Shown here one piece after another: positions 1 to 64,000 of a stretch of DNA of 64,000 nt. Every line of letters begins with the position of its first letter. The first letter of the stretch is position 1. A program made the position numbers and the translations under genes. Origin of the DNA: Kondoa subrosea (taxonomy: Eukaryota). The notes below the pieces were generated by a model. The model was given only the letters and a program-made list of their open reading frames with translations. It was not told where the DNA came from and made no database searches. The stretch lies in contig BCIN01000002.1 in the NCBI GenBank assembly GCA_039545335.1, forward strand, positions 310,001 through 374,000. Direction: 5' to 3'.

Positions 1-3000
1 TCAGCTGTGCGGCTCCGCAAAAGAGCTAGTTACGTACTGCATTTGAGCTCGCTCTCGGTACTGACATTTGCAGTGAGAGCTATTATCGGTATACATCCTG
101 CGCACGGATCAGCTCTGCCCAGGAAAGTAAATCCACGTAGAATCTGACCTTCCAGACGGCCATCGCTTTCCATCTGACGAATGCATCTATGAAGTAGCGG
201 TCAGATACTGTACGAAATCGACCAGCTAGGATTCCAGCTTACTGTGTAGCCTCAAAGCCGTTCATAATGGGCATGTTCATGTCCATAAGAACGCAGTCTG
301 CCTTTAATTGCTCCGCCTCCAGCATATCGACTGCCTCTTTGCCGTTACTGGCTAATCTTGTGTCGTACCCAAGCTTTGACAGGATTCGGGCACCTAGGCG
401 CTGATTGATAGGATTATCTGACGTGCAGGTTAGTTACTCAAACAAGTGTGATACTTCAGTCAGCATACCCTCAACAAGAAGCACGAGCGCTTTCATTGCT
501 TTCATTTCTGCCGACGAAGTTCGGGGAGGAGTAGTTGAAGCTCGAGCGATCTGAGTCGATTCCAAGCTGCTGGGCTCTTCGTTCGCTTCCTTTTGATACT
601 CAGTCGCATCTAAAACGGCTGCTCTGCTTAAGCTGTCATATCGGAGTGTCGTGTCTTCGTCGTCTGGCTCTGTAGAAGCGAACCGTACAAGCTTAAGGCG
701 TTCTGTCTTCGTTGGAGCTGGAGACAGGTAAGGCAAAGGATTTTGCATGAGTTGCAGAGTTTTTTCGAAGAAGAAAGGCCGTTTGAGACGCAAGACATTG
801 CTGGCAGTCATAAGAGCCGGAGATACAGCGAATTGTTCCGTATCATTGTAAGGTAGGCAGATGATAGGGCGGGGAATGGTATTCCTTTTGTCTTCGACTT
901 TATCGTTCGAGAGAAGTATAGTATCGAGCACAGTAAGATTATCGTGGATCCAAGCGAAGTCCAGAAAGATGCTATAGAGACAATGTTGAGTTTGAATTAT
1001 CATCGTTCAAGTTAAGAGTGTACTCACAAATCCGCATCGGCCAAGTCTTTGCTTTGAGAACTTGTTTCGTTCCATTCGGTCACATCAAATTGATATCTTC
1101 TCCAGATTGCTGCCATCTTTGTCTTCACTTCTGGACTACCAGAGCAAATATGTAGCGTAACTTCCGATTTCGGTGTGATATCGTGACCTTCGCTAGTAGT
1201 TCTGCCAGACTGTTGCAGGCGCGCCAGCTGCTTTGAGGTAGGCAGCTTCATAGCGAGATTTATGGAGTCTTTGACTACTTGAGGAGCATCTTCTGCTATA
1301 TCTCTCGCAAAGCCCGCCGCAGGATCTTCTAAGTCTTCGGCTTGACTTGTCGCAAGAGGCAAGATTAATTGTCCATCTTGGATGACGGCATCGTCTTTGA
1401 TATCCGGGTCCTCAAACGTAACTGGCACACAAAGAGGTAGACGAATGGTAAAAGTTGTCTAGTCGCTATGTCAGATCGACAATCAACGGAAAACAATGCA
1501 ATACCTACCCCCTTGCCTTCGATGGAGTCCACATTAATGGAACCGCTCAGGCGTGTCACCAGCTGTTGTACGATGGCTAGTCCAAGACCGGTACCAGCAT
1601 GGGGGCGAGTCAAACTTTGACTAGGCAGTGTGCGTTAGAAGTCGTCGACCTCAAGGCTGGCTTGACATTGCTTACTCCGCTTGGCTAAAGGCGTTCCAAA
1701 GATTTGGTATAAACTTTCTAGGGATGCCTATACCTAATAAAGATGGCGTAAGCACGACTTGTAGGCTTTGTATTGGCTAAGAGACCAACCAGAATCGCTG
1801 ACTTCAAATTTAAGCTCTTTCCCGTCATTGACTACCTCTAATTCGATCAGAATATAGCCTTGCTGAGTGAACCTGCAGAAACTTAAGCGATATGCAGGAA
1901 AGCCACTACATCACAGGGGACTAACTTTAGCGAATTGGACGTCAGGTTCATCACTATCCGGCTGACATAGGTCTCATCTATGAAGACCGTTTCGGGTACA
2001 TTTGGAGAAACCCAGATCATGAGCAACACATAGTTGAAGTCTCGCGGCTGTTCCTCTGTCATAGCGCAAAGGGAAGAGAGCATCGTTCTCAGATTCGTAT
2101 CAGCTGGCCGTGTATCGTCCTTGTCCTGTTGTTTCTCGAGTCTGCTGTAGTCGAGCACCTGACGAGTGATCAGCTGTATGCTGCTCAGAGAATCAATTTC
2201 TGTCCTCTAGAGTAGATGTAAGGAAACCAACGTATTGACGGCCTGAAAAGCCTTGTCAGCATGACCTGCCGAGCGCATTGACGCAAGCTCACCTTCTGGA
2301 TATTGACCAAATATAGATGCTGCTCATCCGTCAGCTCGGTCCGATTCAGTAGCTCGCTGTACCCAGAGACTGTATGTAGAGGAGTGCGACTATGCGCCGG
2401 GAGTCAGGTTCCTGTGCTAGATTTGCCGGCGGGCTGACTTACATCTCATGAGAAGCAACTGAAATGAAAGATTGCTTGAGATTTGCCGCTTGTTCGGCTG
2501 CATCTTTCTGCGCAAGAACACGCCAGAGCCGCCGTTTCGTCATGACGATCTCGACTAATTTATCTCTTGAAGTAGAAGCCGTATTACTGACAACCAGGTT
2601 GGAAACCATGACAGTCAAGATTGAACAACCAATAGTGGCAGTAAGCTATACTGCATTCAATACATCACTCGTACAAGTCCGTAATACTCACAAGAGGAAC
2701 AGAGTAGGCATTAGAATAGCTTGGATTCAGTTCGGCCTTGCTAAAGTAAGTCGCTGCCGCAGCTCCAGTGTAGTGCATAGAAGCCACGCCGCTCGCAGCG
2801 GCAAATGCAAACATAAGCTGACGTGTAAGTCTTGTTTCCTGTCCATGCCTGTAAGCACAGACTCCCATAATGCCCATAATTTCGCATACCAGATCTTGTA
2901 CTGGAAGAGCAGACATGAGTTCTCCATAGCGTATATTCAGGACAGTAACCTACAAAAGCTTGAAGCGACGGTGCAGACCAAGAATGCAATTAGGTACGAA

Positions 3001-4085
3001 GCAGCAACCAACCATAAATTCCAGCGAATGAATCCTTCTTGCACATGCATGGCCAACATCCCCGTATAATGCATTGCGCAAATGGCGAGTGCCCAAACTG
3101 CGCTTCTGACCACAACAACAGGATTTGTGAGATTGGCAATCATGTTGAAATATAGCGCAACGAAGAAATTTCGACCACCTTTTCTTCGCTTGATAGCGTG
3201 CTTCGCAGCTTTCGACAATCCGAGACCGCCGAGAGAAAGGGAGTTGCCAGATGTACCGCTCTCTGAACCGTTTCCAGTTTCGGTAAAGGATTGATCATCT
3301 GTTGATATAGTCGACATCGTGCCGGATGTTGCAGATGTTCCAGAGTTCGTGCGCTCGGAAGCAGGTGTATTCAATCCTGAGCTGACAGCTGAATTCTGAG
3401 AGGAAATCTTGTGTACGGCAAACGCCGGTCTAGCTTGTCCTGAGGAGGATGTATTGTCAGAAGCGCTGTTTGACCGGGATGCGGAATATTGCTCCGCAGG
3501 ATCAGCAAAGTCCCTGGTGTGCACGCTATGATCCACTTCATATTGCTGCTCTTCGTCGCCAGACACCTCCTGAATATCTTCTATGTAATCGGCATCTTCT
3601 TGCTCAGTTTCCCAAGGATCAATTGGCCTGGACAGCAACCCTTGTTCCTCTTCTTGACCTGGAGCATCTCTCTTTTGATCTTCAGCCCTATCTTCCCCTC
3701 GCTTCAATTTCCTTGCCTTTCTGTTGTACTTGCGAGCGGTACTTCGTTTGCGTCTGTAGTATTTTAGAGCCGTATCCCCTGCTAGAGCGAAGAAGGTGAA
3801 GATCACAGCGATAAAAGCACTGAGTGTCGTCAGGAGAGGGTTCAGGGTGATTGCGACGGGAAAGCGCTGGCTGATGATAGCAACAAAGTGGAGCGACCAT
3901 ATCGAGCACAGTCCAAATGTTAAGCTAGCTAGCATGATCCATCTCAGCTTAGTGCTGTAGCGCACAGAGTACTGGGATTGAGCCAGAATCTGAGAAGTGG
4001 AGACTGCGCCCAAGAAACTTGTACTCCAAGCCAAAGCGACCAAGAGCAAGTTGAAGTGAGCATCTAGCTTGACATAGTCGGCCAT
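1..4085 (-). CDS. MHYT-domain hybrid sensor histidine kinase (MHYT x3 - HisKA - HATPase_c - receiver); multi-exon, 3' end runs off window
   Basis: N-terminal hydrophobic helices with WSLHFVA, AMHYTGM and SMHYTG motifs. H-box SFISVASHEI/RTPLH (~2380-2470), N-box IVMNLTSNSLK, G2-box GTGLGLAIV, and receiver DNPINQRL...VLMDMNMPIMNGFEAT...IIALTAN (~60-420). Canonical GT-AG introns lie between them. Confidence 0.92.
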
Positions 4086-4911
4086 GCTTGAGAGCAGGCT
4101 GCAACAACTTGAAGCGCTTTCAGATTTTGCACTCAAACCGGTGCTTCGTTGGTGTCAACCGTTCCACCTCCCTCGTTGGCTCCTCACTACGCAAATCACA
4201 GCACCACTTCGAAACTGCCCAGGTCTGACTAGATTCGCTGATGGAAGGCGATAGCCTGAAGGCTCAAGCAAATTTGTGTGATTATCCAATGGTATAACTT
4301 TGCTTGAAGGTAACGAGCTTGGGCCTAGGGTATACGTAGCACTTCTATGCTGTCCTCCAGAGATGCACCTTGGTTGAACAGGGACAATACTGCTCCACTG
4401 CACGACGGGGAAAAGATCCGACGCTTTGTCTCGCAAGTCGCGAAAAGATACAAGGAACGCGGTCATCTCCGATCAACAGTGCAGCAAGGGTAAGCAAGGG
4501 GTCTCTTAAAGTAAATGCAGTCGAAGCGCGCTGAAATGGTCCGAAGAAGAAAGATTCTTGAGAATTCCAAGATCTACAAACTTTCAGTTTGCGACCGCGA
4601 CTTCGATAGTCGGAGTTAGGCACTAGAGCGACTCCATCTGCCCCTCTACGCAGATTGGCTGCTATACAGCTGACCTCGATCTTGGAGCAAAAGCAAAGGC
4701 ATCGGCTCGCCATCTTAATTCTCACTATTGTTGCCTTTTGCGTCTTCGTGAATTACTGGCGGAACGCCGTCCAAATCAGACCAAGGAATTCAATTGTTCG
4801 CCATCTTTCAAGCTATCCTCTTTTGCGAACGCAACACCGCTACGCTGACAGAGGAGTGGATCATCGAACGATTATAGCTCAACAGCGTTCTGGTATCCAG
4901 TTCAGCTGATC

Positions 4912-7195
4912 ATGCCTTTCCTCTCTCGCAAGAAGGCTGTTCCAGCTGCACCTACAAGTCCTGTGAGGCCAGCTCCGCCTACTGGTACACTTGACATATC
5001 TACCATTTCATTGCCAACCTCCGCTTCCGGCACTTTCAATGGACAAACCAAACCTGTTCAACCTTACAATAATGCGACCCCGGCGTCTTATGGGACTTAT
5101 CGAGCAGAAGCGCAGCAAGCTATTCATCAGCCGCAACCACAATACTCCTCTTACTCCTCCCAAAATGCCGTTTACCCTAGACCTGCTAGTCAACCTCAAA
5201 GCCAGCAGAACGGTCACCAGGATGTGTACATGAGCAATTCGCATGAAGCCCAGATGCCAAGGCATGTTGATCAACACTACCAGCATGCATCATCTTCGCA
5301 AGCTCCCTCTCAACTATACTCTAATCAGAATGAAAGACATCAATATCCTTCGCACATACAGCAAAGCTTCATGCCTGGCCCTTCAGCTCCTGTTCAGCGA
5401 CCCACAACAGGAGATTCGCAGCGGTCAGCTCATAAACATCGGACTGCGCCTGCTCCTATAAATCCGCCGGCCCATCAATCAAGTTACGCTACCCATCGAA
5501 GCAGATCGTCTTCAGCCGAATCGGACGCAGCGATGTCAGATAATGTGCTCTACAATGAAGAGAACGAGCGATCGTCTTCTGGCGCAACTACAATGTCTTC
5601 GGCGAACAGCTCAAAATATGGATCTGGCAATGGCGAAATGCAACATCAGCAGCAGCAGCAGCAGCAACACTCGGCCTATCAGCATCAAGATTATGCTGTC
5701 CCGATGGAAGATGATTCAAACACCTATCACGGACTTCCAGTCAACGAGTCGGTACACAAATCAGCTTACGGAGCTCATCCTTCTTCTTCCGATCGCTCTC
5801 ACACCTCTTCCGTTAGCACTGTTCAACCTCATCTTGTATCTCGGGTTGCGGCTCCGATAGAAGCTTCGAAACCTATTTCAACTGCTATGGCTCCAGCTTA
5901 CTCAAGCTCGACTAATACCTTTTCTTCACCTTCTCTTTCTACTACATCAAGCAAACGAAAAACCGCATCTCGGTATGCTTTAGGCGATTTCAACTTTATT
6001 CGAACTCTCGGCACAGGTTCTTTTGGTCGAGTCCACTTGGTTCGATCTTGTCATAATACTCGCTTCTATGCTGTGAAAGTCTTGAGCAAAGAAAGAGTGG
6101 TGAAGATGAAGCAGGTCGAACACACGAATTCAGAAAGAGAAATGTTGGAACGAGTGAGACATCCGTTCTTGGTCAATCTTTGGGGCACATTCAAAGATGC
6201 AAGGAATTTGTACATGGTCATGGATTATGTTAGCGGTGGTGAATTGTTCAGTCTTTTGCGAAAGTCACAAGTAAGTCGTCCTATTTTCTTACCGCGGGAT
6301 CGACGTTGACTTTGTTTGGACCCAGCGATTCCCTGATCCTGTAGCCAAATTTTTCGCTGCGGAAGTTGCTCTGGCGCTGGATTATCTACACTCTCTCGAT
6401 ATCATCTACCGCGATCTTAAACCAGAAAACATCCTTCTTGCTGCAGATGGTCATATCAAAGTCACCGATTTTGGTTTCGCAAAATACGTACCTGACATCA
6501 CATGGACGCTCTGTGGTACTCCAGATTACCTCGCACCTGAAATTGTGCAATCCCGAGGTTATAACAAGAGCGTGGATTGGTATGCTTTGGGTGTTTTGAT
6601 GTTTGAAATGTTGGCAGGCTATCCGCCTTTCTTCACTGAAGGTCGGTTCTTATGACCTTGTGTGCACGCCTTTGTCCATTCTTGATGATTAGATACGAAT
6701 CCAATGCGGTTGTACGAAAAGATTATCGCTGGAAAAATCCGCTACCCCGCCTATTTCACTATAGAAGCAAAAGACCTACTCAAGAATCTCCTCACTTCTG
6801 ATCTCACGAAGCGTTTCGGCAATTTGGCCAATGGCTCAAGAGATATATTCGCCCACTCTTGGTTGTGAGCATCGAATTTTACGTGAACCTGAACTACTCT
6901 GAATACTTGATTATAGTGGCGAAGTCGATTGGGAACGTCTATATCGCAAAGAAATTCCGGCGCCCTATGTTCCGCGAGTGGAAGGTGATGGAGATTCATC
7001 ATGGTATGTGAAGATGCCTTGTTGGTCATTCGTCGGCTCATTTCCCTTCTCTTTTAGCTTCGAAAGCTACCCGGAAATTGATATTGCAAACGAATACGGT
7101 CAACCTGGACCTGGTGAGTGAGATTTCACGATAACTGATTCTAGGCTAAATATCATCCATTAGATCCTCACGCTCATCTGTTCTCATTGTTCTGA
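4912..7195 (+). CDS. PKA1: cAMP-dependent protein kinase catalytic subunit (AGC/PKA) with long low-complexity N-terminus
   Basis: [61 protein letters not shown]; ends in the FxxF* motif (FSLF*). Confidence 0.95.
5648..5668 (+). repeat. (CAG)n polyglutamine tract in the PKA N-terminus
   Basis: cagcagcagcagcagcagcaa read directly. Confidence 0.8.
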
Positions 7196-7467
7196 ATGAG
7201 TGTCTATTACCTTTCATTTAATTCAGTTCGGTTTAATTGGCATCAACCTGTATTACTCTTCAGTTAAGAACTCCGATAAAATCGCATCGTATTCTCTTTG
7301 CATTCCCACTTTGTATATAGCTGGATCAGTAATGTCATTGTCTGGAATAGATCTTCTGTGTTCTCCAACCGAACACTTCATGACTGTTTTGATCACTGAT
7401 ATTATTCAGTCGTGTCACAAACCTCGAAAACAGCCGAAGATAAGAGCAGGACTGTAGCAAGTCGAGG

Positions 7468-10400
7468 ATGGACGACTGGCGAGTGAAACAGCGAGAGGCA
7501 GATGTCAGCACTGAAGGTCTTCGAAGTGACTCCAGCGCTGAACATGGAAACAGGCAGCAGCAGCAAAAGGTGATCGCAAGGAGCAGCTTGGTCAATACGA
7601 TCGAGCCTTTCAAAGCTACATTCAAGCAGCGCGACTGTACCTCGAAGTACTCAAGATCGCTCCTCAGCAGGAAATCAACAAAGAGCATGTCAAAGCTTCC
7701 TCTGCTCGCGTACTGCAGCGAGCTGAAAGGCTGAAGACGCTTCGCAAAGAGCTCCGATATGTAGAAGAAGACTTGTTGTCCCCAGGTAAGCTGATGTTGT
7801 TCTTATGCTGAAGCTGGGTGCTGAAGCATTCCAAGACCGTCAGAGCGAAGTTCTGTCTCTCTCGTCCAATTTCAACGGAGTACGAATACCTCCGTACAGA
7901 GAGCAATCTCTACCTACAGAGCTTGCTGAGACTTTGCTCTACAGGTAAGTTTCATTCGCTTCGTTTTGTTAATGCCTACTGATTCTCCTTTAGCGACCCG
8001 GCAGGCTTACTGCGACTGTCGAGTTCGCAACAAGAGCATCACGGAAGCTGGAAGCGATTAAAGCATCTTACTGCTTCTCTGTCAAGCGGAAAATCACTGC
8101 GAGGCGAAGATCTCTTTCAAGGCCAAATATCCAATTGCTCTGTTGTCGCTAGCCTGGCAGTATGCGTTGAGCATAATCACCGCTTTGGTGGTAGTGTGAG
8201 CTGCGAGCCCTCTTTATGGCGTGTCTAATTTGCCAGCAGTTAGCAAGATCTTGCTTATCAACTCTTACGAATGCCACAACGCCTGCAAATAACGGTTTCT
8301 ATGTAGTTGTCTTTCATTTCAATGGCTGTCGTCGGACCATCAGTCAGTAATGCATAACTCAATTCGAAGTAATAATCTCATCTAAACCCCAAGCTATCGA
8401 TGATCTGCTTCCGATATCGCATGAAGGCAATCTACAGACGGTTAGATGTAGAGATGGTACTACCTGGCCAGCGCTGGTCGAAAAAGCAGTCAGTACTGAT
8501 TTGTATCTATCAGTTGTCGCCTGATTACGTGCACGATTGCAGTATTTCAAGCTTAGATCGGGTTACCATGTCGGTGGCTCGTGAGTGCTCCAATAGCTAT
8601 TCAATATATATTTACTGATGAGAGCTGCAGCAACTCTAATTTAGACCTACAGTAAGCCTTGCATATAAAAGGACTCGTGAATGTTTTAACCAGCGCTTTG
8701 TAGTCTCCTCACTGGCTGGCTACCGGAAGAGCTTTCATTACATGAGTGCGATGAACTTTTGGTCCTCGCGAATAAGAGAATCTGATTCATGAAATTCAGG
8801 GGTGTCTTCCACCGCGAAAAGACATGGGATCGCCTCTATTCAGGCTACGTAGCTGGTATAATTGGCCATCTGATTTCGGACTTGAGTTGATAGTGGAGCA
8901 GGACAGTGTTTGCTGACCGCTGGCACCAAAGCGACATCAAATGCCTTCATGCAAGATAACGGTCTAATAGCGAAGCATGCTTATGCTGTTCTCGGTGTGT
9001 CTACTTGTGTTTTCTCTACACATACTCTGATACGCTTTGGAGACATGCGAATACATGAAGGCTATCGAGAAGTCTTGCTTTACAATCCTTGGCCTACCGA
9101 TACGACCGAGGTAGGAAAAGACGCTTTCTATGTTCAGTGGGAAGTTCTTTGTCTGCAATTTGATACCATCTATGTCAATTGGGACCCTGCAATGTTCTCG
9201 GAACCGCCTGTAGCTGTTCACTTGTAGGCTCAGTCACTCTCAATGTTCGTCGTCAGACTGACCGCGATGCTTAGCTCTTTGCAAGGAGGCGAGTTCCACC
9301 AGGACTTCTAGACTTTCAGGTTCTGTATATTGAGTCTCTGTTTCACAGGTTCCAGCATACCGCTACAACTGCAACTGGGGCCGACAGCAAGTCTCGACGC
9401 GGAACAAGAAATCTGGTTGCTTGCCTGTAAACATATGTCAAAAGCAGAAAAGGACGAATGGTTCTCGCTAGCCGCATCTTCCGATGGCGGGATCTCTGAT
9501 CCAGCAATATCAAGGGCTGTTCAATCTTCAGTAGGTTGTCAATCTTATTCTGGATCTCCTCGCTGATATCATCATTAGGCTTCGTACAGTGATAGTCCAG
9601 TGAGGCTGGTGAGCCGCGTTTGGGTTTTTATTGGACAGTTCCTAATGAAAACTAAAGACTCGTATTGTTGCCACAAGACCACAAGCTCGATACAACCTTA
9701 CGGCTTCTCATAAAGGTCTTCGCGACAGAGTCAACGCTACTGTCATCGCTTATGCTAATGTCCCGCTCAAGATCACAAGCGTTGTCTCGAAATACCCGAT
9801 CGTTAAAGATGTATGTCTTGTATTTTCGAAGTCCATCTGCGCTTACATGCGGTAGGTCGAGGGTACTTGGATAGGAAGCTCTGCTGGAGGCAATCATGAA
9901 CAACCTAGCTTCTATCAAAACCCGCAATACCTCCTGACTATAGAGGAAGGGAAATCCCATCAAACTGCGGAGCTCTCTCTAAAGCTCGAGACATCACGCG
10001 AGACTGCTGTTCATCTAGCTCTCATACGAGGATCCTCACGTGTATCGAGGTAGAGTCTACCTTACGTCTATGTCTGTTGTACTCATTCCTGTTTTTAGCC
10101 TGGATCGGAAAACCTTAGTTGCTAGTTCAGCTTCTTACAATCATGGTATTACGTCGTGCCAGGCGAATGCGTTATCGCGTGAGTCCCTTTGCGTCTCTGA
10201 AAGACTTCCAATCTGATTATGCAGCCGGTCAATACATCGTGGTCTGTTCAACATTTGCTCCCAGGACAGAAGACACTTTCAAACTTTCGGTTGCCTCCTC
10301 TCTGTCCTTCAATATCGTGCCTGTTCCAGCTGAAGGCGCTGGTATGTTCTCGCAAAGGGTTGATGCGGAGCTGTATGTTCCGGTTCAGGCTTAGGTTTAC

Positions 10401-10864
10401 CAGATCCAGGCTTACATTGGATGATTCACAGCTCTCGGGCTCGACCGTTACGATTAAAGCTGGAAAGCACTCAAGCAATGTCGATTATGTTAGCTTCTTT
10501 GTTTATGTACTCGATCCTTCACTAATACACGTATTACAGGGCGCGCTTACAATACAGGGCTTCTGCTGTCCGTCCAAAGACTAGTTTGACACTTTTCAGA
10601 TGTTCAGACCAGTCGAACGAGAGCAATGTTCTAGCCACTAGCGGACCGCCTGCTGATTCGGTTTGTGGTATCATCCTCCCGCTGTGTCGAGTCAGTGCAA
10701 GCGCAACAGGTGAGCTCATGCAGATAGCTCGAATGTCAGGCTGACACAGAGTCGAATTAGGCTTTGTCTTGGAAGCAATTACGCAAGATTCAATGAAGCC
10801 CCAATTTCGTGAAGTACGCTTGATCGTGTATTCTGATTGCAAATTGAAACTACACATAACTTGA
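7468..10864 (+). CDS. RIM13: Calpain-like cysteine protease PalB/Rim13 (MIT-like N-terminus, catalytic domain, calpain III domains); many small exons
   Basis: MIT-like exon AFQSYIQAARLYL...VLQRAERLK; catalytic Cys QGQISNCSVVASL, His GLIAKHAYAV, Asn LYNPW; YVNWDP; YIVVCSTF and VPAEGAGMF are typical of PalB. Confidence 0.88.
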
Positions 10865-10944
10865 ACAATTGCAAAATAAGATAATTATAACCTAATGTCC
10901 TCACGAAACACAATGCATGACTGATAACCAAAATCTCATCGGTT

Positions 10945-12648
10945 TTACCGCCTGAGCATTGATGACTCGAATGAGGGAACTGTGGGCTTGTTGCCTGGAA
11001 TAGGAGGAGCTTGCTTTTTCTCTTGAGGATATTCATCCGCGCCGTATAAAGGTTGCTGCTGAGCTGGCTGACCAAGAGGAATGGCATTGCTTGCATTCAA
11101 TCCATCCTTCTCGTTTGTCATATCAGGTTGTAGGACAACTTGTCCGACTTGTCCGCCATTGTTGAATTGCGCCGTGACAGCGCTTTTGCCGAACTAAGAA
11201 CGATTGAATCAGCTCATCCGAACAGCAACGCAGCCACAGTGACCTACACCTTTGACCAAAGCTTTGCGAGCCACACCTCTTGCGTCGATGTAGACTAGAG
11301 CAACATGTCTTAAGGAACCGAAAGTCTTCTTTGACGCGTCTGCCGCATCAGGACCGAATCGATGTCCTGTTAAGTTCTCGTCGGCTTGAGGAACCGAAAC
11401 CAGGGCACAAAGACCTACCGACTACTTGAGTCGAAGCATCGCCTGTGCTGGAAATGATATGTTTCGATCCAACTTCGAGCGATTCCAGAACGGTATTGAC
11501 TGCTGTCAAGCCATCACCCAAGAACCTTTTAACCTGTGTAAAGAAAGAAATCTTTAGGCCTCAAAACACGATACCATTCTTCAAATACGCACCGCTCCGG
11601 GAGGTTTGGGAGTTCCGTCTTTGTTAGTTCTGTTGTTTCCAATACCACCAACTTTAGTTCCTACACTTCCAGCGACATCCACAATCGCATTCAGAGTCTT
11701 CGAGGTGAAATCAAAAGCGGTAGAAGAGAAACCATGAACTTTGTTGATGCCCGTTTTTACTGAAGGTGAGAAAACCAAAGGAGAATCGGTTTTCTGAGTT
11801 TTCGAAGTATAGGAACTAGCAGCTGAAGACATCCCTGATCCCAATTTCTCTGCTCCGTACAAAATACCTCTAGAAAGGTATTCTGCTCCACCAACGATTT
11901 TGGAAGAAGATTTCCCATATTTCGCTGTCACGTCGGCTAGAGAACTGATTTGTACATTTGGTGTACCGTTAGGACTACTTGTTCCATCAAAAGTAACGAC
12001 TACGGGTTCTTTATTGTTTGAACTTGCATCGAATTGTTGCTGAAGGTTGTGATCTTCATTGAAGGGTAGTGCGAGATCTCCAACGATATCACCATTTGAT
12101 TCATCCATGAGCACAAGTCCTATAAAAGACCATATAAGTACTATATTTGCGTGAGAGGAACTAAGGAACGAACTCGAATGCCCATGATCTGTAGCTGTAG
12201 GATCCTGGAAGGACGTATAACCAGATAAGATGCTCTCAAACAATTCCCTCTCTTCTACACTTTCTGATTCCAATTGTAGCTTGGCGAATCCACTATCGTC
12301 ATCTATCGCTTGTGTAGGTGTAGCAGGCTTGTTCTTGGGATGTAGGTGTTTGGCGGGCCAAACGTAAGCAGATCCCTGGGTAATGACCTGCACTCCAGTA
12401 GCAATGGCTATAGAACCACAAGATCTTACATCAACCGACAATTACACAACAAATCGAAAGTTTTGGAGCTTACCCATTTCTACACCAGCTACATCGATGA
12501 CCAAGTACTGGTCCTGACCCTGAGGTGTAGGTATGCTGGCAATCACAACTTGCAAGCGTCCTCTTGCCAGTTCAGTGACTTGCCCTTCCGCAATAGCAGA
12601 TAGAATCGCTGAGCGAGTCTCGAGCAGAACGTTGCCTCCTTGTGCCAT
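10945..12648 (-). CDS. Senescence/spartin-associated domain protein
   Basis: Spliced ORF from MAQGGNVLL, containing IVGGAEYLSRGILYGA...LVFSP and C-terminal VVGHRFGPDAA...NMLLVYIDARGVARKALVK, characteristic of fungal spartin-like proteins. Confidence 0.8.
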
Positions 12649-13183
12649 GATCGTGAAGTACAAGATTAGATCTGAAGATTTTGCTTGCGAGCTGGAGCAA
12701 GATTAAGCCAAGAATTTCCGACCAAACGCGCGCAAACAACGAAATTATGTCATCGTGCAAATCCCGAATGCTCGTCTAAAATAGTGACAGTCAGAAGCTG
12801 TGCGCATTGCTAAAAGATCAACTCTCAGCATAAATTAATTCAAGAAGATGACTTCTTTCTAGACAATCACCTGATTTTAAGACATTTGTCCCACTCGAGA
12901 TGAGCTTTACAAAGCCGCATCCGTACCTCCTTCAACTATAAAGGTGACAAATTGCTGTGTAAGAGTAGCTGTCTACAGCCAGATAATAACAGGTTGATGC
13001 TAAAAATGCAATGATAAGGTACAATAACTGCTCAGAATGATCAGTAAATATCTATAATTCGTTCAACACAGACATACGTGATGAATAATATATTCCTTCC
13101 TTCTTTCCTCTCCCAGATTCCCAACTATTAAGAAATCAGCCTTATGATTCAAGAGAGTCGCGTTTTACACACCATGCACTCTT

Positions 13184-15133
13184 TTATGACAAGGCCTGCA
13201 TCACTGTTTTCCTCAAAAGGAACTCATCCAATTCACTCAACCCTTTCCCACTCAGTTTCTTATCAAAGAATTCCAAAAACCATTCCGGATGTTGAAACCT
13301 CAGTAATTGAGAGTGACTAGTCAAACCATGTTCTTTCAACAAAGTAGCGCAACTGGTTCCTAATCCTGCAGATTGGTTGTTTAACCAGGTTTCCAAAGTG
13401 ATGGAATTGGCGAAATCGGTTAGAGCTTGATATTGTTTAGCAGAAGAAACGGATTCCAAGGAAGAAGATCTTGATCGAGGTCGTTTAGCTGGAGAGACGT
13501 GATGATGATGAGTAGTAGCAGAATGTATAGGTGCATCATTCAATTCGGCATCCAAGACGGAAAGTTCAGATTCGGATAGAGCCTCGTTGTAGATTCTTTT
13601 GGCTTCTCTTGCGGCTCGAGTCGGTCTTCCAGAGCCTCGAGGCGATGCTCCATTGGCATGTTGTGAAGTGGAAGCTCGAGGTGGAAGAAGTTGGTGAGCT
13701 ATTGCGTCGTCGGAAGGTGATATCTTTCTTTTCTTGCGGACAATGACTGGCGATGGAGTTCTTGTGAGCAGTCGAGGACCGGCGAATGACTGTTCCAATT
13801 CGCTCTAAGACTCAGAACGAAGTTCCTTCTACACAAGACAGACCTTTTCAACTAGCAAATGTAAAGCAGTCTTGAGCACGTGGAAAGGGTATGTCTTCAG
13901 AGCTTGATCGCTCTTGCGTGGAGCTGGGTTGGTGTACGTCAGGAGGAATTGATGTACGTGATCTCCTCGATTGAGCATAGCTGAGGGTAAAGATCGCAAA
14001 TGCGCTCGAAGTCTGTCCATGCAGGCGGATCAGATTACATCACATCGACGAGATGACACTCACTTTTTCATCAGATCCACATCTAATGTGACATCTACAA
14101 TTCGTTCCAGCAAACTCATGACATCCGTTGAAGTCACATAACATCCCGAAGGTTCATTTGCGGTTTTTGAGATGCAGCTAATGACTATATCGCCAACTTG
14201 ATATTCATGTGCAGGAAGAGGAGCGAAAGAGAGTTCAATAACATTATCAACCGGATTTCTGATAAACTTGATAATTCTTCTTCGAGCCAATTTTTCTTCT
14301 GGAGTCCAATCTCGCATCATACTGTCCAAATCTCCATTCAGTTGCAATTTCGCATCGGCTTGTTTGGCTGAAGTAGGGGTGAAGCCAGACATTCGAGGTA
14401 GACGAAGAGTGAGAGAAGGGGAAGGAAGATCTTCATGAACTCGAAGGATAGAAGGTGCGGCTGGGATTATAGCTGGAGCTTCGTCTATCAGTGACAAAGG
14501 CATGGATTGTTGAGTAGTTTCCATAAGTACTGAGTCTGGCATAACCATTCCAACTCCAGGTGGTAGAACAGTAGGTGAAGGTGTCGGTCGAATAACATCT
14601 CTAGGTGCTTGGATGATGACTGGAGGATCGAGAGGCGGTAGAGACTCGTTGGATGGTATAGTATTCGAAGGAATGAAGATATTTTGGCTCGGCCCCTGAA
14701 TTGCTGATGGCATGGAAAGCATGTTTTCAGCTGTCTTCGGCCTCGATATAGGTGTTTGATCCGTCTGAGAAGGCTGCGTGACGGTAGGAGACACAGTCGG
14801 GGCAGTATGATGCTTCTCTTCGGTTGATTGGAATGTATGATTTTTGACAGGTCTTGCAGGCGGATCCGCTACCACAGGAGGAGGATCTTTCCTGTCGAGC
14901 TTTTGCTGCGGCTGAGATGGGCCGGCTGTGGGTGCTAGTGAAGGAGCCTTGACTTGAGGTCGAGCAACTTCTACTGGAATTGGAACTTGTTGTGGTGTCT
15001 GCTTAGGCAAGGCTGGAGACAAAGTCGTGAGCCCTGGAATCTCGAAGTCGTCATCTTCTGGCCAGCCTAGCATCTTTCGAGGCCGGTTCTGATCTGCTAA
15101 TCTCGGCTGTTTTGAGAAAGCAGACCAATCCAA
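13184..15133 (-). CDS. Medusa/MedA-like (DUF7082) domain protein with Pro-rich N-region and a SAM-like C-terminus; 5' end unresolved
   Basis: KLQLNGDLDSMMRDWTPEEKLARRRIIKF...IVISCI...CYVTSTDVMSLLE...K/LRAHL...YTNPAPRKSDQALKTYPF matches the MedA core pattern as I recall it (GDLDSM..W..EE...RRR, ISCI, VTSVD, NPKPR). An acceptor at ~15134 implies an upstream exon that I could not identify. Confidence 0.7.
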
Positions 15134-15588
15134 CTGCTCAGGATGTTGAAGTCAGACTATGCTATTGTCTACATATCATAAGCCACTATGAACTAATCTC
15201 TCTCGTCCTCTTCGAAAGCAGCTTCTTCGAGGACTGTGCTAGAGAGACATTCTTTGATGCGCTACATGTGATTCATGTTGTACATGAACGAGTAGGGGGA
15301 GAAGGATAGCCAAGAACTATAACAGGTCAAGCTGCTTGCACAATTGCAATGAAAGGACTTATTATGTACAAGATTTTCTAGCAACTACCTCTTGAATCCA
15401 TGCCGAATGATAGCGACACCCAAGTATTCCTTATCAATGAATGACTCATTGACTCCATAGTAAAGACGACTGCAAAGTTCTAGCAAATTGTTGCTTAGAT
15501 CGTTTGCCTTTTGAGCAGAAAGCAGATCCGCTTGAGCATTTACGAATTGCTGAACAGCTTTCTGGTGAGCAGGAAGATACGACAGAGC

Positions 15589-16360
15589 CTAGAAGCAGTG
15601 AATGAGGCGATAGATCGTTTTGGATCTAAGGTTAAACTTACTACTACGCGATGCACCAACAACTTGTTTTCCGCTCTTTGTCTTTCCGCTTCTTTTGCGC
15701 CTATGGATAGCCCAACTATCAATTTGCTGTCTTCTAGTCTTCACGAAGTCTTGAAACGACTTCATGTTGCTTTCCTTCGCAAGTGAAAATATGATATGTC
15801 GATCGGTTTGATCGACCCAGGTCTGCAATTCTGTTCTTCGTCTTTCGAGATCTGTGTTGAGATAGGAGCAAGGAGGACATATATTTCGCTGATGAGAAAC
15901 AGTAACTGAGTCGAGAAATCGGAGAAAGGAAGAGAGATTGACAAACCTCGCTTCGCTGATAATTGGTTATACAAGCTGTGCAGAAACAATGGCCACAAGC
16001 AAGAAGCTTCGGCGCGAAGAGTAAATGCTGGCAGATTGTACACAGCAGACCGTTGAGATTGATCGGGCCAGAACACATTTGCTGAATTTCGCCAATGTGA
16101 ACGGCTGCAATAAAAAGTGAGGAAACCGGAGGATCTTTTGAATCTGTGATTCAAAGGAATAGCAAGATCAGTGCCTTCCGTATCAATCACATTTTTGTTT
16201 GTTTGTTTTTCTTTTTTGTTGTGGTACTGGAGCTGGAGCTGGTGCCCGTGCTGGTGCTCATGCTGGAGCTGGGCTTCGGACCATACAGCACATGGCCATT
16301 AGAAGAGAGGCAGCAAGTCCAGAAACAATTTTCAGGCAGAACGGAACAAATCGAGGACAT
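15589..16360 (-). CDS. C3HC4 RING-finger protein; start uncertain
   Basis: CTIC...LACGHCFCTAC (exon ending ~15950) is spliced to RNICPPC, completing a RING-HC pattern; basic C-terminal tail. Confidence 0.65.
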
Positions 16361-16656
16361 TACATCGTCGGGTATAGGAGAGGCTCAAGACCTGATGTAC
16401 GCGAGCATAAGCAGGGAGGTGTGAGCGATGAAAGATCAGCAGAGCTGTCAGTAGTTTTCGGCCAATGTTCGATCTGACGGAAGTAAATACTGAGAGGAGC
16501 ATTGAAGCAGTGCAGCGTCCAACTGATCAATGTACGTGTGTTCTACGATGTTGGAGCGGCATCGTACAAGCGAAGGTCATGGTAGAGAGCGAGCTTTCAG
16601 ATAATTTTCGACACGATGACTTCGTTGCCTACAGCCACTCATAGCCTTCTGGCAAG

Positions 16657-17715
16657 ATGTCAGCAGGAGGCTCAGGCGGTAGTCTCCGATTCAAGCATTC
16701 CTCTTCCTCGAAACCCAGCAAATCTCGCAAGAAACGGCGCAAGCTATCACCTTACCATTCTGACGATGCTGCTCCAGCTACTTCTACAAGTCGAATCTCA
16801 CCTGAACCTTGTATCAATCCTGAACCTATCACACCACCTCGAAATGGGAAAGCTAGGAAAGTGGACGAATACTGCTTTGATTTCGCTGGTTACGACATGA
16901 ATACTTTGGATCAAGCTGAAGCGTATGACTATGAAGACAAGGATACATTCAAAGAGAAGTTATTCGATGCTATGAGGGAAGATGAAGGGTTGGATGCATG
17001 GGAATCGCACTATTCTTCAGCCGTACCTAAACGATGGCAAAGGACTGGTGGATCTGGGTTGTATGTTGAAGAAGAAAGATCAACCAGGAATGGGCATGTC
17101 AGTCAAAGAATCATTAATCAAGACGGCGTCGTTCTTACCCAAGTCCTGCTCAATCAGCTACAAGGTATGGATGACGAAGAGTATGCCGAACATATACGGA
17201 CTGGCATGTGGAGAAGGACTCACAAGGAAGAGATAGCTAGACAAGAAGAACTCAAGAAGCAGCAAGAGGAAAAAGAAAGGAAAGCCAAAGAAGATAGAGA
17301 AAGGCGGATCCGAGAAGATGCGGAAAAGAAACGATTGGCTGAAGAAAGAGCGAAAGCCAGAACGGAGTCTGCTTCAAGACAAACTAGAGAAACTTACGCT
17401 CAAGCTTGGGAAAAACTGGCTTCTTCGTTACCTGATGCTGTTCTGTCTGAAAACGACATTCCTTGGCCTATTGATCGGACTTCTGCTTCCGTTGACGCGA
17501 GCTCAATAGCTACCTTCCTCTTATCTCATATTCCGTTTGACGACGTTCGAAGAAGGAAACAAACACTTCGTACAGCAGTACTGGCGTACCATCCAGATCG
17601 ATTTGATCGCTACGTCAATAAAGTACCGGAAGCTAAAGAGCAGCGCAAGAGAGTGAGAGAGATGGGCTTGAGAATCAGTCAGATATTGAACGACCTATTG
17701 GTAACTATGCATTAA
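16657..17715 (+). CDS. NFKBIL1-like nuclear protein (coiled coil plus C-terminal IPWP...HPD J-like domain)
   Basis: 352-aa ORF: basic N-terminus, FKEKLFDAMREDEG, MDDEEYAEHIRTGMWRR, charged coiled coil, DIPWP, LAYHPDRF. Confidence 0.75.
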   Translation: MSAGGSGGSLRFKHSSSSKPSKSRKKRRKLSPYHSDDAAPATSTSRISPEPCINPEPITPPRNGKARKVDEYCFDFAGYDMNTLDQAEAYDYEDKDTFKEKLFDAMREDEGLDAWESHYSSAVPKRWQRTGGSGLYVEEERSTRNGHVSQRIINQDGVVLTQVLLNQLQGMDDEEYAEHIRTGMWRRTHKEEIARQEELKKQQEEKERKAKEDRERRIREDAEKKRLAEERAKARTESASRQTRETYAQAWEKLASSLPDAVLSENDIPWPIDRTSASVDASSIATFLLSHIPFDDVRRRKQTLRTAVLAYHPDRFDRYVNKVPEAKEQRKRVREMGLRISQILNDLLVTMH

Positions 17716-17800
17716 TGATGTACAATCGGGAAAGTGTACAATTTAATTATACAATATCTAGATGGAGGGTTATGTAGATGTAACATTCATAAGTTAGATG

Positions 17801-19599
17801 CTAGATAGACAACTGTAATCGTTTACGTATTTCTTTGCCAATAGCGACTCGTTCAGCTCGTGCACCACTTGATTTGCCTTTACCAGGTTGTAAAATCGCT
17901 TTGTTTTCTTGCGCTCGCCGTATCAGGTATGGTAGAACTTGATCGATCGCTCCCCAAGGTACATATTTGACTATGCAAGGCAGATTTTCTCCTTCATCGT
18001 GAGCGATGAGATCGAGAAGAGTTCCGGTAAGGGAATCAGCCATGCCTATTCTACATCAGTTGCGAACAATGTAGCGTAAAAGATGATCTCACCCAGTAGT
18101 TGACCATAAGTAATCCTCTTCCTAAGCTCATGACCAATGTTCACTTTCCCCTCTTCGATTTTGACCAACTTCTTTTTGACCAAGTCCTTCATTGTAACCT
18201 TGACACTCTCGATATTATGACTAGCAAACATGACCGCCGTCTTCTCGTTGCCTTCTTCTAAATCTCGAGCTATTGCGTCGATCATAACTTGAGCACAATG
18301 GTTGAAATTCCGATCGGTTTCCTTCTTATCCGGATGAATAGGACTTGCTTTGCCATTGGATTGAGCGAAAGATCTTTCAGAGTCCATATAGGCTCCTCGA
18401 ACTAGTTTAGCGCCAAAAGCGAAACCTTCCACCTTTGCTTGCATTAGTGAAGCTTGAAGATGTGGAAAAGAGGAAATGAGATAAGTCTGAATAGTGTTGA
18501 AAACGATTGGATGTGTTGTATTAATCTCTCTGGCAAGTAAGTAGTAATAGCGATCGATTGCTGGTTGATAATACTGATTCAATCGGGTAAGTACTACTTA
18601 GAACGAAGGGAAAATCGACACACTGTCTGTTCAGCATCAATATCTATTCGTACACCAGCTTCTTTGGCTTGCAGGCAAATGGCTTTGAGGTTGTCATGGA
18701 GTTCTGACAGAGCACTTTCATCTTGTTCTGATAATTCCGGCGAAGGAGGAAAGAGTTGAGAAGAAGGTAAAGGACCACCACGTTGATATTCGGATGACGA
18801 GAGCAATGCGTTGGTGGCACGTTGCAGAACAGAGGGGTCTTTGAGCAATCCAGTCAACTTGATAGCGCACCAAGTAGGTTTGAGATCGCTTGTCTTTGAC
18901 GCAAGAGGAAAGTTGCCTGCTATACTAATTGCATTGGAAGTCCTCTTAATGATCTCTTGATGCAGATATTGGCCATCACCCGATTCGCTGCCTTCTGCGG
19001 CTTCGACTGAGTAATTCAACAGAGACCCACAACCCTGCTCTAAGAGGGATCCCATGAGTGTTTGAGCTTCATCTACTGTTTCTCCGCCAACAAAGACACT
19101 AGAAGACGTAGGTGAGCAAGCGACTTGGGCAGAAATCAATCTGGGCTTACGGAAAGAAGGTGTGTCTCACGACGAAGCGAAATATGCCAAAAGCCAAAGG
19201 TCCAATGACAGGTACACTCTCTCTTAAGGAAGCCAGAGAGGACTCCAGGCTCGGAGCAAGGTCGACCAAGAAGGCGGACTCGCTGAATCGAAACACGAAA
19301 TAAGAGCGCAACAATTCACTGATTGATTTCTTTGCTAGATGAGTTGTTGTGGTGGCCAGATACTTCGCTGAAAGAATAGAAAGAGGATCTTGCACATTAT
19401 GAACTTCATACACCGGATCCTCTTCGCTCGCTTCATTGACCAGGAAGGCAGAAGTACAGGCTACGAGGACAACCGAGGCTAGCACAGGTCGAGATAGACG
19501 CGAAGGAGCACGAGAGTTGCTGGCCAAGCGTCGAGAGCCATGGTAGCAAGCTGCTCGAATTGGCCCAGATTGTCTGAAGAATATGCCTCGAGAGATCAT
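17801..19599 (-). CDS. PUT1: Mitochondrial proline dehydrogenase (proline oxidase)
   Basis: Arg/Ser-rich presequence; FVGGET, LNYSVE, AIKLTGL, IDAEQT, NTIQTYL, GAKLVRGAYM, FASHN, GQLLGMAD, KYVPWG, PYLIRRAQEN. Confidence 0.95.
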
Positions 19600-19727
19600 C
19601 AGGCAGCTAGTCAAGCAAGAGCTGCTTATCTAGACATGGTATACAGGAGCACAGCATCGACAGAAGGTCTACTTTGATGGCGGTTTCCCGTCTACCTTCC
19701 TTACAGCTATGTTCAGCTGAGATTTCT

Positions 19728-19738
19728 GATTACGTAAT
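19728..19738. promoter_or_regulatory. Palindromic bZIP-type element (G)ATTACGTAAT upstream of PUT1
   Basis: gattacgtaat lies ~130 bp upstream of the PUT1 ATG. TTACGTAA is the Pap1/PAR-C/EBP-class bZIP site. Confidence 0.4.
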
Positions 19739-19985
19739 ATGTCTCTTCCTCTTGATATCTTCTAACAGAGTCTATACTGAGCTGTTTCGGCGCAAGTGCA
19801 GCCAGGCCGGAGCCAGCCAAACTCACAGGTCTCCTTCAGTGGCACGAAAAAGGTGAGGGCCGGCGCGTCGCATAATTTTGCTAAAGTGCATTTCACTCTC
19901 ATCGACGACGCTCCGTCAAAGCACCCGTGGGCTTTCGCCTCATTCCTCGTGCAAGCACACTCATATAGTTGAGCAGCCGAGTACC

Positions 19986-20904
19986 ATGGAGTCGCAGCCT
20001 CTTTTACCCAACGACAAGAATGCTGCTTTACGGCAAGCTCAGAAATGGGCCTATCTGTGGTTTTCTGCCTCTATCTTGCTTTCCACGACTCTGCAACTTC
20101 TAGATCATTGTCTGCCGACTTGGCAAAGCCTTGCGTTTGGAAACGTCAGCGTTAAAGGCTGCCTAGGATTGCTTGTGTACTACCTGAATGGTCAGAGCAC
20201 AGCTGTGAGTCTAAGGAAGGATATAGAATAGGCCAAATGTGATGCTATGCGACAGTCAGCGGTAGAAGAGAGCTTATGTGCAGGCGAAGTCAATGTAGCT
20301 GCTACGGCGAAACAGTCTGACTCGGAGACAGCAGAAGCTGTGCGTATCATTTTCTTCTCATCACTAGCGCATGACCTTACTGTATACTCTGGCAGCGCAC
20401 TGTCGGTACAAAGCAGCAGCTCTTTCAGCCCATAGTGGTAGTGGCGTACGAAGCCAGGAGTGCTGTGCAAGATTTGCAAGGTGAGCATATGTTGAGTTAG
20501 CATATAGCTATATAGTACTGATCTTGAATTGGGCAATGCAAGGTGAGCAGATGTTCAAGACAGGACACAACTTTGCTGACATCGAATCAATAATAGCCAT
20601 CCGAGCAAGCGAACAGCCGGATCACTTGCGTTGGGCCTCCTTACGGTTTAATGTCACCGCTTGTTTCCGCGACTTGCTGGTCATCTTCAGCTCTTTTTTA
20701 TCTTTCGCTACGCAGATTCAAGCCACACCAACATTCCAGTTGAATGAAGCTGCCTATATTCTCATTACCGTAAACAATGCGATCATCACACCTCTCGCTC
20801 TGCTGTTTGCTAAGCAAGAGACAGAATTGATAAGGCGACACCCAACAACTATAACAGAGGGTGTTCAAGCTTGGCTTCAAGCGAGGGTTTTCAGCTATAT
20901 GTGA
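19986..20904 (+). CDS. Hypothetical multi-pass membrane protein; internal exons unresolved
   Basis: ATG 19986 MESQPLLP followed by a hydrophobic segment; donor GTGAGT ~20205; last exon has two hydrophobic stretches and ends at 20904. Confidence 0.45.
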
Positions 20905-21026
20905 CGTGCGCCAATAATCTGGGAAATTGGAGGAACCAGGTATTCAGAGTTTGCTCATTCTGGTCTTTCCCCTTCATAGTGATGTATACCCTGCATATTT
21001 GCTTGCATTGATGGTAGCAAGTTTTG

Positions 21027-21038
21027 GATTACGTAATC
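21027..21038. promoter_or_regulatory. Perfect 12-bp palindrome GATTACGTAATC upstream of MSE1
   Basis: Read directly, ~50 bp upstream of the ATG at 21088. Confidence 0.4.
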
Positions 21039-21081
21039 TGCTCATGCAAGTTTTACGAGAGAATTGTTCGAGCAAGGTTGA

Positions 21082-23272
<2,191 letters not shown>

Positions 23273-23388
23273 TGAAATCACTCCCAGCGTGTGTAATGAT
23301 TAATACAAACACAAAGTATCTATGTATATACAAAGAGGGAGATCCGCGAAGGGGAAAAAGGGGGTAAAACGAATATAATACAAACAAC

Positions 23389-24683
23389 CTAATAAGCAGA
23401 TTTCTGCGGAGGATAACCATACCGACTTCCACCACCTCCATAAGATTGATGATCATCTTCCATGTTGTCCAGTAACGGTTCTTTCACTGACCAAACTCCA
23501 ACTTTTGATCCGACTGAAAATTCCAGATCTTCCTTTGTGATCGAATCCCAATCTGGATACACGCGATTAGTAGGACATATGTATTCATTGGCAAAAACAA
23601 ACATTTGTAGACCATCATGACCGCCAGAAGCAAACACAATTCGAAGACTATCATCTTTCGTTAAGCCAGACTTCCGCTTTCGGTGGATACAAGAGCTTAC
23701 AGAAGATGCTGTCCAAGTAGTGCTTGACCGCATCGCAAATCTCCGCTCCAAAGCCATACAGAATCACTTGACCAATAGCAAAGAAAGCAGTACCGAATAG
23801 AATATCGCCAATTGGCCATCTATCGTCCAAAGTTCTTACGACCAGTATCAATTGCGCTACGATATAAACTAGGACGCAAATGAAGTCGAAAATGTACATG
23901 TTGACCCATAATGCTGCTGGTTTTGATGGCGAAAAGGAAGCGATGCCTTTGAAAGTCGCTACAGAGATGAAGAAGGAAATACCGAAGATGGCTAGTGATG
24001 ATAATCGGAGACCCTACACAGGGAAAGACGTTTCAGCTTGCTTCGTAATCTAAGGGAAGTAAACGCACCCAAAGCGAAAGAGGAGTTCCGTCTTCTGCCC
24101 ATTGAAATCCGACAAATCCGTTCAATAGCAAGCACCAGTACGTCGCCGATACCAATCCCGTATAAACCGCCGCGAACCACTGTCTTACAATGGGTCCTGG
24201 TTCAGCGTACTTGGGAGAATTGACTGACCAAATACACTGGTGAACTCGTCGGTATTATCCCACTGTCCAAGAAGATAGCTAGTAGCTGAACGACAGCATA
24301 CATGTAGAAGAAGGTGATGATTTCTTTCCGCCCTACTGCAGTATACCTGGTTATTCAGGATTGTTGAGCACGGTTCTTTGGCTTGTTAAATCATGGACTT
24401 ACTTTGATCGAATGTGAAAGACCATAATGATGACCATTATGATAGCGACAATATGAAGGAAAGCAGCCGCTACAAACAAGCAAAACGTGTTTCAGTGCCC
24501 AAGATCTGCAACCATCTCGCGACTTGACGAGAGCTGACCTGGTTGAAAGATGATTGTTCCTGCTATTTCAATATTCCGAGAGTAACAAGATGGTTGAATT
24601 CCATTGTCCCCTCCCAGCAAAGGACAGACAATCAAAGCAGCCGTGTCGCAAATCGCATCAAACTTGAAGAATTCGAAGCCCAT
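23389..24683 (-). CDS. CHS7: Chitin synthase III export chaperone
   Basis: [22 protein letters not shown]...[56 protein letters not shown]. Confidence 0.93.
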
Positions 24684-25463
24684 TTCTTCTCCTTCACACG
24701 CGCGCCCTGATATTCAAGGACTGTGGGTATGGTCAGAGACCTGGTATATAGCCTGACTTCAGAGGCTTGAGGCAAAAGTGAACGGTTTGTGGAAAACAGA
24801 CTCAGTCCCCTTTGACACTAACTTCCAATGAGTCTTCGTCTTTAGGTGTAAGGTGCTGCCGCGACTGCCTGTGACTGCCTTATAAACTCGTTCCGTTCTG
24901 TGCTTGCGCCTGAGTCCTATGGTATGTAAAACGTTTGACCTGGTCGTAATACAGTCTGCCTCTACAATTGTGGTCCGTTGTTAAGCCCAGCGTCTCGTCT
25001 CAGAGCAGATCCACGGCTCAGAAGGCGCGGTCCTGCAAGGCTGTGCTTTTTGCTGAACTTCTGCTGAGTCTTTCCTACCGTAGCTCTGTCAGCGTACTGT
25101 TGCTCTCCTTATTAGTGATCGTTTAAGCCAATGTCTGAGGCAATGGACTCTCAGTTTAGAGGAACTATCCCTTTGTTTTCCAAATGTTCTTGAAACTCAT
25201 CTCGATTCAGGTTTTGCTCTCTTCTCTTCTCTCTCTTACCACCTCTCTTCTTGTTTCTTATTCCTCCTCCTTCTCTTCTTCTCGTAGCAGACATCTATCA
25301 GACAGGATCAGCTTCAGGTTAGTTAGCTCATGCCGATCGTGCTGTCCATTAGTCTTCTGTCTATAGCTAACAAGTCTTCCTCTTAGATCAACTTGACTAT
25401 AAATGTAAGCTGCAACCCTTCTTCGCGAAATCTTTAGTAACTTTTCTTAGCATTCAAATTCCA

Positions 25464-27325
25464 ATGGCATCCGATCGACCCTTTGTGCCTACTACACAAG
25501 GATGTCATGTTGCTGGCAGCTATACACTGGCACATCACTTTCAAGATGCGGTACAAGCCTTTCTGTCGTGCAAAGTAAGTCACGCTTTGCCTTTGTTTAG
25601 TTCCTAGCTGATGCAAACCCGCCAGCGGACTGCAAATGCACAGGCTATACTCGCAGGCATCTACAAGATAGCCGCCGACTATCACATTACCAATGCGCTC
25701 GACAACAATAGTCACCGTGTTTTCCGCTTTACCGAGGCAGACCTGATCGTGAGTATAGTGCCATGCCATCGGCTCTTAATGATGGTCAATTCCGCGCGCA
25801 GGCGTACCGCGAACATAATCCGCTGCCCGAGCCTCAGCATGAGTATCTTCCTTTGGCGAGGCAAACATTTGAAGGCAACACGACAGTGTATTTCGAGGGC
25901 AACATGGTCAATGCTCTTACTCAGTTGCGACGCGAGCGAGACCAGATCGTCTCAGTAGTGCAAGGCGCCATTCGAAAAGGCCATCACGTAGGCTGACATT
26001 GTCGCATGATCGATCTGTTTAATTGCAATTGCGCTACAGCCCGATCGTATGCAGTCCAAACAAGCCAGGGAATTTTTGGATTTTCTTCTCGGCACAATCG
26101 AGCCCTCTGCCAATCAGTGCCACCTCACGACTGGCAGTATCAATGGCCACAGAGCCTTCGTGCACCCAGTTCTACTCAGAGCCAATCCTATGCAATCATT
26201 GGCTGCTCTGCATAAGCTCCTCCCAGAACATGTATGGGCCATTAACGCGAATAATGTCGATTCGGACCTGGCCGCAGCTGTTCAGCATGGTCAATATCAA
26301 CTGACTGCAGCAGCAACTTCAGCATCATCCGCACTTGCTCAGCCCCAGCCACATGTCTCTGCTTCACAAGGATGTCATGTCTCTGGCAGCTATATGCTGG
26401 CTCACCAATTTCAATGGGCGATGCGAAACCTCTTGTTGAACAACGTGAGCCATACTTTGGCTTCCAAACCCAAAGGACTAATGTATTTCCCCCAGCCAAA
26501 TCACGGTCCAAAGGATCTGGTCAATGGTATTCATAAAATAGCCAAGGAACACCATATTACCAATGCATACGAGGACGGCAGACCTGTTTTCCACTTTTCC
26601 GAGGCAGATCTGATCGTTAGTAATGGGCACTGCCAATCGGTCGTCAATGCAGGCTGACAATATTCTCAGGCCTACCAAGCGCATGAACCGCTGCTCAATC
26701 TCCAGCATGAGGATGAACACAGACCTGTGCCGATGCAATCACACAACGTCAACGAAGCGGCTCATTTTGCAGGTAACATGGCTAATGCTCATACTCAATT
26801 ATTATGGGAACGAGTGTATCTCGAATCAGCAGTGCAAACCTCCATTCAACAAGGTCGTCACGTAAGCTCATTTTGCGTCGCATAGCGATCTTGTTCTTAC
26901 TATTCATGTTGTAGCCTCTCAATATGAACCACGGTCAAGCCAGCAGCTTCCTGAATCAGCATCTCGAGAATTTGAAGACCGCTGCCAACAATCATCATGT
27001 CACTACTGGCCTTACTGACAAGGGCAGAGAGTTCAAGCATCCAATTCTAGTGAGGGATGATCCTTTGGGAGCAATGGCTTCTCTGCATCAACTCGTTTCT
27101 CAGCATGTTTGGGGCGCTCCTCCGAGTCTCAGTGATCCTAACTTGGAACCGGCTGTTCAGCATGGTCAACATCAATCGACTCAAGCTTCAGCTTCAGCTT
27201 CCTCCGCATCTGCTCAGCAGTCTCAGTCAAATGTCTCGGCACATAGCAACATTCGTGTACAACAATCTGGCATGAGGCTGCGCAGCGGCAACACAGTCAA
27301 TACGGCCGGAGCAATGAAGCGCTGA
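25464..27325 (+). CDS. Orphan 515-aa His-rich protein with internal tandem duplication (7 coding exons: 25464-25574, 25626-25748, 25802-25987, 26040-26444, 26496-26615, 26670-26861, 26915-27325)
   Basis: All six introns are GT-AG, 51-54 nt and phase 0, and splicing gives an open frame to TGA 27325. The halves align (QGCHVAGSY/QGCHVSGSY, HITNA..VFxFxEADLI, AVQHGQ). Two putative 5'UTR introns: 25318-25386 and 25405-25450. Confidence 0.8.
25490..27240 (+). repeat. Diverged direct tandem duplication, period ~870 bp, including introns
   Basis: cacaaggatgtcatgt...ggcagctata at ~25495 and ~26365; gaggcagaNctgatcgt at ~25734 and ~26601; gctgttcagcatggtcaa at ~26277 and ~27152. Confidence 0.9.
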
Positions 27326-27465
27326 TTTGATACTCAATCTGATTATTCTCTTGTATAGCTATGCTACCCTTCCTGTATCCAGACTCAACCTCTTAGCGTT
27401 TCAGAGTTTGACTTTGTGACTTCGTCTCCTATACCGCGACTTTTATATCCCACGAAGCTGGCCAG

Positions 27466-29033
27466 ATGACGAGCAATCAGCCTCCTAGATCATCTAGAGA
27501 AGAGTACGCTGCTCAGAATAGTGCCAAATTGTAGCTCACGAGCTGCTTTCAGTGTGATGCAATTCTTGGACGAACTGGACTCTATTCCAGCCTCAAGCAG
27601 CTCAGCACCTACAGCATCAAGTCCTAGCAAACGTACATCAGGCTTACCAGCTACTTCCAACGCAGAGGAAGCTCAATCTGTTCTGGATTTCTTGGATGAA
27701 ATCACTCAACGGAGCGCGACTCCTACTGTGCCTGTACCTCCAGCTTCTGCACCAGCAGCTCGAGCATCTCTAGAGAAATCAAGTTCGCGCTCGTCTTTAC
27801 GCGCTGCTGCTCAGTCTGGTCGAACGAGCTCGGAGCTGACTAGACCTTCTCGGACTGCTTCGCCCTCAATCTATACTCCTATGCCTAAAGAGAAGAAGGA
27901 ACAAACTACATCTGCTGCTATGACACCTACACAGCACGCGTCCACAAATTCAGGCAGTTGGGGATGGTCAAACATGTGGAATTCTGCTAGTTCAGCAATC
28001 GAACAAGCCAAGAAAGTAGCAGAAGAGAACTTAGCTAAACAGACAAACAACCTAGCTTCTATTACCCAGCAACAAGAACAAGCAAAGAAATGGGTTACTG
28101 GAATGGTTAAAGGCGTTGATGTGGACAAACTGTCTAAAGACTTGAAAGCTACTTCGCTCAAGACTTTTACGGATATACTCAATGCTGTTGCTCCTCCTAT
28201 TGCGGAACACGAGGTCATTGAAGTTTGGTTAAGTCATGATATGATTGGTTATGAAGGTGTAGAGACACTAGTCTACCGTGCTTTAGCAAAGGTAGGCTAT
28301 CATCTCTAGGCTCATAGTAAGGCTCATATAAATTGCAGGTCATGGAACAAATAGAAGGCGGAGATCTGGTAGTGAATAATGGTTCACCGGATCATACTTC
28401 TACTACAACAGACGCCGAACGAGATCTGAATATAGTTGAAGGGACAGAAGAAGCTTACAAGCTCGCTATAGCCAACCTTGATGCCCTGATCAAGACTAAC
28501 CCATCCACTTCTTCCTCTAAACCAGCTTCATCTGAATCGTCCTCAGAATTACCAATAACCATCTGCCCTGTGTTCATGCGCGTGCAACCTGTTGTTTCTC
28601 CTCTACCTTTTACTATCTCTTCCTCTTCAACAACAACAGAAGGAGATAAACCACAAGACACGAAACAATTGTCTTTCATCTTGGTTTTGCGAGATCCTCA
28701 AAACAAGATTGAAACTCAAACTTTGACGCAAGCTTTACCTGCTTCTTGGTTGGATATACCATTTGAAGAGAATGAATGGGTAGAGAATGAAATGGTTGAT
28801 GTGATTAGAAAAGGAGTTGAGGTAGTTGGTCAGGTTCGTGTTCCGAATCCCCTTTCTGGCTTCAAGTAGTCTGAAGGGTGTTTATCGAACAGGACTACGT
28901 CAGAACACGACAACATGGGCGAGCCAAGATGGCTGAGCAGGTCCGGGCGAAAGATGAAGAGACATCGAAACAAGACGAGAACGAAAAGAAGGAAGAATCA
29001 GAGAAGCCTGTTGCGGAGGCTGCTGCGCAATGA
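27466..29033 (+). CDS. MTC1: Maintenance of telomere capping protein 1
   Basis: FTDILNAVAPPIAEHEVIEVWLSHDMIGYEGVETLVYRALAKVMEQIEGGDL, CPVFMRVQP, WVENEMVDVIRKGVEVVGQDY. Confidence 0.88.
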
Positions 29034-30041
29034 TGGCGTACGTATCGTTATCTGTCTTATCTGCTAGTCAGGCGACAAGAGATCTGATTGGCTCGTTGTG
29101 ATTAGGTACAGGTCGGCGCCCGATCAAGTTGAGAAGCATGAGAGCGGGAAGCATTGATTTGGTTTTGTACATAGGATGAGTAAAGCGGACAATACAGTCT
29201 ATGATAGTCTATAGACCAAGATGCATTAGTGTGCACGAAGGCTCGGCGCTAGCAGATAGCCGAGTCTCGTCCGCCATATGTTGCATGCGGAGATTGCAGC
29301 CTTGGTTCTCTTTGTACCATAAGGTCTAGCTACCAAACCCCAATATACCTCTTGTAGTCTGTAAACCCATCACCTTCTTTATATCAAGCCGAGTAGCTTC
29401 TAGCAAGTTCGCTCTTACCGCAAACAAGTGCAGACTCGAGGTTATTCTTTCCACGTTGTCGGTTTCAAATACGCAAGGCTCTTCGGTCCTAGCTTGATCA
29501 CAACACAACAAGTCCAGGAGCTAGCCTCTCCCAACCTGAGCGAAACTAGCACGGTGCGGATGTCACCATAGTTATTGATAACACGTTGAAGACTCGGAGC
29601 AGGCCTAGCTGTCCCTTACTCTGGCACAGCTATCGTTCTGGTTCTCTCGACCTTTGTAATCACGCAATCGCAACGCACTGCTCCGTTAATCAATCACAGC
29701 AATATCTGAGCTAGACTTCGACCCTTTGTTCCATTACTACTTCTACTTTCAGGCCGATACCTCTTCTACTCCCTCTCGAAGCTCGCCATCGGACAAAGTA
29801 AAGCTCAGCAAGACCTGATCACAACCTATTCAAGATTCGCTGTCCTGCGGGATCACCTCTCCTCTTTTCCCCAACTTTGCGCTTGGACAGCCTATCTACC
29901 TCTTCAAAGACCTCTCAATACTCCATTCAATCGCGCATGATCTATCTGCTTCTGTAAAAGCTCTCCCTGGTTTCACCGCTGCGGATTACATAATAGGTTT
30001 CGAATTCTTTCTAGCCAATCAATCGACGTGAAAGTAATTGG

Positions 30042-33000
30042 ATGACGGCAGCAGTATTACCTCCTTCATCGCGACCTGTTACAAGAGCAGAGCAATCTCG
30101 TTCACCAGTCCCTCATTTCAAAGACCTTTACAATACAAGCAGCAATTCATCTCGAACTTCTTTACCGCCTCCTTCTCCATCTTGGTTTTCTTCTGAACAA
30201 GGGACTATGCAGCAAAGCAATGGATTCTTATCATCCAAACCACCTGCTTTCCAGCATAGAAACTCAACTTCACCTAGAAAAACTCCTTCACCTCATTCAA
30301 GTTCTTCAAACTTAAGCGGTTCAAACCCTTCTTTATCTCCAGCTCGATTACCTTACCAAACAGCTGCGAGATCAACTTTAGGTCAATCTCAAACTTCAGC
30401 TGGCAATTTATCTCGATTATCTTCTTCTCGCTCTAGACGTCCATCAACAGCTTTAGCAACTTTGCAATCTTTCTTAGAAGGTGTTGAATTTGCAACAAGA
30501 TGTACAGGAACAGTTGGTAGAAGAGGTGAATCTAGAGATGTTTCCCGACATACTTCAAGACAAGCAACAGGTGAAAGAGGAAGAGAAAGAACTTCTTCAA
30601 TCATTTCTATGCCTTCACCTTTACCTAAAACACCAAAAAGAACTTTTAGTCAAGAATTACAAGCTTGGGGTGATTCGGATGAAGAGGATGAAGAACAAGT
30701 TATGGATTTCTCTTCTGTTGCTGATAGAACTCTAAGACCTGATGATGATGAACGAGATGAAGGAGAAGAAGAAGGAGAGAATGGTTTTGAAGTCTTTCGT
30801 GAAGGGGAAAGGTTGGAAGTGGGTGCTTTTCATGGTGGTTGTGCGGTTTCGGCTTTGGATTTACCTTCGAAAGATTCAACCAATGGAGCTAGTCCGGTCA
30901 AGAGGTTGGAGATTGTGAGAAAATTGGGTTCGGGAAGTTATGCGGTCGTCTACCTTTGCAAAGCGGTCATTTATGATCCATATGAAGATGGAGGTGATTA
31001 CGACGAAGATGAGGAAGTTGTTTATGGACAAGAGTTTGCACTCAAGTGCTTAAGCAAGAAGGATCTCAGCGGTGAACTACTCAATGTTCAGAAGTTTGAG
31101 GTCAGTTAGGCTATTGGTACCTGGACTATGCTAAAGACTCTTCCACAGGCAACGCTACATCACTCTCTTCCTGCACATAAAAATATAGTGGCTCTTCATG
31201 GTGTGAGTCCACTATGAGGGATGTCGAGTCCCGCTTAACTATGCTACCGCAGGCTTTCGAAACCCATGACTGGCTCTTTCTGATTCTCGAATACTGTCCT
31301 GGTCAAGATCTCTTCTACTGGCTGGAGCAAGCGCGAGACCACGAAGATGTAGAAGAGATGATGCATCCTTCAGCTTCTTTCCAGCACGCTGGCAAATTTC
31401 GTGCTGCTTCTCGTTTAACTTCCGGCTGGCAGCCAGAATCACATTCAGCGACACCACCTTCACCTTCACTTCTTTCTATGACCGCCATGAACCAGCTTCT
31501 GTCTAGAAGAAGACTTCGTCTCATTAGTCGAATGTTCATTCAGATGTGTGATGCTGTCGATGCATGTCATCGCATCGGAGTCTCTCATCGCGATATCAAA
31601 CCGGAGAACTTCATTTGTTGCGAAGAAGACAGTGCTAAAGGGTTGGAAAGAAAAGTTATGGTGAAGATTACCGATTGGGGTTTGGGAACAAAAGATCCAG
31701 AGTGTACCGATTTTGATTGCGGGAGTAAGCCATACATGGCCTATGGTGAGCTTTGTATTGATTTCGAAGGCAGACTTGACTGATGTGTTTGCAGAATGTC
31801 GAAACAATCTAGGTCCAACCTACAGGCCGCAACAAGCTGATATCTGGTCGCTTGGGATTGTCTTCCTCAACCTGCTCTTTCATCGCTGCCCCTGGTCGGA
31901 TCCGTCAATGTCTGATCCAGACTTTGCCGAATACTGCCAAGATCCAGTCAAGTTCCTCAATGCTCGATTTGAAGGTATTGGTCCAGAGGTGTCAAAATTC
32001 CTAGCATCAAAAGTTCTCAACTGCGAAGGACCGCGAGCAACGGCTGCAGAACTTTCGGCTTGGGCAGCTCGACTTGTCACGTTGATGAGCGATGTTCGTG
32101 AAGCAACCTTGGTCTCTGACGCTGCTGTTCCTCTCAAAGCAACTCGACCAACAGAAAAGCGACTCTCCGCTATCCTTTCTGAAACTTCTTCTACCAGACC
32201 AAGTCCCCGATCAAGCCTTCTAGCTCAATATATGATGTCTATGCCTACTTCACCAGCGACCGTTTCTCCCAGCTCTCCTGCTCCTACATCTCCTCCGTCG
32301 CAAGACCCAGATTTGCCAAATGATCTCAAAGCAAGTCTGGCCATGCAAGACCTTCATTTGGGTGATCTAGCTACTCCTATCGTACCCATTTTGGCCGAAC
32401 CGATACCGGCTTCGCCGAGTCTAGGTTTAGGTCTAGTCACTTCGCCTACTGCCCAATCTCCGCCTGCCATCGAGCACGAGCCTATTCTCGAAGGTGCAGC
32501 GGAACGAACCGTTTCAATGGGAGAATCAGATGCTGCTGCGTTGGCGGCGAAAGCAAAGCGACGCAAAAGAGGTGCTAGAAGAGGTCGATCGCAAGCACGT
32601 CCTGGTCAAGACCATCAAGATGTTCAAGAATCTTCGGTCACCGCGTCTGCTTCAGTTGTTGGACGTCATCAGCAGCTAGATCAACTTGCAGATGCTTCGC
32701 AGCGCCTCGCTCGAGAACTTAGCAAACAACCTACTCCGAACATGCAGAAACCGAAGAGCAGTGTTGGTCTGGTTGGTCGCTTCAAAGGCAGCATGTCCGG
32801 CGGACATGCAGGGCTTGAGGCTTTAGCCCAGCAGAAACAGAAGAGAGAAACTCGTTGGAACAACGGTACTTATTCTGCTCCAGCTGATATGCAGCATCCT
32901 GCTTCCGCTACTTCCTCGACCGGATCCAATTCAAGCTTCGGCACCAATTCTTGGTCTGCAGGAGAGAGTTCGCATTGGGGAAGTACATCAGCTCGCCGTC

Positions 33001-33308
33001 AACGTCAGCAGAACCTCAGTCGCTTCCATCCAGAGTCTCAGTCCGTCTCCTCGCATTCTTATACCACATCGACCTCGTCATCTCCTTCTCGCCTCAGTCA
33101 TTCAGCGAGCAATGTCTCCAGTCCAATCTCTTCCATTGCATCCAAATCATCTTCCTATTCAATCCAACCTGATTCAAGGGTTGTTCAGGTTATTGAGCTA
33201 CCTGCCAAATCGGTTGCTGCGTCCACGGTTTCCGTCGAATCGGCAGACACTATTCCGGTGCCAAACACACCAAAAGCGAAAACGTCCCGATTCTGGAAAT
33301 GGAAGTGA
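30042..33308 (+). CDS. KSP1: Ser/Thr protein kinase, Ran1/Pat1-Ksp1 family
   Basis: LGSGSYAVVY, FALKCLSK, LEYCPGQDLFYWL, HRDIKPENF, KITDWGLG, CGSKPYMAYEC, DIWSLGIVFLNLLFHRCPW. The DWG variant is a Ksp1-type hallmark. Confidence 0.85.
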
Positions 33309-33634
33309 CTTGTCCCTTTGACTGATCCCTTTGGCTTCAAACATATGTATTTATTTCGTCGTCTTTTCATCAACAAAAGGGTGGGGACTCGTCTATTTAA
33401 GAGACGGAACAAGAGAGAGTTGAGAAAAGGTTGTACAATAGCGAATAAGGGCAAGTAAGTGCATCATTCATAACATAACCAGAAAATCACAATGCAATGT
33501 AACAAAATGACTGAAATCAATTCTGCATAAATTTATCTTGAAGGGTATTGACAAAATATAGGTCTATGTCGTGGGTTCTATATGGTGCAAATCTTTCAGG
33601 TGAAGGAATGGTATCATCTTGCTTCTAAGGTTCT

Positions 33635-36600
33635 TCATGTTGATATGGTAGACTTCCGCAGTCGTTGTAGTTGCATCATGAGCTCAGCTTTCTCCTCGTC
33701 ATCGGCTTCGTCGTCTTCTCTGCAGTCCTCTTCAATGTCCTTAAGCAGGCGCTCCAAGACAGAGGTCGTGCCTGTCGCAAGTTAAACCAGTCAGCTTCCG
33801 CCTGACAGCCCTTGATAGTAAAAGATATAGCTTACCAAAGAAGCTGGACAGTTTCGCAGCAGATCGGATCTGTCTAGAGGTTTCCAAACTCTTGCGAACC
33901 GATTCACCAGATCTCCTACTGGAAAAACTGGTTCTCGTTTCTTCTACAATATCGACTTCGGGTTCATAAGCTGATCCAACATTGCTTTCTATACCACTCA
34001 GGACAGAGACTCGAGTTTCGGGACGAGAGAAGAGATCGATGGCTTCATCGTCGTATAAAGAGGAAACGTGTTCCTTCAAGGCTGAAGGATTGTTTTCGGC
34101 CAAGTATGATATAGCAGCCAGTGATTGTTGACGTAGAGAAGATCGACTGGATCGAGAGGAGAGGACGGAAGACCTTCTTTGAGCCAACAATTCTGATGTG
34201 GGTAAAGTAGAAAAGTCTTCAGCGATTGACACGTCTGATCCAGTCGAAGTCTGCTTCTGATGCATAACGGATTTGCTTCTTCTCAAATGAGCAGGTGGCT
34301 GTGATTGAGAATCGCATCAACACGAGTCGAGTGGAAAAGCAAGCTTCAGACTCACCAATTCCCCCAACATATTTTCCAACTTGCTTGCCCTAGAAAGAGT
34401 AGCAAGAGTGACCTCTGTGTCATCGGAAGCAGGCATTTCCATTCTACTACGTTCGAAATCCGAATCATCCGATTCTGAATACCCAGCACCTGGAGCAATC
34501 ATAGATTGGGTCTTCTTTTTCCTTAGTTTGCCAAAACTTTTGGAAATCATTCCGCTGGCTGCGTTGAATCGAGATTGAGATCGAGCGTGTTGTCTGCCTT
34601 GAGCCATTGTTGGGTTACGTTTCTCCAAGATTTCATGAACAGGTACGTTTTCACCCAATAAAGCATATCTGTTCGTCAAACACATCAGCCCATCATCCCA
34701 TGATGACAAGAGATGAGCAAAAACAAACATCTTCTGTACTCGTTTTCGACGTTCTTCTTTAATCCGCTGTTCTTCATATGATGTCAAAGCGTAAGCAGCC
34801 TGACCCCAAGGCTGTGCAGAATTATATTGAAATGGCGTGATAGGTGATGCCGTCGTAGCAGGAGAGCTGATTTCCCCACCTGTACTACTCCTTTGAGAAG
34901 CAGATAAAGAAGTAGGTGGCGATGCAGTATCGATAGAATTTGATCGGTAATAAGTTGGTGTTTGGGGAGAAGTAGGTGACGGAGGAGGGAAAGAAGAACG
35001 CCGACGATTCCGACGTTTAGAAACATCAAAAGTGAAACTGTCGGGCGATGGCAAAGGCGGATCAGATACAGCTCGAGCATTGCCAACGAGTGCTTTCTGT
35101 GTCGCTGCTTCATCTAATGTCTGTATGAACAACATATAGCTCATCAGCGTTTGGCAGACGCAGACTATTGTGCACTCACAGCTCCTAGCATGGTCTGCAA
35201 CTTCTTGCTCCGCTTGACTAACATCTTTCGTTCTTCCGGAGAAAGTGTATTGATAGTAAGAGGGAATTGGAAAGAGTGCAATGGCGATAGAACAGGTGAA
35301 GAAGCGTCGTCAACCAGGTCATCGAAAGGTCTAGGGGAAGTAGGTTCTTGCGGTATAGAGGTAGGGAAACGTAGTGTAGTAGAAGACGAAGGTTTAGTCG
35401 GTGAGGATCCAATAAGCTGGGAAGTAGAGTTGAAGGAATCTGAGCTTCTGATGGAGGATTTTCGACCTTGCCCGGTAGAGGAAACGCTATCTGATCCTGC
35501 TCGATTGAAAGTTGGTCTATCGAGTTGTTGAAGAGTCGCCGTACTCTCGTTGCTGATCGCTCGTCGCCTGTTTCTTGATTGCGGTCGAACAGGAAAGAGG
35601 ATTTCTCCAACTTCGTCTTTGGGACTGCCGAGTTGTATATCGCTACCGGATGAAATAGGACGATGAACAGATCTTCGTGCCCTAATGGAGCTTGCTGAGC
35701 TGTCTAATATGAGAGGTGGAGAGTAAGAGCCATTAGGTCGACAGTAAGGTGATTTCCGAGCTTCAGCACTTTCTCCAGAGAGCCATCGACTATCCCAATC
35801 AATCAATATTGATGCCGGGTGAAGTTAAACAATTTGCTCACAGCTTATCATCTCTCTTCAGCAGGGCACCAGATGCATTGAGGCCAGCTGTTTGCGTAGG
35901 TGACTCTGGCGGAGAATAACTAGGCGACTCATCCAATACCGATGCACTTGCAGGATAATAAGCACGAATAGCCGCATCATCGGCTTCATCTAACCCAGCC
36001 GAACGAGATGATTGACTTGAGCGAGAAGATTGAGGTTGGTGAGAATGGCTGAAATGGTGTTCGCAAAGAGAAGCAAGAACAGATCGAAAGAGGGCTGCGT
36101 TGGCCGATAAGCTTGAAGATGGACCTGTCGATTCAGTCGAATCTGTTCGAGAGCTCGAGAGAGAATCGGTCAAAATGGTATAGAAGGAGCAGTCCGTTTC
36201 TTTCACTGTCGATTCTTGCGGAGTGAAGATAAGTTTAAGCTGCTGATCCACTTGTGATTGTTCTGTGAGTACAATCTCAGGACTGAATCCTGGATGTAGA
36301 TGTCACCACGGATAGACTCACCTGCAATCTGATGCTGAACAAGCCAATTTCCCGCTTTCCAAGCCAACACTCTGATCTCTTCCAATGAACCTTTCATCTC
36401 CAATGGCCGACTTCTGTTTAGTATCGAGTCGAGCGAGAAGTCATGTAACTTCAAAGGAGACATCCAATCATTTTCGCCAGCTTCTGTTCTAGGGTACGAA
36501 TACTAGCATCTCTATCTCAGCTCACCTTTCACCATCGAGACGCGAGATGGGAGAGCTTACCACTTCAGATACATAAGACAACCATTCCTCTAACAAATCA

Positions 36601-36782
36601 GACTTGCTGTCCTCGCCATCTGATAATCCCAAGCCGACCAGCGGACTCGTTCGAATTGTTCGGCCAAGTGTCAAGCAGTCCAACCAAAACATGAGAATGG
36701 GTAAAACGGTTCGAGCTTCAGAACCAGAGTGCAGGCATTGGCGAGTTGTGGTGAGCCAGTAGTTTTGACTTGCAAGATCCAT
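33635..36782 (-). CDS. Uncharacterised Ser-rich protein with four K-L/M-x-x-M/L/F-L/F-G motifs
   Basis: A chain of ORFs (36522-36833, 36203-36463, 35838-36251, 35165-35806, 34317-35144, 33741-34286) is joined by canonical splice sites; last exon ends TGA 33635. The start is uncertain. Confidence 0.7.
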
Positions 36783-37157
36783 GGTTGCTAATTGGCAAGA
36801 CAAGAGCAGAGCAACGAAGCGCAACAAAAACAAGCAGAGGCCCCAAAACCTTGAAGGTCAAAGCTCCTGAGGCGTGATTGTAAGGAATGGCGCAGAAGAT
36901 ATAGACGGTGTAGCACTGGCCCTGTAGGAGAGCCGCTGTCACTTAGCTCTTAGTACGCGAGCGCGCAGCAGAAGAGAAGTTTTATATATCACGTTTCGTA
37001 AACAAGAGCCTGGATACGCGCGTACCTGACTGGCAGCCCTGACAGTAGTTCATCGACAGGGGATCAATGCGTTATCATGACATAGACAAATGCAAGTAAG
37101 CGCTAAATAGTACAAGAGCTAGCAAAACCATGACTCCCGAAGCGATCCTAAGTTGGA

Positions 37158-38974
37158 TCAAGCAACTTTATACATCTCCTCGAATTTCTTCCCTTGCCCT
37201 GTAAATCGTGGTGACCGTCAGCGCACTGGCACAACAATGCATTGGAAAGTAATCCAGACTGACCGAAAGAGTCAAATAAGGTATTCAAATCCGTTCCTTC
37301 TTCAATGGCTTTCTTAGCATTGACGGTAAATTGCTATCAGAACATCAGCCTTTTAGTCTCGCACGTAAGACTTCGAGCATACCTCTTGACAACTAGCTTT
37401 GAGAGCCATATCCGAACATAAGCTATCAATGTCCCATTCTTCTGCACCTTTCATATTCTTCAACAAAGGTTTCAATGGACAATCTCCCGTCTTCACTTCG
37501 CTTTTTGTGTTCGAAGAGAAGGAAGAAGAAGATCCGCTTTTGGTTGTGGTGGAAGAAGAAGTAGAGGTAGTAGCAGATAAAGGTGGCGTAGGAACAGAAG
37601 AAGTGAAAGACTGATCCCTCGTGCTCAAACCGAACAGCTCATTCAAATCATTTGAAGGTTCGTTCCACATGTTGTTGGCATCGAAACTTGGTTCTCGATA
37701 ATCATTGAACAAAGCAGCAGTGTTTGGTGATAAAGCTTGTTTCGGTAGAGATGATGAGGTAGAAGGGAAATTACCGAAAGAGGCGAAGTTGAAATGTTCA
37801 CCACTTGGCGTGAAGACGCTTTCGCTGCTTGCTAGGAGATCATCAATCGAAGCTGGACTAGTAGATTGGGTTTGAACTGAAGTTGGATTGAAGAAAGATG
37901 CAGGACTCGGTGCGAAAAGGGACTCAGGGGAAGCTGCTAAAGTTGCTGGAGCTTGTTGTTGTATCGAAGGGAAAATTCCAGAGACCGGCATTGCAGTAGA
38001 AGCTGGAGCCGAAGAAGTTGAAGCTGAAAGAGGTGCAGCAAAAGTGAACTTGGTACCCTCATATTGAGCCAATCGAGCATTCTCGTTCTGCAGACGAGCG
38101 ACCAGTTCTTTGAGATTTTGATTTTCTGCTTCACGGTCTGCAGCTGCTTGTTCCAGAACAGCTACCTGATCTTCGAGCTTCTTTGCGTGTTGTTCTTTTC
38201 TGTCGCGGAAAGCTCGTTGGGCCATCCTGTTCTGTTCTTTGCGCTTGTCAGATGTAGTCGCAGCTTTTTTCTTTCCATTCTTCTTGTCAGTGACATCTAA
38301 CGAAGCATCAGCTGCTGAAGAAGATCTAGCATAATTATGACTTACCCTCTTCCTCGTGAGTATGATGTACATCCTCAGTATCTTTGACCACATTGGCTTT
38401 CCTATCTTTCTGAGCACCTTTCTTGTTTGTAGCTTCACCAGTTCTTTTGCCGTTTTTGTTAGTCGAACTAGGTCGTCCAGAATCATCGGTATTGGACGAA
38501 TCAGCAGAGAGCTGTCTTCTAGCACTACCAGCACCGTGCAACTGATCGGAAGAGGTGGAAGTAGGGATTTCAATCACGTGGTTGGTCTCATAAGTATGAC
38601 TAGCATTTGATGAAGTACATTCAGGTGAAGAACCTTCACTAGCAGCGTTGTTATTGATATTGTGATTGTAATAATTTGGGAAGCCATTCATTTGCGAGAG
38701 CTGAGGATTATTCATCGAATCAAAAGCTTTGATATCGATAGTACCAGGGGCAGGGTTCTGCTTGAGGAACTCGCTGTGTCCTCATATTGTCAGACAGTGT
38801 CGACATGTAACAACAGAGCAAGGACACATACCTGAGTTGAGCAAAGTAATCTGCAGAGTCATTATGGCCCGTTTGAGAGAAATCTTGAATCCAGCTGTAT
38901 ATATCAACGTCGTGCATGGTCAGTGTATGTCACTTGGTGGCTGCTCGAAGCCTTAGAAGGACTTACGGGTCCAT
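37158..38974 (-). CDS. YAP1: AP-1-like bZIP transcription factor (Yap1/Pap1 family) with C-terminal Cys-rich domain
   Basis: KRKEQNRMAQRAFRDRKEQH basic region with leucine zipper; c-CRD/NES DIDSLCSDMALKASC; 8-nt first coding exon ATGGACCC spliced to give MDPWIQDF. Confidence 0.9.
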
Positions 38975-39611
38975 GGCCAAAAGCGGTTTGATTAGTCAAA
39001 TGAGATGAAATCAGTAAGCAGGGGGCGTGTGAGCTGTCGGCCGGCTTGTGTGCAGTGGTGTGCGTTACAGTCAGATCTTGCGTGTCAGAGAGAAGCTCAA
39101 ATCTCGCAATGCAGCAGTAGTTCGAGAACAAGGGCAGTTGCGAGAGTGCAAGGCAGGGTTTCGGCACGTGGTAAAATTGTCTCGTCCAAGGATCGATGCT
39201 ACCGCGCTTGGTATACATGCGAATGCAGGGACATCGATAAGCTATCCTATCTACAAGCCAGTAATTCCGCAAGAACTCATCAGATTGAATCTGCAGGTTG
39301 ACTAGAACGGGAAGAGCCCCATCCACGACCTAGCGCCAATGAGCCATACTGGAAGTCAACATTCCATCATGGAAGCCTCGAGACACACCTGACAATCACA
39401 CGAAGACTTGATTCGAGTAAGATGAAGTGGCAAGGAGGGAAAGAAATTGCTTCTTCGTGCTTGATAGGTAATGCTGAAGACGCTCTTCGGCAGCGCTGAA
39501 GGGGTGGGGAGCTTGACTGCTAGGGGCTTGAGGGAGCGTACCGAGTGAACGGGAAAATTGCAGGGAAAATGCAAGGGAGAAGAAAAAGGGAAAATTGAAC
39601 AGTAGAGACCA

Positions 39612-39637
39612 AGAGAGAGAGAGAGAGAGAGAGAGAG
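39612..39637 (+). repeat. (AG)13 microsatellite ((CT)n on the minus strand, probable pyrimidine-rich promoter/leader element of the bZIP gene)
   Basis: agagagagagagagagagagagagag read directly. Confidence 0.9.
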
Positions 39638-39703
39638 GGATGAAGTGTCGACCATATATTCTGTTGCTTGCGATGTATTGCGATGTCTTGCTCGTAACGG
39701 ATT

Positions 39704-41252
39704 TCATTCCTCATCGGATGGGACTTCCAAGAGTTGACCAGAGTAGGCATCAGTCACATATCTCTTCGGAGGTAAATCCGCTCTCCTCTCGACCAGCATT
39801 TGACCATCTTTGCTCGAGGAAAATGCAACCAAATCATAATCCCTTTGCCAATCTATGACGTGAAAACGCATGCGAACATTTTTGAACTCTTCGTATAATT
39901 GCTTCATTTCTCCAACTACCAGCTCCTCTAATCCTTCTCCCTCAACAACTTGCAAATCGAAATGCTTCTGTAATTCTTCCCGTGGTGGCAGACATAGAAT
40001 GCTTCGAAATTTCTTCAATTTGATAGCATTCCTGAGTAGAGATGAAAATTTTGCCGGTTCAGTGTAAAGACATATTGCCGAGGCGTCATTCAAAGCCAGT
40101 TCTTCCAACCCTTTCAGTCCTGTTGATTTGATCAGTGCTTCTAGAATGTCCAACCTCATTAAAGGCCCTTTAATGAAGAGAGATCGCAGGGTGGTGGGTA
40201 AACCATCGAAAATACTTTGCCAAGCTTCGAATTCTCGAGGAAGATAATTGTAGCGCACGAATTCGAAATCGAAATATTCCAATTTGATCATGGAATTGAG
40301 AAAGGCAGCGACCACATTCGTTTCAATTGGAGATACAGTGTGCGTAATGGCAAGACTTTTGATAGTACGAGGGAAAATCCGAATCAAGCGATGGAGCGAT
40401 TGTCCGTTGAAACCGAAATCATTAACTGCGTCCATTGAAGTGAATGTCGTGATCGATCTTGGCAGGAATGAGACGTAATCATGTAGGTCTCTAATCATCC
40501 ACGCGAGATTGGTGTACGTGAGATTTTGCAGATTTGGAGACAGATAGTAAAGCGGCAGCAGAGACTTCATATTCACTGGATTCCTTGTTCCTTCCCAGCG
40601 ATATTGTGCACAAATTTCCAACGATGTCAGATTATAGAGGAAAGGGAGGTGAAAGAAAGCATTGTCAGGTGGCCAAGAAGGCGATTCGTCGACTGTAGCC
40701 CAATACATCCTTTGAGGATCCAATAGACGCGCTCGAGAGATGACGATTGTGAGATGGATAACATTTGGACAATAAGCAGCCGCAGCAAGTCCATTCGAAA
40801 GTTTGGTGCGACGTTCCTGCTGCAAGTGACTCAACCAAGGGAAGTTATTTTCTTCATCTTCGTCATCTTCATGGGCCAGTTCTTGCAGAACCAAACTGAA
40901 TGATTGTACATGTGAACCGAGTTCTGGCTTCTCTCGGAAAGTACGAGCCAAGCTTTCTTCGGTAGTGGGTTCCCAAATCGGACGGTTGTCCTGCGAAGGC
41001 AAGAAGTCAAGATGACAATAGAGGTGAGGTAGAAGAAGGTTGTTGAGAAAGCGAGAGCATCGAGATAGTCGCGAAACATCAGCTAAGGGATTGAGGCTGA
41101 ATGAAAGAGCAGCCAAATGGCGGAGCTCCTTAATGATAGGGTCGAACAGCTCAACAGGCAAACGATCGAGTGGGCTCTGTACTTTCGTTCAGCTAGTTAC
41201 CTTGCGAGCCGACCCAGGTGCGTACGAGTTTCAAAGGCAAATCAGACGCCAT
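39704..41252 (-). CDS. F-box / LRR-like (RNI-like) protein
   Basis: Short exon MASDLPLKL spliced to SPLDRLPVELFDPIIKEL (F-box-like), LSRCSRFLN..LLPHLY, then LxxLxL repeats. Confidence 0.7.
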
Positions 41253-41573
41253 TGTTCTGGGCAAATTTGCAATCAAGAAGAAGAGCAGAGAGAGAAAAGC
41301 GATGGACAGCGCGAACAGACAAAAGCCCGAATTACTGCCTGAAACGTAATCAAATAAAGCAATGAGCTCTCTTGGGTATCACCTGCAGTGATATCTATTG
41401 AGCGAGACCGATGAGCTCTGTCTGATATGCACGAGCCGGATTACCTCTGAAGCGGCAGTTCGAGAAGAACCTTGCACTTGATCTGAACAAGCACGTATTA
41501 GCTGGCGGACATTGTGGCTCGTTGGCAAGACGCCTTCCCTTGATATACCCTTGCTCCAGCATCTATAGGAAGC

Positions 41574-43273
41574 ATGGCTTCGCCTTTACCTCCAGTTCCG
41601 CATTCTCTCGTTTTGAAAGTGCTTCGATTGCAAAGGAGTCCTCTGTTCCAGGAGCAGCACGCAAAGGCTTACAACGAAGCTGAAGCTCCTTCTTTGCCTC
41701 TTTCGTCTTATCTTGCTCTGCCAACTTCATTTGGTACATGTTCGCTAGGCGAGACATTCTCTGGTCAGCTTCTTTTTCTCGCAATCGCACAGAGTCCAAC
41801 TCTCTAGTGCAGCTCTCATCGTAGCGAATAATGAGTCCGACTCGAACGTCTCTAATGCAACTCTGCATGTCGAAATGCAAACGGGTCAAGCGAAAAGCGT
41901 ACTTGTTGACCTGACTCATGATGGCGAACTGAAACCTGGCGAGTCCATGCAGTCCAAAGTATCTTTCGAAATCAAAGAGTTGGGCCAACGTGAGTCTGAC
42001 CTGCGAAACACGAAAGCAAACATTGACAATTCGCTCGCCAATCAGATGCCTTGGCTTGCACTATCTCCTATACTCAAACATCATCAAGTGAAGAACCAGC
42101 TACTCGATCATTTCGCAAATCTTATAAATTCGTCACTCTCAATCCACTGAGTGTAAAGACGAAGATTGTACAGTCTCGTTCAGTATTAGCTAACATCAAA
42201 GACAAGCAACGCGAAACTTCATATCGTCAGTCTGAGACCTCTCATAACTACTTATTGGCTTACGCATAGCGATAGTGGAGGTCCAGATTCAGAACTCATC
42301 CAAAGTCCCCCTCTCTTTCTCGAAAATCAATTTCGTGCCGAGATCTGGTCTGGTACATACCGACTGCAACCCATATCCCGACTGTCTAGACTTCCTTTAT
42401 CCTTCTGATGTTCGACAAATGCTCTACATATGTTCAGCAGAAGAAGCACCTTCTGAAGCCTTTCTCAATGCTCAAAAAGCTGGCGGGCAACTAGGTTTAG
42501 GTCGTCTAGATATAGAGTGGATCGGTCCAATGGGAGAAACAGGTCGCTTGCAAACTTCAACTCTAGCGCGAAAAGTACAGCCAACGAATGTTTCTTTCGA
42601 TCTCACCGTTATCAGTGCTCCGAGTCAAGTTAAAGTAGGAGAAGTCTTCGACGTTCACTGCAAGATTCGTTTCAATCCTTCTGGACCTGTTTATTCTCCT
42701 CTACATCTACAAATCCAGCATTTAGCTTCGCCAAGTCAAAGTACAGCTGAAGAATTAGCAACAGCTTTAAACAGTCGTCGATCTTTAGATGCAATACCAC
42801 CTCATATGATCCAATCCCCATCAAGACCTTCTTCGCGAGCTTCTGACCGAAACTTCCCTTCTTCTTCTACTCCTCTGATCCCATCTGCATGTGTATTATT
42901 AATTGGACCTACTTTTCAATCACTACGACCAATCATACCCGCCGGATTCTCAGATAGGAAATTATCAAGAGCTTCTATAGCTACAAATGAAACCAACGAA
43001 TCTAACGAACCTTTAGCCAATATTATATCGAGAGCCAACTCAAGAACTCATTCGAGAGCTACATCTTATCAATCTGAACACGAACAAGCAGAGGGAGAAG
43101 AAGAAGAAGGAGAAGAAGAGGTAGGGGAAGATGCGGAATTCGTCTCATGTTATGTTTGTTGGGAAGAAGGAATCGTCAATATACCTGGTGTGAGAGTGTT
43201 GCTTGTTGAAGTTGGTGGAGTGAAGGTGGTTGCGGAACAGACGGTCTTGGCTCAGATCTTGAGTGTGCTTTGA
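41574..43273 (+). CDS. TRAPPC13: Trafficking protein particle complex subunit 13 (DUF974)
   Basis: HSLVLKVLRL, LALPTSFGTCSLGETF, VSFEIKELGQH, FRKSYKFVTLNPLSVKTK, LGRLDIEWIGPMGETGRLQTS. Confidence 0.88.
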
Positions 43274-44097
43274 ACAGACAAATTACCCGAGTAAAGGTGA
43301 GTACGTTCTGTTGCGCCTGTACGTAGGAAAAACAGCTGATCCGCGATGTCGCTGCAGCCTGTCATGTCATTTTTGTTCGCCTCAAGAGCGTCGCAATAGC
43401 CATGACAGTCATCATTGAAGAGATAGAATATATACAATATCTCCAGCTAGACACTTGCACTGATGTGAGTTTTGATGGGCATCGTAGTCCTTCCGAAGCT
43501 GACCGAGAGAGATCTACAGGCACCACTTCGATCAGGACATTCCGCTTAACTGATTGACTCTGATCAAGGTGCTATCGCCGCGCTACTTTGGCGCTAATCA
43601 TTTAATTAATGCAAATGGACGCTCCACTCCTTCTTGTCTGGGGGAAGCGCAGTACTGGCAGGCAAGTCACAGATCGCCCGTGGTTGCCCGTGGTTTCGTT
43701 GGGAAATCAGTTCTTGATAATTCTGAAATGCATTGAAACCCAACAGAGTCTTCACCTCAGAGGTCTCATTGAATGTGTGATCTTGCAGCTTAATTTAAGA
43801 AATGTATAGTTCCGCTAGCTAAGACCATCACGCTAGCAAGGTGAAGGTTTCGCTTATAAATCATGTGGAGCTTGCAATTTCAACCAAGTTTCTCCTTCTT
43901 TCCAAAACTTACTTGCTTCATCCAGACTTAAAGCGCTTAAACTTCTTGATTAGTGGACACACCCGTCTCCTGCCGCTCCTTTGGTCATCATTGTCTGCGA
44001 CTGATCATTTTTCGATCACACCTTGGCTCAGAACAAAATACTGGGGTGAAATCCGACTTCCTATTATAAGCGGACTTGCTCTGTCTCGAAGTTTTGC

Positions 44098-47000
44098 ATG
44101 GCCCTGCCAGATGGAATCCAGTCTTCTGCTACACCTCCTGTAGCGTCTACATCAACGTTGAAAGCATCAAGCAGGGAACGCAAGACCACCGACGGCCAGA
44201 AACGAAGGAGTTGTGCCTATTGTCGGTCTCGCAAGGTGAATGATTTCGTTGGAGAAAGCACTCTCGTACAAGAGTCTGAGCAATTCTATCACTAGGCCCG
44301 CTGTGTACCTTCGGAAGAGGATACAGAACGATGCGCAGCTTGCGTCAAGAAGAATAAGGAATGCATTCATGAGATTCAGTCGTGAGTCGTTGACTGCAAA
44401 GATTCAGCACAACTGCTGAGCCGCGTCTTCTATAGCGTTATGGGCAGGCCGAAGAAGGTGCATTCGGAAGATGGTCAAAGTGGTGATGCATCAGCACCTA
44501 AAAGACCTTCGAAGCCCAGGAAGAGCAGCTCAAAGAACGGCAAAGCGAAACAAGAAGAGACTACGCCTCCAGCCGAGTTACTTGGGTCTTCTTCTGAGAA
44601 TCTCTTCAACGATTTTCACTCTGGACATTTTAATGGAGATGCGCACCAGCCGCACCATTTTCAAGGCAACTTTCCTCATCCCCACAACGTATATCATCCC
44701 AATCATTCCGCTGAAGATCACCAGCACGCCTTCACCCCGTGGATCTCACCTTACCACGAAACTGTAGCACCTCAGCTTTGGCATGTGCCGGAAACAAAGG
44801 GAATACACCAAGACACCTATTCAGATGAAGACACTATCAAATTATCGCAAGCTCACTCTTTGCCTACTGTCACACAGACATTTGACCAGCAACCAGTTGA
44901 AAGTGCGGGATTCCCTTAAGCTCTGTCAATTTTGCTAATGTCATTTCCTCAGGCTTAGCCAATGCACTTTGGACTCTTCTTGGCCAAGGCACTCATCAAC
45001 ATAGACCAAACGCAGAAGAAGAAAAGTCTGCTTTCATCCGGAGCATGACCAAACTCGGCATTTCAGCTCAACCACCTCAATCTTCTTGGTCCACTCCTGT
45101 TCCGCCCATAGACGGTCAACATGTCTTTGCCATCTCTTCTCGATATTGGAGCGTTTCTAGCATCAACCTCGTTTCCCTCGCAACAACAGGTGGTCTGTCC
45201 AATTCAGTCTTTGTCGCCCGTCCTTCTGCTATGCCTTCGATTACTGGTCTCATGATGGCAGATCGAACACCTCCTTCTTCACAAATCATTATCCACCCTA
45301 TTCCACAACAAGATCCGACAGCAATTTTGACCGATGTCGAATTAAGAGCTTTACTCACTATCTGGTTTTCTCGTTCCCGCTACGCTTTTATTCTCAACGA
45401 TTGTATTCTCTTACGGGATCTTGAATTGAGAGAACATGATCCAGCTCTACTCAACGCAATCGTAGCAATGGCTTTGTCTTTTTGTTCAGCAAACGATTTA
45501 GCTTCCAGACCTTTTTGGCCAACAGCAACGCAATGTATCACCTATTCGGAACATTTACTGTTTTCTAGAACTTTAGGAGGAGATGCGCATACTCTTTCGA
45601 CCGCTCAAGCAATGTGGATCATTGGAGAATACGAAGGCGCCAATTTACACATTAGAAGACATTGGTTGTATTGCTGTATCGGTCATTGTCTTTTGAGAGA
45701 TTGTAAGTTGGCAGTATTGCTGGTTGCTATTGATTAATCCTGGTTGACACTTCTTTGTAATGCTCAGTGAACAAGTTTGCCAAACAGAGACCTGCTCAAG
45801 TGAAACGCAACGATGGACCAAGTCGAGCTGAAGTGGAACAGGAACTGCTGAGCAATACATGTTGGGCTGCAAATGCTCATTGTGTCATGAGCTTCTTCGC
45901 CATGGGTCTGAAGCCGGACGATGTTGGGTTAGAGGAAGTGATGGATCGATTGGCACTACCGCCTAGGTCAGCTCTGTTGGAAGTTTGCACAAAGTGATTC
46001 ATGCTAAACTTTTCGGGCCGGGTCTGACAGGGATCCAGCGGCCTACAAATCAATCATCTACCGCTCAACTCGTGCACCCAAGCTACCTGGAATCGATAAC
46101 AACCTCTTTGTTCAGCTCAAAGCTTTTGCGGAAACGATACGAGTTGTTGATCTTATCTACCTCACTACTTCTCGCAACAGCAATCTAAGTCAGTATCTTG
46201 CTGCCGATCCCATGCTAGTCAACCCATCGCCGAAGGCGACCGTCTCTATGCTTGGTAATGGTGAATTAACGCCCACTGGTGTTGCCAATGCTCGCATCGT
46301 TAGTATCTGTTTAGAAGTGCAGAAGAATTTGATTTACATCCATTACAGGCTCAATTTCTTGTAAACATGGCCCGCGAATCAGCTTTGTCTTCCGTTCGAT
46401 TGCGGCAGCACAACGAACGAAGCTATGAAATGTCAGCACAATCGGAATCTTTCCTGGCAGGGACTTGTTCTGTTCTCGTATGTATCAGATATGTCCATTT
46501 ACAGATCGGTGCTAATATGCTACTACGAAGGCTCTCCACCGACTAAAGCCTTTTGATACAGCTGGTCAAGGTTTAGAAATGGCTACTAGCACAGTCCGAC
46601 TAGCGCTCGAAGCATTACAAAGCATCGTAGCTGCAGCAACGGCCGTGAAAGACTTGGATCTCGTTGCTGTGCATTCTTCCGAGTCCAGTAAAGTCCTGCA
46701 ACTCTTGGCTGACGCTCTGCCTTTCGCTTTTGAGCTTGCTGGTCGAATACAAGATGATATGGAAGAGAAGGACCATATAATGGCTTCTCTCGCAGCAGCG
46801 ACGGATCTTACTTTAGCTAGTTCCTCCAATCCTGCTCCTTACTACCTGTCGCCTACTGGTGATGTGAGTCAATAGCTTGTTTGGCAGTCCAACGATTGTG
46901 CTCATGCATATGTACAGCTTGCAAGATCCGCTTCGCACTCTACCTCGCCAGCTCCGCATAGCAACAGCAATAGTCCGCCTGTCCAAGATCCGACCCTTCT

Positions 47001-47130
47001 GCCTTCTGGTCTTGGTTTTCTTCCACATACTATGCCAATGGTTACTGGAGGTACTGAAAGTCTAGGTTCGATGCATTATCAAGAAGCACCGAATGATTGG
47101 CACGGAGATTATCCAATACATGCACAGTAA
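44098..47130 (+). CDS. Zn(II)2Cys6 fungal transcription factor
   Basis: Spliced CAYCRSRK/ARCVPSEEDTERCAACVKKNKEC cluster, then GRPKK and a middle-homology region (ALLNAIVAMAL, LSTAQAMWII). Confidence 0.87.
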
Positions 47131-47236
47131 CATATTGTGAATTCCATTTAATACACGGGAATCTAAATGCGGACTATCATGTTGTACAACATCAATACTA
47201 CACTTAAGATGAGACACGACCTTTCCACATCTTTTT

Positions 47237-48137
47237 TCAATAGTCTACACTTTCCGCTCTTTCTTGCTGTGTTTGTTCTTGTCGTTCAGCTTCTTCCGGA
47301 TCGAGAGCGATCAAACGTTTCATAGCTAAGCTGAAGAAGGGTCGGACTTCGTTGAGTTCCATTGCGGAAATATTAGTCATCTAAGCGACTGTCATTAAGC
47401 ACAGATTGTGAAGTCGAACACATCAAAGAAGGTACTTCGACATGCATTGCGTCTATGACTTCCATACCTTGTCTTGATTTTGACTGTCGTGCTTCTCGGA
47501 GATCTTTGAGTATAGATCGCACTCGATCAGGTGAAGGAATATCATCAGAAGCGCTGTCAGAAAAACACTTGTGCCGTTAGCGCGACGAAGCGTACATAAT
47601 AGACAAAGTATGCTGACGCTTCTAGAAGTATTCGAGCAATCTCCATGTACCTAAAAGGAACAGACGAGAACCCAGGTTGACTGATTTCTTGCTTGAGCAG
47701 ATGTTCCAGATGTTCTGAATTGCATCAATCAATCGATCAGTTTTCCTTTGATGCGAGGCAGAAGACGGAAATGAACACGTACCGACGCCCATCCATGAAG
47801 GTGCTACTATCCTACATTTCCTTCTCTTCTTCAATGTACACGCTATCCAGATTGGTACTTTTGCTTTCCTCGGCGGTTCGAAAGGACCAACCATGCCCTA
47901 ACGTTTAACGAGAGTATAAGAACAGAGAACATCAGGAGGAGAGGATAAGAATGGGTACAGCTATCGTTCGAATAGGCTGCATTCGAAATAAGGGAACAAT
48001 CTCAACATCTTCGAGTTCCGCTACGAATCTAGGTTACATCTCAAGCTCAACGAGGAATGCCTCAGCACTTGTACCTGGAGCACATACTCGAGTTCAGCAG
48101 GTAAGAAAGTATCGAGTAAGGATCGAGGTAAAGCCAT
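47237..48137 (-). CDS. PSF2: GINS complex subunit 2
   Basis: MALPRSLLDTFLPAELE, ELEDVEIVP, GPFEPPRKAKVPIWIA, LKDLREARQSK, NISAMELNEVRPFF. Confidence 0.93.
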
Positions 48138-48159
48138 GCTCGTCGCGAACAAAAGAGAG

Positions 48160-48165
48160 ACGCGT
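48160..48165. promoter_or_regulatory. MCB (MluI cell-cycle box) ACGCGT upstream of PSF2
   Basis: ACGCGT 23 bp upstream of the ATG of a replication gene; a CGCGAA variant lies next to it. Confidence 0.4.
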
Positions 48166-48253
48166 CCGACTGCTCTATATGAGATTCCCAATATTCAATC
48201 AAAGCATCCGGCTATCATACAATACAGCTTTACTTCTACTTCTACTTCTTCTT

Positions 48254-50353
48254 TCATACACTCCTTGGGGGTCTAACAAAATCTACGTGTTTCGCAAGTC
48301 CACCACCACCAATCAAATTTCTTCTCACTTCAGGCAACGCTTCCGCTGAGTACAATACAGGCGGTCGAGTATTGCTTGAGAGTGATTCTTCTACTGTTCG
48401 ATGAGCGGGAGATGGAGTATTTCGATACATTGTCGTACTGTCTTTCAGAGGCGAAGGTTGAGAAGATGTGGTGCTAGAAGAGCCAGCGGAAGTTTGTCTT
48501 GCCCAAGTAGGTTTAGGTGGTAGTGGATGTCTATGGTAGATTGTTGCAGGTGGAGATGATACAGTGTCTGAAGGATCTTCGTCAATTCGGGAAGAAGAAC
48601 TTGCTCGACTTGAAACGCTCCTTGTTTGCTTTCGTTTTTTGGGTGACCGCATCTCCGACAATTCGGGTAGTCCGGGACCATAAGAGACTGAAGACTTGGA
48701 CAAAGAAGATGCTGCAGTTCTTGATGAGCAGGTTGAAGAAGAACTGGATCTTCCAGAAGACGATCTTGCTTTGTTACGAGCAGTGATAGTGGGAGGGAAC
48801 AGAACCGCATCAGATCGTCTACTGCTCGGATTTGATGGTATTTGAGGAGAAGAAGCCGAGGAGGAAGGTCGAGAGGAGCTGCTGCTGGCTGTGCTTGGGC
48901 CATGATTTGCGTACACAAAGCGCATCACTTGCTGAGACGGCGGAACAGCATAAACAGATCCGTCGGGTGTGGAAATGGTTTGGTTTGTCCAAGGTGGTAC
49001 TCCAGGGCGAGGTAGGGTATCAGGTTCAGGAGGTGGATCTGTTCGAGTGCTGAAAGGTGGATATTCATATCCAGGAGGTGGCGGTGGTAGAGTAGGTATA
49101 TGATTATACTGCAAAGGAGATGTAGGTATTGCTTGCTCGGGATTATAAATGCCAAAATGCTGATCTACTAAAGTTGGGTAGTAGTCAAAACGAGATGATA
49201 CGCCAAAAGAAGGATCGAATGCCGGAGCAGAAGGACTGAGGCGTGCTGTCTTCTTTGGTCCAGTCGGTATTACAGGTCGACTTGGACCCATTGAATTCAG
49301 GGCCAAGACGTCGAGAGCGTTGATCATGGGCGGCAGATAAGAGGGTTCCTGATGTAGAGTCGGAGGTGAGTTGCTCTGACTCTCTCTAAAGATACGTTCT
49401 CTTGCTTGCTGGTACGCTGCTTCTCGTTCTTGAAGGGTAAGTCTTCTTGATGCCTCGTCAATTGCGTTGGGTGATTGAACATTCCGCGAAGATCCTTCGT
49501 GAGATGCTGATCTCGCCATAATACGAGTGACCGTAGTGAGGTTGGGACCAGGTGAAACGCTACTTTCGTCCGATTGCACAGAAGTTGGGGTAGAAACTTC
49601 AGGCGTTGAGACAGTTGGCAATAAGGGAGTGATAGGTGGCATATGTTTGTTAGCTAGCGCTGAAAGCCGTACTTGCGGTCTGTGAATGATGCTTCTCATT
49701 AAGTAATCGAAAGTACTTGAGGAGGATAATCATCCCTCACATTCGTGTTGCTGCTGATTTGTGAAGCACCAAATGACCCGATTGCGCTCCTGGTGCTCCA
49801 GCTAGTTGCATAGCTCCTCCGCCTCCTGCGCTTGCAGTCTGCTCGAAAGTTCTACTTATACAGTATGTGTCAGCAAGTCGATGAATACTATAAACGCCTG
49901 TTAGTCTAGAAGAGCTTGACTATCATCAGAGGCTTACAGTAGTCGCAAGAATGAATTGATAAGGTGAGGGAACGCAGGAGGCAATACTGGCAATCTTGCG
50001 AGAGAGCCATCCAGCACGAAAGCTTCCATCTCGATGTCCGCTCGCAGCAAGATCTAGAAGAAGGTTGAGGCTCTCAGTTAGGATCTAGGTGGTCAGTCAG
50101 ACTGAGTAGGACGCACAGCTCTCCATCGTATGTTCGAGATAGAGTCGACAAGCAAAGGATCAAAGTGTGAATCCACGTCGTCTGCTGAAGGCTCCATAAA
50201 GGCTTGTGAGGATCCAGGGACAGGTATAGGGCGCTCTGCAGGCGCTGTAGGCGTGGCAGAGCAGAGACGTCGCCCAAGTTCAGGTTGCAAGTCTTGCACA
50301 GTTTGCACGGCCTCGCGCTGTAAGATTGTTGGATAGGCAGGTGTGCTGGCCAT
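48254..50353 (-). CDS. R3H/SUZ-domain RNA-binding protein
   Basis: FDPLLVDSISNIRWR exon, R3H-like FLIHRILATY exon, SUZ motif TRIMAR...LTLQEREAAYQQARERIF, C-terminal VRPPR. Confidence 0.75.
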
Positions 50354-50694
50354 AGTGGAAAGGATCTCAATCGAGAGTCAAGTGGTATCGTCTAGTCTCA
50401 ATCATAGCTCGAGGTTTTAGTACAAAGTCGAACGTCACGCGTCAAATGGCTATGAGGTGAATGTAGGCTCGTACGCATTTGTCTGTGCTATATTACATAT
50501 CCTCTATCTTCTCGAGAGAGGAGAAAGACTCGTCATAGTACTATATTGATGCTTGCTAAGCAAAGGTCAGCTCACCATTCTGCTGCGGAAGATTTGAGCA
50601 GACTTACTTGGCAAACGGGCCACGTATACTTCCGCTGCAGACTTTACAGCACTTCGACTGCATACAAGACTTTTCACTTCTTCTTATCGATCTT

Positions 50695-52223
50695 CTACTT
50701 TTCATCCTTAGGTGGTAATTGCGCGACCGCTACAGCCATAGCCTGCAAATTTAATATGTAAGAATTTGGAATCTTGAGAGTATGATCACGTAGGAGACAA
50801 CTTACGGGTGCGAAGATCTTTCTCGTTGCCTCCGGTTCACCCTGGGTCCATAAAATAACTTTCGCGCCAAAGTCCTTCAAGAAATTCGGTTCTTGCTCTT
50901 CACTCTTCCAAGGCAACAATTCCATTGTATTACTTGTATTCTTCTCCAATGTGTTCTTGATCGCGCTCAATTCTTCCCTTGTATAATAAAGCAACACTTC
51001 TCTTCTTCCTTTGGTATTACCCTTCGTAGTAGTCCTTATAAAAGAAGTCAAGATCCCAACGATATCTAAACCCCTTTCTTTGCTCCACTCGGAACAAGCA
51101 TCCTTTATTCCAGACCAACCATCTCTTTTTGACCAATCATCAAAAGAAAGTGGTACAGTAGATAAACCATAAATCCAACCTTGATCTGAAGTGTATTGTT
51201 TGTAATCCCTTCGAAGTAAATCATGTGAAGATAAGTGCGAAATACTGAATTTGGCTTCCTTGAGTGTGTTAAACTTGTCTTCGAACAAGTCTGAGGGAGA
51301 AGAAGCGGAGAAAGAAGAAGAAAGACCTAGCGGTTCTATAAGGAAGGAAAGAGCTTGCATGTCCGTTGGAGTGGCTTTGCCTTTGGGCTCTTGCTTGAAA
51401 TTGGCAGTATCGATAAGTTGTGCTCTGCAAAGTTGTCGTCAGCATCCTTTCATATGATATATGCACCGACTTACGATAGGATGAGATTCGCTAACTCCGC
51501 AGGAAACGCCTTAGGTGAAAGAAGTTTGGCGAAATGTGATGTTACGATAGATGAGCAAGAACCACATGGAACGATGATAGTCCTTGGATTAGCTGATCGA
51601 TGATGACCTTCATCCGCATGGTGATCGAGTATACCCACAACTGAATCTTCTCCATTACCAAAATCAGGTGACAGACGATTGTGATCCACTAAAGCGAAAG
51701 AAACACCCAAGTTCTTCAGATCAAAAGAAGACAGATCATCAAGCAAGAGCAGATCTTCCGAATTTATTCCGCTCGCTTTGAAGCTCAATTCGTTTTCATG
51801 CCTTAGGCGCAAATCACTGCGGTTGCAGCGGAAGAGAGCAGCGAATGATTTTTTCTCGTTTCCCGGTACTTGAGAAGCCAAATAAGTGTATGCTATTGCG
51901 GAAACAGCAGAGTCCAAGTCTGTACCAGAGTCACTTTGAATCTGAGAACAAGAATAACTCTCGTGAATGAGCTCACCTCCGCTCTCGTTTCCCATGACTA
52001 GCACCCAATTTTGCTTATCTTGATGACTTCGTATGGCATTCAAGAAGCCTCGCTTGCTTTTCTTGAGAAAGTCAACAACTGGATTTGACATATTTTGGTT
52101 TGCAACAGAAGGCGGATGGATAGGTAAGGAATAAGCAGGCAAGCGAGAGTCGCAGTATAGAACCGCAATTAGAAGAGTACACAGGAAAGCAGCGAGATAT
52201 TTAGTGCAGCGCTCGACGAGCAT
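50695..52223 (-). CDS. PPX1: Exopolyphosphatase / Prune-like DHH phosphoesterase
   Basis: VMGNESGDLDS, LVDHN, ILDHHADEG, GSCSSIV, LLRRDYKQY, RKIFAP. Confidence 0.9.
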
Positions 52224-52349
52224 GTATGACAGGCAGACGTAAAAGCACTAAAGTGAATGAAATTAATTAATTATGTACATGCAAATACTACAGTAGAATC
52301 TACAGAGAGTATAGAAATGTCCATATAACACATATTAAGATTGATGCCT

Positions 52350-55210
52350 TCACTCCTCAAACCCAGAATCCCGGTCACTATCGGTTTTGCGACTCAAATG
52401 TCTCAAGCTCCTTAAACACAACTCTTTGCAATCCCTCAAAGGTAGCTCTTCTTTGTCTTGAGCCTTGACTTGCCAAACTGGATCGCTGAGCAAAAACTTG
52501 GTAGATGAAACCATTTCTTCCAAATTAGCTTGTTGAGCAGAGTTGAGATCTCTTCGGCTGAGATCTCTTCTAGCGACCAACCACCTCAAGCACACTGTAG
52601 CAACCAAGTCTACACCGTTGAGAGGTTCTTGGTTCAATGAGATTGCTTCATATGCCGTTGGGTTGAGTAATCGAACGAAAGCATGAGCTGAAGCCAAATG
52701 AGAAGCTGGACCAGGTTTAGCCAAAATAGATTGCAAGATCATGCAGATGCTTCGAGCTCCTGTATGATCGTGCGTACCAATACAGAGGAAACCTCGAGTG
52801 ATGAGCGCTAGAGTATGCGAAGGTGAAACAGTGACAGTAGAATCGACAATGGACTTGATTTGATTCAGCATTTGATTTGGTTCAATGTGGAAAGCCAAAG
52901 ATTGATCTGAGTCTTCATCATTGCTTGCCAGGGGTGGACAAAGTGATTTGACTGTTTTTCGGAACAAGTCGAACCACATGGAAGTAAGAGCAGCGTGTAC
53001 TCTCTCTTCCGCCACTCGGAGAAGAGGAAGAGAATCACTAGCCGAGCAGATTCGATAAGAAGGTCGGAAAGCCACTGCACAAGCTGTGTCGTAATTTGAA
53101 GCAAGAGCTGCTTGAGCCCATCCTTCTATCGTTCCGTCAGTCGCTTTCTTCGGTGCAGCGGCTGCGATATTCCAAAAGCGCCGTCTTCGGGAGTAAGGAG
53201 ATGCTTGAGCTGAAAAGACTGAAACGAAAGAAAGAGCCAAAGTCGCATCCACATGGGGTCTTGACATTGTGACTGGCTTTACAGCGAACAGTTCGTCGGA
53301 CCAATAACGCGATTTGACTAGATTATGAAGTCGCATAATAGTGTAGAGCCGACCGACGCGGTAGCATATCGAGTTGCCTGGAAATAGCGCAATTAGTATA
53401 TATGGAGATGAAGTAGTAGCGAAAAACTCACCGAAAGCGCTCTCGACTTCAATTAATCGGACCAATGAAACCACCCTTTCTCTCAACTCTTTTCCTTTCA
53501 GCGAGTTGAAGACCATTGGTCTCAAACCCATCCAAATCAAATAGCTACTCAACCCTTCAACAATCAAGCCCATCAAAGTACCAAGCAATCCAAATCTAGG
53601 AGCATCGCTTAAAACCAACAATGCTTTACGTAATCTTCTGGCATGGTTGATTTGAGTTTCTCGATCTGGTGATTGACTGACAGCTGATTCAGACTCGTGC
53701 AAAGTCTTGAAAGCCATTTGTCTTTTTCCATCAATGATGGGTGAATGACTCGAGGATTCTTCAGAAGAAAACTTGTTGCTGAGATAATGGAAGAGGTTGT
53801 AGAAGATAATGCACCCAGCTATAGAAATCGATAAATAAAGAAGGATGTGGGAAGAAGAAGGTGTGTTTGAAGGTAAAGAAGGTTTAGGGATTGAAGCTTT
53901 CTTGACTAAATTGATTGATTTTGCCCAAGCCTGACTGGTTCCATTTTTGAATGTCGATGCCGTGTCAGGAGAAGAAGCTGCGAAACCAGTTCCAGCTAAT
54001 CCAACCCCAGCGAAAACACCATAGAGCGATCTTCGCGAGCTTCCAGATCCATCAGATGCCGGCGAACCAGAGCTAGAACCGTTGTCTGAGGATGAAGTGA
54101 GAGCGAGTTCATGTTCATAAGCAGCTTGAGCATGAGGTAATTGCCTCAGAATCCGTTCAGCCACTTCGATCCGACTTTGTAAAGCTTCACGTTCTTTCTT
54201 CAAATGTCGGATATAGTCGATACCTTTATCGATGATTATACCTTTGCTAAGCTTGTTTGGAACGACAACACCATCCCTTTTAGATCCAACTGGGAAAGCG
54301 ACTTGAGGCGTTGCGGAAGGTACGATGAAAGCTGATGCCCTTCGAGGTGGCCCAGAAGCACCATCACTCTCTTTCAGATGATCGAGGGCAGGAATAAGAT
54401 GTTGCAGTTGAGTAAGAGAAGAGTTGATCTTGGTGCGATATCGCTTCTCAACGGCATCTTCAAGGTCGTAAGCATCCAGTACAGACAAACCCAAGGGCAG
54501 GAAGACTCACTATGACCCGTCGGACCCTCTTCGTTGACCTCCTCTTGGACTTCCTGAGCAGCATCTTCCGCCAATTTCCTTTTCTTGGCAGCCGTTTGCG
54601 AGGTAGGTTTCTTTGGTGCAGGTGTAGGCACCAAGAGTGTTGGTTCAGGAAGAGGTACGAATGCTCGATTCTTATCTTCTGCCTTTGCCTTCTTGGGCAG
54701 AGGTTTTTGAAGAACCGAAGGAGCTTGACCTGTATAAGGTAATTGTGAAGTAGTCGAGTAGGGAGAAAGACCAGATGCTGCCATGACTGCTCCATGTGAG
54801 TGAGAAATGGAGTGCCTTGGAATTGGATGGGCTTGCGTTGTTGACATTCCAGGATAATTGAAATCGGCGGCATTCAAGCCAAATGTGGGATCCAAACCAA
54901 ATTGCGGTGTACCCTCATAGCCAGCATTGAAGTTGAAGTCTACATTGGTAGCAACATGACCAGTGTACATAGTCTCAGTTGCAGGAGCCATCGAAGTTAT
55001 TTGCACCGGTGGGAATGTAGGTGATGTCAGGAATGCAGGAATGCCCAAGTCATCAAACGATGCAGAGAGGTAGCTCTGATCACTGGCGCATCCTAAGCTT
55101 GTGTCAGGACTCAGTGAACTGGCAGAAGGTGGCCCAGATTTCTGAAAGAATTGAGAATAGAACGATTGAAAGTCTTGGTCATCTTGTTGCACTGCCAGGA
55201 AGCCGTCCAT
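52350..55210 (-). CDS. SRE1: SREBP-type membrane-anchored bHLH-Zip transcription factor
   Basis: Spliced basic region GHNAVEKRYRTKIN carries the SREBP-specific Tyr; helix 2 LSKGIIIDKGIDYIRHL; two hydrophobic segments (LYGVFAGVGLAG; ILLYLSISIAGCIIFYNLF); long C-terminal regulatory domain. Confidence 0.8.
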
Positions 55211-55406
55211 GGCTACAGGCTATCTTGTGTTTGGAATCTCCTGGGCTGCAGTTGTAGGACTTTCAGAGCAGATTTCAATGATTGTTGCAAAATAAGCCGC
55301 GACTCCCAAATCAGACCATTTCGGCGAACTCTGAAGATCGCCGTTTCTTAAGTGCGGAGCCGTCGGAGGAGAATTCTCACTAAGGGGTTACAACAGGCTA
55401 TAGCTA

Positions 55407-57108
55407 CTACATTGATGCAGGCATATCGCACACCGTCAGAGCTTCCGAAAGAAGAGAAGTCTGATACAATTTGCCCTTATACAAAATCGCATTGGTTGAT
55501 ATCTTCGCTAGACCTCTGCCAGGATCTGTGAAGATTGTACGAAGTCTGTACCTGCGCACAAGAGTCAGAATAGACAGCATATGTCCACATCAAGACAAGA
55601 CTCACTTGTGTCCATAGAACGCTTGTTCGCTTGTATTGTTTTGTATGCTGAAGACTGTAGCTGGTAAGACTGCATTGATCCGATCACTTGCAACTTCAGC
55701 ATTCAGTGCTCGTCCAAAGTCGCCGAGCCTGTCAAATTAATTAAGCATGCTGCAACCCAATGCCATCAAGAGTCTAACCTAGGCAAGCCCGCTCTGTCAT
55801 TTAACGGTGAGAAGATACTGTCATACAGAATTGATGAACCTTACACTATCACAGCGCCAGATTCAGTAACATGAATGTTATCAACCGGCATGAGCATCTT
55901 GATCTGATCGAGTTCGATGAATGTGAAATCCGCTTGTTTTTCCAGCACATGAACAATGCCTCTGTAGGTTTCGGCGACATAGTACACATCCCCAGGACCC
56001 TATTTCGATGACTCAGTAAGACTGTTTATGACATCTTTTGCAAGACTCACTTTCGCAATACCATTCGGATGTTTCAAGCCCTCGTAGACTTGCTTACATC
56101 CTTGTTTCACATCGCAATGTACTATATCGGAAGATGACATTCCCAAGTATAGAGCGTTCCTTCTTCGAAGGCCAGTCTTGGTAGCATGATCGTTTGTAAC
56201 GTAAAAAGAAGTAGCAGAAGTAGCAGCGATATTGTTTGGAGCTCTAATATATTCATCCCTGCGTGAATCATGTCAATGATCAATAATCAATTTGCGGCTA
56301 CAAGAGCTGTCATACCTCATTGTTCGCACATATCGCAACTCGGTCATTCCTGAACTCCAATTGCCTTCATATACTTCAATAACGCTATCTGCGCCTTCTC
56401 TTGTCGCAGCGTCCAAATCGCCATCAATTGCAGCTTGAGGCGGTTTATGATTGATGAGGAAAACAGTTGCCAATCCATCTTCAAGCCAGACGTCTAACCC
56501 GTGTGTTAAGAACAAGCCAACTTGAGCATCCGCAGGTCGACCGGTGAGTTGGAGTCGACGGACAGAATCGGTTTTGGTATCGTAAAGGGCTACGTAGCTG
56601 TTTGTAGCTGCATCATCTGACCAAGGTCTAGGTATGCCTGAAAGATCAAGGTTGTGTCTGCAGTTCAGAAGTATGAGAAGATTGTTCAGAATCATTGTTT
56701 AGCAGTGCGAACATACGTTGGAGTGAACCAGAAACGCTTGATAGCAGGATCAGTACATGCAAGCAGTGAAAGCCCAGTCGCGTGGCTATAACGAAGCTTT
56801 AGATCCAGCGAGTGTACAGGAGATTCAGACGTACTCTAAGTACTGATCTTCGCAGCCTGAGAGCAGATCCTTCAGCCTCATAAGTGCGTAAATGTGCAAA
56901 GACTGCTCACCTCGCAATTCCGGGATGGCTGTACAATGTTGGTTATTCTTTGAACCCACACGATAACCTAAGCCTAGAAAAGAGATCCTGTGCGAGATTA
57001 GCCTAACTCAATATGCATGACTATTTAGACCTACTGGGGTAATACGTGGGTAAACCAACCACCAGCAAGTCCTGCTGCAAGTAGGACCAAGATCGACCAG
57101 CTCAGCAT
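55407..57108 (-). CDS. Paraoxonase/arylesterase-like six-bladed beta-propeller hydrolase with N-terminal signal anchor
   Basis: MLSWSILVLLAAGLAG; CED motif; THGLDVW, VFLINH, SVIEVY, APNNIAA, FYVTNDH, HPNGI, MPVDNI. Confidence 0.88.
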
Positions 57109-57290
57109 ATAGTGTGGTGCTCCTGCAGTCTGCTGTTTGCTAGGCTGCTTCTGCGTTCGCTTCGAATTGCTCTCTTGTAGCAGACTTGTCTTCTCTGTTG
57201 CCGTATCCATTTCTGTCTTTTGGAAGCCTGTCTGTTCACTATCTCTTCCTCTATATTCCTCACGTCTGCGAATTTCACTGTGTTTGGTTT

Positions 57291-58330
57291 ATGAGCAAGT
57301 ATGTAATAATTTCCGTCAGACTGGCATTTTAGATGTCGATTCATTATTATTCTTCACGATAGTTTTCCTTCATGGCTCTCTATCAAGCCTCTCGAAACAA
57401 CTGCTGGAATTCAAGTCGAACAGGATATTGAGACGTATGGAATCGCTGGACGGTAAGTGTTGTCTCTGTCTGTTTTTGCTGTAAGCTAAATGATCACAGC
57501 ACATGGGAAGCTTCTATACATTTCGTAAACTATGTACAAGCATCAGCAGAAGCAATTGCGAAGAACATCAAATGTTTGTATACCCCCATTTTTCCTCTGT
57601 CCCAAAGACACAAAACCAGCTTCACAATCTTGGATCTGGGCAGTGGAACAGCTTTTGCGGCTCTCAACCTCTCCAGACACCTTCATAGTAGCGATACTAT
57701 AATCCTTACCGATCTGCAAGAAGTTACAAGCCTGCTGCAATCGAACGTCAACAAGCTTCTCACAACTAGTCAATCAAGTCCTAAAATCCTCGTTCGGTCT
57801 CTTGATTGGTTCAAAGCGGAAGAAAGAAGTCGCATTGAGCATGAATTTCCACGATTGGACGCAATAATGGCGTACGATTGAAACCCTGTTTCAATGATGA
57901 TTCCGCTCACAATTTCTGCTTTAGTTGCGATCTGTTCTACTTCAGAGAACTATATGGACCTCTATTACGAACTTTCTTGGCGTTAGCTACTGATCCTTAT
58001 ATGCCCGTAAGCTCAATTCCAATTCTTTCCGGTATTCCAGCTCATAACATTCGTAAGATCATACTAGCTTATTGTGTAAGAGATTTAGCTAAAGAACAAC
58101 CTTTCTGGAATGCCTTTGGTTATTGGTTCTCTTACGAGCAAGTCCAAACACCCCTCGAAAAGGATCAACAAAACGTCTTTCTTTTCATCGCTTATCGGAA
58201 AGCATCTAGACTTGCGGAAAGTGTACCGGAACATGACGAGATGTTGATCTATGGCAAAGCTTCAGAAACGTTTGAAAGCCTTCTCCTTTCGAGGATCAGT
58301 GTGGATGAGGATGATGAAGAGATCAAATGA
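57291..58330 (+). CDS. Class I SAM-dependent protein methyltransferase (Methyltransf_16/METTL21-like)
   Basis: MSNFPSWLSIKP...YGIAGRTWEAS, ILDLGSGT, ILTDLQEV, RSLDW, CDLFYF, KEQPFW. Confidence 0.88.
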
Positions 58331-58777
58331 AGTTATGAGCACCATGAACGAGTGGTACAGTTTCCAAGGGAAGAATCTCTTTAGGAACGTGCTGTAAGTG
58401 AACTATACGTTAATAGACTTCTCAATAACTGATTAACTCAAAATTAACTCAAATAGATGACACTGCTGCCTGAAACATCTCGTCGAGGCGAATGTACGAA
58501 GAGAGCTGGAATGTGTAGCACCTCAGATATAATTCTTGTAATTGCAGGGCACCTCAAGGCCAAAGACAATTGAATTAAATCGCGGGACTGCTCTTGCTCA
58601 CCTCGATGGAATCAAGGAACTGATCAGCGGTGTGATGTAGAAAGGAGAGAAAGGCTGGGCAGGACAAGGGCTGTACTAAAGAAAGAGACAGCAAGAAGGC
58701 TCAAGAGACTGTATACACAATTGCATTATCTTTCGGCTGTTGCTCGATCATAGGTGTCTGATGCTGTAACAGTGTCA

Positions 58778-60203
58778 TCATCTGCTACCCATTCGCACTA
58801 TTCCAGCCTGTTGTAACTTTTGAATATTGGCTCCTGCAAAAATAGAACACTCATTAGCCATACGTATAGCAAAAGCATAGCGTCGTCATTTACTAAAGGT
58901 AGGATTCTTCATGTGTTCCATCAATGCAGCAGGATCATCTTGAGCTTGTTGCAGAATAGCTTGCATGGATGGATCTTGCATGATTTTCTGTTTTACCCCA
59001 AACATCATCAGTCTTTTACCTCATCGAGTGAAGAAAAGTGAGTGACTCACAGCAATAGCAGGATCTCTCATTGCTCTCTGTACACGTTCTTCATCTGTTT
59101 CGTTTGAATCTTGAGTGTACATAGCTTCCATAATCTTTCTCTCTTGATTCACAATCTCAGTCTTGTTCTTACCATCTACATCTGCAGTTTTCGCTTCCAT
59201 CAAAGCATCAGAAGCTTGAGAGTATTCCTTCATCGCAAACTTGACGTGAGATTTTCGAATGTACGCTTTGACTGTGAGATGGAAATCGACGCAATCAACA
59301 TCTGAAGCTGATTTGTATCGAAAATCCACGCACCGAATTTAGGATCAATCTTGATTGCAGATTCAGCGTCTTTTAATGCTTCGTTCAGCGCAAGGAGTTT
59401 GGTATAAGCTGTTGCTCGATTGTTGTAAGCTTTCGGATCCTCTGGATTGCGCTTGATGGCTTCTGAATAGTGTTTGACCGAACCCGCAAAATCACCAGCC
59501 TGTGCATTGTCCGGCCTTAGGTATTCGCAAGGCGAAAACTCAGAGCTCGAGAACACACCTTGAAGCAAACATTGCCTTCTTCTCGCGCTTTATCACTCAA
59601 GGCAGGATCAATGTAAGCTTTCCTATCTGCTTCGCTTTTAGCTTTCTCGGTCTGCAAGCGGAGTCCTCAATTACGGTCTCAGAAGTGAATGACCATGCAA
59701 CTTACGTCTTTCAGCTTTTGCAGGATATCAGGCGTTCGATGTTCTGTGAGAGACTTGTTGACTGTAGGTAGACGTAGAAGAGATGTTAGCGTCACATGGT
59801 GCGGCAAGGGGCCAGACAACCTACAGAACTTGATTGCATTGTCATAATCTTCTTTCTTCAAGTAAGCTGTCCCTATCCTTCCAAAAGACCTACAGACAAG
59901 AGCAGGCCGAGTAAGAAGAGGAATGCTATAACCCAACGGCACAATGTAAAGGCCGCACTTTGCTATAGTTTTGTAATCTGCTCGAGTATCTCTGGCATCA
60001 TCCACAGCTTTCTGAGCTGTCTCTATGGATTCATCCAGTTGACCATTCTCATACTGGGCTGCTGCCAAGTTGTTGAGGTAGACCACATCTTTGTCGAGCT
60101 CGTATGCAGCTTTGAAGTGATCTATCGCTTGATCGAATCGTCGCGCTTTGTAGGCTTCATTGCCTTTCGCCTTGCGTGTTTGAGCTTCTTCTTTGCCTGA
60201 CAT
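58778..60203 (-). CDS. STI1: Hsp70/Hsp90 co-chaperone STI1/HOP, short form (TPR2A-TPR2B-DP2)
   Basis: KAKGNEAYKARRFDQA, YLNNLAAA, RADYKTIAK, KSLTEHRTPDIL, AYIDP, YSEAIKRNPED, RAMRDP, IMQDPSMQAILQQAQDDPAAL. Confidence 0.92.
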
Positions 60204-60459
60204 CCTCTTTGCAAAGTCTTGGTAGTATTGGGTCAAGCGAGCTCTTGACTTCGAAGAAAGGTGATGATGCTTTTTCTGGAACCATTCTTATTCATTCTCG
60301 CTTTCGCATTCTCGATTGGCCAGCATGTAGAAAAGGAGTAGATTGCAAGCGTGGACTCGAAAGATCGCGATCTCCAGTACATTGCCCGACCCAACTTGTT
60401 CACTTTCCCCTATCAAAAAATGGGCTCAGGTGCCCGATCTCCATTCCGTCATGCAGTCT

Positions 60460-60610
60460 TGTTTTCTTCTCCTTCTACCTTTTCGCGCCCTTCCTTTTTC
60501 CTCTTCTTGTCTTGATTCATATATCTTCTCTCGAAAATCTTGCATCTTGTTCTCGTTCACTTCTCCCTTGTTCTTGTTACTGCATAACTTTCAACTACTC
60601 TCCTTTATAC
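60460..60610 (+). promoter_or_regulatory. Pyrimidine-rich tract in the 430-bp divergent STI1/hoxX promoter
   Basis: CT-rich stretch immediately upstream of the hoxX ATG, typical of fungal core promoters/leaders. Confidence 0.4.
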
Positions 60611-60632
60611 AATACAAGAACGCGTCTAAACA

Positions 60633-63344
60633 ATGAAGATCCTCTTTCTTACTACAGCGCACAACTCTCTGAGTCAAAGATTGGCTCTCCTACTCACATC
60701 ACAACCTCACAACCACTCCGTCACGGTCGAACTAGCACTCAATGAAGCATGTATGCTTGAAGCTGTTCAATTAGCGAAACCAGATGTCATCTTATGCCCT
60801 TTCTTGACGCGTCGAGTACCTAAAGAAATTTATGAGAACAACATTTGTTTGATTGTGCATCGTAAGTCAATCCAAAGTGATTCCATAATGATCATTGAAG
60901 CTGAATTCTTACACTTGGACACAGCCGGTCCACCTGGAGATTCTGGTCCTTCTTCTCTGGATTGGTTCTTGTTAGGCGATGATGGAGCTCAAGCAGACCC
61001 AACTCTAGCTCTTACAGCAATCATCGCAAGTCCAACTTCTTCACTCCCTCCAATCAGGTATTGGGGAGTTACAGTCTTACAAGCAGAAGAAGAATTGGAT
61101 GCTGGACCAGTTTACGCTTTCTCCCAATTCACCGTTCAAAATGGGATTGCTAAATCGGATTTATATCGATCTCAAGTTACTTATGCTGCTCAACATGCTG
61201 TTTTGGCTGCTTTGGAATTGGTTCAAGCGAAACAATCACCAAAGGAAGAGAATAGACTGTACAGCGTTCCAGATGGCAGAAAATGGTTGGGTTGTCAAAC
61301 TAGGGAACGACCTTTACTAAAAGCATCTCAGAGGGTCAGTAATTTCTTTCATATCATCTAAGTATGAATGAAACTGAAGTGGATGGGACTGTTATGACAG
61401 GACTTCGATCCAACTAAAGAAAATGCAGATGTTGTTTCCCGCAAATTACTGGCATCCAATTCTCAGCCTGGCGTTCTATCTCGCTGTCTCTCTTCAGTCT
61501 TACAAGACAGTCAATCTTCACTTTTCCTCTATGGTGGTCAATTAGAACCTGTTCTTCCACCATCATTCAAAGCTATTCCTGGTCAAATTATCGCTCAAAG
61601 GGATGATGCGATCTTACTCGTTTGCGCAGATGGAAAAGCAGTCTGGATCACTCACGTTAGGGAACCCAAAACTAAAGAACAAGTTCACTTGAATGTCAAA
61701 TTACCTGCTATGATTGGTTTGAAGTTCAAAGAAGGAAGGATTCCACCTGTTTGGGAATACGGGTCTTTCAGTAAAGAAGAAGAAGGATCAGGAAGGAAAG
61801 AAGTTTGGATCGAATGGGAGAAAACTACTGCTGCTAATTTGTTGAGACTGGAAGGACCTTTGGGAGATCTAAGGCCTGGCGCTTTACCTCTTGGTGAGTT
61901 TTCTTCTAATATCACATGGATATGAGGCTTCGTACTAATTTTTTGTTATGTATAGATGACTACAGCTCAACTGAACCTTGCTCGATCGCTTTCGTCCATT
62001 TCGACTTCATCAATGGTGCATCCTCGACTACTCAATCTCGCTTGCTCCTGAGTGCATTGAAGCATGTCATCGAACCTTCTTCTGCTCCTGCTGGTCATCC
62101 ACTTCGAGCTTTAGTCATGATGGGTGGAGAACAATTCTTCAGCAACGGGATTCATTTATCAGTCATTGAAGGTCATGAAGATCCAGCAGGCGAATCTTGG
62201 AGACAAATCAATGCGATTGATGATGTTTGTGAATTCCTGCTATCTATGAATTTGCCTGCGTAAGTTTCTCTTTTACTTCCCTACATAGTAGATCTCAAAC
62301 TGAATTTTACGGTACAGTCGCAATATTGTTACTGTTTCTGCTATTCGAGGTAACGCAGCGGCAGGTGGTTTCGCTCTCGCAACTTGCTGCGATATTGTCG
62401 TTACATCTGAACAAGCTACTCTCAATCCGCATTATCGCGGTGTGGGTCTTTATGGATCTGAATACCATACTTATACATGGAGAAAGCGATTGGAGAAGAC
62501 TGGGCAAGCAGATGCCAAGTTTGAAGAGATTACAAAAGGTTTATTACCGATGAGCAGCACTCAAGCTAAAATTCTTGGTTTGATCGATGAAGCGATTCCT
62601 TACTCTGGTGAAGATGCGAATCAACACATTTCCAAAATGGTCAAAATGGCTCTTTCTCGTCGTGTGGGATCTCGCAACTTTGGTTCAGTATCGCCTTGGT
62701 GTTTACCCCTCAGCCAAAGCTTACCTTCTGGCGCTCCTCTTCTTCCTGCTCTACTTCAAGGCAAACTCAAGACCTTCAGCACCCTCACTACACCTCTAGC
62801 TGAAGTCCGTCGCTTGGAGCTAGACGAGATGATGCAAGACTTCTTTCATCCTCATCGATCTCAACGGTACAATGATCGTCGAATCGCCTTCTCCCGCAAA
62901 ATCGCACCCAAAACTTCTCCGATGCGTTTCGCTTTGCATCGTCGCTTTTGTGACTGGTCGGGCGTCAAAAGAGATATCGAAGAAACACCTGAATTCGATA
63001 CTCTGGAACCTTCTGCATCTCTGGAACCATTCCCTCTCTTACCGGCTGTTCATATACGACAGATTACACCGCAGCCTATCGACATCGATGATCAAAGCGT
63101 TCCTTCACTTACTTCTTCGCCTACTTCTGTTGGATCCTTGTCTTTGGCTGAACCGAATCCACAGTACGAGCCACCCATGTCCTTGGCAGAGAGGTACCGT
63201 CGCAACAGCTCAATAATCTCTTGGGCTTGTATTGGCGAAGGAGGAAAAGAAGAAACCATTCATCAACCTCTTTTCCCTTGCTTGTATGAACAGATGGAGA
63301 AAGAAGGGGTAGAGATGACTGCTAGTCTTGAAGTATGTGTTTGA
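60633..63344 (+). CDS. hoxX: HoxX/HypX-like protein (N10-formyl-THF formyltransferase domain plus enoyl-CoA hydratase/crotonase domain); 4 introns (60862-60924, 61335-61400, 61894-61955, 62260-62317)
   Basis: MKILFLTTAHNSLSQRL, DVILCPFL, IVHPGPPGDSGPSSLDW, WGVTVLQAEEELDAGPV, DFINGASSTTQ, FFSNGIHLSVIE, ESWRQINAIDDV, GNAAAGGFALA, LNPHYRGVGLYGSEYHTY. Confidence 0.92.
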
Positions 63345-64000
63345 GAACGCTCTGTCTCTTGTCTTGTATCAGTAATACACTTTTTCTATTGTTCAGTTAG
63401 TCTGGTAGTAACGTATTCTATCCTCTCCCACGCCTCTGTTGCCCCTACCGTGCGCATCACTTCTCTCTACTTGTATTGTTCCGAGACATTCGAACTTTGA
63501 AGTCTTTTTGGGATTCTTGCGCCTGGTAGTAGAAGCAGTACATGTTGTCAAGTCGATTACGTGGAAGAGAGATTAGGATACAGCACAGTAGGGTTACCCA
63601 TCATCGTGAACGGAGATCCGAGATTTGTATACGAGACTTTTAGGGTTCGCAATCAGATGAAGGAGACGTTTCTCTGTATAATGCTGTTCATAACTTGCTG
63701 GATGTCTTCAGACTCTTGCATGTTTTGGCATACTTTGCACCTTGCGTGCCTTCAATTTCATGTATCCATTGTCCTGAACAGCCATTCATATGAAGACTAA
63801 TCAATTCGCTTACCATGCCCGGGATGATACCTTCACCGTCTTAGGCGTACACATATCTGCCAATACAATCGTACAGCTTTTGCAGCGGCAGGAATGTAAG
63901 AGGAAGGAGAAATATAGCCGCTGCATGTTAGGTGAATACACACTCACAAGTCAAGACAAGGAGGTAGGTGTCGCAGTACTTTAGATGCCAGGCGGCCATA

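What the first reader, a model, noticed from the sequence alone, without database searches (positions are those of the whole stretch)
1..63344. Candidate fungal carbon-monoxide signalling system: HoxX (CO source) plus MHYT hybrid histidine kinase (CO sensor)
Seen: a patchily distributed bacterial-type CO synthase (60633-63344) and a membrane MHYT kinase (1-4085) lie on the same contig ~56 kb apart. Established: MHYT is a Met/His-containing membrane domain proposed to bind copper and sense O2/CO/NO, and it occurs in CoxC/CoxH of CO-dehydrogenase clusters. Inference: the two could form a gas producer-receptor pair, a volatile quorum or developmental signal feeding the fungal phosphorelay. About 25 unrelated genes separate them, so linkage alone is weak evidence and co-occurrence across genomes is the real test.
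Basis: inference. Interest (0 to 1): 0.8.

Follow-up and report, generated by a model that had tools for sequence, protein, structure and literature searches.

The report
Possible CO-maker and gas-sensor pair
This fungus has an intact copy of a bacterial carbon-monoxide-making enzyme (HypX) and an intact membrane kinase with a copper/gas-sensor (MHYT) domain; their 56-kb spacing is probably chance, but in several bacterial groups the same two gene types sit side by side, away from hydrogenase genes, which points to an undescribed CO signal that the fungus may or may not use.

Summary
Both genes are real and intact. HoxX/HypX (60633-63344, 5 exons, 820 aa) keeps all five catalytic residues, and no [NiFe]-hydrogenase or HypD was found in the genome. 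The MHYT hybrid kinase (start 4085, 17 exons, 1134 aa, ending just outside the window) keeps three MHYT histidines, the H-box and the receiver. Their linkage is not supported. Housekeeping genes separate them. In 3 of 3 other fungi where I saw both, they are on different contigs. A second, more canonical MHYT gene lies on another contig, and neither fungal family nests among the bacterial linked pairs. In bacteria, hypX lies next to MHYT genes in four arrangements, two phyla and three places on the tree, never beside hyp genes (10 of 80 and 7 of 77 loci). In one family, 33 of 36 hypX genes have a stand-alone MHYT gene directly upstream, independent of hypD. One arrangement is hypX plus an MHYT histidine kinase. 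I found no paper on this pairing. The scan noted fungal HypX before, but not with MHYT. Best reading: HypX-made CO, read by Cu-MHYT, reports formyl-folate status; fungal coupling about 1 in 3.

The parts
60633..63344 (+). HoxX/HypX-like gene, 5 exons (60633-60861, 60925-61334, 61401-61893, 61956-62259, 62318-63344), 820 aa: N10-formyl-THF transferase domain fused to a crotonase-fold domain, plus a ~110-aa tail
   Evidence: single copy in the genome
60633..61334 (+). formyltransferase N-terminal part with H76, D82, D135 (= Aquifex His74, Asp80, Asp109) and the CoA-contact residues Q15 and R158
62318..63008 (+). crotonase-fold decarbonylase part with Y518 and E527 (= Aquifex Tyr416, Glu426); end coordinate approximate
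1..4085 (-). MHYT hybrid histidine kinase gene, 17 exons in all (15 inside the window, two of them 11-nt micro-exons at 2890-2900 and 2232-2242), 1134 aa; ends about 150 nt beyond the window start
   Evidence: locus L006
3882..3893 (-). MHYT motif 1, LHFV (His kept; Met replaced by Leu, as in 115 of 120 fungal relatives)
3063..3074 (-). MHYT motif 2, MHYT; it follows a ~200-aa low-complexity insertion between TM3 and TM4
2767..2778 (-). MHYT motif 3, MHYT
2448..2450 (-). phospho-acceptor His496 of the H-box (SHEIRTPL)
38..500 (-). receiver domain exons (EDN, Asp1060, Thr); the conserved Lys lies in an exon outside the window
4912..60203 (.). intervening genes, none with an evident CO, copper or folate role: PKA-like kinase, spartin/senescence, DUF7082, proline dehydrogenase, Glu/Gln-tRNA ligase, Chs7, DUF5427, protein kinase, bZIP, TRAPPC13, SUZ, DHH/DHHA2, HLH, Methyltransf_16, TPR (Sti1-like)

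Best explanation
This is not a gene cluster. It is two intact members of old fungal families that probably share a chromosome arm by chance, and whose types form an undescribed producer-sensor module in bacteria. Steps: (1) HypX moves the formyl group of N10-formyl-THF to bound CoA and decarbonylates it to CO. This is shown for bacterial HypX and inferred for the fungal and the MHYT-linked bacterial enzymes from intact active sites. (2) No hydrogenase takes the CO. None was found in this fungus, nor hypD in 31 of 36 hypX genomes of one bacterial family. (3) CO binds the Cu site of an MHYT protein in competition with O2. This is shown for CoxC and inferred here. (4) The MHYT protein passes the signal to a kinase or chemosensory relay, so the cell reads its own formyl-folate pool or its CO/O2 ratio. 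This is inferred from gene neighbourhoods. I put the bacterial module at about 0.7. In the fungus, I put HoxX making CO at about 0.75, an MHYT protein (this kinase or the one on contig C3) reading that CO at about 0.35, and this kinase in particular at about 0.25.
For: Active sites are intact: 5 of 5 residues in the window protein, 118 of 120 fungal homologues and 15 of 15 MHYT-linked bacterial HypX aligned. A model of a fungal homologue matches HypX at TM 0.90. Neither HypD nor a NiFe large subunit was found in this genome. Bacterial pairing: 10 of 80 GTDB hypX loci carry MHYT and 44 carry hyp/hydrogenase genes, with no overlap; 7 of 77 against 30 in metagenome loci, no overlap. Family of G001: 35 of 36 hypX genomes have a stand-alone MHYT, 33 directly upstream, against 3 of 105 genomes without hypX; hypD 5 of 36 against 18 of 105. 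Family of G003: 16 genomes have an MHYT gene 0.9-1.2 kb behind hypX; in the loci annotated it is hypX-REC-like-MHYT/PAS/HK. Actinobacterial family of G594: 8 of 8 hypX genomes have MHYT (background 26 of 141), adjacent in 4. MHYT-linked HypX needs three changes in the bootstrap trees (5-95% range 3-3). One-carbon context: an ACT-V4R + MHYT pair lies between a formyl-THF deformylase-like gene and gcvP. CoxC needs Cu to sense CO, and O2 reverses it (PMC11347149). Against linkage in fungi: different contigs in 3 of 3 fungi; housekeeping genes in between.
Against: No biochemical data for any hydrogenase-free HypX or its MHYT neighbour. The Fisher tests ignore relatedness: the 33 adjacent pairs may be one inherited block, so the independent events may be only about three. 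Many hydrogenase-free hypX loci have no MHYT neighbour: 26 of 80 loci had neither. In the family of G003, 38 of 54 hypX genomes showed no such adjacent gene. The stand-alone MHYT has no output domain and its M-H motifs are predicted at the outer membrane face, so signalling by it is assumed. Fungal HoxX and fungal MHYT kinases each form their own clade, not nested among the linked bacterial genes. Only 2 named genera are shared between the two truncated fungal hit lists (26 and 37 genera). MHYT kinases were reported absent from nine fungal proteomes that include F. graminearum, N. crassa and U. maydis (PMC4007546); whether those species have HoxX I did not see. The 1% closeness in this genome is left to chance.
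Confidence: 0.55

Rival explanations
1. One reading: the fungal HoxX and this MHYT kinase are a dedicated, linked CO producer-receptor pair that feeds the phosphorelay as a volatile quorum or developmental signal.
For: Both genes are intact. A prior chance of about 1% for this spacing. Bacteria have hypX in an apparent operon with an MHYT histidine kinase. Three other fungi have both genes. The three His residues are kept in 118 of 120 fungal MHYT kinases.
Against: Different contigs in 3 of 3 other fungi. At least 15 unrelated genes in between. A second MHYT gene and a haem-oxygenase-like gene offer another receptor and another CO source. No shared descent from a bacterial cassette. Nothing speaks for action between cells.
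Confidence: 0.2
2. The two fungal genes are functionally unrelated. HoxX is a folate-cycle valve (it frees THF from formyl-THF and loses the carbon as CO or formate) or makes CO for another metal centre, and the kinase senses O2, NO, copper or haem-derived CO. The bacterial pairing would not extend to fungi.
For: Separate, old fungal clades: MHYT kinases also occur in chytrids, and HoxX spans Dikarya. The named hit lists barely overlap. MHYT domains of NbdA and MucR are tied to NO (PMC11347149). A haem-oxygenase-like hit exists in the genome. Motif 1 lost its Met in 117 of 120 fungal kinases.
Against: CO made in the cytosol diffuses freely, so an MHYT Cu site in the same cell would meet it. 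In bacteria the two families have come together at least three times. This rival overlaps the best explanation on the fungal side; it differs in denying any coupling.
Confidence: 0.45
3. In the bacterial cassettes the CO is a ligand or a hazard, not a message. HypX supplies CO to complete a metal site in the MHYT protein (maturase role kept, new client), or MHYT and the fused hemerythrin are sinks that buffer CO or O2 for the enzyme.
For: The commonest partner is a ~250-aa MHYT with no output domain. Three of 3 long Methylococcaceae HypX tested carry a C-terminal hemerythrin. The only known role of HypX is to deliver CO to a metal (PMC12134894).
Against: One arrangement fuses MHYT to PAS and a histidine kinase and adds receivers. 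Another lies divergent from a chemosensory cluster. CO binding to CoxC is reversible (PMC11347149).
Confidence: 0.2

Closest known systems
HypX/HoxX of Aquifex aeolicus (PDB 6J0P, 6J1E-6J1J) and Cupriavidus necator
   Same: Fused formyltransferase and crotonase domains; His74/Asp80/Asp109 and Tyr416/Glu426 equivalents; Gln15 and Arg131 CoA contacts; fold (TM 0.90 for homologue P0001).
   Different: No hyp or [NiFe]-hydrogenase genes found in the genome; four introns; ~820 aa with a C-terminal tail; Arg9 is Ala and Arg542 is Lys; no known client for the CO.
CoxC of Afipia carboxidovorans (MHYT-LytTR, Cu-dependent CO sensor; PMC11347149)
   Same: Seven-helix MHYT domain with three His-bearing motifs.
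   Different: The output is a hybrid histidine kinase; ~200-aa disordered insertion between TM3 and TM4; motif 1 is LHFV; CoxC senses outside CO for CO oxidation, not CO that the cell makes.
Fungal MHYT hybrid histidine kinases (noted in Taphrina, PMC4007546; many database proteins)
   Same: Same architecture and clade; the window protein is an ordinary member.
   Different: No ligand or function was found in print; no link to HoxX has been proposed in the papers searched.
Bacterial hypX-MHYT cassettes (found here: loci L043, L017, L048, L224 and others)
   Same: The same two protein types with the same key residues; one arrangement has an MHYT histidine kinase.
   Different: There the genes are 0.06-1.2 kb apart and conserved; in the fungus they are 56 kb apart, not conserved, and from separate clades.
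Gas producer-receptor pairs: NO synthase with H-NOX in bacteria; haem oxygenase CO in animals (recalled, from no call)
   Same: The logic of a self-made diatomic gas read by a metal-site receptor.
   Different: Gas, source (formyl-folate) and receptor (Cu-MHYT) all differ.

Membership tests
HypX/HoxX | formyltransferase domain fused to a crotonase domain | tested here: met
HypX/HoxX | His74-Asp80-Asp109 triad and Tyr416/Glu426 | tested here: met
   H76, D82, D135, Y518, E527
HypX/HoxX | CoA-tethering residues R9, Q15, R131, R542 | tested here: inconclusive
   Q15 and R158 kept; R9 is Ala; R542 is Lys, as in most hydrogenase-free bacterial HypX aligned
HypX/HoxX | same overall fold | tested here: met
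   model of homologue P0001, not of the window protein: pLDDT 88, TM 0.90 to 6J0P
HypX/HoxX as hydrogenase maturase | HypCD scaffold and [NiFe]-hydrogenase in the same organism | tested here: not met
   PF01924 and PF00374 not found in G000
HypX/HoxX | releases CO from N10-formyl-THF | not testable with these tools
   needs an enzyme assay
MHYT gas sensor (CoxC type) | seven membrane helices with three His-bearing motifs | tested here: met
   motifs at 65, 338, 402; seven helices in the model of the Mixia orthologue; a crude hydropathy scan of the window protein called six
MHYT gas sensor (CoxC type) | Met in all three motifs | tested here: not met
   motif 1 is LHFV, Leu in 115 of 120 relatives; the second MHYT gene on C3 has all three Met
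MHYT gas sensor (CoxC type) | binds Cu and responds to CO | not testable with these tools
   shown only for CoxC (PMC11347149)
MHYT gas sensor (CoxC type) | CO-dehydrogenase (cox) genes as regulated target | not tested
   I did not search G000 for cox genes
fungal hybrid histidine kinase | H-box His, N and G boxes, receiver Asp and Lys | tested here: met
   His496, NSLKF, DSGIG, GTGLG, Asp1060, KP
functional gene cluster | tight linkage kept in other genomes | tested here: not met
   different contigs in 3 of 3 fungi with both genes; no shared contig length among 46 and 61 contigs of 57 kb or more; no MHYT hit in 9 fungal-type HoxX metagenome loci, only 2 of them over 10 kb
bacterial hypX-MHYT cassette (this work) | genes adjacent | tested here: not met
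   56,548 nt between the starts
bacterial hypX-MHYT cassette (this work) | descent from the linked bacterial clades | tested here: inconclusive
   each fungal family is its own clade; no bacterial sister is resolved
co-evolving producer-receptor pair in fungi | matched presence and absence across fungal genomes | not testable with these tools
   no fungal genome collection; hit lists cut at 120 rows

The most novel reading that the evidence does not exclude
HypX plus MHYT is a widespread, hydrogenase-independent gas-messenger system. An enzyme turns formyl-folate into CO on purpose and a copper membrane receptor reads it. Bacteria wire it to chemosensory and two-component relays, and fungi have rebuilt or kept the same circuit with HoxX and an MHYT hybrid kinase or the second MHYT protein. 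That would give fungi a haem-independent CO signal for one-carbon or oxygen status.
Probability: 0.3. Interest if true: 0.92.

Novelty: new variant of a known kind. Interest (0 to 1): 0.7.

Why it matters
In the papers I could read, HypX is known only as the CO source for hydrogenase assembly, and an MHYT domain has been shown to sense CO only as outside fuel (CoxC). A recurring hypX-MHYT cassette without hydrogenase would give HypX a second job and give the many orphan MHYT proteins a self-made ligand. It would be a CO counterpart of NO synthase-receptor pairs and a direct read-out of the formyl-folate pool. It also gives the first concrete, testable client for the conserved, catalytically intact HoxX of fungi. 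The bacterial cassettes occur in cultured, named strains, so the idea can be tested at once.

Tried and rejected
Fungal phylogenetic profile: not possible, since there is no fungal genome set and the hit lists are cut. A search with residues 1-112 of the kinase found nothing. Expression: no RNA holder was listed for the HoxX gene, so no reads were laid and the splice models rest on GT-AG rules, open frames and homology. Complex prediction of the bacterial HypX with its MHYT neighbour: no answer (score 0.00). A fold search of the kinase model returned only kinase cores among the listed matches, no MHYT structure. Co-transfer of both genes from one bacterial operon: rejected as unsupported; the full IQ-TREE run on 95 rows did not finish, so FastTree on 100 rows and IQ-TREE on 47 rows were used. 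Contamination or recent transfer of HoxX: rejected, because it has spliceosomal introns, typical GC content and sits in a Basidiomycota subclade. Pseudogene: rejected for both genes. Five of 80 GTDB loci gave HypX frames under 450 aa and were left out of the tree. Five of the 14 order-level HypX were recovered by the motif filter. Paper searches for MHYT+HypX and MHYT+HoxX gave 0 hits. HoxX+fungal gave 4, none on a fungal gene by listing, one checked by passages. HypX+carbon monoxide gave 14, hydrogenase papers by title bar one unrelated. Searches were mostly noise. Actinobacterial hypX loci: 1 of 8 fetched had an MHYT neighbour. In Acaryochloris and Mycetohabitans no MHYT was found with this query.
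Full report
1. What is in the window. It is a gene-dense, intron-rich fungal stretch (GC 46%), G000:C2:310001-374000 of an 18.9-Mb, 27-contig genome. The HoxX-like gene runs 60633-63344 on +. Four GT-AG introns give one 820-aa frame. Its pieces match Aquifex HypX (E 1.6e-24 and 1.7e-15). It carries H76, D82, D135, Y518 and E527, the equivalents of His74, Asp80, Asp109, Tyr416 and Glu426 named as catalytic in PMC6802093 (passages). All five are kept in 118 of the 120 best homologues; the other two lack the C-terminal part. A model of homologue P0001 superposes on HypX at TM 0.90. The gene is single-copy, and neither HypD nor a NiFe large subunit was found in the genome. The kinase starts at 4085 on -, has 17 exons and 1134 aa, and ends just outside the window. 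It has MHYT motifs LHFV, MHYT, MHYT, a ~200-aa insertion after TM3, His496, the ATP-binding boxes and a complete receiver. All three His are kept in 118 of 120 fungal relatives; motif 1 has Leu for Met in 115. The model of the Mixia orthologue shows seven helices, the last running straight into the kinase helix. The splice models are inferred, as no RNA run was listed.

2. Is the spacing meaningful? The starts are 56,548 nt apart, a 0.6% event for two given genes and 1.2% given two MHYT genes. But the pair was chosen after the fact, and 15 Pfam-labelled genes without an evident CO, copper or folate role lie between. Three named fungi showed both genes: Tothia fuscella (contigs of 283 and 176 kb), Xylariales sp. 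PMI_506 (2.38 and 0.96 Mb) and Cronartium quercuum G11 (164 and 411 kb). In each the contigs differ; this is read from contig lengths, and genes near contig ends could still be close. None of 46 and 61 contig lengths of 57 kb or more is shared between the two hit lists. Nine metagenome loci with fungal-type HoxX had no MHYT hit, but only two exceed 10 kb. This genome has a second, non-kinase MHYT gene on contig C3 with Met-His in all three motifs and a weak haem-oxygenase hit (E 2.4e-5), so other receptors and CO sources exist. Named hits come from 26 genera for HoxX and 37 for the kinase, with 2 in common; the lists hold only 120 of 2252 and 120 of 779 hits, so this is no profile. PMC4007546 (passages and section 16) reports MHYT kinases in Taphrina but not in nine other proteomes. 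PMC9048145 (passages) counts 1-3 PF03707 genes in A. nidulans, N. crassa, P. grisea and three Fusarium species, and PMC3576715 (one passage) lists one in A. fumigatus. Non-kinase MHYT genes therefore seem common in filamentous fungi. Both families look old: HoxX forms one clade split into basidiomycete and ascomycete branches (100/100), and MHYT kinases also occur in chytrids. Neither nests among the linked bacterial genes described below.

3. Ten carry an MHYT gene, 44 carry hyp or hydrogenase genes, none carries both, and 26 have neither (Fisher p 1.5e-4). In 77 metagenome loci the counts were 7, 30 and 0; at least one of these duplicates a GTDB genome. Four arrangements occur. (A) Cellvibrionaceae: a stand-alone ~250-aa MHYT directly upstream of hypX, divergent from REC, CheW, MCP and CheA/Hpt genes (the Pil/Chp-like label is my recall of that gene order). 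(B) Aliikangiella and Kangiellaceae: hypX divergent from an ACT-V4R gene and MHYT; G509 has two such cassettes. (C) Methylomicrobium and Methyloglobulus: hypX, a REC-like gene, an MHYT-PAS histidine kinase, REC and a hybrid kinase, often behind a DJ-1/AraC regulator. (D) An actinobacterium, G594: hypX followed by MHYT.

4. Genome-wide counts. Order of G001, 251 genomes: 15 have hypX. Eleven of them have hypD and no MHYT hit; four, including the centre genome, lack hypD and all have MHYT; the MHYT background is 54 of 251. Family of G001, 141 genomes: 36 have hypX. Of these, 35 have a stand-alone MHYT, and in 33 it lies 61-741 nt upstream on the same strand. The exceptions are a contig-edge fragment and two unlinked cases. 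Only 3 of 105 genomes without hypX have such a gene. hypD is independent of hypX (5 of 36 against 18 of 105), and so are fused MHYT proteins (5 of 36 against 28 of 105), a useful control. Family of G003, 121 genomes: 54 have hypX, 16 have an MHYT gene 0.9-1.2 kb behind it, and these are 16 of the 21 genomes with the closest HypX subtype; hypD was not counted there, and G003 and G005 have it elsewhere. Family of G594, 141 genomes: 8 have hypX, all 8 have MHYT (background 26), adjacent in 4. hypD was not found in G001, G002, G509 or G594. These p-values ignore relatedness and some genomes are incomplete. The firmer statement is that MHYT-linked HypX needs three changes on the tree (bootstrap range 3-3) and occurs in four gene orders and two phyla. 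All 15 linked HypX aligned keep the five catalytic residues, and the 6 partners checked keep three MH motifs. Two further hints: in G185 an ACT-V4R + MHYT pair, and in G371 an MHYT gene, lies between an ACT-formyltransferase gene (purU-like, name recalled) and the glycine-cleavage P gene. And 3 of 3 long Methylococcaceae HypX tested end in a hemerythrin domain.

5. Mechanism. Shown elsewhere: HypX makes CO from N10-formyl-THF through formyl-CoA (PMC12134894 and PMC6802093, passages; the primary papers of the Lenz group were seen only through these). The MHYT domain of CoxC senses CO, needs Cu, and is reset by O2 (PMC11347149, passages and Discussion part 1). Shown here: intact sites, absence of a hydrogenase client, and repeated hypX-MHYT adjacency in bacteria. 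Inferred: that this CO is read by MHYT and reports formyl-folate supply or the CO/O2 ratio to a kinase or chemosensory relay (about 0.7 in bacteria). For the fungus the parts are present, but no evidence ties them together. I put coupling of HoxX to some MHYT protein at about 0.35 and to this kinase at about 0.25. A cell-to-cell quorum role has no support. Rivals are given in their sections; full independence of the two fungal genes (0.45) is the strongest.

6. Known or new. Each part belongs to a known family: the enzyme passes the sequence tests for HypX and fails the hydrogenase-context test; the kinase is an ordinary member of a noted but unstudied fungal group. The pairing was not found in print: MHYT+HypX 0 papers, MHYT+HoxX 0. 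PMC2974642 (passages) treats HypX only as a maturation factor. The library lacks most subscription papers and I opened no supplements; homologue lists there could mention these genes. Earlier scan notes describe fungal HypX and hydrogenase-free hypX beside regulators, but none holds both HypX and MHYT; they are unchecked leads. The producer-receptor logic is known for NO (recalled), so I file this as a new variant of a known kind.

7. Verdict. Observation confirmed; fungal linkage not supported; underlying idea supported from an unexpected side, by conserved bacterial cassettes. Interest 0.7, carried mainly by the bacterial module and by the testable client it offers for fungal HoxX.

Noticed in passing
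window 4085-4912: The MHYT kinase is head-to-head with a PKA-like catalytic subunit gene (starts 827 nt apart), so they may share a promoter region.
   Followed up: no
window 60203-60633: HoxX is head-to-head with a Sti1-like TPR gene, starts 430 nt apart.
   Followed up: no
window 2890-2900 and 2232-2242: Two 11-nt micro-exons are needed to keep the kinase in frame and aligned with its relatives; no RNA check was possible.
   Followed up: partly
L005:2259-5567 (G000:C3, minus strand): Second MHYT gene without kinase: three intact MH motifs followed by ~700 aa with no Pfam match; a 12-nt exon carries motif 1. An equally good receptor candidate.
   Followed up: partly
L197:5862-8255, L198:6263-8704, L199:6429-8588: HypX fused to a C-terminal hemerythrin domain in Methylococcaceae (3 of 3 tested); about two dozen further hypX frames of 720-870 aa were not tested.
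   Followed up: partly
L180:2758-9343 and L189:965-7852: MHYT gene (with ACT-V4R in L180) placed between a formyl-THF deformylase-like gene and gcvP; G371 has this without a hypX hit.
   Followed up: partly
L229:6001-7755 (NC_014718.1) and L069: Mycetohabitans, the endosymbiont of Rhizopus, carries a plasmid hypX of the MHYT-linked clade (57% to L043) with no hyp neighbours; no MHYT was found in G511. The CO might act on the fungal host (speculation).
   Followed up: partly
L010, L015, L040, L048, L061, L085: A DJ-1/AraC (FtrA/GlxA-like, below the curated cut-off) regulator lies directly upstream of hydrogenase-free hypX in methanotrophs.
   Followed up: partly
L202:3-8041: In G394 hypX follows MCP and CheA-like genes on the same strand, while its ACT-V4R + MHYT pair lies ~320 kb away.
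   Followed up: no
L184-L185, L187: In three genomes of the order sample hypX is divergent from tryptophan 2,3-dioxygenase, a haem enzyme whose pathway releases formate (pathway recalled).
   Followed up: no
protein P0147, residues 769-882 (window 469-1458): The model shows a second, degenerate receiver-like alpha/beta domain between the ATPase and the true receiver; the best fold match is the hybrid kinase ShkA.
   Followed up: no
G000:C1:3444059-3444244: Weak haem-oxygenase hit (E 2.4e-5), a second possible CO source in this fungus.
   Followed up: no
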